DNA from: Vairimorpha necatrix
Taxonomy: Eukaryota
Direction of reading: 5' to 3'
DNA length: 64,000 nucleotides
Assembly (NCBI GenBank): GCA_036630325.1
Contig: CP142736.1
Coordinates: 1 to 64,000, forward strand
Part shown: positions 1 through 64,000 of the stretch, one piece after another
Layout: each line of letters starts with the position of its first letter
How positions within the stretch are numbered: the stretch's first letter is position 1
Translations under genes and position numbers: made by a program
Notes under the pieces: generated by a model
What the model was told of the DNA's origin: nothing
Databases searched by the model: none
The model's input: only the letters and a program-made list of their open reading frames with translations

Positions 1-2494
1 AACCTACCTACCTAACCTACCTACCTACCTACCTAACCTACCTACCTACCTACCCTACCTACCTAACCTACCTACCTAACCTAACCTACCTAACCTACCT
101 ACCTAACCTACCTACCTACCTAACCTAACCTAACCTACCTAACCTACCTAACCTACCTACCTACCTAACCTACCTAACCTAACCTAACCTAACCTAACCT
201 ACCTAACCTACCTAACCTAACCTACCTACCTACCTACCTACCTAACCTACCTAACCTAACCTACCTAACCTACCTAACCTACCTACCTACTACCTACCTA
301 ACCTACCTAACCTACCTAACCTACCTAACCTACCTAACCTAACCTAACCTACCTACCTAACCTACCTAACCTACCTACCTACCACCTACCTAACCTACCT
401 ACCTAACCTACCTAACCTACCTACCTACCCTAACCTACCTACCTACCTAACCTACCTACCTACCTACCTAACCTAACCTACCTACCTAACCTACCTAACC
501 TACCTAACCTAACCTACCTACCTACCTACCTAACCTACCTAACCTACCTAACCTACCTACCTAACCTACCTACCTAACCTACCTAACCTACCTAACCTAC
601 CTACCTACCTAACCTACCTACCTACCTACCTAACCTACCTAACCTAACCTACCTACCTAACCTACCTACCTACCTAACCTAACCTAACCTACCTACCTAA
701 CCTACCTACCTACCTACCTACCTACCTACCTAACCTACCTACCTACCTAACCTACCTACCTAACCTAACCTACCTAACCTACCTACCTAACCTACCTAAC
801 CTACCTACCTACCTAACCTACCTAACCTACCTACCTACCTAACCTACCTAACCTACCTAACCTACCTAACCTACCTAACCTAACCTAACCTAACCTACCT
901 ACCTAACCTACCTAACCTACCTACCTACCTACCTAACCTACCTAACCTACCTACCTACCTACCTAACCTACCTAACCTACCTACCTACCTAACCTACCTA
1001 ACCTACCTACCTAACCTACCTACCTACCTACCTACCTACCTACCTACCTAACCTAACCTACCTAACCTACCTACCTACCTAACCTAACCTACCTAACCTA
1101 ACCTAACCTACCTAACCTACCTAACCTACCTACCTACCTAACCTACCTAACCTACCTAACCTAACCTAACCTACCTACCTACCTAACCTACCTACCTACC
1201 TACCTAACCTACCTAACCTACCTACCTACCTAACCTAACCTACCTAACCTACCTACCTAACCTACCTACCTACCTACCTAACCTACCTAACCTACCTAAC
1301 CTACCTACCTAACCTACCTAACCTAACCTAACCTACCTAACCTACCTAACCTACCTAACCTACCTACCTACCTAACCTACCTACCTACCTAACCTACCTA
1401 ACCTACCTAACCTACCTAACCTACCTACCTACCTACCTACCTACCTAACCTACCTAACCTACCTAACCTAACCTACCTACCTACCTACCTACCTAACCTA
1501 ACCTAACCTAACCTACCTACCTAACCTACCTACCTAACCTAACCTACCTACCTAACCTACCTAACCTAACCTACCTACCTACCTAACCTACCTAACCTAA
1601 CCTACCTAACCTACCTAACCTACCTAACCTACCTAACCTACCTAACCTACCTAACCTAACCTAACCTAACCTACCTAACCTAACCTAACCACCTAACCTA
1701 ACCTACCTAACCTACCTAACCTACCTACCTACCTAACCTACCTAACCTACCTAACCTACCTACCTACCTAACCTACCTAACCTACCTAACCTACCTAACC
1801 TACCTACCTACCTAACCAACCTACCTACCTAACCTAACCTACCTACCCTACCTACCTACCTACCTAACCTACCTAACCTAACCTAACCTACCTAACCTAC
1901 CTAACCTACCTAACCTAACCTACCTACTACCTACCTAACCTACCTACCTACCTACCTACCCTACCTACCTACCTAACCTACCTAACCACCTACCTAACCT
2001 ACCTACCTACCTACCTACCTAACCTACCTAACCTACCTAACCTACTAAACCTACTAACCTACCTACCTACCTAACCTACCTACCTAACCTACCTACCTAA
2101 CCTACCATACCTACCTAACCTAACCTTAAACCTACCTACTACCTACCTACCTAACCTACCTAACCTACCTAACCTACCTACTACCTAACCTAACCTAACC
2201 TAACCTACTAACCTACTAACCTACCTAACCTACCTACCTAACCTACCTACCCTACCTACCTAACCTACCTACCTACCTACCTACCTAACCTAACCACCTA
2301 CCACCTACCCTAACCTAACCTACCTAACCTACCTACCTACCTACCTACCTACCTAACCTACCTACCTAACCTACCTACCCTACCTACCACCTACCACCTA
2401 ACCTACCTAACCTACCTAACCTACCTAACCTACCTACCTAACTACCTACCTACCTACCTAACCCTACCTAACCTACCTACCTAACCTACCTAAC
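1..2494 (-). repeat. Telomere tract of irregularly mixed TAGG/TTAGG units (CCTA/CCTAA on + strand)
   Basis: Uninterrupted C-rich array from base 1, with the G-rich strand running toward the contig end. Variant units (CCA, CTA, CCCTA) become denser proximally, from about 2000. Confidence 0.95.
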
Positions 2495-2655
2495 ACGTAA
2501 GCTTTTATCCCTCAAACCTTCGTGAATTTTTTGTTTAAAAAATTTATTAGTTACATCAATATGTAACTAAAATAAATAAAAAATGAAAATTTTTAGATAA
2601 AATTTATCTAACTATCTTTATAATTCAAGTATTTTTTTTCAGATTAATGATTATA

Positions 2656-5600
2656 TGTTATACATTTATTTAATAGGAAAGTTCAACCCTAACACCCTCC
2701 TCCAGACGTGTAGTCTCACGTTACAAGCTTCTAATTATTCATTTTTAAAATCTTTTAGGTCATAATGTCGTTTCTTAATGTATCTTCCGCTATCAGTCCT
2801 TACAATATAAGAATTATTCTCAGACTTTCCCCTCCTTTTATCAACATTTGTAAATCTTCCTTTCATACTTTTCATCTATTTACCCTTGTTTTCTCTTATT
2901 GCAATTCTCACAGCCTGATCTACTTCAAATTTTTCTCTATGCCTTAATTTAAAATTACTTGAATACACACCCTTTTTATTGTTTTCAATAAAGACTTATT
3001 TTCCTTGTTCTTTCCATGCTTCAATTGTGTTGAATTAATCGCTGTGTGTAAGAATTATTAGTTCTTACAGCTTGTTCTAGTTTTTCCTCTGGGTTTCCTT
3101 CTTTTTCATGGATCATCGATTCCCTTATTGTTCAAATACATCGTTCTATTCTTCCATTACTCCTATGAGCTTCTAAACCTACTTTCTATTGCATAATTTC
3201 GTTTACTTTACACCAAGTTACAAACTTATTACTGACAAATTCCTTACCGTTATCCGTAAAATATTCATCTGTGCATCCATCTTCCTTAAACAATTTTTTC
3301 TAAAATTTTCGTAATAACATCACTTCTCTCATTTTTCATCTTTGCGCCCCATACTCTTTTAGAAAAGTAGTCAGTCCCTGCATAGCAAGTATCTTTCTTT
3401 TTCTGCAATATCCATTACGTCTAAACTACTTTTTCTAATTTCTTGAATGTTGTTACAAAATTGCAACCTCAGGTCGCGTTTCTGTTATTAATGCTACATA
3501 CTTAACAATTTTTTAGCGATGTGGTTATCTGGTCCTTCATACCTGGCCAGTACCATCTTTGTATAATCTTATAATGTGTTCCCTTAACTCCTCGATGATT
3601 TAATTCCTCATGAACTCTACGAATTTCTGTTCTCACTTATTTCTTTGTGTTGTATTTATTAATTTCTCCTGTTGAAAACTTCCAATAGTTTTTACCTTTT
3701 CTATTAACAATGCTCTTTATTTCTTATCCTTTCATCTGTTTTTGGGCCGTTTCTACTTTCGCTTTTTTACTTTCACTTCGTTTTTTTAAATTGTCTACTA
3801 TGAGCATATAAATACGTGATCAATTCTCCTTTTACATATTCAAAAATAAAATCGAACTCTTGTATATATTCTATCCATCTCTTAATTATGTAATTATTGA
3901 AAAACGGTTTGTTTCTAATCTCGGCCAGTGATTAATGATCTGTTATTAAATGAATTTTTCTTCCTCACAAATCTGACTCAAATTTCTTTATTCCGAATAA
4001 CACTGCCAACATCTCTTTTTTACTAATCATATACTTTTTATCTGTTAATGTTATCATTTTTGATGCCCATTGTTTCAAATCCACCTATCTTCCTTGTCTT
4101 CTTGCAGAAGTATGGCTCCAATTGTCGTATCGCATGCATCCGTTCTTACTCTATAGATTTTTTTACTATCTACAATTTTAATTTTTTCATATCCTTCAAA
4201 CCAATTTTGATATCCATAAAAGCTCTTTCCATATATCGGATCATTCCCATTTACTATCTTTTTTTAGTGCTTCTGTAAGAAGCGCTGACCGATAAGCATA
4301 ATGAGAAATAAAATCTCTTAACCAGCCTGCCCGATCTCGTAAATCTTCTAAGATCTTTTATGTTGTTAGGCCTTTTGTATTTTAATGTCTTATGCTTTTT
4401 AATTTTGTTAGGTGTAATGTCTTCTCCGTTAATTGATACTCAAAGTAGTTATACTTCTTCTTTATATTGTATCTTTTAAGTTTCTTAAAATCCACATTCG
4501 TTAAATTTTCGAATTACTTGTTTTCTAGAATTTTCTTGTATTTTACTATCTCTTGCATGAATAATAATATCATACATGTACACCTTAACACTCTTGCCTC
4601 TAAACTTATCTAAAACTCCGTATATCACTCTTTGCATAATATGGGAAGCATTTTTAAATCCCTTTACCATGCCATTCCATTCGTAAACTCTATCATTTAT
4701 CTTAAAAGCTGTCTTATGTTTGTAAGTCTGTCAATTTCTATATGATAGAATCCTTCCTTTAGGTCTATAACCATAAATACTTTAGAATCTTGCGTTCCCC
4801 AATAATATCTCTAATCAATGGCAATTCATACGGATCTTTTTATTCCAGTTCATTATAAGCCATCAAATTGCTTCTCAATTGTACTTCACCATTTGGTAAT
4901 TCTATGGGCCTAATTGGGCTTATCCATTCGCTCTTTGTCCTTCTGATAATACCTCTACTTTAATAAATTAATATACTTTTCTCGATTATTATAAGAAATA
5001 TTTTTTACTTTTTTACTACTTTCACTCATTGTTTTGTTTTAAAAGAACATTTTATCCTTGTTAAGTATTTTATTTACTCTTCGTCTTTTCCTAATGCCTC
5101 AGGAAATTTTCCTTCCAATTCTTCATATTTATTAATATTTTTTCTTCTTTTATCTTGTTTCGTTTTTTTTACAAAAAAACTGTTTCTTGAGTTCTTCTTT
5201 CTACCTCCACTGGTAGTCTCAATTTAAAATCATTTCCTTTTAATATTTTCAATTTTCTATTATCACGAATGCCAAAATATTTTTCCCTTTTATTTTCATT
5301 ATTCTCTTCCTGTCTTCCTTTACGCTCCATACAATCTCTAGCTATATGTATAATTCTTCCACATATAAAACAATGGTTTTCTTCTCGTCTTTGATATTGA
5401 AAGTTTCTTCCCGGCACTGCTACAGTCCTAGTCAGTTATTCTTTAATCTCTTTTTTAATTTTTCTTTCATAACCTCTACCATATCTTCTAGTTTTCTACT
5501 CCTTAATTTTTCCTTGTTCTTATTCTCTTTCTTTTCAACAACTAATTTATCAATTTCATCAATAATATCATTCCAATTAATCATACTGATCAAATTTTTA

Positions 5601-5815
5601 TCAATAATAAAATCCTAAAGTTCAGAACTTACTTGTTTTATCGACTGCTTCGTTGTCACATCTTTTACATCTTTCTGCATTCCGATGATTGCTTCTACTC
5701 TCTGAGCTTCTTTTAGTAATTTTCTATCTCCTAAACACAGGTCTCACTTGTTACCCTTTCGTCTTTTGTGTTTGCCATGTTATACATTTATTTAATAGGA
5801 GGTTCAACTTTAACA
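2656..5815 (-). mobile_element. Decayed but full-length Ty3/Gypsy micro-LTR retrotransposon (element A, protease-less clade)
   Basis: TG..CA LTRs at 5778-5815 (38 bp) and 2656-2694 (39 bp), slightly diverged. 5-bp TSD TTATA at 2651-2655 and 5816-5820. PBS-like TGGCAAAC and PPT GGAGGAGGG are present. Fragments match element C: CFICGRIIHIARDC knuckle and the RT segment GFKNASHIMQRV. Many stops and frameshifts. Confidence 0.92.
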
Positions 5816-8800
5816 TTATAATTAAAACACAAAGTATTTTTGGTGTAATTCTGCGAATAAATTTATGTAATAATATATTGTAAAAGTAAAAATTACTTCT
5901 TTAATTTGTAATATATATTATTGTAAAAAAGGTCATTCTTGTGTTTTAAGATATTTTTTTTTACTGGAAATATTCGTATTATACTAAAAAAATAATATTT
6001 TAGGGATATTATACAAATAACTTAAATCTCGAATGATGTACTACGCATATATACAGACACAGGAGCTTATACTCTTCGGAAAGCCTATAAAAACCACTTT
6101 GAAAAAAAAATTAAATCATTATTCCAAGAAAGTAAAAGGACGTAAAAATTTGGAAACATTAAGGACTAGATTCTAGTGTTTGTTTGAAAATACAATACGA
6201 ATAACTAATTACATTTGAATATTTCATTATAAAATTATGTTATATTGCAATAGAACAATGAAAGTAATTATGATTTATTTAAATTAATATGATCTAATTT
6301 ATTTTTATAAAATAAAAAATTTTAGAAAAAAATTGTTTTTTTATATTTTGTTATTGAACAATTATATCTACTCAGCTGCTGCATAAACATGCGGCTTCTT
6401 CTAATGTAAAATCTTATTTATCTATGTATTTGTCCAACTTTTCAGGAAGTCTTTTATAATTACAATTGTTATTGTGTCTATTTTTTATGTTTTCTTTAGG
6501 ATTCAATTTTTTATGGTAGAAAATAAAAATTTTAAAAATAAGAGGGAGTGAAAATATTGGATAATTGAAAAATACATCCTATAAATAATATATTTGATTA
6601 TATGATCATAATACCATAGATATGTTTTGTTTATACTTTTATATTTTCTTTTATAACTGTTAGATTTACTTCTTGCTTGATCTTCATAAAATTTTTTATT
6701 ATGAAGAGAACTTATTTGATATTATTGATAACCAGTTAAAATTGATAAATTTTTTGCGATTAAGATATGTTGTATATTTAAAATTATTGCGTAAAAAAGG
6801 CGAATAGTTTAAAAGTAACCTATCATTATCTATGAAAATGTTTTACATAATGTGTTATGTTAAAATGTTATTTTTTATGATAAAACCAATACATGGATTA
6901 TTTAAAAACTCTAATTTTTAATTAAATCATTAGATTGATTTCATTCTACGAAAATCAAAATGTTTATATCAAAAAAACTCATAAAAATTTTTTTGTTTTA
7001 ATAATTAAAATTTATTCTATCAATTTATTATTATATTTTTTTATCAATTAAAATTTATATTAAATATTATTTTATAATTATTAGAAATCGTCTTTCGCAT
7101 CTATGTTTAATATGAAATTGGGTTTATGCATTAAAATATTTTAATTAAACTATTTTCTGTCATTATTAAAGATAAAAATTGTTTTTTTAATTTATACGCT
7201 TTTTCATGATATTATCCTTAAATTTATATAAATATCTATTAATTAGTTGCATTGGGGTTTGTTTATACTTTTAATTAACCCTCCTTAGCTCTTATTGATT
7301 TATATTTTTTTATTCTTCGGTTAGTGTAAGATATTTTTCAATAAATTTACTAATATTGTATTTATTTTGATTTTATATTTACTATAATTATAGTATTAAT
7401 AATAAATACTTGGAATATATGATATTTACTAGAAAAATTCACATGAAGAAATACGAAATTCATTTCCAGCCTAGTTTTGTGTATAAATTTACAATTTGTA
7501 TATATATTGATTATTTTATTATGTGAAATGTATTTAATATGTTTTCTGGCCATTTTTAGATTTATTTCTCTTATATTTATCATTGTTCCCATTGAAATAA
7601 ATTTTTTTTTTATAATATTTTTACAGATTATAACCATAAATTTTAAAATACTGTTGTAATAAAGGATAACAGAATGAAATGTCGTTCGTTGTGTTCCTCT
7701 ATAGATGTTTATATTTTATTTTCGTCGTATGTCTTCATGTTTCTTTGAGACTTTAAATTTTTATTTATGAACTTTCTTGATATTATTTGGTTTATATATG
7801 CTACATTTTTATAATAATTTTAAAAACTTAAGTTAAGCATAATAAAATGAGTTTTTAGATATGAAGAGCTTTTCAATAGTTCCTTGCGATAAATTGTATT
7901 TAATGTTTTACTATAAAAATGATTTAAATTATTTATAAAACTCTATAAATTATTGATTGTAACTTAATAACTTAAATCTACAATTTTCTAAAACCCTCCA
8001 TAATATGGTTTCTTTTGAAATACAAGTATATAAAAAATTTTTAATAGATTATTAATATTTTTATAAATTTTTCGTCATTGAATCATATGTTTTCGTGTAG
8101 GTTGAATATATCATCATGTTTAATAATGTAGGTGTAATATATTGCATTTTAATTGGCGATTGATATATTATTTTTAATTAAAGATTAAGTCGTTATAAGT
8201 TCTAAAACTATTACATATTTTAATCAGTCGTATGTGTATTATTAAGAGCGAAATTTGAAAATATAAAATTTTATTTAATGACAAAAAATATTATTTTCGT
8301 TTTAGTGGTTGAGACTTCTAGATTAATTAGTCGTGAAAATTTAATTGTATGAGGATTTTCTTCTTTTTACTTATCTAAAATTATTTGAATGTTTAGTTTG
8401 AATGGTTTTATCAATTAATTTATGAAAATATATATTTTCAAAGCGAGTTTTAGTACAAAATGTTTTTTTAAAAAAGTTATCCTTCTGTTTTAAATATATT
8501 TTCTTTTAAAATTTTTTTTGTAATATTAACCTCAATTTTCTTTTGGATATTGCATTTCGGAATATATTAGTTGTTTCAAGGATTTTTATTGGCATTATGT
8601 TTATTTTACTTGTTGATAAATCTTTGTGTATTAAAAATTTATATTGAAGTAAAAAATTTTCTTGACATTTTTATACTTAGAATTAATCTAACGCATTTTA
8701 TTGAATAATAGACAATATATAATATCAAAATTAAATTTCAATTTTTTCTTCAAAAATATTGACTATAACGGTTATATTCAAATTTTTGATCTAAAAATTT

Positions 8801-11800
8801 AAAATATCTGATAATTATAAGACAAAGAACGAAATTTTTTACTTTATAAGAAGAATTTTAAAGTTTAGTCTTTTTACTATTTATCTTTCATTTTTTTGCT
8901 AAATAATAAAAATTTTTATTTTTTTATTTAAATATGTGTAAATAAATTCTTATATATTTTAAAATTTAATTTCTTAAGAATACTTTTAAATTTTCAAGAC
9001 TAACGATATAGCAACATAATTCAGGTGTTTTCGTTTCCAAGTTCAAATTTTGCTTTCCCGAAGTATTACCATTATGTTAATATTTAATATATCTAATTCT
9101 AACTTTTAGACCTTTCTTTAATTTTTTGTAAATAACCTTGAACACGTCCAGGTGAAATATTATATAGTATTATAATTAAGAAATACTCAATTTGAATTAA
9201 CATGTTTTTAAATGTTTTTTAATTTAAATTAAGCAAGTGTTAATCATGTTTATTTTATGTTATTACTCTTTATATTAATTGAAATAATTTTCTGCTTAAA
9301 TATATAAATTTTGAAATATATATTCTATTTTCGTAGAACTATAATATATATCTGATTTTTTAATAAATATAGCATTTCATAATTAATTCTTGCATTGTTA
9401 TTAAATGTATTGGATTTATATGCATTTCTATTCTACTCCCCTCATTATTTTTGTTTTATTTTTTTGAGATATGCGACGCCTTTTTCAAAATCTCGAAAAC
9501 GTTTTATTCACAACAACCTTGTATTAAATTGTATGTGCGATTGTTTTATTTAATTATTCATAATTGAAAATTTACTTATTATTTCTTATTATATAAAAAT
9601 ATGGAAAATGTTTTCAAGTAGGTTTTCCCTAGAATTTTTTAAAATCAATAACATAAATGTTGTTTCTAAGTAAATTTCTTTTTACCGTCACTGAACGATT
9701 TTACAATGAATAGGTTTTATTTTATATTGTTAATTTAAATAATTTTCATCAATTATTCTAATTATAATTAAATAAATGATTTTCTAATGATTATATAATT
9801 TTACGATAATTGTTGATTGAATTTTTAAATTTTTTTTTCTTTTCTTAAATGAACTTTTTTATAATATTTCGATCTTCATACGTAAATTTTAATCTTAATA
9901 TTATATAAAAATATTATACTTTACGGATTTAGAAGGTATTATATATAACAAAAGAGCAATTCTTAAATATTTAACCGATAGATATTTGAATTGATTTATT
10001 TTTTTATTTCAATTAATAATAAAATAATATATTTTTATAAATATGATAAAAGTATTAATGATTTTACTTTTTAGAATTTTTTGGTCATAATTTCTAATTT
10101 TGTGTGGTCAATATGATTGTAAACAACAAATTAATATTTGTGACAATTGTTTTTTACCAACTTCGATTTCAAAAGTCTACAATGTTTTATAATTGAAACT
10201 TCTTTAGAATTCTATAAACCAAAAAAATGTAATATACGAGGTCAATCTTAATTCGTTTAAAATTTTTATATAATATTTGTTTTCGTTTTTTTACCATTAG
10301 TAATTATTATACTTAATAACGTGTACATATTAGTCATATATAAATATAATATAGTTGATTTTTTAGTATAATTTTCATTTATAAAATCGTCTGATATGTT
10401 CTAGATAATTAAAAAAAACTTCATTGCTTGTGTTAATTGTATTTAAATTATACTATATGCAATATTGAGATTTATTTTTGTTTATCTTGGCGTAGATTTT
10501 TATATAAAAGAAAATTGTATTTCATCTAATATCTTGATCGTATATCTTTATTTTAAATTATTATGTTTATCTTGCAAAGCAATATGTAGAATCATATGTA
10601 TATCTTTTCTTTATAATCCCTTTACTATCTAGTTATAATAAATGAATATTATTTGTATCACTTCTTACTCATTCTATTTTTGATCGTAAAAGTAATTCCA
10701 TTTATTTGCTTTCGTACTTATACCCAAAGAAAAAGGGAAAGATCAAATTTCAATTATCTTGTTTATACCTATGATGTAATTTTGATGTAGTGAGGAATTC
10801 GTTTTAAATTTTAAAAGATATTTTTTTCTTTCAACCAAAATTCTCGTTCTTATTTTTCCTGCATTTCTCTGTTCTTCACAGATAAAACTTTGATACTTTT
10901 AAGTTAGAAGACTAAAAATATGCGCTATTAATAACTTTATGATTATGTACTTGCTTCAAAATATTCCGCCCTTCATATACAAAATTCTTTTTTATATTTT
11001 ATTTTTATTGTAATAATTTTTAGCCACGTAAGTTAAAGTTTAATTATTTTGCATAGATAAACATATAAAAAAATTTATTTTTTGTTGCATTATTGGTGTG
11101 TTGGAACGTTGTTGGTGAATATTTGATAGTAAACTTTGAAAACTGTCCTTATGATGTAATCGTTATTACACACTTCCATAAAACCTTTGTATTTAGTTTA
11201 TCAAGTTTTGGTTTTATAACATTTATTTAAATACTTTAATGCATATACCTAAATTATTTTAGATAGATTTATAATCTTATTTCTTGTATATAAATATGTC
11301 CTAATTTATTCAACAAATATATTGTTAGACTAAATTATATGTCTTAAATGATTGTTATATAGTGTCAGACATTTCTTGTAATTAAATCACTCAATGATTG
11401 TGTTTTAATTTCTTTTTGAAAGAATCTAATTTACTTGTTTTGAAAAATATGTTTTTACCTTGCAAAAAGAAGTAAATATTGCGTTTAATTAACGTATTTG
11501 TCCAAAGCCAAATTAATATGTTTAACTTTACTTCAATTTTTTATTTTTATGTCGATTCTGCACATAATGCGTTTCATAATTATTTTATATACAGCAAATT
11601 ATATACTTACGTACTCATATGAAAAGACAAATAAATCTAAATTTCTTAAAATATTAATTATACAGATACATACGTTGGCAACCTCTAAAAAAATGTACTA
11701 AATTGTGCAAGAAATAATTTTCAAAATAACAATATTAATATTTTCTTCAGATGTGTGAGGCTGCAGACCTGCACTGACGAATCTTGTTTATAATTATACA

Positions 11801-14800
11801 ATGATTATTGGTACTGTCAAACGTCTAAGAGTATTGTAAATAAACATTAGACATGTTTGACATTCACAAACTAAAAGTAAGACAAGTGCATGTCACATGA
11901 AGTACTACTAATTCAGTAGAACTTCGGTTTCATGTTTGTTTGATTACATCTCAAAGAGTTTGACAGTTAATCTGATTGACTATTTATACGGAATTTACCC
12001 CTGACCTACAATTCCGATGAGCAGCAAAACAAACAAATAATATAAATCAATATGTTAGTTTAGACTCACCACTTCAACTTCGGATCAGGCTTCATGCCGG
12101 ATATAAGATGTGTAGATACTCCCTAAAGAAAAAAAAATTATTAATTTGTCATATATTTATTTCTTGTTTTTATGTTTAATTCTTAGGTATTACCCGGGAG
12201 TTGGCCATTCCTCAGATAGCATTCTATAATGCTTCTCCCGGGTATTAAAGTTTTATTATAATGCAAGTTGTATTATTAAATCTGCCTCCTTGGGCTTTAT
12301 CTTTCCTCTTCTAAGGATGCAGTGATTGATACTGCTGATTTCTAGACTCCTCTGTTCTTCTTGACATATTTTGGTGGGGGTAAAAATAAAAAGAAAATAT
12401 TTATAGAAAAATAAATTCTAGAAAATTCATTTGGAGGGAAAATATAATAATGTGGTAAATAATACCACAAATTCATATTTAATATTTAAAAATATAGTTT
12501 ATTTCAGAAAATAACATAATAAGTACCATTGTTATAATATATATAAACAATCTTTACAAAGAAAAACAACATAATTACTATTATTTTTCAAATAAAAATG
12601 AATTATAACGAGATATGCTAATGATGTTTTATATTCTAGTATATTCTGAATAGGTTCGCGTTAGCGTCTCCTGTTTGTGGGCAGCTTATCGACTCTTAGT
12701 CATTTTCAAAGCGGAACCCAAACATCTCTTCGGTAGTCCATTGGAATGCTTAAGTTTGTCTTCTGTTAATCATCTTGATGTACGCTTCTACTTTCTTAGA
12801 GTATTTGATAGTTTAACCTATTTTTTATTTTATATAAAACAACAATATTAATATTATATTATATTTTTATTCAAATGTATATATATCTTCTTTATTATAC
12901 TCTATAAACTATCTTATTTAATTTTTTATATATCATTTTTGTTTAATCATAATATATTTATAATATTTTCCTTAAATAAAGATAATTTCGGATCCCAAAA
13001 TATATAAATTAAATATTACAAAAAGATTATTTTCATTAAATATAATAGACAAGATTAATATGAACCTTACATCGATAAAAAATATTAGAATTCTACTAAA
13101 CTTGAACTGATAATTTATCCTTCATTTAGTATTTATTGTAATATAATCCGTATTTTTAATTATTTTATTCTCTTAAAAAAAGCAAAATTTATTACGGACT
13201 ACCAAATTACTACACACCTTCTTTTACATGGCCAACATGTTTTTTTAAATATATTTTTTTATACTATATTCTAGATTTTTACTGATATATATATATATAT
13301 ATATAAAATAATCATTCTTATTTATTTATATCATATATACGTTTTTATAATATTTTTAATTATTAAACTCATTTAATTATTCATTATAATAGAATGACAG
13401 TCTTTAATTTGGTATTTATATAATGTTCTTATTATTTATAACTTTACATTTGAAATATTTTGTTCTACTTATTCATCTTAATTATAACTGTAAACAGTTT
13501 ATATGATAATTTGGTATCTATTTATTACTAATATATTATCTAAAGTTGAATGTTAACTAATAAAGACTTTCAAAGCTGATATTGAACTTCGCCTGAATCA
13601 GTGTCAATATATACTTATATGACAGATATGTAATTGCAATCAATTACCTTATGCACAAACTTTTAAATTTTATTATATGCTTAATTTCTTATCTAATGAA
13701 TTCGCTTTTCAATTTTTATAAATTTTTCGTAAATGTTAAAGAACCTTCAAAAGATATTATTTCTAGACATTCTCTTCTTTTCTCATAAAATTACACTCTT
13801 CCTAATTTTTATTTATTTCCATGTAAGATAAGAAAAAACCATTACATAGAATTTTGTTAGCAATGAATTTAACCTCATACGTTTAGTATAGGTAGTTAAT
13901 TGATAATTAACGATTTGAATTCTCATACAAACTACAGAAAGTACATATTGTAAAATTTTTTCGTTTCAGAACATATTTTTCTATCTATCTTTATATCACA
14001 TCGTCAAAAATCACTGCTGATAAGAAACTAAGATTTAAATAAATTCTAAATTGCAAAATCATGTACATAATTAACTTCCACGAATGTGACTTATCATTAC
14101 ACGAATCTTTACGCGACTTCTAACATTACTAAAATTTGATCCTGCTTTCTACGAACTTCTTTGACCACCAGTTATTCGAATTTTAAAAATGGGGATATAG
14201 AATCGTATAAAAGAAAAGAAGATGCTCCTAGATAAATTCTTCTAGTCGTTAATTCACTATTAAAAAATTCCATTAAATACCGATCAGTAATGTTTTTTAA
14301 AATACTGGCCTCTTTTTGAAAACACGGTCGATGTAAACAAAATTTTATTTCTAGTTGTAGGTGAAGTTGTTTATTAAAAAAAAGTTCTATTTTTGTATTT
14401 TTTAAAGCTCATTGTTAAATAAATTTTGTAATGATTTCTAAATAAACTTCGTCGTGCGGTGAACAAAAAAGTTTTTTCTAAAAAAGTAAATCTTAATAGT
14501 CATTATGGAAAAGGCTTGGTTGCAATTTTTTTATAGTGACGTTAATCTTAAAGATAAAGGACTGGATATTCATTTTATATCTCATAAGTATTTTCAAAAT
14601 GTTCTACATATTCAGTGTCTACCACAAAAATATAACTTTAAAATAGTTATTAAAGCTACTTTATACAATATTACTTATCATTTTTTATTCTAAAACCATC
14701 TCTAATTTATATATATAACATTTGTTTGTAGTTTATTAATACTCTATATGTAAATTTTCTTTATATTACACTATTGATTATAAAATTGTATCAAAAAACG

Positions 14801-17800
14801 GTTTGTTATTTTGTTTTAAACAAAATATTTTTTTATCCAATCTATATATATTGCTGATGCAAGTTTTCTATTCAAATTTATTAACTTAAAAATTTCTACA
14901 TACATAGTTTTATGTCTAAAATGCAAGTAGTTTTTGATTTTTAAAGAGTGTGTTAGATTTGCATCATTTTAATGCTTGTATTATCTTTTTATTGTGGGTA
15001 CGTTTCTTGTCATTTTCAAATAATAATTGAAAATTATAAAAACTTAAAATTATTATATTTCAACATAATGTATTTTTAACTAGAATTTATCTTATTTTTT
15101 CTTTTGCACAGATACATTGAATCATGCGGCTTAACATAATATTCTAAACTTATAACAAGTTGATATTATTAATTCGACACGAATTGTACGTATTAAGCGT
15201 ATTTCATCTAGGTTTTCTAAGGTAATTTTCATATTTATTTCTTGTCTAGATTTTATCTACAATTGATATTTATTAAGAGAATACATCTCTATTAAAGAAT
15301 CAGTAGTACTATAATAACACAAAATTCTTAAATTTACCAAACATAAAACTTTTGTTTTGTTATACGATAGAAGATTAGGTTCTGATTTACGGAACAAACA
15401 AATAACTATGACAGTATTACTATTTTAAAAATGATATATTTGATTCTTGTTTTTTTTTACGAGGAATGTAAGCTATTGATTCTCTTAAAATAAATATTGG
15501 ACTGTTTTTTAAAGAAATTTATTCTTTTATTTTTTAAATATTAATTTCTCGCATATATATATTTTCGCCCTTAATATTATAAATGGCTTGAACATATTAT
15601 CCAATTGTTTTTGTAAGAAACGATATTTCGATAATCTTTCATCTAGGGATTTGTTTTTCTGCCAAAAAAAATTAGTGTACGGAATTTGCTTTTAGAAATA
15701 AGGGCGAAACGAGTTAATTGGCTTTTTCTGCATAATTTATTTGTGTCAAAATATTTTTAAATTAACTTATAATGTGAATATAATGCCCTTTTACTTTTTT
15801 TTTATGGAACAGAATTAAAATATGTGCATTTATTTTAAATTTTTAATTTACAACCAAATCAATCCCAGGAAGGTTAAGTCAAAATTTATGTCTGCAATTA
15901 TTAAATCCATGGTATAATATCTAATGTGAACGAATAAATTTGATTTAGTGTACAGTTTTATAACTATTTTTAGATCTGTAATCTTTTTATTTGTTTTTTT
16001 TCTATTATATATAACGTCCTCTTTTCTATTTGAATTTAGTATGATTTAGATAGTCTAATTATTTGCAAACAGAAAGTATATCTATTAGGGGGTGTAATTC
16101 AAAAATATATCTATTCAATTGTTTTTTAGGAAGGTTATATTTAAATGATCATACACCCCATTTTATGTAAAATACTTTTATATCTGAAATATTCAAAAAA
16201 TATAGTATCCCAAAATGAAGTTTTTTAATTGTCAAGATTATATAATTTTACAATAAAATGTTAACGTAATGAAGTCTAAACATATCAAATATTAAATTGC
16301 GGAATTCTATTACTCTATTGTATGGATGTTGTACAAAAATGGTTTTATTGTTAATTAAAATCACAAATAATTATAATCTCGTTATTTCCACTGTATTTTT
16401 CCTTTTTTTTCAACTTTTGTTCATTTACTATCTTATATAACTGATTATTTCTCTTCTATTTTTGGTTTTGTAAGTCAAAATTACTATATCAGTCCTATAG
16501 AATATTAATAATAGTATATTCACACTGACTAACTTTTCTTAGAGGATAAATAACGTGAATTTTATTTTTTTACTTGTCTCTAATTTTGTTTTTGGGTTTT
16601 ACTATTATCTTGCCAAAGAGAACAATGATTTGATTGTTTACAATACTTAATTTTCATCGATTAAGTTCTTTAATATAAATTGTTTATTCTTTTTACATAT
16701 GAAATATATTTTTCTTTATTAATTAATCGATATTATCATAACTCAGAAACTCAAAATTATCTTATGTTATATCATTAAAAACGTTATTGTTCAATATGTT
16801 AAGTCTGTACAAATAAAATATATGATGTAATTGATTCGGGGTATTTTAGTTTTTTTATACATAGATACATCAGATTGTTGCAATAAAAATGAACTTATTA
16901 ATATGATTTTTTTTTCTTAGTATATTATGGATATTTATATTAAGCACTTGGCATCTTAATCATATCTACACATATCTTAGTAAAAATTTATAAATTTTGT
17001 TGGCATTTTGAATTTCTAGTATCAAATAATTTTTATTTTATATACGAACTTCGAGGTTGATTTACGTCCTAAAAAAGAAATGTTTTGTTGTTTTCTTTTA
17101 GATTGTTCAATTTTGCTGCGCTTTTCGATCCTTAATGTTTAATCTTTCCTAGTCTTTCCCTAAAAGTGTCTTGTTTAAGTTAAATTTATAGACTAGTTGG
17201 AGATATTTAAAACACAAGAAACATTTGTTATATAATTCTTAAAATGTCTTTATTACATATATTTAATGCTCATTTTACCATTTAAAGCCAATCATTTCTT
17301 CAGTCTATCGATGTACAATCAATAATAGCTATTACTTTGGAAAGAACGTCTCGGTATGGAAATGACTCGTCACACATAGATTATTTAATTATGTAGTATT
17401 AATAAAAATCTTTTCAAAATAAAATTTTTTTTAATCATCTAGTTCGGTTGTTTAGATAAATATTTATATAACAATGTATTTAACAGTGTTTGTCGATTAA
17501 ACTATTTTTTTATGTTTCTCTATTATATATACTAACTTTACTTTGTTTGCAAGCGATAGATATAATTATAATTTCCCAATCGTAAAGGATATTAAGTCAT
17601 TTTATAAAGTTTTGTGCTTACAATACTGTTTATTCTGAATTTTAATGATGGATTATTTTCGTCTTGTTGATATTATTATCTCTTCTAAAATATATATACA
17701 TATACAAATGCATCTCTTCTTAATAATTAGTTGGTCGTTTAAAATGTCAAGAATAATTACTTTTAATCATTTATGATATAAGAGTTTGTTTGGAATATAT

Positions 17801-17802
17801 TA

Positions 17803-20800
17803 TGTTATATATTTTGATAATTTTTACCCCCATTATGATAAATAAATACATGGGGGCGATACCAAATCGAGAGTCAACAAGTGATGGCTGTGGTCAAGAG
17901 GCCAGAATAATGTTACAAGAAATTAAAAGAATAGTTTATAAGCTAGAGTTGGATGGAGTAGATGAGTCTCTATGGAAGGCAAGAATTTATGAAATGGGTT
18001 CGGAAGAAGTAAAGAACTTTATGGTAGAAAGAATTAAAAAAGAAGATAGTTGGTCCTTAATTATTGAAGAAATGGAAAATGAGGTTAGAAAGGACGAATT
18101 AAAAAAGAAGGAAGAAGAAGACAAAAGTAAGATGATGGAAATAATTGCAGAGTCGGTTAGAGGAACAGTTCGAGAGGAGCTGGCAAATAGAGGAGCATTA
18201 GGAAAAATAAGGGAAGAAACTACGAGAGTAAGAAGTAGAGATTGTTTTTACTGTGGTAGATTTGGGCACATGGCAAGAGATTGCTTCGTAAGGAAGAGGA
18301 AAGAAGAAGATAATAAAAATAAACATTTTAACAAGTATTTAAGGGTTCATGAAGAGAGTGGATCTACAACCACAGAACTTAGCGCACAAGAATATAGGAA
18401 ATGCGGAGAAGCAAAACGTAAACAAAATTCAAAAAGGAGAGGAATGAGAGAGGATAGAATAGAAGAGGGCCTTGTCATTGAAGATATAAAAGCGAAGTTT
18501 AGAGAAATTTTTGACTTGCAGCAGGAAGAGATCGTACACTGTAAGATAGAGAAATGTAAAATTGAGACGCCACCAGGGAAAAAAGTAGTTAAAAGAGGAC
18601 AAACTATCCCACAGGCGTTGATGGAAAATACTGAAAAATATATAAAAAGTTTGGAAGAAAGAAAAATTATAAGAAGATCAACATCCGAGTGGAGGAACCC
18701 AATTAGAGCTATAGTAAAACCTAACGGAGGAGTAAGGCTTGTAAGTAATCTAATGAGTTTAAATGACTTAGTTGAAAAAGATCCGTATGAGTTGTCAAAT
18801 ATTAGGGACATCGTTAGAGCCACACAGGGGTCTAAATGGTTTACCGTTATAGATCTGAAGGAAGGCTTTTACCACGTAGAGATTGAAGAAGAGGATAAGC
18901 ACAAAACGGCCTTTGAATTTAACAGAAAGGTATATGAATGGAACAGTATGGTAATGGGATATAAAAATTCCCCGCAGATATTACAACGAATAATGAACCA
19001 AATATTTGAAGATTTACAAGGAGAAGGAGTGGAGGTATATATGGACGACATCGTTATACACGCTAGAACTAAAAGAAGGCATGACAAGCTAGTTATAGAA
19101 GCATTGGAAAGATTAAAAAGACATAAAATGAGATTGAATATTGAGAAGATACAGTTTAGCCAACAGTTAGTTAAGCTCTTAGGAGTCACATTGAATGGTA
19201 CAGATATTGAAGCGAATGAAATAAAGAAGAACGAGGCGTTAGAATTCCCGCAGCCGACAAGTGTAAGTGAAACACGAAGATTCCTAGGAATGACAGGATG
19301 GTTTAGGAACTTTATAAAGAATTACGCGGGATTAACTATTCATCTGACAGATAGCTTGAGAGGTAAAGATAAGAAGTGGGAATGGACGGTTGAAATGAAT
19401 AGAGAGTTTTTAGAGCTGAAAGAAGTTTTGAGAGCGATGGGGAAACTTAGATTGCCTGATTATAGGAAGGAATTTATATTGAGAACGGACGCGAGCAATG
19501 TAGGGATAGGAGCCGTGTTACTTCAGAAGAACGATAAAGATGAATGGGTAGCAATCCAATGGAGTTCAAAAAAGTTAACACCTACAGAGACCAGATATAC
19601 TATATCGGAGAAAGAAATGTACGCGGTATTTTGGGGGATAAAAAGATTTGAATACGAGTTGCGCGGTAGGAAGTTTAAAATTGAGACGGACCATAAAGCC
19701 TTGGTTGAGATTAGAAATAAACCGTGTTTTAATAACAATAGAATAAATAGATGGATTGAAAAGATCCAGGAATTTGACTTCACCATAGAATATAAGAAAC
19801 CAGAAGAAATGGTGGTGGCTGACGCGTTAAGCAGGATACATATTGAAGACGATGAAAGGAAAAAGAAAATCAGAGAAAGGACCGCCAAGCAGATAGAGGG
19901 CAAATGGAAAGCGCACGTCGATGACGCAGAAGGGAAAAAATATTGGAGATTTGATTCAGGACGGAAAGTCGAGATACCACCAGAAGAGTCAAGGGAAAGT
20001 TTGATGCAGGAATACCACGAAAAAGTTGGACATAGATGTATGACAAGTGTATATTACGCGATGCGGGAAAGATTTTATTGGCCCGGAATAAAGAAAGACA
20101 TAAATGAGACAATTCGAAAGTGTGTACAATGTCAAATATAAAATAGAAAAAGACTCGGTGGATGTGAGTTTGTAGATACTACACGTTATTTAGAAAAGGT
20201 TGCTTTGGATCTCATTGATTTTAGAGACGCAGGTAAATACGTATTGGTTGCGATAGATTATTACACTCGAAGAGTATGGGGCACGGTAATGGAGAACAAG
20301 ACTGGAAAGAATGTGACAGAATTTTTAAGTAAGTTGTGTGAACAAGGAAAAAAGCCCGAAGAGATTATAACGGATAATGGGCGAGAATTTATCAATGAGG
20401 GGTTTAGAGAGTTGTGTAACAGACTAGAAATTAAACATAGGAAAGTAAGTGTCGAATCACACAGGAGTAATGGCAGAGTCGAGAGGGTTATAGGTACGCT
20501 GCGAGAGAGCATTCTGAAGACTAAAGAAGGTACATTTGCAGAGAAGGTCATGGGAAGCATTGAAAAATATAATATGAGTTACCACACGGCACTAAAATGT
20601 ACACAATAGAAGCGACAGAGGATAAAACTGGACATGTAATGATTGAAAATAGCCCACAAGGGAAATATGGAAAACTGTTTAACAGGGGGAAAAGGGAAAA
20701 ATTTAAAGTAGGTGAGTACGTGAGAGTAGCTAAGAAGGAAAACTTAAAAGGTGCGGCTAAATATTCGAAAGGTAGGTTTTTAGAGAGTGGGGAAATTATA

Positions 20801-20976
20801 GAGAGATGTGGCAATGATTCTTATATAGTTAAGTTAGTAAATGGAAGATATGTAAAGAAAAGGCATTATGATCTAAAAAGTCTGCTTGGGTTAAGGATAA
20901 AGTGAGACTAACCGTCTTGGAGGGGGAATGTTATATATTTTGATAATTTTTACCCCCATTATGATAAATAAATACA
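17803..20976 (+). mobile_element. Ty3/Gypsy micro-LTR retrotransposon (element B, protease-less clade)
   Basis: Identical 48-bp TG..CA LTRs at 17803-17850 and 20929-20976. TSD TATTA on both sides. PBS-like TGGGGGC directly after the 5' LTR and PPT GGAGGGGGAA before the 3' LTR. Confidence 0.97.
17850..20905 (+). pseudogene. Gag(CCHC)-RT-RNaseH-integrase polyprotein of element B, disrupted by one stop and one frameshift
   Basis: CFYCGRFGHMARDC knuckle; RT IDLKEGF and YMDD; RNase H TDAS, EKE, TDH, ADALSR; integrase HHCC and DLID, TDNG, VER. In-frame TAA at 20139-20141 and a frameshift near 20603. No D[TS]G protease motif. Confidence 0.92.
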
Positions 20977-22141
20977 TATTATTTTAAAGTGAGTATTTTC
21001 CTTGTTAATTATCATGATTTGCTTCTCTTTCTTTTTACATTTGTATATATACTTGTCATCTCTGAAAAATCTAAAATTTGAATCTCTAAAATTAGAAATT
21101 ATTGCATTTTATACTAATTATTTTTTCATAATTTTCTTTTCTGTCTTATTGTATATATATATATATGTAAATAGAATTTTCCTCATTTTAAAAATGAAAA
21201 TTTCAAAACCCATAAATTAGAAATTATTGCAATTTAGACAAATAAATTTTCATGATTTTTATCAACTTCTTTTTTTTTATAAATGTGTATATATTCTTTT
21301 CATCAATGAAAAAATAAAATCAAAATTATGTCATTTTAGATAATTTCTTTTTCATGATTATCCTTATTCTTGGTGTTTGAATATATATACTTGTCATCCT
21401 TAAAATATTAGCAATTTGGAAGTTCAAAAAAAAAATTATGACTTTTAGCCTTTATATACTATAAAATTTCATATTTTTTGCGAGTAGAAGGGAAGATATA
21501 ATCTTATACATGAACTCAAAAGAAATTGAGTTAACAATCCAATTGATATGGGGTATTTCTACTCACTTAACTATTACCGAATACTTGCGCTTCACTATCT
21601 CAGACGTAACTATTTAGATTTGATGAGAATATTTTTATATACAAGCCTCTAATCGCATCATTAAATCAATAAATATATTAAAATGAAGATTTTAAAATCT
21701 CTGTATAGATTTATCAGATTAATATAATGTCTATATAAAAATAAATCATCTAGATCCCAGATGGCTCTTTCTCTTACACAGAACACTAAAAGCAAACTTA
21801 TTAAACTTTTTTGAACTAATGAAATAATTGAACAGATCTCCATTTTATACTATATCTTGTTTGAAAGAAAACAAACTTCAAAAATTTTCACATCAAGAGT
21901 GGCATAATTGGCTTTTAGATCCCTATTAAATATACAGCTATGGTATTTTGAAACACAGAAGGACAAATTATATGTAAAAAAATTTGAATGTGAATATATT
22001 TCAGAAATTACTAATCAATTCATTTCAAGAATTACTTTCAATATATTTGTTTAGTCTATCAATTTTGAAATATTATATTTAGTGACGTCTGTATGTCCGC
22101 GAGTAGATATCTTTATACTTAGAATATAATTTAAATTTTAT

Positions 22142-22210
22142 TGCCACCGGGAATCGAACTTTGGACCTTCGATATCCCAAATCAATGTGCAACCATTCTG
22201 CCAAGCACGA
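22142..22210 (-). pseudogene. tRNA-like relic (pseudo-tRNA or SINE head)
   Basis: Minus strand has an A-box-like TGGCAGAATGG, an anticodon-like stem TTGAT/ATCGA with loop TTGGGAT, and a B-box-like GTTCGATTCC. Acceptor and T stems pair poorly. Confidence 0.45.
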
Positions 22211-23757
22211 TTATTGTAATTTTTGTTATCCTTTAAGAAAACCAATTATATTTTCAACTTCCTTTAATTTTTGTTTTCTTTCTATACATAAAGAAAAATT
22301 TCAAATTAGTCAGATTGAAAGATCATTAAACGACTTAACCAAATAATAAACAATTTACAATATTAGTTCTATGCTTTCTTTTGGGAAATTAAATTATATA
22401 AGATTATCTTGATCCAAATATACCTTTCTAATATATATATACTTGTTATACTAAAAAATAATAAACATTTTACACGGCAAAAACAAGTATATGTCCTAAT
22501 TATATACAAAATACTTTCATATGTGACCGCACATTTTAAGATTTAGTGGCATCGTATTTCAATCTCTCCATTATATCTGGTAATTTTGTTATTCTTATTT
22601 TCCATACCCTCTAAAGTAAATTTTTTTAAATAATTTTTTCAACAAGTTAAAACTGTCATTTGTAAGAATATGATTGGTAAGTGTTTTTTCTTTTCTACAA
22701 CTTTATATGAACTACATTCTTTTAAGAATTTTAACTAAAAAATAATAAAAACATATTTATGTGATTTAACTAATATTCTTTATTGAGATTTTGTTTTTTC
22801 TTAGATACTGTGATGTACATTTTTACTACACATGAACAGAAGTCAAAAATATGTCAACCGTTTCGGATGGCATGTCAAGTTGGGTCACACAATAAAACGA
22901 AAGTTGCATGGTCGTTACTACATTCGTAAGTACGCCATTGTTTTTTTAGTGTTGACAACATATATAAGATTTATTGAGTTAATTTATCATGTAAGTTAGA
23001 TCAGCAAAGTTTCCCCCGGTATCGCTCACTAGATTCGGCTCTTCATAGACTTTGGGTTTCGTGGAATTATTTATGTTTTCCAAATTCACTTTTTCAGCTT
23101 CATTCCCATTTGCCGACATTGCTTGTTCAACATTCTTCATATTTGCAATTGCGCTTGAAGCTCTAGTTACTTCTTCTCCTGCATAATCTTTATCGTATCT
23201 TGTTCGTCGTTCCAAAGACATGGACTCTAAAGTTTTCTTCATCACATTAGACGGGATGTATGCTTCCAGAAATGTTTAGATTTCTGCAGAATGCAAATAA
23301 GATTTTAAAATATTAATATAAATGTACACAATAATAATATAGTTTAGAAATAATGAATTCTTAAACTTTTAAAATTTTACAAATGTAACTATTATTTTGG
23401 AAAAAATATTTTATTTTGACATTACGATTGATTTTTAGTAAAAAATTAATTAAATTTTTAATTTCTTCAAAAATGTCAGAGAATTTAAAAAATTTAAAGG
23501 CCGTATTAAATTTCAAAAAATATTATCTGGTCATCTTTTTAATAAAAGTTGTTACTCTGTAATCAAAGAAAAATTAGTAATAAATTTCAAATAAAGATCA
23601 TTGAATAAAGAGTAAATAACATATTTGTTTAGTTTTTAATTGTATATTTTTAATTAATTTATTACAAAAATTTGTTTTATTTTTGCTATTAAATCTTTTG
23701 AATTCAAAATCTACGCTCTTTTCTATATTTTGTTTATTTTATATTTCCCTCCTAAAA

Positions 23758-26359
23758 TCATATATATAAAAGAATTTTATTTAATTTTTTACCCCTCTTT
23801 TTTGTGGTTTTGAAATTTTTAAACTATATATATTAGGCTTTCTATGTTATTTAAATGTCAAATATAGATTTATGGCGTTTATTTTACTATTCTAAGTGTG
23901 TATGTTATTAGTTAATACTTTTTAATTTTAATTATTATTTTTGTTAAACTCGGTTCCAAAATATCGTCAGAATCGTTTTTTAGAATTTATTTGACCCTTC
24001 CACGAAAAATTATAAAAAGATTTAACCAATAATGATTTTGAATAAAAGTGTTAAAAATTGAGCTTTAGGAGTTTTCAAAATTATTTCAATGAGACTCATA
24101 AGTGTTTTTAACTCAACTTTACTCCTTATATGTTACTAAAAAGTATTTTTGAAAATCATGTCTAAACTCTGTCAAATATAATCATCTAAAATGGAAACTA
24201 AACAAAATTAAAAGAAAAATACATATTAAAAAAACTAAACATTAAGATCCCGTTTTCAAAACGGGAAAGCATACGCTAGTCATATATATAAAAGAATTTT
24301 ATTTAATTTTTTACCCCTCTTTTTTGTGATTTTGAAATTTCTAAACGATACATTTTGAGCCTTTTACGTTAATATAATATCATATGTAGATTTAATGTTT
24401 TAATTTGATAATTGTAAGTGCGTATACTTTATATTAATGGATTTTTATTTTTATTATTATTTTTGTTAAACTCAGTTCCAAAATATCGTCAGAATCGTTT
24501 TTTAGAATTTATTTAACCCTTCTAGAAAAAATTCACAAAAACATGTACCAAAAAAAAAAACAGCATAAAAGTGTTAAAATTGAGTTTAGAAGTTCCCGAA
24601 ATTATTTCAATATGACTCAAAAGTGTTTTTAACTCAACTTTACTCCTAATATGTTACTAAAAAGTATTTTTGAAAAAGATGATTTCATCCTATCAAATTC
24701 AATCATCCCAAAATGTAAACTCAAAAAAATTCAAGGATCAAAGACATATTAAAAAACTAAACATTTCGATCCCGTTTTCAAAACGGGAAAGCGTACGCTA
24801 GTCATATATAAAAAGAATTTAATTTAATTTTTTACCCCTCTTTTTTGTGGTTTTAAAAATTTTAAACTTCTAATTATAGCTTATTGTGTTATTAAAATTG
24901 TGTTTTCGAATTTAATGCTTTCGTTTGATTATCGTAAGTGCGTATACTATATATTAATGCATTTTTATTTTAATTCTTTGTTTTGTAAAACTCAGTTCCA
25001 AAATATCGTCAGAATCGTTTTTTAGAATTTATTTAACCCTTCTAGAAAAAATTCACAAAAATAATAACCAAAAAAAAATAGAATAAAAGTGTCAAAAATT
25101 GAGCTTATAAGTTTCCCAAAATTATCTCATTATATTTATTAATTATTTTTAGCTCAACTTTACTCCTTATATGTTAAAAAAAAGTATTTTTTAAAATCAT
25201 GTCTTTACCCTGTCAAATTCAATCAGCCCCAAATGGAAACTTTAAAAAATACCGAGACGGGACATATTATAAAACAAACACATTTATCCCGTTTTCAAAA
25301 CGGGAAAGCATACGCTAGTCATATATATAAAAGAATTTTATTTAATTTTTTACCCCTCTTTTTTTGTGGTTTTAAAAATTCTAAACTTCTTATTTTCTCC
25401 TTATTGTGTCATTGGAATATCAAAATTAAACTCAGTGCTTAAATTTGATAATTGTAAGTGCGTATACTATATATTAATGCATTTTGATTTTAATTTTTTG
25501 TTTTGTAAAACTCAGTTCCAAAATATCGTCAGAATCGTTTTTTAGAATTTATTTGACCCTTCCACGAAAATTTGTAAAAACATTTAACCAATAATGATTT
25601 TGATGATAAGTGTCAAAAACTAAGCTTAAGAAGTTCCCAAAATTATCTTATTGAGATTATTAAATGTTTTAAAACAACACTACTCCTCATATGTTACTAA
25701 AAAGTATTTTTGAAAAATCATGTCTAAACTCTGTCAAATTCAATTATCCAAAATGGAAACTTTACAAAATTTAAGGATGAAAGACATATTAAAAAACTAA
25801 ACATTTAGATCCCGTTTTCAAAACGGGAAAGCATACGCTAGTCATATATATAAAAGAATTTTATTTAATTTTTTACCCCTCTTTTTTTGTCAATTTGAAA
25901 TTTCCACGCTATATATTTTAGGCTTTCTATATTTATTAAATATCAAATATAGATTTATTGCTTTAATTTGACTATTCTAAGTGTGTATGTTAATAGTTAT
26001 TACTTTTTTATTTTGATTATTATTCTTGTAAAACTCAGTTCCAAAATTTCGTCAGAATCGTTTTTTAGAATTTATTTAACCCTTCCGCGAAAAATTGTAA
26101 AAACATTTAACCAATGATGATTTTAAAGATAAAGGTCAAAAGCTGAGCTTTAAGAGTTTTAAACATATCTTATCAAGATTCATAAGTGTTTTCAACTTCA
26201 TTTTACTGTTCAAATGTTCATAAAAAGTGGTTTTAAAACATAACATCTCCTTTTCAAATTCCATCTTCCTAAAGTGGAAATTGAAAAAAGATAAAGGAGG
26301 TACATATTATAAAACAAAACATTCAAATCCCGTTTTCAAAACGGGAAAGCATACGCTAG
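23758..26359 (+). mobile_element. Head-to-tail array of five ~520-bp non-autonomous Helitrons
   Basis: Units 23758-24279, 24280-24801, 24802-25318, 25319-25841 and 25842-26359. Each starts TCATATATA and ends with hairpin CCCGTTTTCAAAACGGG, a short spacer and CTAG. The array sits between A (23757) and T (26360) with no TSD. Confidence 0.9.
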
Positions 26360-27115
26360 TAGTACATAATAAATTTCCAACGGGATGCAATCGATTCAGG
26401 ACATCGTAAAGATGCAATAATACAAGCATAAAAAACCGCTATAATTTTGTGTTGTAAGTAAAGCTAAGCTGTTATGAGAAAACATGGGGTTTTTTATTTA
26501 CGGACTTTAATGTCCAAATGTCACATGTCAAATATCTTGTGTCGAATGTCATTTTTTAAATAATTGGATGACATTTGATATGTTATACTTTCAACATTTG
26601 CATTCAAAAGATCTAAAAAGATGTTCTATCTGTCTATTCGACTTATGGATAAAGAATCATAATTATTTATTCGTATTTCTGTAGAAACCCCTGTCAAATA
26701 TCATCCTCATATCTATTAAATGATATTTGACACGGATTATAAATTAAGTAAAACACTAAAATCATGTCTTTAACCTCCGCTTTGAGAACACGTACAAAAA
26801 ATTTTGATAATAATTTTTACACTGATTCTTTAATCAAATGAAAATTTTTTCAACTTTTACTTCAAGTCTAGAATAGTTATTGGCTAAAGTGCACTTTGGC
26901 CGAGAAATTTCTATATTGTTCTTTTACAATTTTCTGCAAAAAAATTTGAAAAATTATTGACAGCCATTAAGATTTGTACAACCCAAATGAGATTTTTGAA
27001 ATGTTAAGTAAAAAACTTCGATAATTTATTTTCAGTTAATTCTAACATTTCTTTCAAATTAGAATTTTTTTAAATTTTTAAAACAATATAAATACTAATT
27101 TTATTTTTGCCCCTA

Positions 27116-29359
27116 ATGAATATAATCAAATTTTTTGTTGTAATTGGTTTGTAAAATCAAATATTAATATTTATAACAAAATAAATAAAATTATACTAAA
27201 GCAAATTGAAAATAGAAAGTATACAGTTTTTAACTTAAATAAGAAATATACTTAAATACAAATTTTTTGTAGGGAATATGATAAGACATTATGTTGTTCG
27301 CTTGTGAAAAATAATTTGAATGAAACTATTTCTAACGAATTTGGATATATAATTATTGATTATGCTAACAAATCCACTTATAATATTATTGAAGAAATAG
27401 AACAATTTATAAAGAAGATTAAATCGACTTTAAACATTGACTCTATCGTATTATTATATAGACAATCTAAATATCGACAAAGTAACAGAATTGTGAAAAA
27501 AATTATAGAAAAGTTAAATCAAATAAATGATGAAAGAAGAATAAAAAAGAAAGGAACCGAAATTTATTATGAAAATATTTGCGTTCGGGATTGTTTCTTA
27601 CACAATATCATTAAGAAGAAGCAAGAATTCGATTCAAAAAACGAATCTAGGGTGCAAGACCTAGAACCCATGATAATTTACAGCAGAAAAGAAGACGATA
27701 ATAGTTACTATTTCAGATTATGCATTGTAATTAAAAATATGTATTATTTGTTTGAATTTTATATAAACGAACTTGAAAATAAAAAACTTGATACTTTAGT
27801 TAAAATTAATGCAGAGAATATGTGTTATTATGACGCAAAAATATTAAAAAAATTATATGAAATTTTTAACGTCAATGATTTATATCATATTGAGGCAAGG
27901 GGCGAAATTAGATGTTTAGAAATTACACCAAACAAAATCGAAAAGATAATGCCTAAAAAATTCAAAATAGAGGTACACCCAAACTCTATAAACTTCTGTG
28001 ATGGATATAGAGAAAATTCTGTATATTTAAAAAATGATTCAAACAAGTATGATGGTGAAAAAAAATTTATTAACAATAATTTTTTTGATGAAATTAAGAA
28101 AATGTTGGAAAGGATTCATTTTATAGCGAATACAAAAGATTATAAATGTGTTGAATTTTTTTACAGATTACTAAAAAATTACAACAAAGTTGAATTTCTT
28201 ATAATGAGAATAATGAACAAACAAACATCTGCATTAAAAATAATATTTAATTGCATAATTAAGCATATGTACATTGTAGAGGAAGATGAATTGGATTACA
28301 CAACAGGTGAAATAATATTTAGATCAAATAATGAAGAAGATAATAAAAACAAAATTATAAATAAATTATCATATATATTGTCAGGGCTTCAATTTTCAGA
28401 TTGTTATTTAATAAAAATTTGCCTACTTTTGGAAGCAGAAGAATATATTAATAAAAAAAAACATAAACAACGAATATATTTGGGAATCATTAATAGATAT
28501 AAATGAATATATACGGGAGAAAAATAATGAAAAGATATCTCGTTCTGATGGAAAAAGCAGATGTATCAATATCTTAAAAATCATAAAGGAAGCAGAAAAT
28601 TACCATATTAACAATATTATAAAATATAAGAACGAAGTTTTGAAAAATGTCTGCAAAATAACATCATTATTTACAGGATTGGCTAGTTCGCGTTTTGTAT
28701 ACAAAGATACCAAGGAAGATTTCATAAGAAATGAAATTTGTGAAAACTTTCAACTTGATGGAAATGAGATAGAGGAAAAGGCCAATATTATAAAAAATAA
28801 TCTACAAAAAAATACAGATGAAGATGAAGAATATGAAAAAAGGAGAAAGTTAAAAGAGCAAGAAATAAAAAAAATAAGAGAAATGTTAAAAAACTCATCA
28901 TTAGATTATGATTTAAACATAATCAAATCAAATCCCTTGGAAGAAGAGCTTAAAGATATTTTCGACGAAGATATTAGAACATATTATGAAAATGAACAAA
29001 TAAAAAGAGGAAACATAATCATCGAAAATATATTTAATGAATTTATAAAAAAAAATGAAACACAAGAAGAATCAATAAATGATTATAAAAATGAAATAGA
29101 AGATGATTTTATACAAATTTTGAGAAATAATATAGAAGTTAGATTAAGAAAACAGGCCTCGATTGAATTACCTAAAGCTTTTAATAATTTATTTGAAAGT
29201 GAAATAAAAATATGTCACGTAGAAAAGGTTAAATTAAGAAAAAAATTTGCAAATGTTAAAATGATGTTAGATGAAACAATAATTCTAGAAATATTGAACA
29301 AGACTGAAGGAATAAAAATGCACGAATCATTTACTAAAGCTTTAGATACCTTTAAATAA
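27116..29359 (+). pseudogene. Disrupted large K/N/E/I-rich hypothetical protein, probably secreted (joins ORFs 27304-28506 and 28640-29359)
   Basis: GCCCCTA-ATG start context at 27116 and hydrophobic N-terminus MNIIKFFVVIG. Frameshift near 27150, in-frame TAA near 27253, and a frame switch at the A-run near 28452-28461. The 28640 frame is open back to about 28460. Confidence 0.6.
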
Positions 29360-31399
29360 TCAATTAAATATTTTTATTTTATTTTCTAAGCTGTTTTACA
29401 AAAATGCATGATATCGTTCATACAGCAATTCGCTATCTCCATCATAGAAATTACGGATATTGTTGGATTTTACTTTATTTAGAGGTATTCTTGTTTGGCG
29501 ATTTTTAAGCGATTTTGTTATAACCTTTATAATTTTAACATTATAATCTTCCTGTTAAATTTATCAATGGTCTCTTTTTGTAAAATCATTATAATGTCTT
29601 TTTTTGATTTATAGTCATACTTCACGTATCTCTTTTTAAAATTTTTTTTTTATTTTAGGAATTACTTTTCATAACATTTTTATAAATTAAAGGCTACAAA
29701 TATAAAATTATTAATAATAACAACAGAGAATGATGTGCAAATTTTTATTTAACGCAAATAAATTTCTTTTAAATAAACTAAGCATAACACATAAATCCGA
29801 ACAAAATATTTGCTTTTGAATTTGTTGACATTAAAAACATGTATTACTAGCAAGGCACATGCGATACAATCCTTTCTCAAATATTCGTCTAGTCCATATG
29901 GAGAAAAGGATTTTGGAGTCTGTCTAATGCAAAAGAGCAAATGATGAAATTGAGAAGATGCTGATAGAATATGTGACTAAGTGTGATAAACGTACAAAAT
30001 GCAAATTCTAAAAATAGTGGCGTCGTGATGATAAAGCTAGTACAAATATAGCTTAAGCGTAAATATCCTAAAATATTAAAAGTTTTAAAGAGCCATTTTC
30101 ATAAGCAATGCAGGGTTATTAGGTCCAATAAAATATAATTGAGACAAATAAAATCTTATAATTTATCCTTTATAATTCATATGAATTTAACGAAAAAAAA
30201 TTAGGATATTATATGTATTAATAATAGCATTTGGTTGTATTCACGATACAAAATAACGTTATACTTTGAAAAAATATCGAAATGCTTTTAATTGGTTTTA
30301 AAAGTATATGAATGGATAAAAATAAAGTCTACGGATGCAGTGGTAGTAAAGAGAAATATCATTAAAAGTATGTTTTAGAAAACAAGTATGAACCAAGTTC
30401 AAACATTGATCTAGAAATTAATAATCAAAAAAGACATTTTTTTAAATTCGTAAAATATGATCATAATACCGTACGGGTCAAATTAAAATAAAGGAATGGG
30501 AAACTATATTGGTTAACATATTTATAAAAGAATAAATAAATTATTCGGAAAGAGCTTATATTTATTAATCATCTATATACATTATAACTACATGAGATGA
30601 TATTGCTTTTATAAGGTTTTATGCATAGAATCTGAAATATAAATCATTAAAATAATGTCCAATCGCTAAAACGTTAGACATATTCTTAATATTATTGGTT
30701 TTACTATCGTTCTCTAGTTTTTTTGTGTCATATACAAAAAATATCTTCATATGAAGTGGTTTCTTGATATTGCTTAAAAAATTGTACGATTATCAGTATA
30801 AGAATTCTTTTGTACATAATTTATTTTAAAAAAATATTTTTTAGTACATGAACATTAGAATTCATAGAAAACATTATAAAAAAATGTAAAAAATATTTTT
30901 TTGCAATAAATAATGTTTACTAATATGTTTTTTATTTTATAATATATTTGTATTTAGAAGCAATTTCTTCAATGTTCAGAATTATTGTTTTATTCTACAC
31001 GACTGCATGCGACAAGTGATTAGCAAAAAGCCCTTTTTAATTAAAATATATACAGTTACATGAATAACTCAGAGTAAAAATGCCTTGTTTTCTTTATTGG
31101 ACCATGTTAGTACTGATTTTTTTTCATAACTTTCATAGACCTTTATCCAATGGATGAGACAGTCAGCTATTGTTTAGCATCAGTATTCTTATTAAATAAT
31201 CTATCTGTAAGAATTTGAGTAACTTTTTGCGTTTTCCCGCGCAGAGATACACCAGGGTAATTTGAAGTCTAAGCTAGAGCTCATTCCTTGGCGTTGAACG
31301 TAAAAAGTTAAAGGTTTGCGAGAATAGATCTAAATTTGGAAAATACAACTCCTAAAATGAGAAACTAAGGAGAACTAAGAAATTCAAGATCAGATATTT

Positions 31400-32070
31400 T
31401 TTCTACTAATAAAGCAGCCATAGATTTCTTATAGAAAGCAATATGTCTGAAATGTTCTGAGAGTATGGTTTTATACACGATGTTACGTATTGTAACAATT
31501 TTCGACAAAGATGTTTAACTTGGTGTGTATAAAAATAAAACAGTTTTGGAGGTCTAAAAAACCAAATCAAAGTAGACATATGCGACTACATAATTATAAT
31601 GTCTTCGTGGCAAGAAAAAAAATTTTGAATATAATACAGATAGAAATTTTATTGTGAATTAAATACTAATGAAACTAAAAAGTACAATAATAGGAGTAAT
31701 ATCTGAATACAATAAAACAACATGAAGGAAATAAGGTCCTGATCACCCCATACAAGTGGATGAGAGTGTTATAATCAAAGGAAACTTATAAAATCACCTC
31801 CAGAAATGTATGATTCGCTCAGTAAATCTACTTAGATAATTGGTGAGTTGAAAAAACGTAAAAGCTTCTACCTTAAGTTATACCTAATGATAAAAAAGAA
31901 TTTTTCCCAGCCTGTTTACTAAAAACAAATACTCCAGGTCTGTTTTATAACTGTTGGGCTCAGATCTTACTCATACGCTGTTGCTGAAATTGTAAAGAAC
32001 ATAAAATCGTGAAGCATGAAAAAGGATTTTCCATTGCTGATGGAATTACACTAATTTACAAGAATGAAGT
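31400..32070 (+). pseudogene. Merlin (IS1595/ISXO2-like) DDE transposase relic
   Basis: Ordered motifs: AAIDFL..CLKC (about 31411-31460), GPDHPIQVDES (31735-31767), ITVGLRSY (TDG..SY equivalent, 31947-31970), and HKIVKHEKGFSIADG followed by TN (32000-32060). Multiple frameshifts. Confidence 0.75.
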
Positions 32071-32344
32071 AGTATTTTTTATAAACTAATATTCGAGGGA
32101 GGGATGAGATACCGGGTTGTTCAATGCCGGATAGATAGAAGAATATAAACCGAGAAGAAAAAATTAAAAACTCATAATTATAAGTCCTATAAAGGAGCAC
32201 TTAAAACTTTTGATTCTTTTACATTAAAGTTAAAATTTTAATTTCTTTCTTTATCTATAATTTTTTTTAAGGCTCTCTCTTTTATGAAAAAAATACCAGG
32301 AATAGACCTTGAGCCTCTTTTATTATTTAAAACAAAAATAAAAA

Positions 32345-32419
32345 TACAAAAAAGATAAAGATTAGGTATAAATAACATAATGTTTAAATCTCGTTTTACA
32401 TGGAAAAGCATACGTTAGT
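32345..32419 (+). mobile_element. Isolated decayed Helitron 3' end related to the 23.7-26.4 kb array
   Basis: AAATCTCGTTTTACATGGAAAAGCATACGTTAGTA resembles the array terminus AAATCCCGTTTTCAAAACGGGAAAGCATACGCTAGTA. Confidence 0.6.
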
Positions 32420-35400
32420 ATTTTTATAATTTTTTATGAATGTCTAATAAATTCTAAAAAACTTTTCTAGTTATATTTTTGAAGTAGGGTTATAAAAAAA
32501 ACCTTATTAAAAAATGTCAATGCATGTTATACGCACACATAATTTTAAATTAAAACATTTAATATAAATTTAATATTATAACGAAAGATAAGATTATAAT
32601 AGTTAGTTTAGAATTTAAAACAAAGAAAAATTATATATTAAGATCTTTGTAAAGTAGTAGATAGAAGATTATATGATGTTTTTATGCATGTCACTTGTAT
32701 AATGTAGTCTTAACAAACTAAAAATTATTTTTAAAAAAAAAGGTGTGTTTGTCATTTCTAAAAAGGTCTGGCTTTCCGAAATTTGTTGAGGCAAAATTCC
32801 AATATGTATTAAAGGGTTATGTTTTTTATTTCAATATTAAGGATCTAAACATGTTTGATATCACAAAAAAAAGAAAAGTGAAAAATAATGAGTCCTCGGC
32901 AGCTAAATAAATGTGATCACTCATATAATACAAATGGATAGATTTGATGGCTACTATATTATCTAGAAACATTTTTAAAGATACTATTAAAAAGAAAAGG
33001 CAATTGACAGAAACTAAATATTTCAATACACTATGATAATTTATTTAATTAAAAAAATGCAATTCATGCAAGACAGCAAAATTTAGGTTGTTTTTAGTAA
33101 TAAAGATTAGACAGAGTATATTAGATAAAACACCGCATAATAATACTAAAAAAAATTCAAATTAGAATTTGTTATTTCAAAAAAATAATTTCAAGCTTTT
33201 AACACGTCAACTCTAATAGTTGTGAGAAATATTTCATCACTTTGTACTTTTATCAATTTTCAATCTTATTCTTTGGATTTTTGCTTTTGTTAAGAAAAGT
33301 AAATACGGGGTTATGAATAAATCTCATCTCGATATATTTCAATTTAGTTTATTTCATGGCTCTAATTAATATTGCTTGTGATACATAATTTTGCTTTCTT
33401 CTAAAATACTTCGAAAAATGAATTTTGAAAATAAACGTGATACAAAAAAAATTAGTCTTTTTTAAGAAAGGCAATATAAGTAATGAAAAAACAGCCCCAC
33501 ACTGTATTTATTTGGTGTAGACACATAATAAAATCAAAAAATAATAATTTCCAAAAAAATTTCTATAATTATTATATAGTTTTAAAAATAAAAAAAGAAT
33601 GTTGCTTTACTAACTCATAGATTAACAACTAGACATTTTGGCGATTTATCTGCACTTCAACTACATTTTTATCGGTTCAAATTTACTTATTATATTCATC
33701 TAATATAAAATATTATTATAGAACTTTATATCATTTTCTTAATAAATCTAATATATCTAAAATAATTTTACGATATTATTAAATTCTGAAATTTTTATTT
33801 TATTAAACCTTTATTTTAAAAATTCCAACATCCTTTCGAATTTTGACTTTTTTTCCCCATCGACAAATTTACTTTTGAGTAAATTTATTATCGCTATATA
33901 AAACATTCCTGACGATTTTTCTAAAAAATACTGAAGTATGTTTTTTATCTGAGTATATATCTATCTTTATAAATTTCTTTTATTTGTTTATTAAACATTC
34001 TTTTATTCATGTAAACAAATTTTCAATTGAGAATATAAAAAAATTTCCAATTTTAAGTTCGATTTTCCCTTTTTCGTTTTCATCATGACTATTATTTAAA
34101 ATATTTTGCCAAAATTTCCGAAAAACATGTTTAACTTTTCTTTATATGCTTTAATTACGTATTCTTTTAAAATTTTTTTCTTTTCTATTGCATTGTATTT
34201 TTGATTTTGTTTTCTATTATTTTTTATTAAATTTTATTGTTTTTTATAAAACTTTCTAAAGCAAGACCATATTTAAAAAGATCTTATATTGAATTTTATT
34301 TTGTTTTATTAAAAGTATTTCAAGATATTTATAGATCTAAAGTTTGTATATAATCATTATATTACAAATATTATCTATAACTGAATTTTTATTTAACAAA
34401 AGATTAAATTTTATACATTTGCAATCTTACTAAACTGGGTAAATTGAAAATTAGACATATTCTATGTTTTTTATCAATATTAATGCCCCTAGTTTAAAAT
34501 AAAGACGATTATATTTAGACAAAAATTCTAGCATATAGGCTATAAAGAATATCATTTATGCTTAGCAATATTTTGTCGACAGTGAAAAGAAAAAAAATAA
34601 AGATAGTAGATCACCTAGCAAAATGATGCGATCGTAGACTATCATTCAATTAGTCTATATGACATAATGACGAATTAGATTCATTTACCTCGAACTATGC
34701 TTAGAGTACGGACTGAAATTTTATAATTATACACGAACAGAGTGCAAGAAAAATAACTAATAATAACGCAGGAATTCGTGTAGACAAGAGGAACTTTACG
34801 GAAATAAAAAAATTTAATAAACCTAATATACATTATTGGACAAGAAAAATAAAAAATAACACTAACGAAATACTAATAACTTACCTGGAAACTTTAAACA
34901 AATATAACATGAAATTTTTATTAAAGTACAATATTTTATCAAATAATAACCCTAATGCATAAATTCAAAGTTTAAAAAACCATAAGTAATGACATGGGAC
35001 GGAATCGAGACAACAAATCACAGCAATTATGTTAATGCCATTGGCCTTTGGAATAATACTGAAGATACATCAAAATTAATTATAATGAATACACTAAAGA
35101 GCATCATCTTTGACCATGAACAGAAACTTTCCGAGGTAAATCCGGAATCAAGAACATAATAGAGCTTGAAGAAGGGGGTGGCCAGAAATAGTGCGCGGCA
35201 GTGTAGGCAAACTAAGTAAAACAAACCAAACAATAATTTCAATTAAAAATTTATGTACTCAACAATATTAATTTTTAAAAGATATATTGTTTACATAAGT
35301 TTGTTTCTAGGAGTAAACTATCAGCTAGTAAAAATTATCATCTTTATAATGAGACTCTATTATATCTGATATTATTTTTTGTTAGTTCTGTAATGTTCGT

Positions 35401-37138
35401 TTCATTATATTTGTTTTGCGTAATTAAAATATTCTATATATCTTAAATTTTCTCATACGATAATAAACGACAAATTCGTTTTTATTGCAGATTTTGGTTT
35501 GTTAATAATGTTTGAAAAAATATATATAATCATAATAAATATGTAATTTGTTAAAAACATTTAGCTAGAACATCATAGTGTCACTTAGGACAATTGAAAA
35601 AAAATGAAAGTTGCATTACAATTTCTGCTAATGTAAATTTTTTTACTAAGTCTTTATCTTTAAGAATTTTGTAAAAATGTTCCATGCTTTTAAAATTATT
35701 TTTTGTTTTGTTTTTTTGATTTAAAAGTGTTAGTTTCATTGTTCATTTTAATTTTTGCTTATTATAATGTATACCTTAAAAAATAGTGCTAGTTTAATAT
35801 ATAATTGATTTAAAAAAAAATTTGGATATTTGATCTTTGTTTTTTTTTCAATATGATTTATGCAAACTCATATGACAAGATTTGTTGTATAAAATTCTAT
35901 GATGTAAAATTATTACAAATGTAATTGCTCACTACAAAATCAGTCTCTAATTTCTTAAATCTTAATAAGAAAGGGGCATAAAGAGAAATTTTCCTTTAAC
36001 ACATTAGCAGTAAATATAAAATTTCTCGTTTGTGTTTTTGTAATTTATTACTTGCCTCATATTTTTTTTCATAGATGATTTTAATACACTACGTCTTAAC
36101 TATAATCTATGTATTAATTATAATGTATGAACACAAACTCTTCCACACTTTGATATTATCCTTATAATATAAATCATATAAAAGCACAATTGAATTAATA
36201 TTTGAAAAATCTAAAAACATTACAACTTCTCTTTCATTTAGATTATATTGTCAACTGTAGATTTATTTTTTGTGAGAGGTAAAACCATTTCTACTTATAC
36301 TAATAACAGTTTCAAATGTATCTCAGACATTTCATATGTTACTACTTATCTTTAAAAATTCGCATATATAGCCATTTATTAATTAGTAAATAAGCATCAA
36401 AACACATATAAGACCCTATATAGCTTTTCATAGCATTGTTATTTAACTTTTCGTATTGCAGATGCTTATTTTCGACAAAGTCAAACTTCATATTTTATTA
36501 GATATTAGTATAGAGTAAACTATCCTCATATATAAAATTACAATATACTAAATTAAAGGTCATTCCAACGCCTTGGTTTTTATTGTCATTTATAGGTTAA
36601 TTTAAATGATTATATGTCCGTTTTATTATTATATAAAGATATAAATGTTATATCCGGATGAGAAAGTGGTAAAACTAAAATTTAATTTCAATTGATCATA
36701 ATTTTAGCTTAGAATTATAAAGTAAGTAACTAATCTTAATATATTTGTCTTGTGATATATATTTTATTGTATTTTTTCATTCTTATTAACCCATATACCA
36801 TTTTAATAAAACTTTTAATATAGAAATCTAAAATATTAATATCTAACGAAGAATATGATCTGTTATCGTCTAGTCCCGAGTTTTTTAAAATTTTGGTTGT
36901 ATATATGACTCGCGCGATATATTGTTTTAAAACATAACATGAATAATTTTTCCAGATCAAAAACATTTTAGATCAAGGTATAAAATTCTAGTATATAACA
37001 CACAAAAACTTTATAAACGTATATAAACTGTAAGAAAAAAAAATTTAAAATCATTTCGAGACATAAAGTTATGCTTTTATAGTATGTTTATAGTTCTAGT
37101 ATTATTTATTTATATTGTATTTTACAATTATTCTTTTC

Positions 37139-40100
37139 TGTAGGGTTTAGAACCCTTAATAAATAAATGGTTAACATGGCGAACACAAGGATGAACAGGG
37201 AAACAAGAGAGTCCCGTAGTCAAGAGGCTAGAACATTAGAGAAAGAGGCAATTAGGATAGATAAGAGACTAAAGTTAATATTGTTAGTTGAAATTTGAGT
37301 GGAAAGATGTTATGGATTTGGCATCTGCGAACTTGCAGGATTATATTTTTGAAAATTTTTGTGACGGAAGGAGCAGTTGGGAGGAAATTTATAAAGGCTT
37401 ACAAAAAGGAGCAGAATTTGAGAGAGAGTCAGAAGAAAGACAAGAAATGATTAAAGAGATTATGGATAAAGTGTTGAAAGAGTTTAGGGAAGAAAGAAAA
37501 GAAAATCTTAGGATGTATAGGAAAAGAAGAGAAATCAGAGAAACTACAAAATGTTTTATATGTAAGAAAGAAGGGCATTACGCTAGAGAATGTCATGAAA
37601 GTGTAGCTGGTAGGGAAAAATATAAAATTAAAAAGGAACAAGTTTTACAGAAAGAACCAATTATCAACAATGAAGGGAAAAGATGTAAAACAGTAAATAA
37701 GTTAGAAAATTTAATTGAAAAGTATCCGGAAGTTTTTAAAGAATCAGAAGAAAAGATAAAATATCTCACAGGAGAGAAGTGTCCAATAAATACTAAGCAA
37801 GGTGAAAAGGTTGTGAAAAGAGGGCAGAATGTGCCATACTACCTTAGGGTGAAATTTGAGGAGTACTTGAATAAGTTGGAAAATAGAGGGGTTATAAGAC
37901 GTTCCAAAAGTGAGTGGAGGAGTCCAATAAGAGCACTTGAAAAACCAAATGGGGACGTAAGATTGGTAAGCAATTTGATGGCGTTAAACGATTTGGTTGA
38001 CAAGGACCCGTACTCACTACCGTTAATTAAGGATATTATGAGAGCCACGCAGGGGTCAAAAGTATTTACGGTTATCGACTTAAAAGAAGGGTTTTATCAT
38101 ATTGAGATTGAGGAGCACCATAAGCACAAAACAGCATTTGAAGTGAATGGTCGAGTATACGAATGGAATAGTATGGTTATGGGGTTTAAGAATTCGCCTC
38201 ATATAATGCAGAGAGTAATGAACAGAGTTTTAGATGAATTCAGAGGTAAAGGCGTGGAAGTATATATGGATGATATAGTTATTCATGGTAAAGACGTAAG
38301 AGTGCATGACGAGTTACTAGAGAGGGTAATTAAAAAGTTTAAAGAGTGTGGGTTGAGAATAAACCAAACAAAGATACAATACAAAAAAGATGAGGTGATG
38401 TTGCTGGGAGTAACAATTAATGGGGAGGTCATGGGACCGAATGAGATTAAAAAGCAGGAGACATTGGAATATAGAAAACCTGAGAATGTTAGAGAGTTAA
38501 GAAGATTTTTAGGACTAACTGGTTGGTTTAGAGACTTTATTCCCAACTATGCGTATAGAACAGTAAGGCTTACTGAGGCTTTAAAGAAAGATGTTAAATG
38601 GAATTGGACGGAGGATATGGAAAGAGCTTTTGAGGATATGAAGCAAGGCTTGAGAGATATGAAAAAGTTGAAGATTCCGGACGGAAAAAAGCTATTTAGA
38701 GTAAGAACTGATGCGTGTGATACGGGGATCGGAGCAATTCTATTACAAGAAAATAAAGAGGGTGAGTGGATTCCGATACAATGGGCATCGAAAATGTTGA
38801 CTCCTACCGAGCGAAGATATACGATAAGTGAGAAGGAGATGTTGGCGGTGTTTTTTGGAATAAAGAAGTTTGAAAGTGATTTGAGAGGAAGGAAATTTCA
38901 TTTGATGACGGATCATAAAGCATTAGCAGAGATCAGAAATAAGCCATACTTCAATAATAACAGAATAAACAGATGGGTAGAACAGATACAAGAGTTTGAC
39001 TTTACAATAGAGTATGTGAAAGGGGAGTTGATGACAGATGCAGATGCGTTAAGCAGGCAGTATGATCAGGTAGAAGTTTCGGATGAACAAAAAGAAAAGG
39101 ACAACAAGAGAAAAGAAGTGATCGAAAAACAAATTTTGGGAAAAAAGCAGAAACATATTAAAGAAAAGGACGGTAAACAGTATTGGGAATTTTCCACAGG
39201 TGAGGTGAAAGAGATATTGAGCCTAGATAGTAGAGAACATGAAATAACAAGAGTACATGAGGAGTTAAACCATAGAGGTGTCAAAGGCACTTATTATAAC
39301 ATTAAACAAAGATGGTATTGGCCTGGTATGAAAGATCATATTAATAAGGTAATTAAGAATTGTGAAATATGTGGGATTAACAATAGGAAAAACACAGGAG
39401 GATGTGATTTCGTAGTAACTAGAAAGAAATTGGAGAAAGTGGCGTTGGATTTAATGGACATAGGTGGAGAGAATAGGTATGTGTTACTGGGTATTGATTA
39501 CTTTACTAGAAGGTTGTGGGGTTCGAATTTGAGATGTAAAGAGAGTAGTGAAGTTATAGAGGTATTACAAAAGTGGAAAAGGGAAGATGGATTTCCAGAG
39601 GAATATGTGACAGACAACGGAAAAGAGTTTGTAAGTAATAGATTTAAAGAATGGTGTAGTATTAATGATATTAAACATAGGAAAGTGGGCTTAGAAGCTC
39701 ATAGGAGTAATGGTAGAATCGAGAGATGCATCAGAACTATAAGAGAGACATTGATAAAGCAAAATGATGGGAATATTTCTGAAAAGATAGAAAGAGCAAT
39801 CAAAGGATATAATAATACACTACATACAGCAATAAAATGTACGCCGATGGAAGCGTGGAGAGATCAAACTGCTGAAGTTATAATTGAAAATGATGAAAAT
39901 GGAAAATATGCTGGTCGGTTCAAGAGAAGACACAGAGAGACATTTACAGTAGGCCAAGAGGTAAGAATCGCTAGGAGAGAAAATTTAGGTACACGTGCGA
40001 AAACAGACAAGGGAAGATTCACGGGTCGCGGAAGGATCGTAGCTATAAGTGAAAATGATTCATATATTGTGAGACTACTGGATGGTAAAATTGTTAAAAA

Positions 40101-40211
40101 GAGGCATTATGATTTGAAAGAGATAAGGAAGAGTTGTTTAGAAGATGGAGAGACTACCCGTCTGGAGGGGGGATGTAGGGTTTAGAACCCTTAATAAATA
40201 AATGGTTAACA
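37139..40211 (+). mobile_element. Ty3/Gypsy micro-LTR retrotransposon (element C, protease-less clade)
   Basis: Identical 38-bp LTRs TGTAGGGTTTAGAACCCTTAATAAATAAATGGTTAACA at 37139-37176 and 40174-40211. PBS-like TGGCGAAC and PPT GGAGGGGGGA. Flanks TTTTC and TAAAA do not form a TSD. Confidence 0.97.
37176..40185 (+). CDS. Gag(CCHC)-RT-RNaseH-integrase polyprotein of element C, with one frame change near 37287
   Basis: The 965-codon frame 37288-40185 carries CFICKKEGHYAREC, YMDD, TDAC/TDH, HHCC and DDE. The upstream frame from ATG 37176 (MANTR..QEARTLEKE) aligns with the element B N-terminus (QEARIMLQE). The stop lies inside the 3' LTR. Confidence 0.88.
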
Positions 40212-41402
40212 TAAAATATTGTTAGTAATTTCTCGTTATATATTACCTCAGAAAGTTTCAGCTCACGAAAACTGAATCGTGAAGAGATCGTGGTTGTTAA
40301 AACCGAGAATGCACCTACCCCAAACAAAAGAATTTTAATAGATCAACAGAAATTTAGGTAAATAGCAATAGAAAGAATTACAGAAACTTCCATTGTAAAT
40401 GCTTGAACGAACGAAGTATTAGTCGAACCGTTGAAACTAGATTATTTTACAAAAAAAATTAATTTTTAAATTTAAGTTCTATAATTATTATTTTTTTACA
40501 TAAATTAAATATATGTATTTTTTAAAAATAATAATTAGCATAAGAATTTATGAGCTCTAAATTTTTATTTTTGTTTTTGGATTCTTGCATTAAAAACCCA
40601 TCATAGGAAATATTAGGTCTCTTTTTATATAAATATAAGTACATTTATTGTTTTACAAAGGCAAGCATATTTTTTACATAAAGACAGTTTACTTGTTGAA
40701 AGTTTTATATCTATCTGAACTCATTCGATGCCTAAGCTTCAACTAAAATTTATAATAAATGTTTGTTTTAAGCTGCCTGTAGTATTTTCGATTAAAAAAA
40801 AGGTAATTTGAAATATCAATATGTACATACATCGATTTCATATTTATTTAAAAAAATTACAAAAAAAATAAAGTTTTAGAATACATGCAGACTTTAGTTG
40901 TTCTATGTTGATAAGGTAATTGTTTATGAACAATATAATTAACTATAATCATACATTTAAAAAAAAAAATATTTTCTAGATATTTGCTTCAGTTGTATTT
41001 ATGATAAAAGCCTTTTATAATAAATATACACATGTAGACTTTTTTATAATATGTTTTATATTTTTTCTACAGAATTTGATCCATAAAGCATTTTGTGTAT
41101 ATAGAAACAATTGAAAAATTAGAAAAATGCTTTACGTATTTAAATTTTTAGTTTTTAATGTTTCCTTGATCTATAAGTTCCGACTGATCTCTACATTTTC
41201 AAAATAAATTTTATAAGTTTTCGTGGCATGAACAATCTACTGTTATATTCTATGTTGAACTACGCTTAGATCTTTTTGTGTTTATTATTTTTATTATGCC
41301 TCAATCGGAACCCCCAAACCCATAGTAAATTTTTATATACATCTACAGAAACATTTACTATTTACAAAATATATTTTTTTTACATGACAGTAAATTCCTA
41401 TT

Positions 41403-42078
41403 GGTACATGACCGTTTGGAACCCGCTTTAGGAAAATAACCCCGCATTGGGGAAATGAACCCGGTTTGAAATTTTAAAGAAACTCCCCTTTTTAAGAAAA
41501 TGGCAAAATTGGCAAAAACTAATTTTGTTGAGGCAGATGAGGTTTTTAATGATGAATTGATTTATACATGGAATATAATAAAAGGTTTATTTTGGAAACA
41601 TTTGATGCTGAATCGGCGTGCGCCTTGCTCGTTTCTGTAACTAGTAGAAATACTGCTTTTTCCTTGAGGTAATACAAGAAAATGTATAATCTCTTTCTAT
41701 TATGATTGCTAATCAATGAATAGCATATGATGCCACATTATCTAAGCAAAGGGATGGAGCACAGTACTAAGAATCACTCTATAAATGCTGTAGCCTCTAG
41801 CGATTCCGAGTCACCATCCGTCATATAATTTAGTTGGTTTGGGCTCATTTCTATAAGAGATATTCGTTCTAGATATAAACAAAGAAGAACACTATGAGTA
41901 CCTTTTACAGTTCCACTGAGTTTTCCAAATTCCCAAAAATCACCGGATAAATTGTCTTCTGTCATTATTTAAAATATATCATCAAGTCCCTTTTTTTATA
42001 ATTTTTTTTATTTTTCCCTTTTTTGAATTTTTCAAAGCGGGTTCATTTTTTAAAGCGGGTTCCAAAAGGTCATGTACC
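41403..42078. mobile_element. Non-autonomous TIR DNA transposon (MITE), Merlin-like
   Basis: 28-bp TIRs GGTACATGACC(G/T)TTTGGAACCCGCTTTA with one mismatch. Perfect 8-bp TSD TTCCTATT at 41395-41402 and 42079-42086. Subterminal GAACCCG repeats. GG termini with an 8-bp TSD fit Merlin, but the superfamily call is tentative. Confidence 0.88.
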
Positions 42079-43249
42079 TTCCTATTTGATTTTACTCAAT
42101 TTCATTAATTTTATGCGTACTGTGCTAATTATATTGTAACTAAATTACCATAGGGATTATTCTCTTGTCTATAATAGAACATGTATTAGCTAAATCAAAT
42201 TGAAAGGGTATGTTTATAATTGGTTTTTGTGAATTCATCGTAAGCAACTCACCATAAGCAATTAACCAAAAATTAAAATATGATTTTTTAGGGATATCCA
42301 TTCTAATAATATTCAACTGCTATACTATGCAATATATATTTAATCCATACATAATCAAATTTAAATTAAATATATATAATGGATATTCCTAAGAGAAATT
42401 AATATTTTGATTTTTCGATGAATTGATTTAGGTCAATTGCTATTCGGCGAATTCTCAGGACACCTTTTTTATTCTTGAGATATTAGGACGAATTTCGGGA
42501 TTGCTCTCATAACCCCCTCAATTTAGCTTATGGTTTCTGTGGTATCATTTATACTGCGTAGCTCCAAATTGGTGGTCATCCTGTTTTGAAACCTAACTCT
42601 TGACCAGTTGACTTCTTGATCGCTGCACACACGTTTTTAACCACTTCAAACTTTACCAAATACGTCTGGTTGTATTTTCAGCTTAATGATAACGATAAAC
42701 TTAGAATCACTGGATTATAAAATAGGTGTATATATAGAGAAATAATTAAATTCCGATTATCTGATGCTTTTTAATATAGTATATAACAACATACATTCGA
42801 TTAATTATCTATATTTTTATGTATATCAAAAAGATAACAATATCGAGGATAATACAATATAACCTAATTATTAAATGTGCTTTATCTATCTGATAGATTA
42901 GCTAAGTTCATAGAATCATTTTTTTAAGGTTGTACTAAACATTGTTGTTTTTAAAGGGTTGGATAAAGGTATTGAAGACCGGAGAGGAATCGCCAAATAA
43001 TTATTTTTTGATACTAAACACAAAAAAAAAATGAGCACAGGAAATTTACACGTAATGAATTTCTTTGTGTTGAAAAGAGTAGATGAGTTGTACAAAATTG
43101 TATGTTTATTAAAAAAAGTTTCCTTTTATATTTATGTATGAAACAATGATTGTGAAAATATGTTGGATTAGACCTGCTTGTGATGGAACAGTTTGAGTTC
43201 CGGAGAAAACAATGATTGGAAATAAAAGTTAACATTTATAAATTTTTAA

Positions 43250-43367
43250 AATTACAGCACCTTGCTTTTCCGAGCGGTCTCCCATCTCAGTACTCACAAG
43301 GCTCTTACTGGCTTAACTTCGGAGAGCTGACGAGTTCCGGTGCTTTACAGTAGATATGGCCGTAATT
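43250..43367 (-). rRNA. 5S ribosomal RNA
   Basis: Minus strand reads ATTACGGCCATATCTAC..GAACTCGTCAGCTCTCCGAAGTTAAGC..AGTACTGAGATGGGAGACC..GGTGCTGTAAT. Ends pair and a T-run follows. Resembles microsporidian 5S rRNA as recalled. Confidence 0.95.
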
Positions 43368-44369
43368 GTTAAATTTAAAAATTTAAATTCAGTAAATGTT
43401 GTTATGATTGATGTTAAACATCTGCTTGTGTAATATACTGAAAGTAATTTTAATAGTTTACATTTGATTATATAATTTAAATTTTTTAAGATCAAAGATC
43501 AAGGTATAATATGTAAACACACATTGTTATTATGCAATTTTTGCTCAGATTAGAACCCAGAACGGAAGCATATATACAGTCAAGAGTCCTTAAAATGACT
43601 TTAGAAAGCCTAACTATGTCAGCCAGACATGGGCTTGATACAGATCAGGAAGAGGTCTTCGAGAGCCTAATGAGTAAATCTCAGAAGGAAGCCTGGAACT
43701 GCCAGATGAGACTGTAAGCGTATCTTGTGAAAAGTAATTAATAAGTCGAATATTATACCCAAATAAAAAATTTAATTTATTGTGCAATTTTTAAAGTACT
43801 AGAAAAATTTCTTTTAAAAAAGAACAAATTATAATTTAATAAGATTTCATAAGGCCATTCCTATCAATTTTTGATTGACTTTTATAAGCTTGAGCATTGT
43901 TATACATAACATAATAAAGTATGACTTAAGAAGCAAATGAACACAATAGTATAAGGCCATCTAAATCATTCCACATTTTATTACGACTGATGTCATTTGA
44001 CCTAAGATCACTTTTTTCTATTACTATCGTATATATTTGCTTATTTAAAAATAGTTGGCTTTTTAGTAATTTACGAACTATTTCTATATTTTCTTTTGAA
44101 CTTACATGTTAATAAAGACATTATTTTTTCTACCTGTATATATCAAAGAGGATAATTAACTTTGTAAAATTTTAAAACAAAAATTAATAGGGAAAGTATG
44201 AGCCTATTGAAAGTAAACAACCCGTTTAGAGATTATTTTGTTTTAATAATAAACTAATTAATTGTTAAAGCTCAATTCACATCAATGGTAATATTGTCCT
44301 TTTAAAACCATATTTCGATCTATTCTGTTCCACTCTACACTAACTTTTTATTTTCAGTTTAAATATAGT

Positions 44370-47300
44370 TGTCGTATCCTTCTATAAATATTATATATTT
44401 TCACCCCCATGCAATTCGTAAATAAAGGAACATTCGACATGGCGACAGCGATAAAAACTGTTGGCTGCTTCAGTGGAAAGAAGGAAGAGGATATAAATAC
44501 ATGGTTGCGTGACACAACGTTCACGGCGAGGGTTATGGGACTGACAGAAGATCAGACCGCCAGACTTATCTGCCTGGGTCTACGGGGGCCAGCTCTCTCA
44601 TGGATAGCAATGGCATTTGAACGGGTGTCAGAACTTGATCTGGCAGAGGTTACTAAGAGTCTAAAATTGAGATTTTACAGTTCACAGAAAACTCTGGCCA
44701 CTCTAGACGAGTTTGTTAAACCGCAACAATTTGGCAACCTAGAGGCTTTCATAGACTTCTGCAGGAAAGGAAACTCACTTATAGAGCAACAAACAATGGA
44801 GTACAAAGCAGTCAGCCTCATAGTAATCAAGAAGTCTCCTTCGGTCCTCAAATCAATTCTTTATGATTTTGCTAGACAATGCCAAGATTGGAGTGAATTC
44901 CTGAGGCGCACAGAGGAAGTTTCTTGGATAGCATTCCCTATGAAAAGTAACACGACTAATACGGACGAGACACTAGATAACAGGACTTTGAAGGTCGCAC
45001 CATCGAAGAAGGGAAATATACCCTACACCATAGAAAACTACAAGATCAACAGCTGTTTCACTAATCCTTGCTACATAAACGTAGAATTCAATCGTAAACG
45101 ACATCGAGCATTAATTGATACCGGAGCTGATGTCTCCCTGATACCCGCAAGAGTCCTCGAAGGGACAAATATCAGATTTACCAGATCTTCAACGATCATA
45201 CGAGCAGCATCAGGGACACCATTGGAGATTACAGGAAGATGTCTAAATATCAATTTTAGGAAGGAAAACACTTCAATTACTTTCAGCCCTTACGTCACAG
45301 AACGGACACCGGACTACATAATCTTAGGAGTTGACGCTATACGAACGAACCCCATATTACTGGAACAACTGATCAGAAAATTCGCCAATACAGTCAAGAA
45401 AGGCTCACTGATTAACAAAGTCAATTACATCTCAATCGAAGAGAAATACCATGACATGTTCAAAACTGAAATTTCAGAGCTTACACTTTGTAACATGGGG
45501 AAACATCAAATCGAGACAACAGTAGCGAAGGCAATTTACCAGAAAAATGGAAAGATCCCTCTGCACTTTGAAGAGGAAATCACACAACAGATCAAGAAGA
45601 ACTTGCAGTTGGGCGTAATAAGAAATAGTAGGAGCCCCTGGAACAGTAGAGTTGTTCCGGTAACGAAACCTGATGGGTCGATCAGGCTCTGTATAGATTA
45701 CAGAGAGCTCAACAAGATAACAGTCAAAGATAAATACCCCCTCCCACGAATTGATGAAATTCTCGACGATCTAGCTGACGCTACTATCTTTTCGACATTA
45801 GATGCTACGTCGGGATATTATCAGATAGCCCTTGAAGAAGTAGACAAGGAGAAGACAGCATTCAGCTGGAGAGGAGGACATTATGAATTTAACAGGATGC
45901 CGTTTGGGCTATGTAATGCCCCTGCTACTTTTCAGAGAACTATGGATAAGATTTTTGTGAAAGAAAACAGAAAATTCGTCATACCATACTTGGATGACAT
46001 TATTATCTATTCTAAAAATCACCAGGAACACCGTGAACACTTGGAAATCGTATTGGGTAAGCTTAAGGCAGCAGGAATCGCACTTAACAGAAAGAAGTGC
46101 CACTTCTTCAAAGAAGAAATTAAAATTCTAGGGAATATAGTAACAAACAAGACGATCAAACCGGACCCAGAGAAGGTCAAAGCCATAAACGAGTATAAGG
46201 AGCCGACGAATGTTGCTCAACTACGGTCGTTTCTTGGGCTCATAAATTACTGTAGGGAGTTCATCCGTAACTTATCAGCGATAGCAGCCCCTCTCTACGA
46301 ACTGTTTAAAGGAGAGTCAAAGCGAAGTGTTAAGAGTATTTCTCTCAGCAAAAAGGAGAAACGGGCGTTCGAAGATCTAAAGAGACTTCTCACAGAAGAG
46401 ACAATAAGATACAAGATTAATCTCAGGAAACCGTTTATATTGACTACGGATGCGTCAGAGCAGGGAATAGGCGCGATCCTCTCACAGATTGGAGATGATG
46501 GGAAGGAGCACTTCGTAAGTGCATTCAGCAAAAGTTTAGAGAAAGCCCATAAGAACTACTCTACAACAGACAAAGAACTCTTGGCCGTTGTAAAAGGCAT
46601 CGAGAACTATAGACACTACCTCCTGGGTAGAGAGTTCATATTGAAGACGGACCACAAAGCGCTGACTTATCTATGGGAAGCTAAGAATCCTACCAGTAGA
46701 TTGCTGAGGTGGGCAATGAAGTTGCAGGAGTATGCATTTCAATCAACCTACATAAAAGGAGAGGTTAATGGAGCAGACGGGTTAAGCAGACAAAACCCGA
46801 CAGAGAAAGATATAAATATCATCGAAGCTACAGGACCAAGCGATGAAGACAGACAGAAGATCTTAGAATCCTACCATCTAGACGTTGGACATGCTAGCGC
46901 TAGTACGATGAGCTTCATGATTTCACAAAGGTACAAATGGGCAGGAATGCATAAGGACATCAAGGAACACGTAGAAAAGTGTAAAACGTGCTTGAAATCG
47001 GGATACCCATTACGAAACACAAAAAACAAAGTTATACGATCAGAAAGGCCGAACCAAATATGGGGGATAGATCTCATAGGACGCATATGCGACACTTCGG
47101 GTCAAAACAGCTTCATATTCATTGCTATTGACCACTACTCTAAATGGGTCGAGACGGCTGTTATTAACTATAAAACAGGGTCGAAAATAATGGGATTAAT
47201 CCAGCAATTGATTATCGAGAAACACGGCATTCCAGAAAGAATCTTGACTGACAACGGGCTAGAATTTATAAATTCTGACATCAAAGACCTGGCCGAAAAG

Positions 47301-47914
47301 AACGGTATTGACTGGCAATACAGTTCACCAGAACATCACGAAACTGTAGGCGCAGTAGAAAGAGCGAATCAGACGTTAATGAAGATACTAAATAAAATTA
47401 CAGATTTCGGAAGGGTAAGCTGGAAGAACAAGCTTCCAGAAGCCACGAGATGCCTCAACCTGTCTTATAATCGGAGCATAGGAACATCGCCGTTCATGTT
47501 AAGGGAGAATAAATTGCCGATGCTGTCTGTAGACAAAGCGCTAGACAAGGAAGAAGTGACATTCTCAGCGGAGGAAACGAAGAGTAAGCGCGATGAAAAC
47601 TTCGAAAAGTACAAAAAAGCAATCGTGAAAGGGAAAGTAGAGGTGGCGAAAAAGCTAAACGTGGGCGATAAAGTTTTAATATATCGTGAGACTAAAAGCG
47701 GGAAGTTCAAGTGCAATTGGGAAGATGGATACGTGATCACAGAAATAATTTTACCCGATGCCTATGTGGTAAAAAAGAATGGAAAAGTATACAGGCTTAA
47801 CAAAACACGAGTTAAAGCAGATACTTCAATTTAGGGGGGAGAGGTGTCGTATCCTTCTATAAATATTATATATTTTCACCCCCATGCAATTCGTAAATAA
47901 AGGAACATTCGACA
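44370..47914 (+). mobile_element. Intact Ty3/Gypsy micro-LTR retrotransposon (element D, protease-containing lineage)
   Basis: Identical 70-bp LTRs at 44370-44439 and 47845-47914 (TGTCG..CGACA). TSD ATAGT on both sides. PBS-like TGGCGACAGC and PPT AGGGGGGAGAGG. Confidence 0.98.
44409..47834 (+). CDS. Single-ORF Gag-PR-RT-RNaseH-integrase polyprotein of element D (1141 aa; alternative start 44439)
   Basis: Capsid-like FSG..W..LRGPALSW; protease ALIDTGADVS; RT RLCIDYRELN, MPFGL and YLDD; RNase H TDAS and TDH; integrase HHCC, IDL, TDNG and VER. No CCHC knuckle and no chromodomain. Confidence 0.97.
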   Translation: MQFVNKGTFDMATAIKTVGCFSGKKEEDINTWLRDTTFTARVMGLTEDQTARLICLGLRGPALSWIAMAFERVSELDLAEVTKSLKLRFYSSQKTLATLDEFVKPQQFGNLEAFIDFCRKGNSLIEQQTMEYKAVSLIVIKKSPSVLKSILYDFARQCQDWSEFLRRTEEVSWIAFPMKSNTTNTDETLDNRTLKVAPSKKGNIPYTIENYKINSCFTNPCYINVEFNRKRHRALIDTGADVSLIPARVLEGTNIRFTRSSTIIRAASGTPLEITGRCLNINFRKENTSITFSPYVTERTPDYIILGVDAIRTNPILLEQLIRKFANTVKKGSLINKVNYISIEEKYHDMFKTEISELTLCNMGKHQIETTVAKAIYQKNGKIPLHFEEEITQQIKKNLQLGVIRNSRSPWNSRVVPVTKPDGSIRLCIDYRELNKITVKDKYPLPRIDEILDDLADATIFSTLDATSGYYQIALEEVDKEKTAFSWRGGHYEFNRMPFGLCNAPATFQRTMDKIFVKENRKFVIPYLDDIIIYSKNHQEHREHLEIVLGKLKAAGIALNRKKCHFFKEEIKILGNIVTNKTIKPDPEKVKAINEYKEPTNVAQLRSFLGLINYCREFIRNLSAIAAPLYELFKGESKRSVKSISLSKKEKRAFEDLKRLLTEETIRYKINLRKPFILTTDASEQGIGAILSQIGDDGKEHFVSAFSKSLEKAHKNYSTTDKELLAVVKGIENYRHYLLGREFILKTDHKALTYLWEAKNPTSRLLRWAMKLQEYAFQSTYIKGEVNGADGLSRQNPTEKDINIIEATGPSDEDRQKILESYHLDVGHASASTMSFMISQRYKWAGMHKDIKEHVEKCKTCLKSGYPLRNTKNKVIRSERPNQIWGIDLIGRICDTSGQNSFIFIAIDHYSKWVETAVINYKTGSKIMGLIQQLIIEKHGIPERILTDNGLEFINSDIKDLAEKNGIDWQYSSPEHHETVGAVERANQTLMKILNKITDFGRVSWKNKLPEATRCLNLSYNRSIGTSPFMLRENKLPMLSVDKALDKEEVTFSAEETKSKRDENFEKYKKAIVKGKVEVAKKLNVGDKVLIYRETKSGKFKCNWEDGYVITEIILPDAYVVKKNGKVYRLNKTRVKADTSI

Positions 47915-50557
47915 ATAGTATTAAGAATTTAAATTCAAATTCTACCATCCAAATAAAACTCGTTATAAAATGTCAGGCTAATTAGTAGTCGATTTATTGA
48001 AGTAAATACATACGAAACAGTGAACGCAAAAAAATTAAAATAGAGTTATAAATATTTTACAAATGGATTTCTGAAATAAAACTAATAGAACACGTATTAG
48101 TTACAAAATTCAACATATAATTGCATGAAGTAGCTAAAAGTCAAAATAAAGCTGCTTATTTGTATCTTGTACAATTGCGAAAATCTCTAATTCTGTTTCA
48201 CATGTAAATTTTTTTCTAAAATTATTTAAGCACATTTTTTTATTTTTTATGTAGGTTAATTACTTTTTGAATATTTCTTGTTTGATAAAACTTGGTATAC
48301 GTTACGTTATAGTTTTATTATTTTTTAACATTAAATATTTTTTCAAATTTGTGCCATCACATTTTCTTTGCAGCTAACTTTTTGTTAAAAAAGCCGGGAT
48401 TTTAACGAGTATCAGTAATTACATACTTAATCGCCAAACAGAGATCGTTTATTGGAAAAATGGTTACGTATAATATCGAGTTTGATTATTGAGAGAAATA
48501 TAATGTTAATTGTAACGCGTTTATATAAACATAATTAAATAGGTGATAGCCAAGTAATACTTAGATTTTTCATGATCCTTATGTCAAATATAGTTAATAG
48601 GTGTTAATTTATACCTGATAACGCGGCTAATATTGAAAGATATGTGTTTTATCAGATATAACAAGTCGATTTGTGTATTAAATAGAATATAAAGTCATTT
48701 TTTGTTATCTACTTCGAATTGTTGAACTAACCTAGATTTTATTTGTAAAAAAAATATCAATTTCGAGATGATGTTACACAAGACCGTAATTTTCCGTAAC
48801 CTCTACATATATCATGATTAATGTTAAGAATATTTCTCTGACAATAAAGCAGTTTTGCAAACATACTACAAAAATAAGCGAAATAGTTCATGGCACGTGA
48901 TATATATTTTAGAGTCATTTAAATATCTATTTTATATCTAATATAATAAGATTGGCTTATGAGTACGTTTAATGGTCCATAAGAACCAGATCCAATAAAA
49001 ATCAGGACTTAATTTTTTGCAAATAAGAAGAAGAAACGTTTAGTTGAGGAATTTCAAAGCTTCAAAAATTCTATGTTTGATACTGTTTAGTACGGCCGTC
49101 TCCTATATATGTTTTTTTATATATGCACAAGAAAAGTAGTGTTGATTTAAAAGTGATTTTGAGTGAAATTTTATTTTTACTTAGGTAATGAATCATTTTA
49201 TATTTTCATAAAAAATAACACTCATGATAAATTTTTAACAGAATTTTAACTTTTTTATACGTGAAAATTCGTCTATGAAAGTTTTATATTTTAGAGAACT
49301 ATGACTAACTGTAAAAAAAATTGTTTTAGTAATTTCAGATATAACATGTTTTAAAAAGTATTGCACTATCAAATTTTTGGATACTTTTAATGCTTAAAAT
49401 ATTGCGTTATAGCGCGTTTTAAGATCATATAAAATATTTATATTATTTATTTTGCAAATTTGTTTATGAATATATGTACTCGTAGCTATCCCCCAGTGTA
49501 TTGTGTTTTAATATATACCTATTCATTCGAAACAACACAGATATCTTTAAATAAAACTATATTATATATTTTTAGTAGTAAAAACATGTGTCTTTATTGA
49601 TATAGGTGATCTATAAATCTCGTGGCCATTTCGGCGGAAAAAATTTGCTTCATCTCATTATCTTTTTAACATAAAAAAAAATATAACAAAATAAATTTAT
49701 TCAACTAATAGTGAAATGTTATAAATCTCCGTTAATTTGTAACTTCTTGATCAATTAAGAGATTTATCTATAGATCAATATACACATATTTGATCAAAAT
49801 TTCATAACACGCCAATCATAACTTTTCCAATTAAATAACCAATACAGTCCATAACATTTAGAAATGTTATATAGTAAGAAAATGTGCGATAAACGGGAAA
49901 GTGCAGGAAAGTAAGAATACAACAAAGATCCCCATTTATGTTGCATTAATTCTACTCTAAAATAGTATATGTAATCATTTTGAACTTGTATCAAAAAATT
50001 AATAAAAAATTAACGCATACTATTGTTGGGATCCTGGCGAAGTGATGTGCTAGAAAGTACAATGTTTGATGTTTTGAAAATAAAAATCATACAGTTTTGG
50101 TAGTTTGAGTATAATAGCCAAAATTCTCTTTGACCCTAATAAGAAGGTTTCCTGAGTTTTTTTTTGTAAAAATATTGTTTATGGCAATATGCTACTTAAT
50201 ATGCTTATGAGTATGTTTTTAGATTAGAGACAGAAAAAAGAATATTTTGTTTTTTACAATTTTTAGAGATTTTGCTTAATGCATTTATAATTGCTTAACT
50301 AAAAAAAAATAGTAACATATAAAAATATCCAATATTTGACATGTAAAAAACACATTCTATAAATAAAAATTATAGTTTTTAGAAGGTGCAATGATTTAAG
50401 ATTTATTAGAGCTTCTGCTAATAATTTATATTTTACTTATAAAACATTACATAATATATTGTTGAAATAGTTTTATAAAAAAGTAAAGCCGTTTTTCAAA
50501 AAATATTTGTTTACATTAAATCAATCATATTAAAATAATTACATTTAATTCATTGCA

Positions 50558-51280
50558 TTATCCTCGACTTCCTGCAAAGGGAATTTCTTTTATGTTTTTA
50601 ATTTTAACTGTTGAATACATTTCCTCGCTAAATAATTGCGTAACATGCCATGGACATGATTCTTTTATTCTAACTTCAATAAATCCGTAAACAAGCTTTT
50701 TAATTTTTTTAATTTCTTTATAATCTTCAAATGTAGAATAAAAACTTAAATCAAAAATTAAATCATAGCTATGATATGCTAAAACTTCAATAAGATGACC
50801 AATGGGATTCAACCTTACTTTTGTTTGCTGGTTCGTTAAAAAGTTCGTTACAAATATTTTAAAATAATAGCTCAAGTCGTGTACGTGCTGATTCTTATTC
50901 ATTTTAGTTGTTATTGATACAATTTCAATAATATCCTTTTGAGACATTATAGCATCAAACACAACATCAGATGCTTTAAGTATTGTTTCCCATTTAATTA
51001 CATTATAAATAATTTTTTTAGGTATAAATTCAAAGTTTTCATAACATTCGAATATTTCTCTAGTCGACGTATTATCATACCAAGAATTATAATAATCAAC
51101 TGTAACGGACTTATGATTTATATCAAAAGGTACAGCTACTTGATTACTTTGGAATTTTCTGTTGTCATACATTAATTCACTATTGTTAAGCGAAATATTG
51201 AACTCAGAATGTCCTTCATTGCCAAAACGTGAATTGATTATAGAGCTAGATACTTTTAATACTGCAGTAAGCAAAAACAT
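50558..51280 (-). CDS. Hypothetical protein, 240 aa, probably secreted
   Basis: Intact ORF in very AT-rich DNA. AAACCCCTAAA precedes the ATG. Short hydrophobic N-terminus MFLLTAVLKVSSS. No recognisable domain. Confidence 0.8.
   Translation of the reverse strand: MFLLTAVLKVSSSIINSRFGNEGHSEFNISLNNSELMYDNRKFQSNQVAVPFDINHKSVTVDYYNSWYDNTSTREIFECYENFEFIPKKIIYNVIKWETILKASDVVFDAIMSQKDIIEIVSITTKMNKNQHVHDLSYYFKIFVTNFLTNQQTKVRLNPIGHLIEVLAYHSYDLIFDLSFYSTFEDYKEIKKIKKLVYGFIEVRIKESCPWHVTQLFSEEMYSTVKIKNIKEIPFAGSRG

Positions 51281-64000: not shown

Follow-up and report, generated by a model that had tools for sequence, protein, structure and literature searches.

The question raised by this locus is whether direct repeats of only 38 to 70 nucleotides can be complete long terminal repeats (LTRs), and how LTRs of that size would work. 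The stretch of Vairimorpha necatrix DNA analyzed here (the window) is 64,000 nucleotides in length and contains four Ty3/gypsy retrotransposons, labeled A, B, C, and D, of 3.07–3.55 kb each. In all four, the LTR pair has TG..CA ends, a TGG stands next to the repeat, and a purine run of 9 to 12 nucleotides precedes the 3' copy. An earlier note on this DNA had claimed these ends, the adjacent TGG, the purine tract, and the short LTR lengths; each was found in all four elements at the positions given below.

Element A (2656–5815, minus strand) is 3160 bp in length and is a decayed copy of a protease-less lineage. Its 5' LTR (5778–5815) is 38 nucleotides long and its 3' LTR (2656–2694) is 39 nucleotides long. 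On the same strand, a TGG-led primer site is located at 5764–5777 and the purine tract at 2695–2703. The target site duplication (TSD) is TTATA, at 2651–2655 and 5816–5820.

Element B (17803–20976, plus strand) is 3174 bp in length and encodes gag (CCHC), reverse transcriptase (RT), RNase H, and integrase, with no protease match. The 48-nucleotide 5' LTR (17803–17850) contains a C-run at positions 25–29, an in-frame ATG at position 33, and AATAAA at positions 39–44. The 3' LTR (20929–20976) is adjoined by the purine tract (20919–20928). The primer-binding-like site (17851–17863) is TGG-led and translated. An ATG at 17850 spans the LTR boundary. The TSD is TATTA (17798–17802 and 20977–20981).

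Element C (37139–40211, plus strand) is 3073 bp in length and has the same gene set as B, again with no protease match. The 38-nucleotide 5' LTR (37139–37176) contains CCC at positions 15–17, AATAAA at positions 20 and 24, and an in-frame ATG at position 29. The 3' LTR is located at 40174–40211 with the purine tract adjoining it at 40164–40173, and the TGG-led primer-binding-like site (37177–37190) is translated as M-A-N-T. No target duplication was found in the flanks of C.

Element D (44370–47914, plus strand) is 3545 bp in length and encodes protease, RT, RNase H, and integrase in one open reading frame (ORF). The 70-nucleotide 5' LTR (44370–44439) contains TATAAA at position 14, a C-run at positions 35–39, an in-frame ATG at position 40, and AATAAA at positions 52–57. 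The 3' LTR (47845–47914) is adjoined by a purine tract at 47833–47844. The primer-binding-like site (44440–44451) is 12 nucleotides long and is translated as M-A-T-A, and the TSD is ATAGT (44365–44369 and 47915–47919).

A 5-bp TSD is therefore present in three of the four elements (A, B, and D), as had been claimed; a single 5-bp match is expected by chance at the host base composition with a probability of 0.0031. The LTR pairs of B, C, and D, described earlier as identical, are exact repeats, with two matches each in the window versus none in 100 shuffles. The caution that identical LTRs this short date an insertion poorly holds, since zero differences bounds divergence only below 7.6, 6.1, and 4.2% for 38, 48, and 70 nucleotides, respectively.

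Sequence identity ends where the repeats end. Beyond them, 0 to 3 of 10 bases and 6 to 11 of 40 bases match, which is the level expected by chance. For element C, an empty site exists in public data. Contigs in runs X1 (depth 8.59) and X2 (depth 173) join 37139 to 40211 and skip 3071 bases, and the edges of the C-free site are no more than one base away from the TG and the CA. In X1, C contigs of high depth (60.6 and 65.3 versus 8.59 for the flank) end within the LTRs at 37159 and 40202. Another X1 contig runs through 47702–47844 and then 44370–45547, with exactly 70 bases common to both ends of D; this junction may come from a one-LTR circle, a tandem copy, or an assembler path. The families are demonstrably multi-copy.

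These data confirm that the 38–70 bp repeats are genuine LTRs in their full length. That they are remnant cores of longer LTRs, decayed or mis-assembled, is barely credible. The imperfect A pair, in which 35 of 39 aligned columns match, would suit such a history, as would a telomere tract that suggests a long-read assembly with small errors. Against it stand the immediate fall to chance identity outside the repeats, the bases adjoining the LTRs, which belong to a reading frame common to relatives, and the empty C site in two runs. The same short form was also found in a relative of D from another sample (L081, below).

The Pfam domain order in B, C, and D is RVT_1, RT_RNaseH, Integrase_H2C2, and rve, which is the gypsy order. 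Element A matches C in pieces by tblastn. Amino acid identity among A, B, and C is 48–57%, and each is about 29% identical to D, in agreement with the two lineages proposed in the earlier note. One is a protease-less 3.1-kb lineage (A, B, and C) and the other is a protease-bearing 3.5-kb lineage (D). D alone has Pfam protease matches (gag-asp_proteas and RVP). No protease match was found by Pfam in B or C, nor in any of 49 close relatives of C with precomputed Pfam annotation. Elements A–D are genuine Ty3/gypsy (Metaviridae-type) elements of a Vairimorpha/Nosema-type microsporidian, with LTRs of 38–70 bp.

The description of all four as complete retrotransposons holds for their structure but not for their coding content, as only D is intact. 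D has a single ORF of 1141 amino acids (44409–47834) that shares 99% identity with a Vairimorpha necatrix protein. B is damaged by an in-frame stop at 20139–20141 and a frame change near 20600. C differs from the majority form in two public runs by a 2-base indel near 37289, and this indel separates the LTR-borne start from the 965-amino-acid ORF. The stop codon of the C ORF (40183–40185) is inside the 3' LTR. A has no open stretch longer than 88 amino acids. Because the primer site and the purine tract are both translated, 97–98% of each element is reading frame.

The LTRs share an internal layout. A C-run followed by an ATG within 15 nucleotides and AATAAA within 30 nucleotides occurs at 1 of 217 host C-runs, versus all of B, C, and D. 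The sequence CCCCC, which both B and D contain, has a host DNA frequency of 0.0001 per position. The same motif occurs at host genes; the ORFs at 62777, 51280 (minus strand), and 27670 have a C-run 0 to 5 nucleotides before the ATG. In two microsporidia, an excess of CCC at positions −10 to −3 relative to the start codon is reported (Cornman et al. 2009, PMC2685015). AATAAA by itself is common here, with a chance of 0.13–0.22 per LTR. The A LTR contains only CC.CC and no C-run of three.

The LTRs had also been described as an AT-rich stretch or hairpin, a C-run, and AATAAA. The combination of C-run, ATG, and AATAAA stands beyond chance in B, C, and D, but the hairpin is at chance level, and A has only CC.CC in place of a C-run. 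The 6-bp hairpin in C was equaled or beaten by 78 of 200 shuffles. In B and D, 161 and 66 of 200 shuffles, respectively, fold as well, and the 5' LTR of A forms no hairpin. The hairpin was dropped as a real feature.

Relatives from other samples were compared with these elements. L081, at 65% identity to D, has a pair of identical 75-nucleotide LTRs with the motif order unchanged. L082 is 51% identical to D and has LTRs of approximately 187 nucleotides, the difference being mainly about 115 extra bases upstream. The L082 LTR keeps the first 7 nucleotides, the TATA-like box, the C-run with ATG and CAA, the AATAAA, and the ACA end. The spacing of the TATA-like box and the C-run to the ATG is kept across the 70-, 75-, and 187-nucleotide LTRs. 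L160 is 69% identical to C. Its purine tract is followed by a 38-nucleotide stretch, and in an alignment of this stretch with the C and A LTRs, 23 of 38 columns show no variation. L161 has 58-nucleotide repeats, but these lack a TSD and an adjacent purine tract. These comparisons support a short-LTR layout that is conserved in relatives from other samples.

Several other loci gave no LTRs. The repeats at the extreme ends of L163 and L167 (117 and 139 nucleotides) look like assembler overlap and were rejected. L083 and L085 lack terminal repeats because their contigs are cut. A metagenome scan with an alignment of B and C gave 80 loci at only 24–34% identity; these are generic gypsy elements and were set aside, as they offer no useful baseline for short LTRs. 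Self-BLAST of the 80 loci with 2.5-kb flanks found no pair spaced 2–9 kb in 79 of them. The sole such pair, in L032, is a 50-nucleotide match at 84%.

Each LTR is likely a complete U3-R-U5 compressed into the host's tiny gene-control format. This reading is drawn from motifs in the sequence. The conserved layout fits a host-style mini-promoter plus AATAAA, which would leave 19–31 nucleotides for strand transfer. The few terminal bases of the LTR would serve integrase. In the D lineage, a TATA-like stretch lies approximately 26 nucleotides before the ATG and would be part of the promoter. In B, the bases preceding the C-run are just AT-rich. The C-run, of a type found ahead of microsporidian start codons, would place the start of transcription beside the first ATG, inside the LTR. 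The AATAAA in the 3' copy would act as the poly(A) signal; in B and D the same bases would also be read as Asn-Lys codons. R and U5 together would span 19–31 nucleotides, from the C-run to the LTR end, and first-strand transfer would take place on about that much homology. The U3, R, and U5 borders, and a strong-stop DNA of 20–30 nucleotides, are a geometry predicted from these motifs. The hexamer ends only 4 nucleotides (B) or 9 nucleotides (C) before the LTR end, so cleavage may occur in the flank and U5 may be absent.

A different reading accepts the LTRs as real but takes them to be promoterless. RNA would start in the flank or at the first base of the LTR, the whole LTR would be R, and the layout would be a by-product of coding. 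Only 14–34 nucleotides precede the C-run, which leaves very little room for a promoter. Even so, this reading is quite unlikely. The TATA-like box and the C-run hold their spacing to the ATG in LTRs of three different lengths, and the same motif occurs at host genes. The C-run is upstream of the first ATG and is therefore not coding. Three of the four copies are in a gene-poor subtelomere, which favors promoterless LTRs; starts by read-through from a flank would not regenerate defined ends.

Within the preferred reading, a compressed U3-R-U5, the 38-bp LTR could be a complete functional unit and set the practical minimum length for the class. In C, the start codon, poly(A) signal, and stop codon all occur within 38 bp. 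Such a unit would hold approximately 14–17 nucleotides for integrase and promoter, about 21 nucleotides of R, and essentially no U5, and replication would proceed with approximately 20 nucleotides of strong-stop DNA. If so, the cDNA of C may have entered without the usual integrase reaction, as its ends are clean, it has no TSD, and the site is empty in two data sets. This extension is put forward tentatively, with the chances somewhat against it.

The primer sites were compared across the relatives. Seventeen nucleotides at the D site are identical in L082 despite 51% protein identity, and 11 of 12 are identical in L081. Met-Ala at the LTR junction is kept in 26 of 31 relatives of D and in 21 of 30 relatives of B and C. 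The M-G-A at the B junction is kept in relatives, and MANT at the C junction is kept in 5 of 30 relatives. Across families of the B/C lineage, the primer sites have only TGGC or TGGG in common.

No tRNA genes were found in the 64-kb window, and none was detected by ARAGORN in 15 retroelement loci. In G001, a tRNA search returned 76 matches; these form operon-like arrays and were read as bacterial. The complement of any primer site was found in 0 of 28 G001 tRNA loci.

An alternative is priming that does not use the 3' end of a host tRNA, with the TGG arising from an ATGG start context and the element using itself or another molecule as primer. The four bases shared across B/C-lineage primer sites point in this direction. 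So does the B site: a tRNA pairing with it would need C as its discriminator base, which is unusual in eukaryotes. Such priming is nonetheless rather unlikely. D, L081, and L082 keep 11 to 17 identical bases at this site, synonymous positions included, at 51–65% protein identity. In the microsporidian Anncaliia algerae, retro L and retro S represent two lineages in one host, and by eye their first 8 post-LTR bases are alike.

These two A. algerae elements also bear on novelty. Parisot et al. 2014 (PMC4202319, Supplementary Table S1) give Aalg retro L a 50-bp LTR, an ORF at 32–3049, and a length of 3127 bp, and Aalg retro S a 45-bp LTR and a length of 3806 bp. Nearly every complete consensus element of that table has an ORF that begins within its LTR. 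The main text of the same paper contains nothing on LTR length and 0 occurrences of "protease". By eye, retro L starts with TGTTATATATT like B, has AATAAA and then CCC immediately before the ATG, and ends with ..GTTAACA before TGGCG, as in C. Retro S starts with TGTCG like D, and the start of its Gag resembles that of D. The host species differs. The size classes fit (LTRs of about 50 bp or less for the retro L type and of less than 80 bp for the retro S type; elements of 3.1–3.8 kb). Judged by eye, retro L and retro S appear to belong to the same two lineages. The A and C LTRs of 38 bp are shorter than any value in the LTR rows of Table S1, where the minimum is 45. The novelty of LTRs below 50 bp is limited, as 45- and 50-bp LTRs of families alike by eye were already published; 38 bp is still the shortest seen. 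The elements are a case of extreme compaction, but of an already catalogued form.

A literature search found no work matching short LTRs and microsporidia. By title, papers combining LTRharvest with microsporidia include none about microsporidian LTR annotation, and papers on the shortest LTRs concern plants, mouse, and bats. Among the Vairimorpha necatrix genome and retrotransposon papers returned, none was seen to describe its LTRs, and the accessible portion of the Microsporidia sp. MB genome paper contains nothing on LTR length. The warning that common LTR finders overlook such repeats is supported by 180 papers that mention LTRharvest along with minlenltr 100. Finders with a 100-bp minimum would miss entire families, both in microsporidian genomes and in bacterial bins that receive such contigs, and the repeats and recent activity of these parasites are under-counted as a result. 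The elements show how little end sequence LTR retrotransposons need and how a mobile element can adopt the miniature gene-control format of its host. They are also a natural test case for the minimum length of R in strand transfer.

The closest known systems share the plan of these elements and differ in scale. Nbr1–8, LTR retrotransposons of Nosema bombycis credited to Xu and colleagues in 2006, reportedly belong to Ty3/gypsy as well, and their host is a microsporidian of the same Nosema/Vairimorpha group. In Ty3 of Saccharomyces cerevisiae, the LTRs measure about 340 bp, gag and pol are in separate, overlapping frames, and a protease is present. Ty3 shares with A–D the RT-RNase H-integrase order, the TG..CA ends, the 5-bp TSD, and the flanking primer site and purine tract. 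Unlike Ty3, the elements described here have LTRs of 38–70 bp and one frame only, which opens within the 5' LTR and in C also closes within the 3' copy; A, B, and C gave no protease match. The R region of retroviruses can be very short, at approximately 15 nucleotides in MMTV and 21 nucleotides in RSV. The LTRs of these retroviruses are hundreds of bases long with a large U3 and U5, whereas the whole LTR of A–D is 38–70 nucleotides. Strand transfer is workable in MMTV and RSV with 15–21 nucleotides, the range predicted for A–D.

A repeat search of the window returned three exact direct-repeat pairs at 3.0-3.5 kb spacing, each bracketing a reverse transcriptase (RT)-integrase frame. These are the LTRs of B (17803-20976, plus strand), C (37139-40211, plus strand), and D (44370-47914, plus strand), which are 48, 38, and 70 nucleotides in length, respectively. 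Element A (2656-5815, minus strand) has LTRs of 38 and 39 nucleotides that match at 35 of 39 columns. With up to three mismatches allowed, the LTRs of B, C, and D had two matches each in the window and none in 100 shuffles. The repeats of all four elements start with TG and end with CA, are followed directly by TGG, and have 9-12 purines directly before the 3' copy. Target duplications of 5 bases flank A, B, and D; none is present at the flanks of C. The chance of a single 5-base duplication match, given the host base composition, is 0.0031. Beyond the repeat ends, the copies agree at only 0-3 positions over 10 bases and 6-11 over 40. The short-LTR observation is real and clean, and the earlier note's account of 38-70 bp TG..CA repeats with adjacent TGG and purine tract, and of a 5-bp duplication in three of four elements, holds.

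Contigs from four DNA-type public sequencing runs (X1-X4) were aligned over 36501-48500. One X1 contig (depth 8.59) and one X2 contig (depth 173), from two separate studies, pass directly from 37139 to 40211 and lack the 3071 bases between them. These contigs are the C site without C, exact within one base of TG and CA, and neither has a solo LTR left at the site. Of C itself, which is without a duplication, the contigs retain just its first and its last base (37134-37139/40211-40217). The C flank pattern differs from the usual integrase footprint.

The C-family contigs of X1 have depths of 60.6 and 65.3, compared with 8.59 for the flank. They break off at 37159 and 40202, both inside an LTR, which is the pattern expected if the copies have nothing in common beyond the LTR; in these contigs, the homology past the TG..CA ends that the earlier note raised against its own reading was not seen. 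The contig over 37159-38567 differs from the window copy by four letters and two gaps and that over 38538-40202 by three letters. The flank contig differs by 37 letters and 27 gaps over 788 bases. The depth of X2 along C (36901-40500) is very uneven: it is 1228 over 37226-37608 and 465 over 39622-40191, and 61-143 in the middle. This points to many truncated copies, or to some non-DNA component of X2.

At D, a contig of X1 covers 47702-47844 and continues directly into 44370-45547, a backward jump of 3475, in the order purine tract, one LTR, primer site. Its depth is 14, compared with approximately 8.6 for single-copy flank. The 70 bases that fit either side of the junction give independent support for a 70-nucleotide LTR. 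Three origins are conceivable for the junction itself: a circle with one LTR, a tandem pair or copy, or a path that the assembler took through the repeat.

B, C, and D contain RT, RNase H, integrase zinc, and integrase core domains by Pfam. A CCHC knuckle is present in B and C, and a protease only in D; by Pfam it is absent from B (17850-20138) and C (37288-40182). The precomputed Pfam list gives no protease family for any of the 49 closest protein relatives of C (P0001-P0049, 38-84% identity); relatives of at most 30% identity do have one. Protein identity is 48-57% among A, B, and C and approximately 29% to D, so that one lineage comprises three families (A, B, and C) and D belongs to a second, as the earlier note proposed. 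Its description of four complete retrotransposons stands for structure (LTRs, TGG, and purines in each) and not for coding content, since only D is intact. The single ORF of D encodes 1141 aa and is 99% identical to a protein of 1141 aa that carries the name of Vairimorpha necatrix. B is interrupted by a stop at 20139-20141 and changes frame once near 20600, and the longest open stretch of A is at most 88 aa. In C, the LTR-borne start and the long ORF are out of frame with each other; the majority form in X1 and X2 has a 2-base indel near 37289 relative to the window copy, which by frame arithmetic brings the LTR ATG into frame with the 965-aa ORF. The stretch between the first in-frame ATG, in the 5' LTR, and the stop makes up 97-98% of B, C, and D, and the stop codon of C is inside the 3' LTR.

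Three host ORFs (62777, 51280 on the minus strand, and 27670) have a C-run 0-5 nucleotides upstream of the ATG, and Cornman et al. 2009 (PMC2685015) report an enrichment of CCC between -10 and -3 for two microsporidia. B, C, and D have a C-run 0-11 nucleotides before the in-frame ATG, with AATAAA within 30 nucleotides, a combination found at 1 of 217 host C-runs. In the proposed layout, the LTR would begin with the terminal integrase bases and an AT-rich or TATA-like stretch. The C-run would come next, with the transcription start site adjoining the ATG, and AATAAA would be last, acting in the 3' copy as the poly(A) signal. Counted from the C-run, the LTR has 19 nucleotides left in B, 21 in C, and 31 in D, which we infer to be the upper limit for R plus U5. 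In retroviruses, an R of approximately 15-21 nucleotides suffices, so this length is short yet within reach. The hexamer ends only 4-13 nucleotides ahead of the LTR end, so cleavage may be at or beyond that end and U5 may be nil.

Relatives of C carry the names of Nosema granulosis, V. necatrix, and Enteropsectra breve; together with the V. necatrix match of D, they make V. necatrix or a close relative the probable host. Of the 49 closest, 26 are on contigs as long as one element (3.02-3.29 kb). When prokaryote genome contigs were scanned with a D-lineage alignment, microsporidian-type elements turned up in a 4-Mb bacterial bin (G001; loci L081, L082, and L160-L177), where short contigs contain 26 matches to a microsporidian-type retroelement protein. 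Mobile elements of eukaryotes are being placed in prokaryote bins, with their products labelled as bacterial proteins. L081 shares 65% identity with D and has an identical pair of 75-nucleotide LTRs in the order of D (TGTCGTA, AT-rich stretch, CCC, ATG, AATAAA, ..ACA), with a primer site matching at 11 of 12 bases. L082 is 51% identical to D, with LTRs of approximately 187 nucleotides that are 90-96% alike and a primer site identical across 17 bases. Alignment of the three LTRs keeps the first 7 bases, a TATA-like box approximately 26 nucleotides before the ATG, the C-run with ATG and CAA, AATAAA in a short leader, and the ACA end; the main difference of the long L082 LTR is approximately 115 extra bases upstream. 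L160, at 69% identity to C, has the same purine tract. The 38-nucleotide stretch after it, read from the 3' side only as the 5' copy lies beyond the contig end, has 23 of 38 columns invariant against the C and A LTRs and is followed by unrelated AT-rich DNA. L161, 41% identical to C, has an identical pair of 58-nucleotide TG..CA repeats followed by TGG, with no duplication or adjoining purine tract.

A Met-Ala pair spanning the junction of LTR end and primer site is conserved in 26 of 31 full-length D relatives, with leaders of 0-22 aa, and in 21 of 30 B/C relatives, where the leaders are 0-8 aa. In several relatives, the protein continues for 2-8 residues past the purine-tract peptide before it ends, so these frames extend into the 3' LTR. 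The earlier note's view that U3-R-U5 has shrunk to a host-style promoter plus polyA signal gains from the rarity of the layout and its retention in relatives, with the RNA ends as predictions. A complete mini-promoter and poly(A) unit is a reasonable reading of the LTR on this comparative support.

The region is a subtelomere, as the window opens with approximately 2.5 kb of telomere repeat (1-2490), in which 5-base (TTAGG) and 4-base (TAGG) units are irregularly mixed and the C-rich strand is shown. Outside the elements, G+C is approximately 23%, and host ORFs are few: five reach 120 aa or more, and a HECT-domain gene continues past the window end. A five-copy tandem array (23709-26373) has a unit of approximately 520 bp, 61-94% alike, each with the perfect small palindrome CCCGTTTTCAAAACGGG. 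Between C and D are a 5S rRNA gene (43249-43367, minus strand; Rfam, 96 bits), with very high depth in X2 at the same place, and a 0.68-kb element (approximately 41404-42080) with terminal inverted repeats of approximately 28 bp. The latter looks like a high-copy MITE-like DNA transposon, with depth up to 18,800 in X2 and loose contig ends at 41403 in X2, X3, and X4. A 95-nucleotide direct repeat (43586-43680 and 55410-55504) is 75% alike over a distance of 11.8 kb. One more gypsy-type element is represented by a decayed RT fragment (59198-60216, minus strand), 24-39% identical to C and D, for which no LTRs were found.

Short LTRs have been tabulated in Anncaliia algerae. Table S1 of Parisot et al. 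2014 (PMC4202319) gives retro L an LTR of 50 bp, an ORF at 32-3049, and a total of 3127 bp, and lists LTRs of 45 bp for retro S, 73 bp for CK, and 90 bp for BU. The remaining complete LTR consensus elements in that table have 105-272 bp, and the ORF start is inside the LTR in almost all. The main text gives no LTR lengths ("LTR" occurs 22 times and "protease" 0), and no discussion of such short microsporidian LTRs was found in the literature searched. Such elements are therefore already catalogued yet undiscussed there. The novelty put forward earlier is reduced by the 45 bp of retro S, although the 38-bp LTRs are the shortest among the published table values and the data examined here. By eye, the 5' consensus end of retro L has a layout like B and C, and that of retro S a layout like D, with approximately 78 nucleotides to its TGGCG compared with the tabulated 45. 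The elements described here add to a known, under-described kind of short-LTR microsporidian retrotransposon.

Follow-up and report, generated by a model that had tools for sequence, protein, structure and literature searches.

The window, the 64,000-nucleotide stretch that we analysed, resembles a microsporidian chromosome end. It contains three complete Ty3/gypsy-type LTR retrotransposons (A, B and C) of 3073-3174 bp each, with one reading frame per element that encodes a helical N-terminus of ~130 aa, one CCHC knuckle, a charged linker that is predicted to be disordered, RT, RNase H and integrase. The region 17850-18500 corresponds to the first ~217 codons of element B, with the ATG at 17850. 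The features of element B are:

17798..17802 and again 20977-20981, no strand: target-site duplication TATTA, in flanks GAATATATTA / TATTATTTTA
17803..20976, plus strand: element B, complete, 3174 bp, with identical 48-nt LTRs, 5-bp target-site duplication, PBS and PPT
17803..17850, plus strand: 5' LTR, 48 nt, TG..CA, holding AATTTTTACCCCC, an in-frame ATG and AATAAA
17850..18242, plus strand: N-terminal helical domain, aa 1-131, predicted by AlphaFold2
17851..17863, plus strand: PBS TGGGGGCGATACC
18243..18284, plus strand: CCHC zinc knuckle, aa 132-145 (Pfam zf-CCHC, 23.2 bits)
18285..18476, plus strand: linker, 47% charged, predicted disordered (pLDDT <50 at aa 159-208), no protease match
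18477..20905, plus strand: RT, RNase H and integrase
18714-19193, plus strand: RVT_1
19458-19775, plus strand: RNase H
19977-20135, plus strand: integrase zinc domain
20919..20928, plus strand: PPT GGAGGGGGAA
20929..20976, plus strand: 3' LTR, identical to the 5' LTR

Those of elements C and A are:

37139..40211, plus strand: element C, complete, 3073 bp, with PBS TGGCGAACAC
37139-37176 and 40174-40211, plus strand: LTRs of C, identical, 38 nt
37288..40185, plus strand: open frame of C, 965 codons
37549-37593, plus strand: CCHC of C
37594-37720, plus strand: linker of C, 42 codons
37939-38418, plus strand: RVT_1 of C
38605-38997, plus strand: RNase H of C
39232-39681, plus strand: integrase of C
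40164-40173, plus strand: PPT of C
2656..5815, minus strand: element A, 3160 bp, degraded, its frame broken by many frameshifts and stops, with PBS TGGCAAACAC
5778-5815 (38 nt) and 2656-2694 (39 nt), minus strand: LTRs of A, with a few differences
~5331-5372, minus strand: CCHC of A
2695-2703, minus strand: PPT of A

The LTRs of A, B and C (38/39, 48 and 38 nt, respectively) all have the form TGT..ACA, and each LTR sequence is present in exactly 2 copies in the window, compared with 0 expected from 100 shuffles. Target-site duplications of 5 bp flank A (TATAA) and B (TATTA), and none flanks C (TTTTC vs TAAAA). Across the elements examined a G-rich purine tract (GGAGGGGGAA and similar) adjoins the 3' LTR, and in 5/5 elements a PBS beginning TGG lies directly after the LTR. 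These LTRs (38-48 bp), PBS and PPT were absent from the preliminary description of this DNA. A search for the PBS primer found no tRNA within the window. Members of the same lineage, L001 and L002, occur as contaminants in bacterial metagenome bins; the reverse complement of the B PBS gave 3 chance matches in those bins, 0 of them in a tRNA. In Tf1, which is self-priming, the 5' end of the transcript is complementary to the PBS over ~11 nt; when we looked for priming of this type in 5 elements, the longest stretch of complementarity between the LTR and the 18 nt that follow it was 0-6 nt. Mini-LTRs are also found in relatives, at 38 nt in L001 and 49 nt in L004 and L005.

The start codon spans the LTR/PBS junction. 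In B (17850-17852) it consists of the final A of the LTR and the TG of the PBS, and M-[A/G] is found at this column in 13/16 aligned N-termini. The LTRs further contain a microsporidian-type CCC promoter motif and AATAAA, in the order AATTTTTACCCCCATTATG...AATAAA in B, where AATTTTTACCCCC is promoter-like when set beside the ribosomal-protein gene upstream sequences tabulated in PMC2803860. The material that we drew on from that source describes microsporidian 5' UTRs shorter than 7 nt, a motif resembling CCC immediately before the ATG, a signal of the AAATTT kind, and AAUAAA. Antisense frames in B (18347-20578) were rejected as genes; because they are absent from C and the coding strand is purine-rich, we took them to be composition artefacts.

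Pfam called zf-CCHC, RVT_1, RT_RNaseH and Integrase_H2C2 in both B and C, and rve in C additionally, in the RT - RNase H - integrase order of Ty3/gypsy elements. The integrase core of B lies beyond the stop codon of that element, outside the scanned piece. The preliminary description had held that the catalytic residues of all three enzymes are kept in B and C, and indeed the RT Y-DD, RNase H D/E/D and integrase HHCC and D,D,E columns show no or next to no variation among 27-28 aligned members; the C, C, H and C of the knuckle are invariant in 27 sequences. Its account of the domains of B and C stands, but it missed a stop (20139-20141) and a frameshift (~20573-20609) in B, and a frameshift near 37270 in C that severs the first ~38 codons (ATG at 37176, in another frame). 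At least one frame lesion is thus present in each of A, B and C in the present assembly.

The proposed succession of a helical N-terminus, one knuckle and a charged linker running into RT was borne out by Pfam in B and C and by an AlphaFold2 model of B. This model, which draws on an alignment only 27 sequences deep (pTM 0.38), places helices at aa 13-129, predicted as three short helices (13-61) and one of 62 residues (68-129), with pLDDT >90 over aa 20-110. RT begins at ~aa 210, and the linker occupies the position at which a protease would be expected. The elements had also been called near-capsid-less. No Pfam gag family was found in the N-terminus of B or C, no family occurred in more than one member in a Pfam search of 16 N-termini, hhalign against canonical gag N-termini gave a probability of 0.65%, and a profile search of PDB sequences with the N-terminus returned a best E of 0.039, all to unrelated proteins. 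The term is only partly borne out: weak matches of aa ~10-84 of B to Arc capsid lobes (Z 5.2-6.1, a level that noise also reaches among helical models) leave room for the survival of one capsid-like lobe. Language-model features place the N-terminus near short CCHC/gag proteins (0.88-0.93), which we treat as a lead only.

To calibrate the search for a protease we took advantage of a protease-bearing Ty3 element, missed by the preliminary description, that lies 4 kb downstream of C:

44370..47914, plus strand: comparison element with protease, 3545 bp, frame of 1148 codons
44370-44439 and 47845-47914, plus strand: its LTRs, identical, 70 nt

This neighbour has the target-site duplication ATAGT, and its ATG likewise lies at the LTR/PBS junction. 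As a positive control it performed well: Pfam called gag-asp_proteas, RVP and related families in 44388-47834, and the fold analysis assigned aa 215-329 to a retropepsin and aa 8-94 to a capsid lobe, with 204 Foldseek matches, retropepsins foremost (Z up to 11.7), and Z of 8-8.9 against capsids.

By contrast with this control, Pfam, motif scan, AlphaFold2 and fold search revealed no retropepsin in B or C, as had been claimed, nor did the N-terminus show a cryptic protease fold. No protease family was called by Pfam (E up to 1) in B, C, P0036, P0043, P0045, P0010 or P0022, and Foldseek gave 0 matches at E <= 0.001. We then examined the 49 closest database relatives, which come from Nosema, Vairimorpha, Enteropsectra and metagenomes (those named are from Nosema granulosis, Vairimorpha necatrix and Enteropsectra breve). 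A protease Pfam family is present in 0/49 of these, compared with 30/71 more distant matches. The motif hydrophobic-hydrophobic-D[TS]G[ASC] upstream of RT was found in 0/49 members, and a loose D[TS]G in 2/47, both in low-complexity or misplaced contexts. The N-terminal domain profile matched 72 proteins, in 0 of which the domain is joined to a protease. Spacing points the same way: 150-204 aa separate the CCHC from the RT motif in 32/35 members, as against 251-481 aa in 14 protease-type outgroups. In C, the linker estimated earlier at about 40 aa is 42 codons long and leads directly into sequence alignable to the post-protease region of the neighbour, with C aa 117 opposite nt 45363 of the latter (~aa 326). 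As read from sequences and models, these results show retropepsin to be absent anywhere in the lineage.

In the phylogenetic tree, 34 members including B and C fall on one branch (SH-aLRT 99). The sister pair of this clade is protease-less, too; RVP and gag families appear in P0077, the next outgroup, and the clade is nested among protease-bearing elements; the nearest outgroups are Ty3/gypsy elements named, for example, Tf2, 17.6 and opus. Members are ~45-50% identical to one another and come from several genera. A viral contig collection yielded no relative. Sequence comparison thus places A, B and C firmly in an old, monophyletic, very compact Ty3/gypsy lineage in microsporidia, and the protease-less lineage, as judged by its presence in several microsporidian genera, is widespread. 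The proposal that this is a propagating, protease-less lineage of some age, rather than the result of a one-off deletion, is supported by the tree and by the relatives.

Nbr elements of Nosema bombycis were reportedly described by Xu et al. 2006. A passage in PMC2474625, citing Xu 2006, gives the order Gag-protease-RT-RNaseH-integrase for "nearly all" N. bombycis elements. Parisot et al. 2014 (PMC4202319) distinguished three microsporidia-specific Ty3/gypsy groups, which match our lineage in their hosts, in the family of RT, RNase H and integrase, and in having one polyprotein frame rather than gag plus pol; the words protease, capsid and zinc are absent from the main text of that article. Neither a protease-less lineage nor LTRs <50 bp are stated in the literature that we searched, though Xu et al. 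2006 or supplements could contain either.

The lineage shares with Ty3, Tf1/Tf2 and other Metaviridae the TG..CA LTRs, PBS, PPT, 5-bp target-site duplication, RT-RNase H-integrase order, HHCC and DDE integrase, and CCHC nucleocapsid knuckle. It differs from canonical Ty3/gypsy elements in that it is without a retropepsin, its Gag is reduced to ~145 aa, its LTRs measure 38-49 bp rather than hundreds of bp, and the element is 3.1 kb long. A canonical element is ~5 kb. DIRS/Ngaro elements and hepadnaviruses are reverse-transcribing elements that replicate without an aspartic protease of their own; the former have a tyrosine recombinase and different repeats, and in the latter the core and polymerase are separate proteins. 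Our lineage instead has a DDE integrase (rve), direct LTRs and one fused frame, and we rejected DIRS/Ngaro membership because Integrase_H2C2 and rve are present in place of a tyrosine recombinase. LTR-finding programs usually set a minimum LTR length of 100 bp, which probably leaves elements of our kind under-represented in the annotation of microsporidian genomes. Very short repeats, TGT..ACA ends and 5-bp duplications are also seen in TRIM/SMART elements such as FRetro129, a non-coding, non-autonomous element that a 2012 report called the smallest LTR retrotransposon; its 85-bp repeats are the shortest that we found in print (PMC3281118), and the LTRs of 38-48 bp are about half as long. Assignment to the non-autonomous class (TRIM, LARD, SMART) was rejected, because RT, RNase H and integrase are all encoded in full by our lineage and their catalytic residues are conserved.

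We lean towards an explanation in which an old, compact lineage uses its mini-LTR as a U3-R(-U5) and its polyprotein acts without retropepsin maturation, and we consider this somewhat better than an even prospect. Promoters and 5' leaders being tiny in microsporidia, the mini-LTR could suffice as a complete U3-R(-U5). Its AT-rich/CCC motif would drive transcription from a start a few bases upstream of the ATG, the AATAAA of the same LTR would direct 3' end formation, and an R of roughly 15-20 nt would remain for strand transfer; we infer the transcript start and poly(A) site, and hence the U3/R/U5 limits, from such motifs. With the primer tRNA paired over the start codon, an RNA that is being primed should not be translated at the same time, and vice versa. 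The tethered NC-RT-RH-IN polyprotein would bind its own RNA, and host proteases may trim it at the disordered linkers.

The main rival to such protease-independent action is dependence on another element: the protease would have been lost, and the retropepsin (and perhaps the capsid) of a protease-bearing Ty3 element would mature the polyprotein in trans. The 44370-47914 element, 4 kb from C, is a possible donor: it is intact, its frame of 1148 codons includes gag-like and retropepsin folds, its LTRs are identical and it has a target-site duplication. It has the same mini-LTR and junction-ATG design, which implies expression by the same host rules; a protease should thus be available in trans from within the window, and this weakens the protease-independent reading. 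We nonetheless consider dependence unlikely. The protease-less clade is deep, diverse and spread over several genera, and it retains a Gag-like domain of its own together with RT, RNase H and integrase. The two lineages share only 29% identity over Pol, and hhalign detected no similarity between their N-terminal domains (probability 0.65%); that they co-assemble or have cleavage sites in common is accordingly less likely. The variable linker showed no conserved motif resembling a cleavage site.

It is improbable that the elements are dead relics of an extinct family, in which a missing protease would have no bearing on present function. A is heavily degraded, and B and C have one or two frame lesions each, but the LTR pairs of B and C are identical and the target-site duplication of B is clean. 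Both B lesions are absent from the X1 contig and from contigs of an independent run (X2), such that copies open at both lesions exist in two public sequencing runs. X2 contigs diverge exactly at 17802/17803 and 17850/17851, the two edges of the B 5' LTR, which points to other insertion sites of the B family. An X2 contig that joins 17763 to 21028 was rejected as an empty site, as its skip of 3264 with a side of 30 mismatches the expected precise excision. Dozens of relatives have open frames of ~1000 codons, and non-synonymous change is strongly constrained (C vs L001: pN 0.14-0.24, pS 0.72-0.83; we quote these values and not their ratio because RT and RNase H are saturated at synonymous sites), in agreement with the selection expected of a propagating lineage. 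The lineage is apparently still mobile. A cryptic or unconventional protease, or a self-cleaving peptide, in the N-terminus or linker is very improbable: nothing speaks for it beyond a ~130-aa N-terminus without an assigned family, and against it the N-terminus is all-helical in a high-confidence prediction, the linker is disordered, low-complexity and variable in length (~30 to 250 aa across members), Pfam and PDB gave no protease match, and an NPGP-type 2A motif occurs in 0/51 members.

In all superfamilies of LTR retrotransposons, as in retroviruses, an aspartic protease is regarded as a standard module and polyprotein maturation as essential, and to our knowledge the retroviruses and Ty elements studied so far need the protease for infectivity or transposition. 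The existence of a deep, diverse and apparently mobile protease-less lineage would mean that maturation is dispensable, or that it has been outsourced for a very long time, and it questions the rule that such elements need a protease of their own. The lineage also offers a natural, stripped-down system (3.1 kb, one protein) in which to study the true requirements of reverse transcription and integration. The most far-reaching form of the protease-independent reading, which we put forward tentatively and regard as somewhat doubtful, is a minimal autonomous element with no retropepsin, no closed two-lobed capsid, an uncleaved polyprotein that assembles on its own RNA and, in its 38-48-bp LTRs, the shortest functional U3-R known. 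If this is true, both the protease and a full capsid would be dispensable for LTR retrotransposition.

The preliminary description credited three compact Ty3/gypsy elements in the window, A, B and C, with a helical N-terminus, one CCHC zinc knuckle and a short linker into reverse transcriptase (RT), and its figures for all three proved correct on the layouts of B and C and the A copy. The ATG of the B frame lies at 17850, and the predicted structure is helical over residues 13-129 (pLDDT >90); charged residues make up 47% of the linker.

Predicted layout of the B polyprotein
aa 13-35, 39-49, 52-61 and, the long one, 68-129: helices (pLDDT >90)
aa 132-145: CCHC knuckle
aa 146-159: short helix
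aa 159-208: low-confidence stretch (pLDDT <50)
aa ~210: RT begins

In C, just 42 codons (37594-37720) separate the knuckle (37549-37593) from RT-type sequence. By TBLASTN, C aligns from residue 117 onward with a neighbouring, protease-bearing Ty3/gypsy element (44370-47914) from about residue 326 onward, just beyond that element's protease (residues 230-320).

At E-values up to 1, Pfam detected no protease family in either B or C, and the same scan scored four in the neighbour. The absence extends to close relatives: precomputed domain lists place a protease family in 0 of the 49 closest (38-84% identical) and in 30 of the 71 next, more distant matches, as counted from the table with PF08284, which we take to be a protease family. 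A fresh Pfam scan of five relatives whose N-termini are long or unusual (P0036, P0043, P0045, P0010 and P0022) yielded no protease family; the outgroup protein P0077 carries RVP, gag-asp_proteas, PNMA and Retrotrans_gag. The spacer between the CCHC and the RT motif measures 150-294 aa in 35 members (at most 204 aa in 32 of them) and 251-481 aa in the 14 outgroup proteins with both marks; the long spacer of P0036, the sole long case, is a K/E-rich low-complexity insert. The pattern hydrophobic-hydrophobic-D[TS]G[ASC] occurs upstream of RT in none of 49 members, a loose D[TS]G in two of 47 (one inside a serine run, one 12 residues ahead of RT), and NPGP in none of 51.

Foldseek returned no match to the B model at E <= 0.001, and RT matches were only weak, whereas the positive control, the neighbour's first 340 aa folded from an 18-sequence alignment, gave 204 matches at that threshold, with Ddi1 and retroviral proteases on top; VIA-align of its residues 215-329 reached Z 11.7. 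Because the control gave protease matches, the method would have detected a protease in B, and the claim that its N-terminus holds no protease fold was upheld. We also searched an N-terminal domain profile against 1.84 billion representatives, which drew 72 proteins: 69 of 42-381 aa, the clade members P0047 and P0049, and one unrelated 2011-aa repeat protein. Ten of these were scanned, namely the repeat protein and the nine fragments of greatest length, and none contains a protease.

The further claim that these elements are nearly without a capsid stands only in part. Pfam detected no gag family in the N-terminal domain, and a profile-profile comparison with canonical gag N-termini was negative (probability 0.65%). 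In a wide structural search, three of the 50 matches listed for B were Arc capsid lobes (Z 6.1, 5.7 and 5.2 over residues 10-84), the best of the 50 being unrelated helical proteins (Z 6.2-6.3). Residues 8-94 of the neighbour match the capsids of dArc1, copia, Ty1, PEG10 and MLV (Z 8.0-8.9). By language-model features, residues 1-157 of B lie close to short CCHC/gag proteins (0.88-0.93). The domain may be a strongly reduced Gag, perhaps retaining one capsid-like lobe.

The RT phylogeny bore out the idea of a propagating protease-less lineage. The tree, built with IQ-TREE (quick search, LG+G4, midpoint root) from 75 rows and 807 columns of RT, RNase H and integrase, leaves out 15 of the 49 close matches (<860 aa) and 33 of the 71 distant ones, the latter hand-thinned and mostly near-duplicates of Tf2 from fungi. 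B and C belong to a single branch of 34 members (SH-aLRT 99). Its sister is P0043/P0045, without protease and without CCHC (joint support 100, stem length 0.68); P0100/P0077/P0087 form the next group out, and the neighbour is placed among other Ty3/gypsy rows. Because all other Ty3/gypsy elements have a protease, we read this tree, whose root is only a midpoint, as a single loss. P0043 and P0045, of ~1000 aa with a different N-terminus of ~240 aa, may represent another route of Gag reduction. Between C and L001, a relative's contig, pN (0.14-0.24 in RT, RNase H and integrase; 0.37 in knuckle and linker) lies far below the saturated pS (0.66-0.83). The lineage is old and constrained.

To the preliminary description we add the complete anatomy of the elements, including primer-binding sites (PBS) and polypurine tracts (PPT). 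Protein identity among the three is ~50%, and A is a degraded copy.

Anatomy of the three elements
A, 2656-5815, minus strand, 3160 bp: LTRs 38/39 nt, a few differences; target duplication TATAA; PBS TGGCAAACAC; PPT GGAGGAGGG
B, 17803-20976, 3174 bp: identical 48-nt LTRs, 17803-17850 and 20929-20976; target duplication TATTA; PBS TGGGGGCGATACC; PPT GGAGGGGGAA
C, 37139-40211, 3073 bp: identical 38-nt LTRs, 37139-37176 and 40174-40211; no target duplication; PBS TGGCGAACAC; PPT GGAGGGGGGA

Within the window, every LTR sequence is present in exactly two copies (0 expected, 100 shuffles). Relatives found elsewhere are built alike: the 3' LTR of L001 is 38 nt long and preceded by GGAGGAGGGGA, and 49-nt LTRs occur in L005 and in a reversed copy within L004. 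Seven LTR copies invariably share an initial TGT, TAAAT (inside AATAAA) and a terminal ACA. The polyprotein-frame ATG of A, B and C consists of the last LTR A and the PBS TG, and in 13 of 16 aligned N-termini this column holds M with A or G as the next residue. The B subfamily (B, P0011, P0013, P0018, P0121) begins MGA(I/Q/T)P (window 17850-17870). N-myristoylation takes a glycine at position 2, and that of the B subfamily would permit it if the junction ATG is used.

For microsporidia, PMC2803860 gives 5' UTRs of <7 nt, a CCC-like motif immediately ahead of the start codon, an AAATTT-like signal upstream in ribosomal-protein genes (e.g. AATTTTTTTTACCCCACAA before an N. ceranae ATG) and AAUAAA as the poly(A) signal. 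The B LTR contains GATAATTTTTACCCCCATTATGATAAATAAATACA, and in C, A and L001 GGG and CC(C) motifs are followed by TTAAATAAAT. With host signals this small, these motifs suggest that an LTR of ~40 bp has room for, and would supply, a host-type promoter, transcription start and poly(A) signal. An additional LTR ATG in B, C and A shares the frame of the junction ATG, so that AATAAA itself would be translated. The neighbour, apparently intact (3545 bp, 1148-codon open frame, identical 70-nt LTRs, target duplication ATAGT), also has an ATG at the LTR/PBS junction, with CCCCC directly before an upstream in-frame ATG. Since this element has a protease and the same LTR design, the mini-LTR appears to be a microsporidian adaptation of Ty3 generally, not a result of protease loss.

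In the microsporidian literature we found no protease-less Ty3/gypsy lineage and no LTRs <50 bp; Xu et al. 2006 and supplements lay outside this search, and an earlier description is possible. The available portion of PMC4202319 remarks solely on a single polyprotein frame, as repeated in that of PMC13174016. The smallest LTR retrotransposon as of 2012 has 85-bp LTRs and is non-coding (PMC3281118), whereas A, B and C are coding, with LTRs of 38-48 nt.

Irregular CCTAA/CCTA telomeric repeats (TTAGG/TAGG units mixed) open the window (1-2494, ~2.49 kb), and a TTAGG-type telomere agrees with the excerpt of PMC13174016 on this part of the microsporidia. Only ~160 bp separate the array from the 3' LTR end of A (2656). 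Beyond the telomere the window is ~23% G+C, with the retroelements as richer islands (37-41%). Database search gives Nosema granulosis, Vairimorpha necatrix and Enteropsectra breve as the sources of the closest named relatives of the elements, and on these grounds we regard the host as a microsporidian.

Other features of the window
56744-57828, two overlapping frames: probably a broken hAT transposase (weak dimerisation-domain match, E 0.0015)
58755-60216, minus strand: fourth Ty3-like RT/integrase remnant, degraded and more distant (59646-59987 matches RVT_1 at E 6e-17; pieces 27-42% identical to C)
62756-64000, extending past the window end: HECT-domain ubiquitin ligase gene (E 2e-58)

The HECT gene is the sole clear host gene among the frames scanned; the long N/K/I-rich open frames 27256-29359 and 50558-51289 (minus) matched no Pfam family.

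The B family shows signs of recent insertion. We compared contigs of two public sequencing runs, X1 and X2, with window 17000-21800. A 3101-nt X1 contig spans 17834-20933 with 15 differences and one gap, and, like X2 contigs, it reads through at the positions of B's stop codon and frameshift. X2 contigs diverge precisely at the boundaries of the B 5' LTR (before 17803 and after 17850), which points to other insertion sites. Both ends of the X1 contig lie inside LTRs, and such ends are probably why so many relatives occupy 3.0-3.2 kb contigs. Summed X2 contig depth over B (17805-21024) ranges from 1.7 thousand to 364 thousand, compared with 40-600 in flanking sequence, and peaks at 17966-18287 (N-terminal/CCHC part) and 20542-20863 (3' end); possible explanations are internally deleted derivatives, a very high number of copies, or RNA, X2 being DNA only by our guess. 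The metagenome bins that contain the microsporidian retrotransposon contigs L001 and L002 are labelled Clostridium sp. and Turicibacter sp. (species-representative genome collection); the contigs are probably eukaryotic contamination of AT-rich bacterial bins.

The encoded and missing functions of the element are established, and on balance we lean towards a polyprotein that functions without retropepsin maturation. The main rival, maturation in trans by elements like that at 44370-47914, we think rather doubtful: such a donor is available ~4 kb downstream of C, but the Gag of the lineage has no detectable similarity to it. That the copies are dead relics is quite improbable beside the constraint on the lineage, and a cryptic protease, beside the Foldseek result, barely credible. 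Protease-independent activity is favoured, besides the dissimilarity of Gag, because the lineage retains every other function and has diversified across genera; its polyprotein would thus be active without being matured by a retropepsin.

Follow-up and report, generated by a model that had tools for sequence, protein, structure and literature searches.

Gag-pol frames opening in or at the edge of compact, promoter-like LTRs in microsporidian Ty3/gypsy elements

The 38-nt LTR at 37139–37176 of the forward strand ends in an A that spells ATG with the TG opening the adjoining PBS, and another ATG lies within the LTR itself. The locus raises the question of where gag-pol translation begins in an element with so short an LTR, and whether the PBS and PPT are coding. 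The window, i.e. the whole stretch of 64,000 nucleotides that was analysed, is judged from matches at 94–99% identity to be a V. necatrix subtelomere. Four Ty3/gypsy elements (A to D) of 3.1–3.5 kb, with LTRs of 38–70 nt, occur in it; A and C are related to each other. All four LTR pairs have TG..CA ends, and a 5-bp TSD flanks A, B and D, none being seen at C. A putative PBS starting with TGG adjoins each 5′ LTR (TGGCGA.., TGGGGGCGA.. and TGGCACC.. types), and each 3′ LTR has a G-rich PPT before it; a tRNA scan of the window returned 0 genes. The pol domains RVT_1, RT_RNaseH, Integrase_H2C2 and rve were found in the window elements, in the order protease, RT, RNase H and integrase, along with an aspartyl protease match in D and a zinc knuckle in C that reads by eye as CX2CX4HX4C. 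A search of the window for solo LTRs with up to 3 mismatches recovered only the known LTR pairs and one match for the diverged pair of A. The best protein matches came from V. necatrix, Nosema granulosis, Enteropsectra, Pancytospora and Pseudoloma, and on these matches A to D would be placed in compact, microsporidia-specific lineages of Ty3/gypsy.

Element D (plus strand) contains an intact, single gag-pol ORF of 1141 codons (44409–47834), the product of which is 99% identical to an annotated V. necatrix protein of 1141 aa. Its 70-nt 5′ LTR (TGTCG..CGACA, 44370–44439) includes TATAAATA at 44383–44390 and CCCCC at 44404–44408, the latter abutting the in-LTR ATG (44409–44411). Downstream of this ATG, AATAAA (44421–44426) reads Asn-Lys, and the ATG at the LTR–PBS junction (44439–44441) shares the frame of the in-LTR ATG and gag-pol, with a PBS that is coding from 44440. 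The stop codon TAG (47832–47834) overlaps the PPT (47833–47844), the 3′ LTR occupies 47845–47914, and the TSD ATAGT is found at 44365–44369 and 47915–47919. In run X1, whose contigs are of unstated kind and were treated as DNA because they cover intergenic flanks, one contig links 47844 to 44370 with 70 bases shared. Element B (plus strand) likewise has a single gag-pol ORF as far as its stop: the frame (17850–20141; zf-CCHC, RVT_1, RNase H and the integrase zinc domain), with 779 codons open, runs to an in-frame TAA, downstream of which the integrase part has decayed. The 48-nt 5′ LTR of B (TG..CA, 17803–17850) carries a T-rich stretch, CCCCC at 17827–17831 and, after a gap of 3 nt, an in-LTR ATG at 17835–17837 that shares its frame with gag-pol and the junction ATG (17850–17852; PBS coding from 17851). 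AATAAA at 17841–17846, downstream of the in-LTR ATG, again reads Asn-Lys; the PPT (20919–20928), 3′ LTR (20929–20976) and TSD TATTA (17798–17802 and 20977–20981) complete the element. Element A (2656–5815, minus strand) is a decayed copy whose LTRs (5′, 5778–5815; 3′, 2656–2694) differ at several positions, flanked by the TSD TATAA (5816–5820 and 2651–2655). Its in-LTR ATG (5785–5787) is in frame with the junction ATG (5776–5778), from which the frame closes after 18 codons.

In element C (plus strand), the 5′ LTR (TG..CA) contains GGG, CCC at 37153–37155, overlapping AATAAA signals at 37158–37167 and an in-LTR ATG (37167–37169) in frame with the junction ATG (37176–37178; PBS coding from 37177). 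The in-LTR ATG opens an ORF of only 43 codons (37167–37298; TGA at 37296–37298), and the main gag-pol frame of 957 codons (37288–40185, first ATG at 37312) lies at +1 relative to the junction ATG. The 43-codon peptide matches residues 1–42 of a homologue from Nosema granulosis (E = 1e-12); the main frame picks up this homologue at residue 43 (E = 6e-19). In an X1 contig of the C family with a depth of 60.6, which also has three substitutions, two extra bases behind 37289 bring both parts into one frame. By homology the 43-codon peptide is the true Gag N-terminus, cut in this copy by a frame change at about 37284–37296. A tiny intron at the break was considered and rejected; the region offers no GT..AG segment of suitable size, and the homologues are collinear. 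Another X1 contig joins 37139 to 40211, representing an allele without element C. At the 3′ end, the PPT (40164–40173) is read E-G-G by the main frame, and the stop TAG (40183–40185) falls inside the 38-nt 3′ LTR (40174–40211), the sequence of which is the same as that of the 5′ LTR. The sequence-only reading of this DNA had described these 3′ arrangements of C and D correctly, and every coordinate it gave for the two kinds of ATG was likewise accurate, each pair being in frame in all four elements. Its statement that the junction ATG opens Gag in all four is literally true of B and D; it fails for C, a frame-shifted copy, and for A, which is decayed.

As for chance, a forced CATGG junction has a 1-in-3 chance of frame per lineage, and walking upstream from random points in the non-element DNA of the window met an in-frame ATG before a stop in 19% of trials. 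Frames close fast in this A/T-rich DNA, at a mean of 14 codons, and an in-frame upstream ATG is present in 4/4 window elements, two of which (A and C) are related. We examined relatives among database proteins (81 of the D family and 54 of the B/C family), counting those that carry the Gag N-terminus (39/81 and 32/54). Among these 71 relatives, an in-frame ATG occupies the junction in 64, the other 7 beginning further upstream, and an in-frame upstream ATG occurs in 52 versus the 19% background. As the relatives are not phylogenetically independent, such counts exceed the true tally of independent events. Specifically, the junction residue in the D family is M in 35 and L in 4, with 28 of the 39 extended upstream by 8–28 codons from an M and 10 beginning at the junction. 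In the B/C family, where start classes were assigned by reading N-termini, 29 have M and 3 have another residue (D, H or L), all three beginning 1–6 codons upstream. The 18/71 relatives that lack an upstream ATG begin exactly at the junction, so that some lineages can do without the in-LTR ATG. Most of the proteins without the N-terminus (42/81 and 22/54, not each checked) begin in protease or RT and several inside Gag; for one of them, P0088, this is an annotation choice, the contig L012 being open from its in-LTR ATG.

The residues around the junction carry the imprint of the underlying DNA. The residue ahead of it is D, N, Y or H in 48/53 (27/29 in the D family and 21/24 in B/C), and the residue behind it is A or G in 30/32 B/C members (for the D family, A is a fixed part of the motif), as expected of an LTR end ..ACA followed by TGG. 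Asn-Lys (AAT AAA) is present in 13/29 D-family N-terminal extensions, compared to ~10% expected. By comparison, none of nine non-microsporidian gypsy control loci with definable LTRs (69–394 nt) starts at or before the LTR end, the gag ATG lying 18–601 nt past it. The sequence-only reading, in which gag-pol opens within the 5′ LTR or at its edge and the PBS is coding, is thus supported as a family-wide reading-frame architecture conserved across relatives, and in-LTR and junction ATGs are not randomly framed.

The surroundings of the in-LTR ATG resemble those of host genes, with CCC or GGG a few nt 5′ of the ATG and an A/T-rich stretch ahead. The gap between motif and ATG is 10–11 nt in A and C and 0 nt in D and in three further loci: L012 (75-nt LTR; AACCC then ATG, 30 nt ahead of the LTR end), L013 (GGAGGG then ATG, 48 nt ahead of the LTR end, the ORF ending inside the 3′ LTR) and L015 (ACCC then ATG, with a non-ATG junction). 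A metagenome scan yielded only 4 loci of B/C type (L001–L004), of which L001 and L002 are rearranged on the 5′ side, L004 is broken, and the degenerate L003 retains the motif with its in-LTR ATG out of frame. Viral contigs scanned with the B/C alignment gave nothing, and with the D alignment only distant, non-microsporidian elements. The available portion of one study (PMC2803860) describes 5′ UTRs of <7 nt, a CCC-like motif just 5′ of the ATG and an AAATTT-like signal in Encephalitozoon cuniculi, N. ceranae ribosomal-protein upstream regions resembling ..TTTTTACCC.., and, for microsporidian host genes, an AAUAAA poly(A) signal near the coding sequence (Peyretaillade et al. 2009). For V. necatrix, the accessible text of PMC10759460 places CCC/GGG no more than 30 bp from the start in 54% of predicted transposons, compared with 77% of functionally characterized genes and 75% of hypothetical ones. 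Not all microsporidia have short 5′ UTRs: those of Edhazardia aedis are ~180 nt with multiple starts, according to the excerpted PMC2474625. The window elements differ from host promoters in that the motif sits inside a transposon LTR, where its resemblance suggests a similar function.

We consider it probable, at roughly 0.7, that gag-pol opens within a compact, host-promoter-like LTR or at its edge and runs through the PBS into Gag. The LTR would have shrunk to a copy of the host core promoter, i.e. an A/T-rich stretch, CCC or GGG, and an ATG 0–11 nt on, which also carries an AATAAA poly(A) signal and TG..CA ends. Transcription would most likely start a few bases 5′ of the in-LTR ATG, as for E. 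cuniculi genes, leaving almost no 5′ UTR; R would be short and U5 close to zero. Translation would use the in-LTR ATG where there is one and otherwise the ATG composed of the LTR-terminal A and the PBS TG, and the frame crosses the LTR end and PBS into Gag. The proposal of the sequence-only reading that no untranslated leader remains is not supported as stated and stands as an inference. On the 3′ side the frame extends as far as the PPT, into it or past it, some members continuing into the 3′ LTR; the claim of a coding PPT, and with it a coding start of the 3′ LTR, holds for some members and not for all. Two features of the window LTRs weigh against this reading. In B and D, AATAAA is downstream of the in-LTR ATG, hence near the predicted 5′ end of the RNA, where it must be ignored, and the 38-nt LTR of C leaves only ~15 nt upstream of CCC for promoter function.

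The position of AATAAA could instead indicate that transcription starts 3′ of the in-LTR ATG and that translation begins only at the junction ATG, the in-LTR ATG being an unused by-product. Lying between the two ATGs in B and D, the signal would then be kept off the RNA 5′ end, and the 64/71 relatives with an in-frame ATG at the junction, including the 18 that begin exactly there, are readily explained. However, the 7 relatives whose junction residue is D, H or L all retain an ATG in frame further upstream, and an upstream ATG with a non-ATG junction is seen in DNA in L015 and in the Anncaliia algerae retro CK element. In addition, the ATG that CCC/GGG abuts in D, L012, L013 and L015 is the in-LTR one and not that at the junction, the 52/71 frequency of in-frame upstream ATGs well exceeds background, and a start past AATAAA would leave an R of only 4–14 nt. 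We therefore regard exclusive use of the junction ATG as unlikely.

A start further downstream is far less probable. Under this explanation the true start would be a downstream Met, such as that of C at 37312, with chance or longest-ORF annotation accounting for a frame that is open across the LTR and PBS, consistent with the long ORF of copy C beginning at 37312 and with several database proteins beginning inside Gag. The match of the C peptide to residues 1–42, with the break exactly between 42 and 43, the single frame of the higher-depth C-family contig and the rapid closing of A/T-rich frames all argue against it. Furthermore, the conserved Gag block F.G...ED..W begins ~10 residues past the D-family junction (A12 and G23 are invariant and M11 is at 90% or more in the D-family alignment) and precedes the next Met of D, which leaves no room for a downstream start there. 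Least credible is that copy C functions as it stands, through a 43-codon regulatory upstream ORF or a programmed +1 frameshift into gag-pol, since the overlap of just 9 nt between its two frames (37288–37296), its intact 957-codon ORF and its identical LTRs are set against a higher-depth contig without the break, homologues that are continuous across it, and the fact that identity over 38 nt says little on age.

If gag-pol does begin in or at the edge of the LTR, several consequences follow. We rather tentatively suggest that such LTRs represent the minimum for an autonomous element, combining a host core promoter, start codon and poly(A) signal within 38–70 nt (R of ~15–35 nt, U5 of ~0), and that a primer lying over the start of gag could act as a switch between priming and translation. 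The tRNA primer would anneal over the first gag codons (TGG in the junction ATG), such that priming and initiation would be mutually exclusive on any one RNA; if true, the RNA would possess a built-in switch between its roles as mRNA and as genome. Coding sequence makes up ~97% of D and would make up ~98% of the C family (discounting the frame break), which illustrates the degree of compaction open to an autonomous LTR retrotransposon. The reading frame overlaps the promoter, start codon, poly(A) signal, LTR end, PBS, PPT and stop codon alike. These elements would also provide a clear case of a transposon copying the unusual gene-expression signals of its host. In practical terms, LTR finders with a minimum LTR near 100 bp miss such elements, and bacterial gene callers mis-start them. 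The design raises the questions of how small R can be for strand transfer, how the 5′ AATAAA is disregarded, and how tRNA priming and translation share the same codons. Two further proposals of the sequence-only reading fared less well. The loss of any packaging region does not follow, because packaging signals can sit in coding RNA, as reported for Ty1 in the available text of PMC4974528. That each 3′ LTR offers an outward promoter and ATG follows logically from the layout, but the read-outs in the window end after 8, 7, 33 and 4 codons, and no host ORF in the window is fused to a 3′ LTR ATG.

Among known systems, the nearest are the LTR elements of A. algerae, in which, by our own count of the rows of Table S1 of Parisot et al. 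2014, the ORF starts inside the 5′ LTR in 43/50 complete consensuses. The 'Aalg retro L' consensus carries, in order, ACCC, ATG, five codons, AAC, ATG and GCG, the same string of signals as in B and C, and the retro CK consensus combines an in-frame upstream ATG with a non-ATG junction (Parisot et al. 2014); the motif-to-ATG gaps are 0 and 11 nt, respectively. Like the window elements, these groups encode a single gag-pol polyprotein within 3.1–4.3 kb and have LTRs down to 45–50 bp, whereas the V. necatrix families are other members, and Table S1 has no LTR as short as the 38 nt of A and C. In the portion of the text of Parisot et al. 2014 available, 'PBS' occurs 0 times, and the PBS, the LTR start and the promoter motif go unmentioned; our literature search on start codons, polyproteins and PBS in microsporidian LTR retrotransposons found no description of the design. 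The LTR-start layout was thus already present, undiscussed, in published microsporidian transposon tables and is only moderately novel, and we rate the observed design as real and coherent.

In Ty1, the Gag AUG also lies within the 5′ LTR, which is ~330 bp long, and the structured 5′ UTR is ~50 nt. The PBS of Ty1 is inside the GAG ORF according to the accessible part of PMC4974528, a likeness to the window elements that is one of layout and not of membership. Ty1 of S. cerevisiae (Pseudoviridae) is of copia type, with integrase before RT and a +1 frameshift linking gag to pol, whereas the window elements have the gypsy-type order and a single ORF; moreover, the Ty1 PBS is tens of nt past the AUG, compared to a PBS that lies over the junction ATG here. 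With Ty3 and typical Ty3/gypsy elements, the window elements share TG..CA LTRs, a putative PBS starting TGG beside the LTR, a purine-rich PPT and the order PR-RT-RH-IN. They depart from Ty3 of S. cerevisiae, the PBS of which is described in the same portion of PMC4974528 as non-coding and adjacent to the 5′ UTR, in reading straight through the PBS into Gag.

The four compact Ty3/gypsy elements of the window (A to D), delimited by a direct-repeat search and reading of their ends, all have a 5′ LTR whose terminal CA abuts a TGG, and all carry a G-rich PPT ahead of the 3′ LTR. Element D (44370–47914; 70-nt LTR; target-site duplication ATAGT) is intact; element B (17803–20976; 48-nt LTR; TATTA) has an in-frame stop at 20139 and a decayed integrase; element C (37139–40211; 38-nt LTR) is frame-shifted close to its start; and element A (2656–5815, minus strand; TATAA) is decayed, its two LTR copies of 38 and 39 nt having diverged. 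Pfam matches fall in a single frame in gypsy order (protease in D only, RT, RNase H, integrase), an order which, together with the single ORF, places the elements among the microsporidian Ty3/gypsy groups. The two 48-nt LTRs of B are 100% identical despite the stop at 20139 and further integrase breaks; identity between LTRs this short is a poor guide to age. Element C, unlike A, B and D, lacks a target-site duplication (flanks ..TTTTC and TAAAA..). A contig of sequencing run X1, kept as contigs and treated here as DNA, links 37139 straight to 40211 (depth 8.6, roughly 90% similar to the window), and is an allele or haplotype without element C.

The surrounding DNA begins with ~2.5 kb of telomere repeats (1–2500), in which CCTAA and CCTA units are mixed irregularly with no pure pentamer, ending about 160 nt from the end of decayed element A. 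Outside this tract G+C is about 25%, and the element proteins match proteins named for Vairimorpha necatrix, a microsporidian with a telomere-to-telomere HiFi assembly (PMC10759460), at 94–99% identity. A unit of about 520 bp occurs in five tandem copies at 23700–26400, with a well-conserved 72-nt core containing a short palindrome (CCCGTTTTCAAAACGGG). Between elements C and D, X1 contig depth is 49–132 at 41388–42135 and 43258–44005 versus 5–13 in neighbouring stretches; these are probably other repeat families. A possible DNA-transposon remnant is a 144-codon ORF at 57394–57828, whose match to the hAT dimerisation domain is weak and below cutoff (E 8.6e-4).

A Gag reading frame that opens in or at the edge of the LTR is a real feature of the families, though copies C and A depart from it in detail. 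The sequence-only reading held that the ATG formed by the LTR-terminal A and the PBS TG (the junction ATG), with a further in-frame ATG inside the 5′ LTR, opens Gag in all four elements. All of its coordinates were correct on re-reading, and the claim stands for B, where the ATGs at 17835 and 17850 both lie within a 779-codon frame, and for D, where those at 44409 and 44439 both lie within a 1141-codon frame. It fails for C, in which the frame shared by the ATGs at 37167 and 37176 meets TGA at 37296 after just 43 codons and the long frame is +1 with its first ATG at 37312, and for A, in which the frame closes after 18 codons. Coding of the PPT was borne out: that of C is translated as E-G-G, the stop TAG forming bases 10–12 of the 3′ LTR, and in D the stop TAG and the PPT overlap. 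The proposed outward promoter at each 3′ LTR follows logically from the identity of the LTRs, but finds no support in the window, where the 3′ LTR ATGs read out for 8 (B), 7 (C), 33 (D) and 4 (A) codons and a search for solo LTRs returned none.

By sequence comparison, element C is a frame-shifted copy of the same design as the others. Its 43-residue peptide aligns to residues 1–42 of a Nosema granulosis polyprotein (62% identity, E 1e-12), and its main frame resumes at residue 43 (E 6e-19). An X1 contig of depth 60.6, with depth about 8 in the flanks, spans 37159–38567; relative to the window it carries substitutions at 37284, 37285 and 37294 and two extra bases behind 37289, and these two added bases bring gag-pol into frame with the junction ATG. 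X1 possibly derives from the assembly's own organism or sample; what it reveals is further copies of the family, and it does not independently confirm the species.

Across both families, the open frame through the LTR end exceeds chance. In non-element DNA of the window, an upstream walk met an in-frame ATG before a stop in 19% of trials, and the mean open run was 14 codons. The Gag N-terminus is present in 39 of 81 database relatives of D, with M (35) or L (4) at the junction; 28 are extended upstream by 8–28 residues beginning with M, 10 begin at the junction and one is cut by a contig end. Among relatives of B and C it is present in 32 of 54, classed by eye from their N-termini as 24 with an extension and 8 beginning at the junction; the junction residue is M in 29, and the exceptions (D, H, L) begin 1–6 codons upstream. 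The preceding residue is D, N, Y or H (codons NAC or NAT) in 48/53, and the following residue is A or G in 30/32 B/C members, the D-family motif itself requiring A there. Read as codons, these flanking residues are the footprint of ..ACA/TGG (slash, LTR end). In element D, conserved Gag residues start about 10 positions past the junction, before the next Met.

Proteins without the N-terminus (42 in the D family, 22 in B/C) mostly start in protease or RT, and several inside Gag. For one of these, P0088, the contig (locus L012) is open from an in-LTR ATG, so the missing N-terminus is an annotation choice; bacterial gene calling set a wrong, downstream start in at least this case. Through binning contamination, public MAGs labelled as bacteria (Clostridium, Leadbetterella, Carnobacterium, Aeromonas, Bacteroidales) include microsporidian retrotransposon contigs (L012–L015; proteins P0029, P0088, P0089, P0099, P0110).

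The DNA of relatives has related arrangements. In L012, a 75-nt LTR reads ..TTTTTAACCC, ATG, nine codons including AAT-AAA, then GAC-A/TG-GCG, and the PPT shares bases with the stop codon. The 176-nt LTR of L013 carries an ATG 48 nt ahead of its end, and the ORF of this element terminates inside the 3′ LTR; its motif before the in-LTR ATG is GGAGGG in the 5′ LTR (190–195) and GGGCCC in the 3′ LTR (3970–3975), both fitting the GGG/CCC-like class. L015 reads TATAAATA..ACCC, then ATG, with TTG as junction codon, and in L003, whose LTR (about 40 nt) is degenerate, the junction ATG alone is in frame. None of nine non-microsporidian gypsy loci with definable LTR ends starts inside the LTR: their gag ATGs lie 18, 23, 29, 51, 74, 151, 319, 359 and 601 nt past it, so short post-PBS leaders do occur outside microsporidia.

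Upstream of its ATG, each LTR resembles a microsporidian core promoter. As described in PMC2803860, RACE in E. cuniculi gives 5′ UTRs of <7 nt, with a CCC-like (rarely GGG-like) motif directly ahead of the ATG and an AAATTT-like signal farther upstream, the poly(A) signal being AAUAAA; in N. ceranae, the regions upstream of ribosomal-protein genes read ..TTTTTACCC... In V. necatrix, PMC10759460 reports CCC/GGG ≤30 bp from the start in 77% of genes with a characterized function, in 75% of hypothetical ones and in 54% of predicted transposons. Two non-element ORFs have CCC close before the ATG (..GAACCC and ..AAAATTTTAAACCCCTAAA, at 27660–27672 and 51281–51310 (minus strand), respectively), matching this published pattern; neither ORF has a Pfam match. 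Transcription would start just ahead of the in-LTR ATG, and R would extend from that point up to, or almost up to, the end of the LTR, leaving next to no U5. In B, D, L012 and L013 the in-frame AATAAA encodes Asn-Lys, and in A and C it sits just ahead of the ATG; NK occurs in 13/29 D-family extensions versus about 10% expected. This scheme has its difficulties: in B and D the AATAAA would come close to the RNA 5′ end, only about 15 nt precede CCC in C, and long 5′ UTRs are described for E. aedis (PMC2474625).

The core of the observation is already in published tables. Supplementary Table S1 of Parisot et al. 2014 gives LTR lengths and ORF positions for Anncaliia algerae consensuses, and by our own row count the ORF starts inside the 5′ LTR in 43/50 complete LTR elements, including retro L (LTR 50, ORF 32–3049 of 3127) and retro CK (LTR 73, ORF from 45); the retro L consensus has the same signal string as elements B and C. 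The accessible portion of that article's text holds no discussion of an in-LTR ORF start, and ‘PBS’ occurs 0 times in it. The layout also resembles that of Ty1, whose PBS is described as lying inside GAG (PMC4974528). New here are the explicit link between the LTR and the host CCC promoter, the coding nature of poly(A) signal, PBS and PPT, the counts of conservation across relatives, and a 38-nt LTR, below every length in the table of Parisot et al. 2014.
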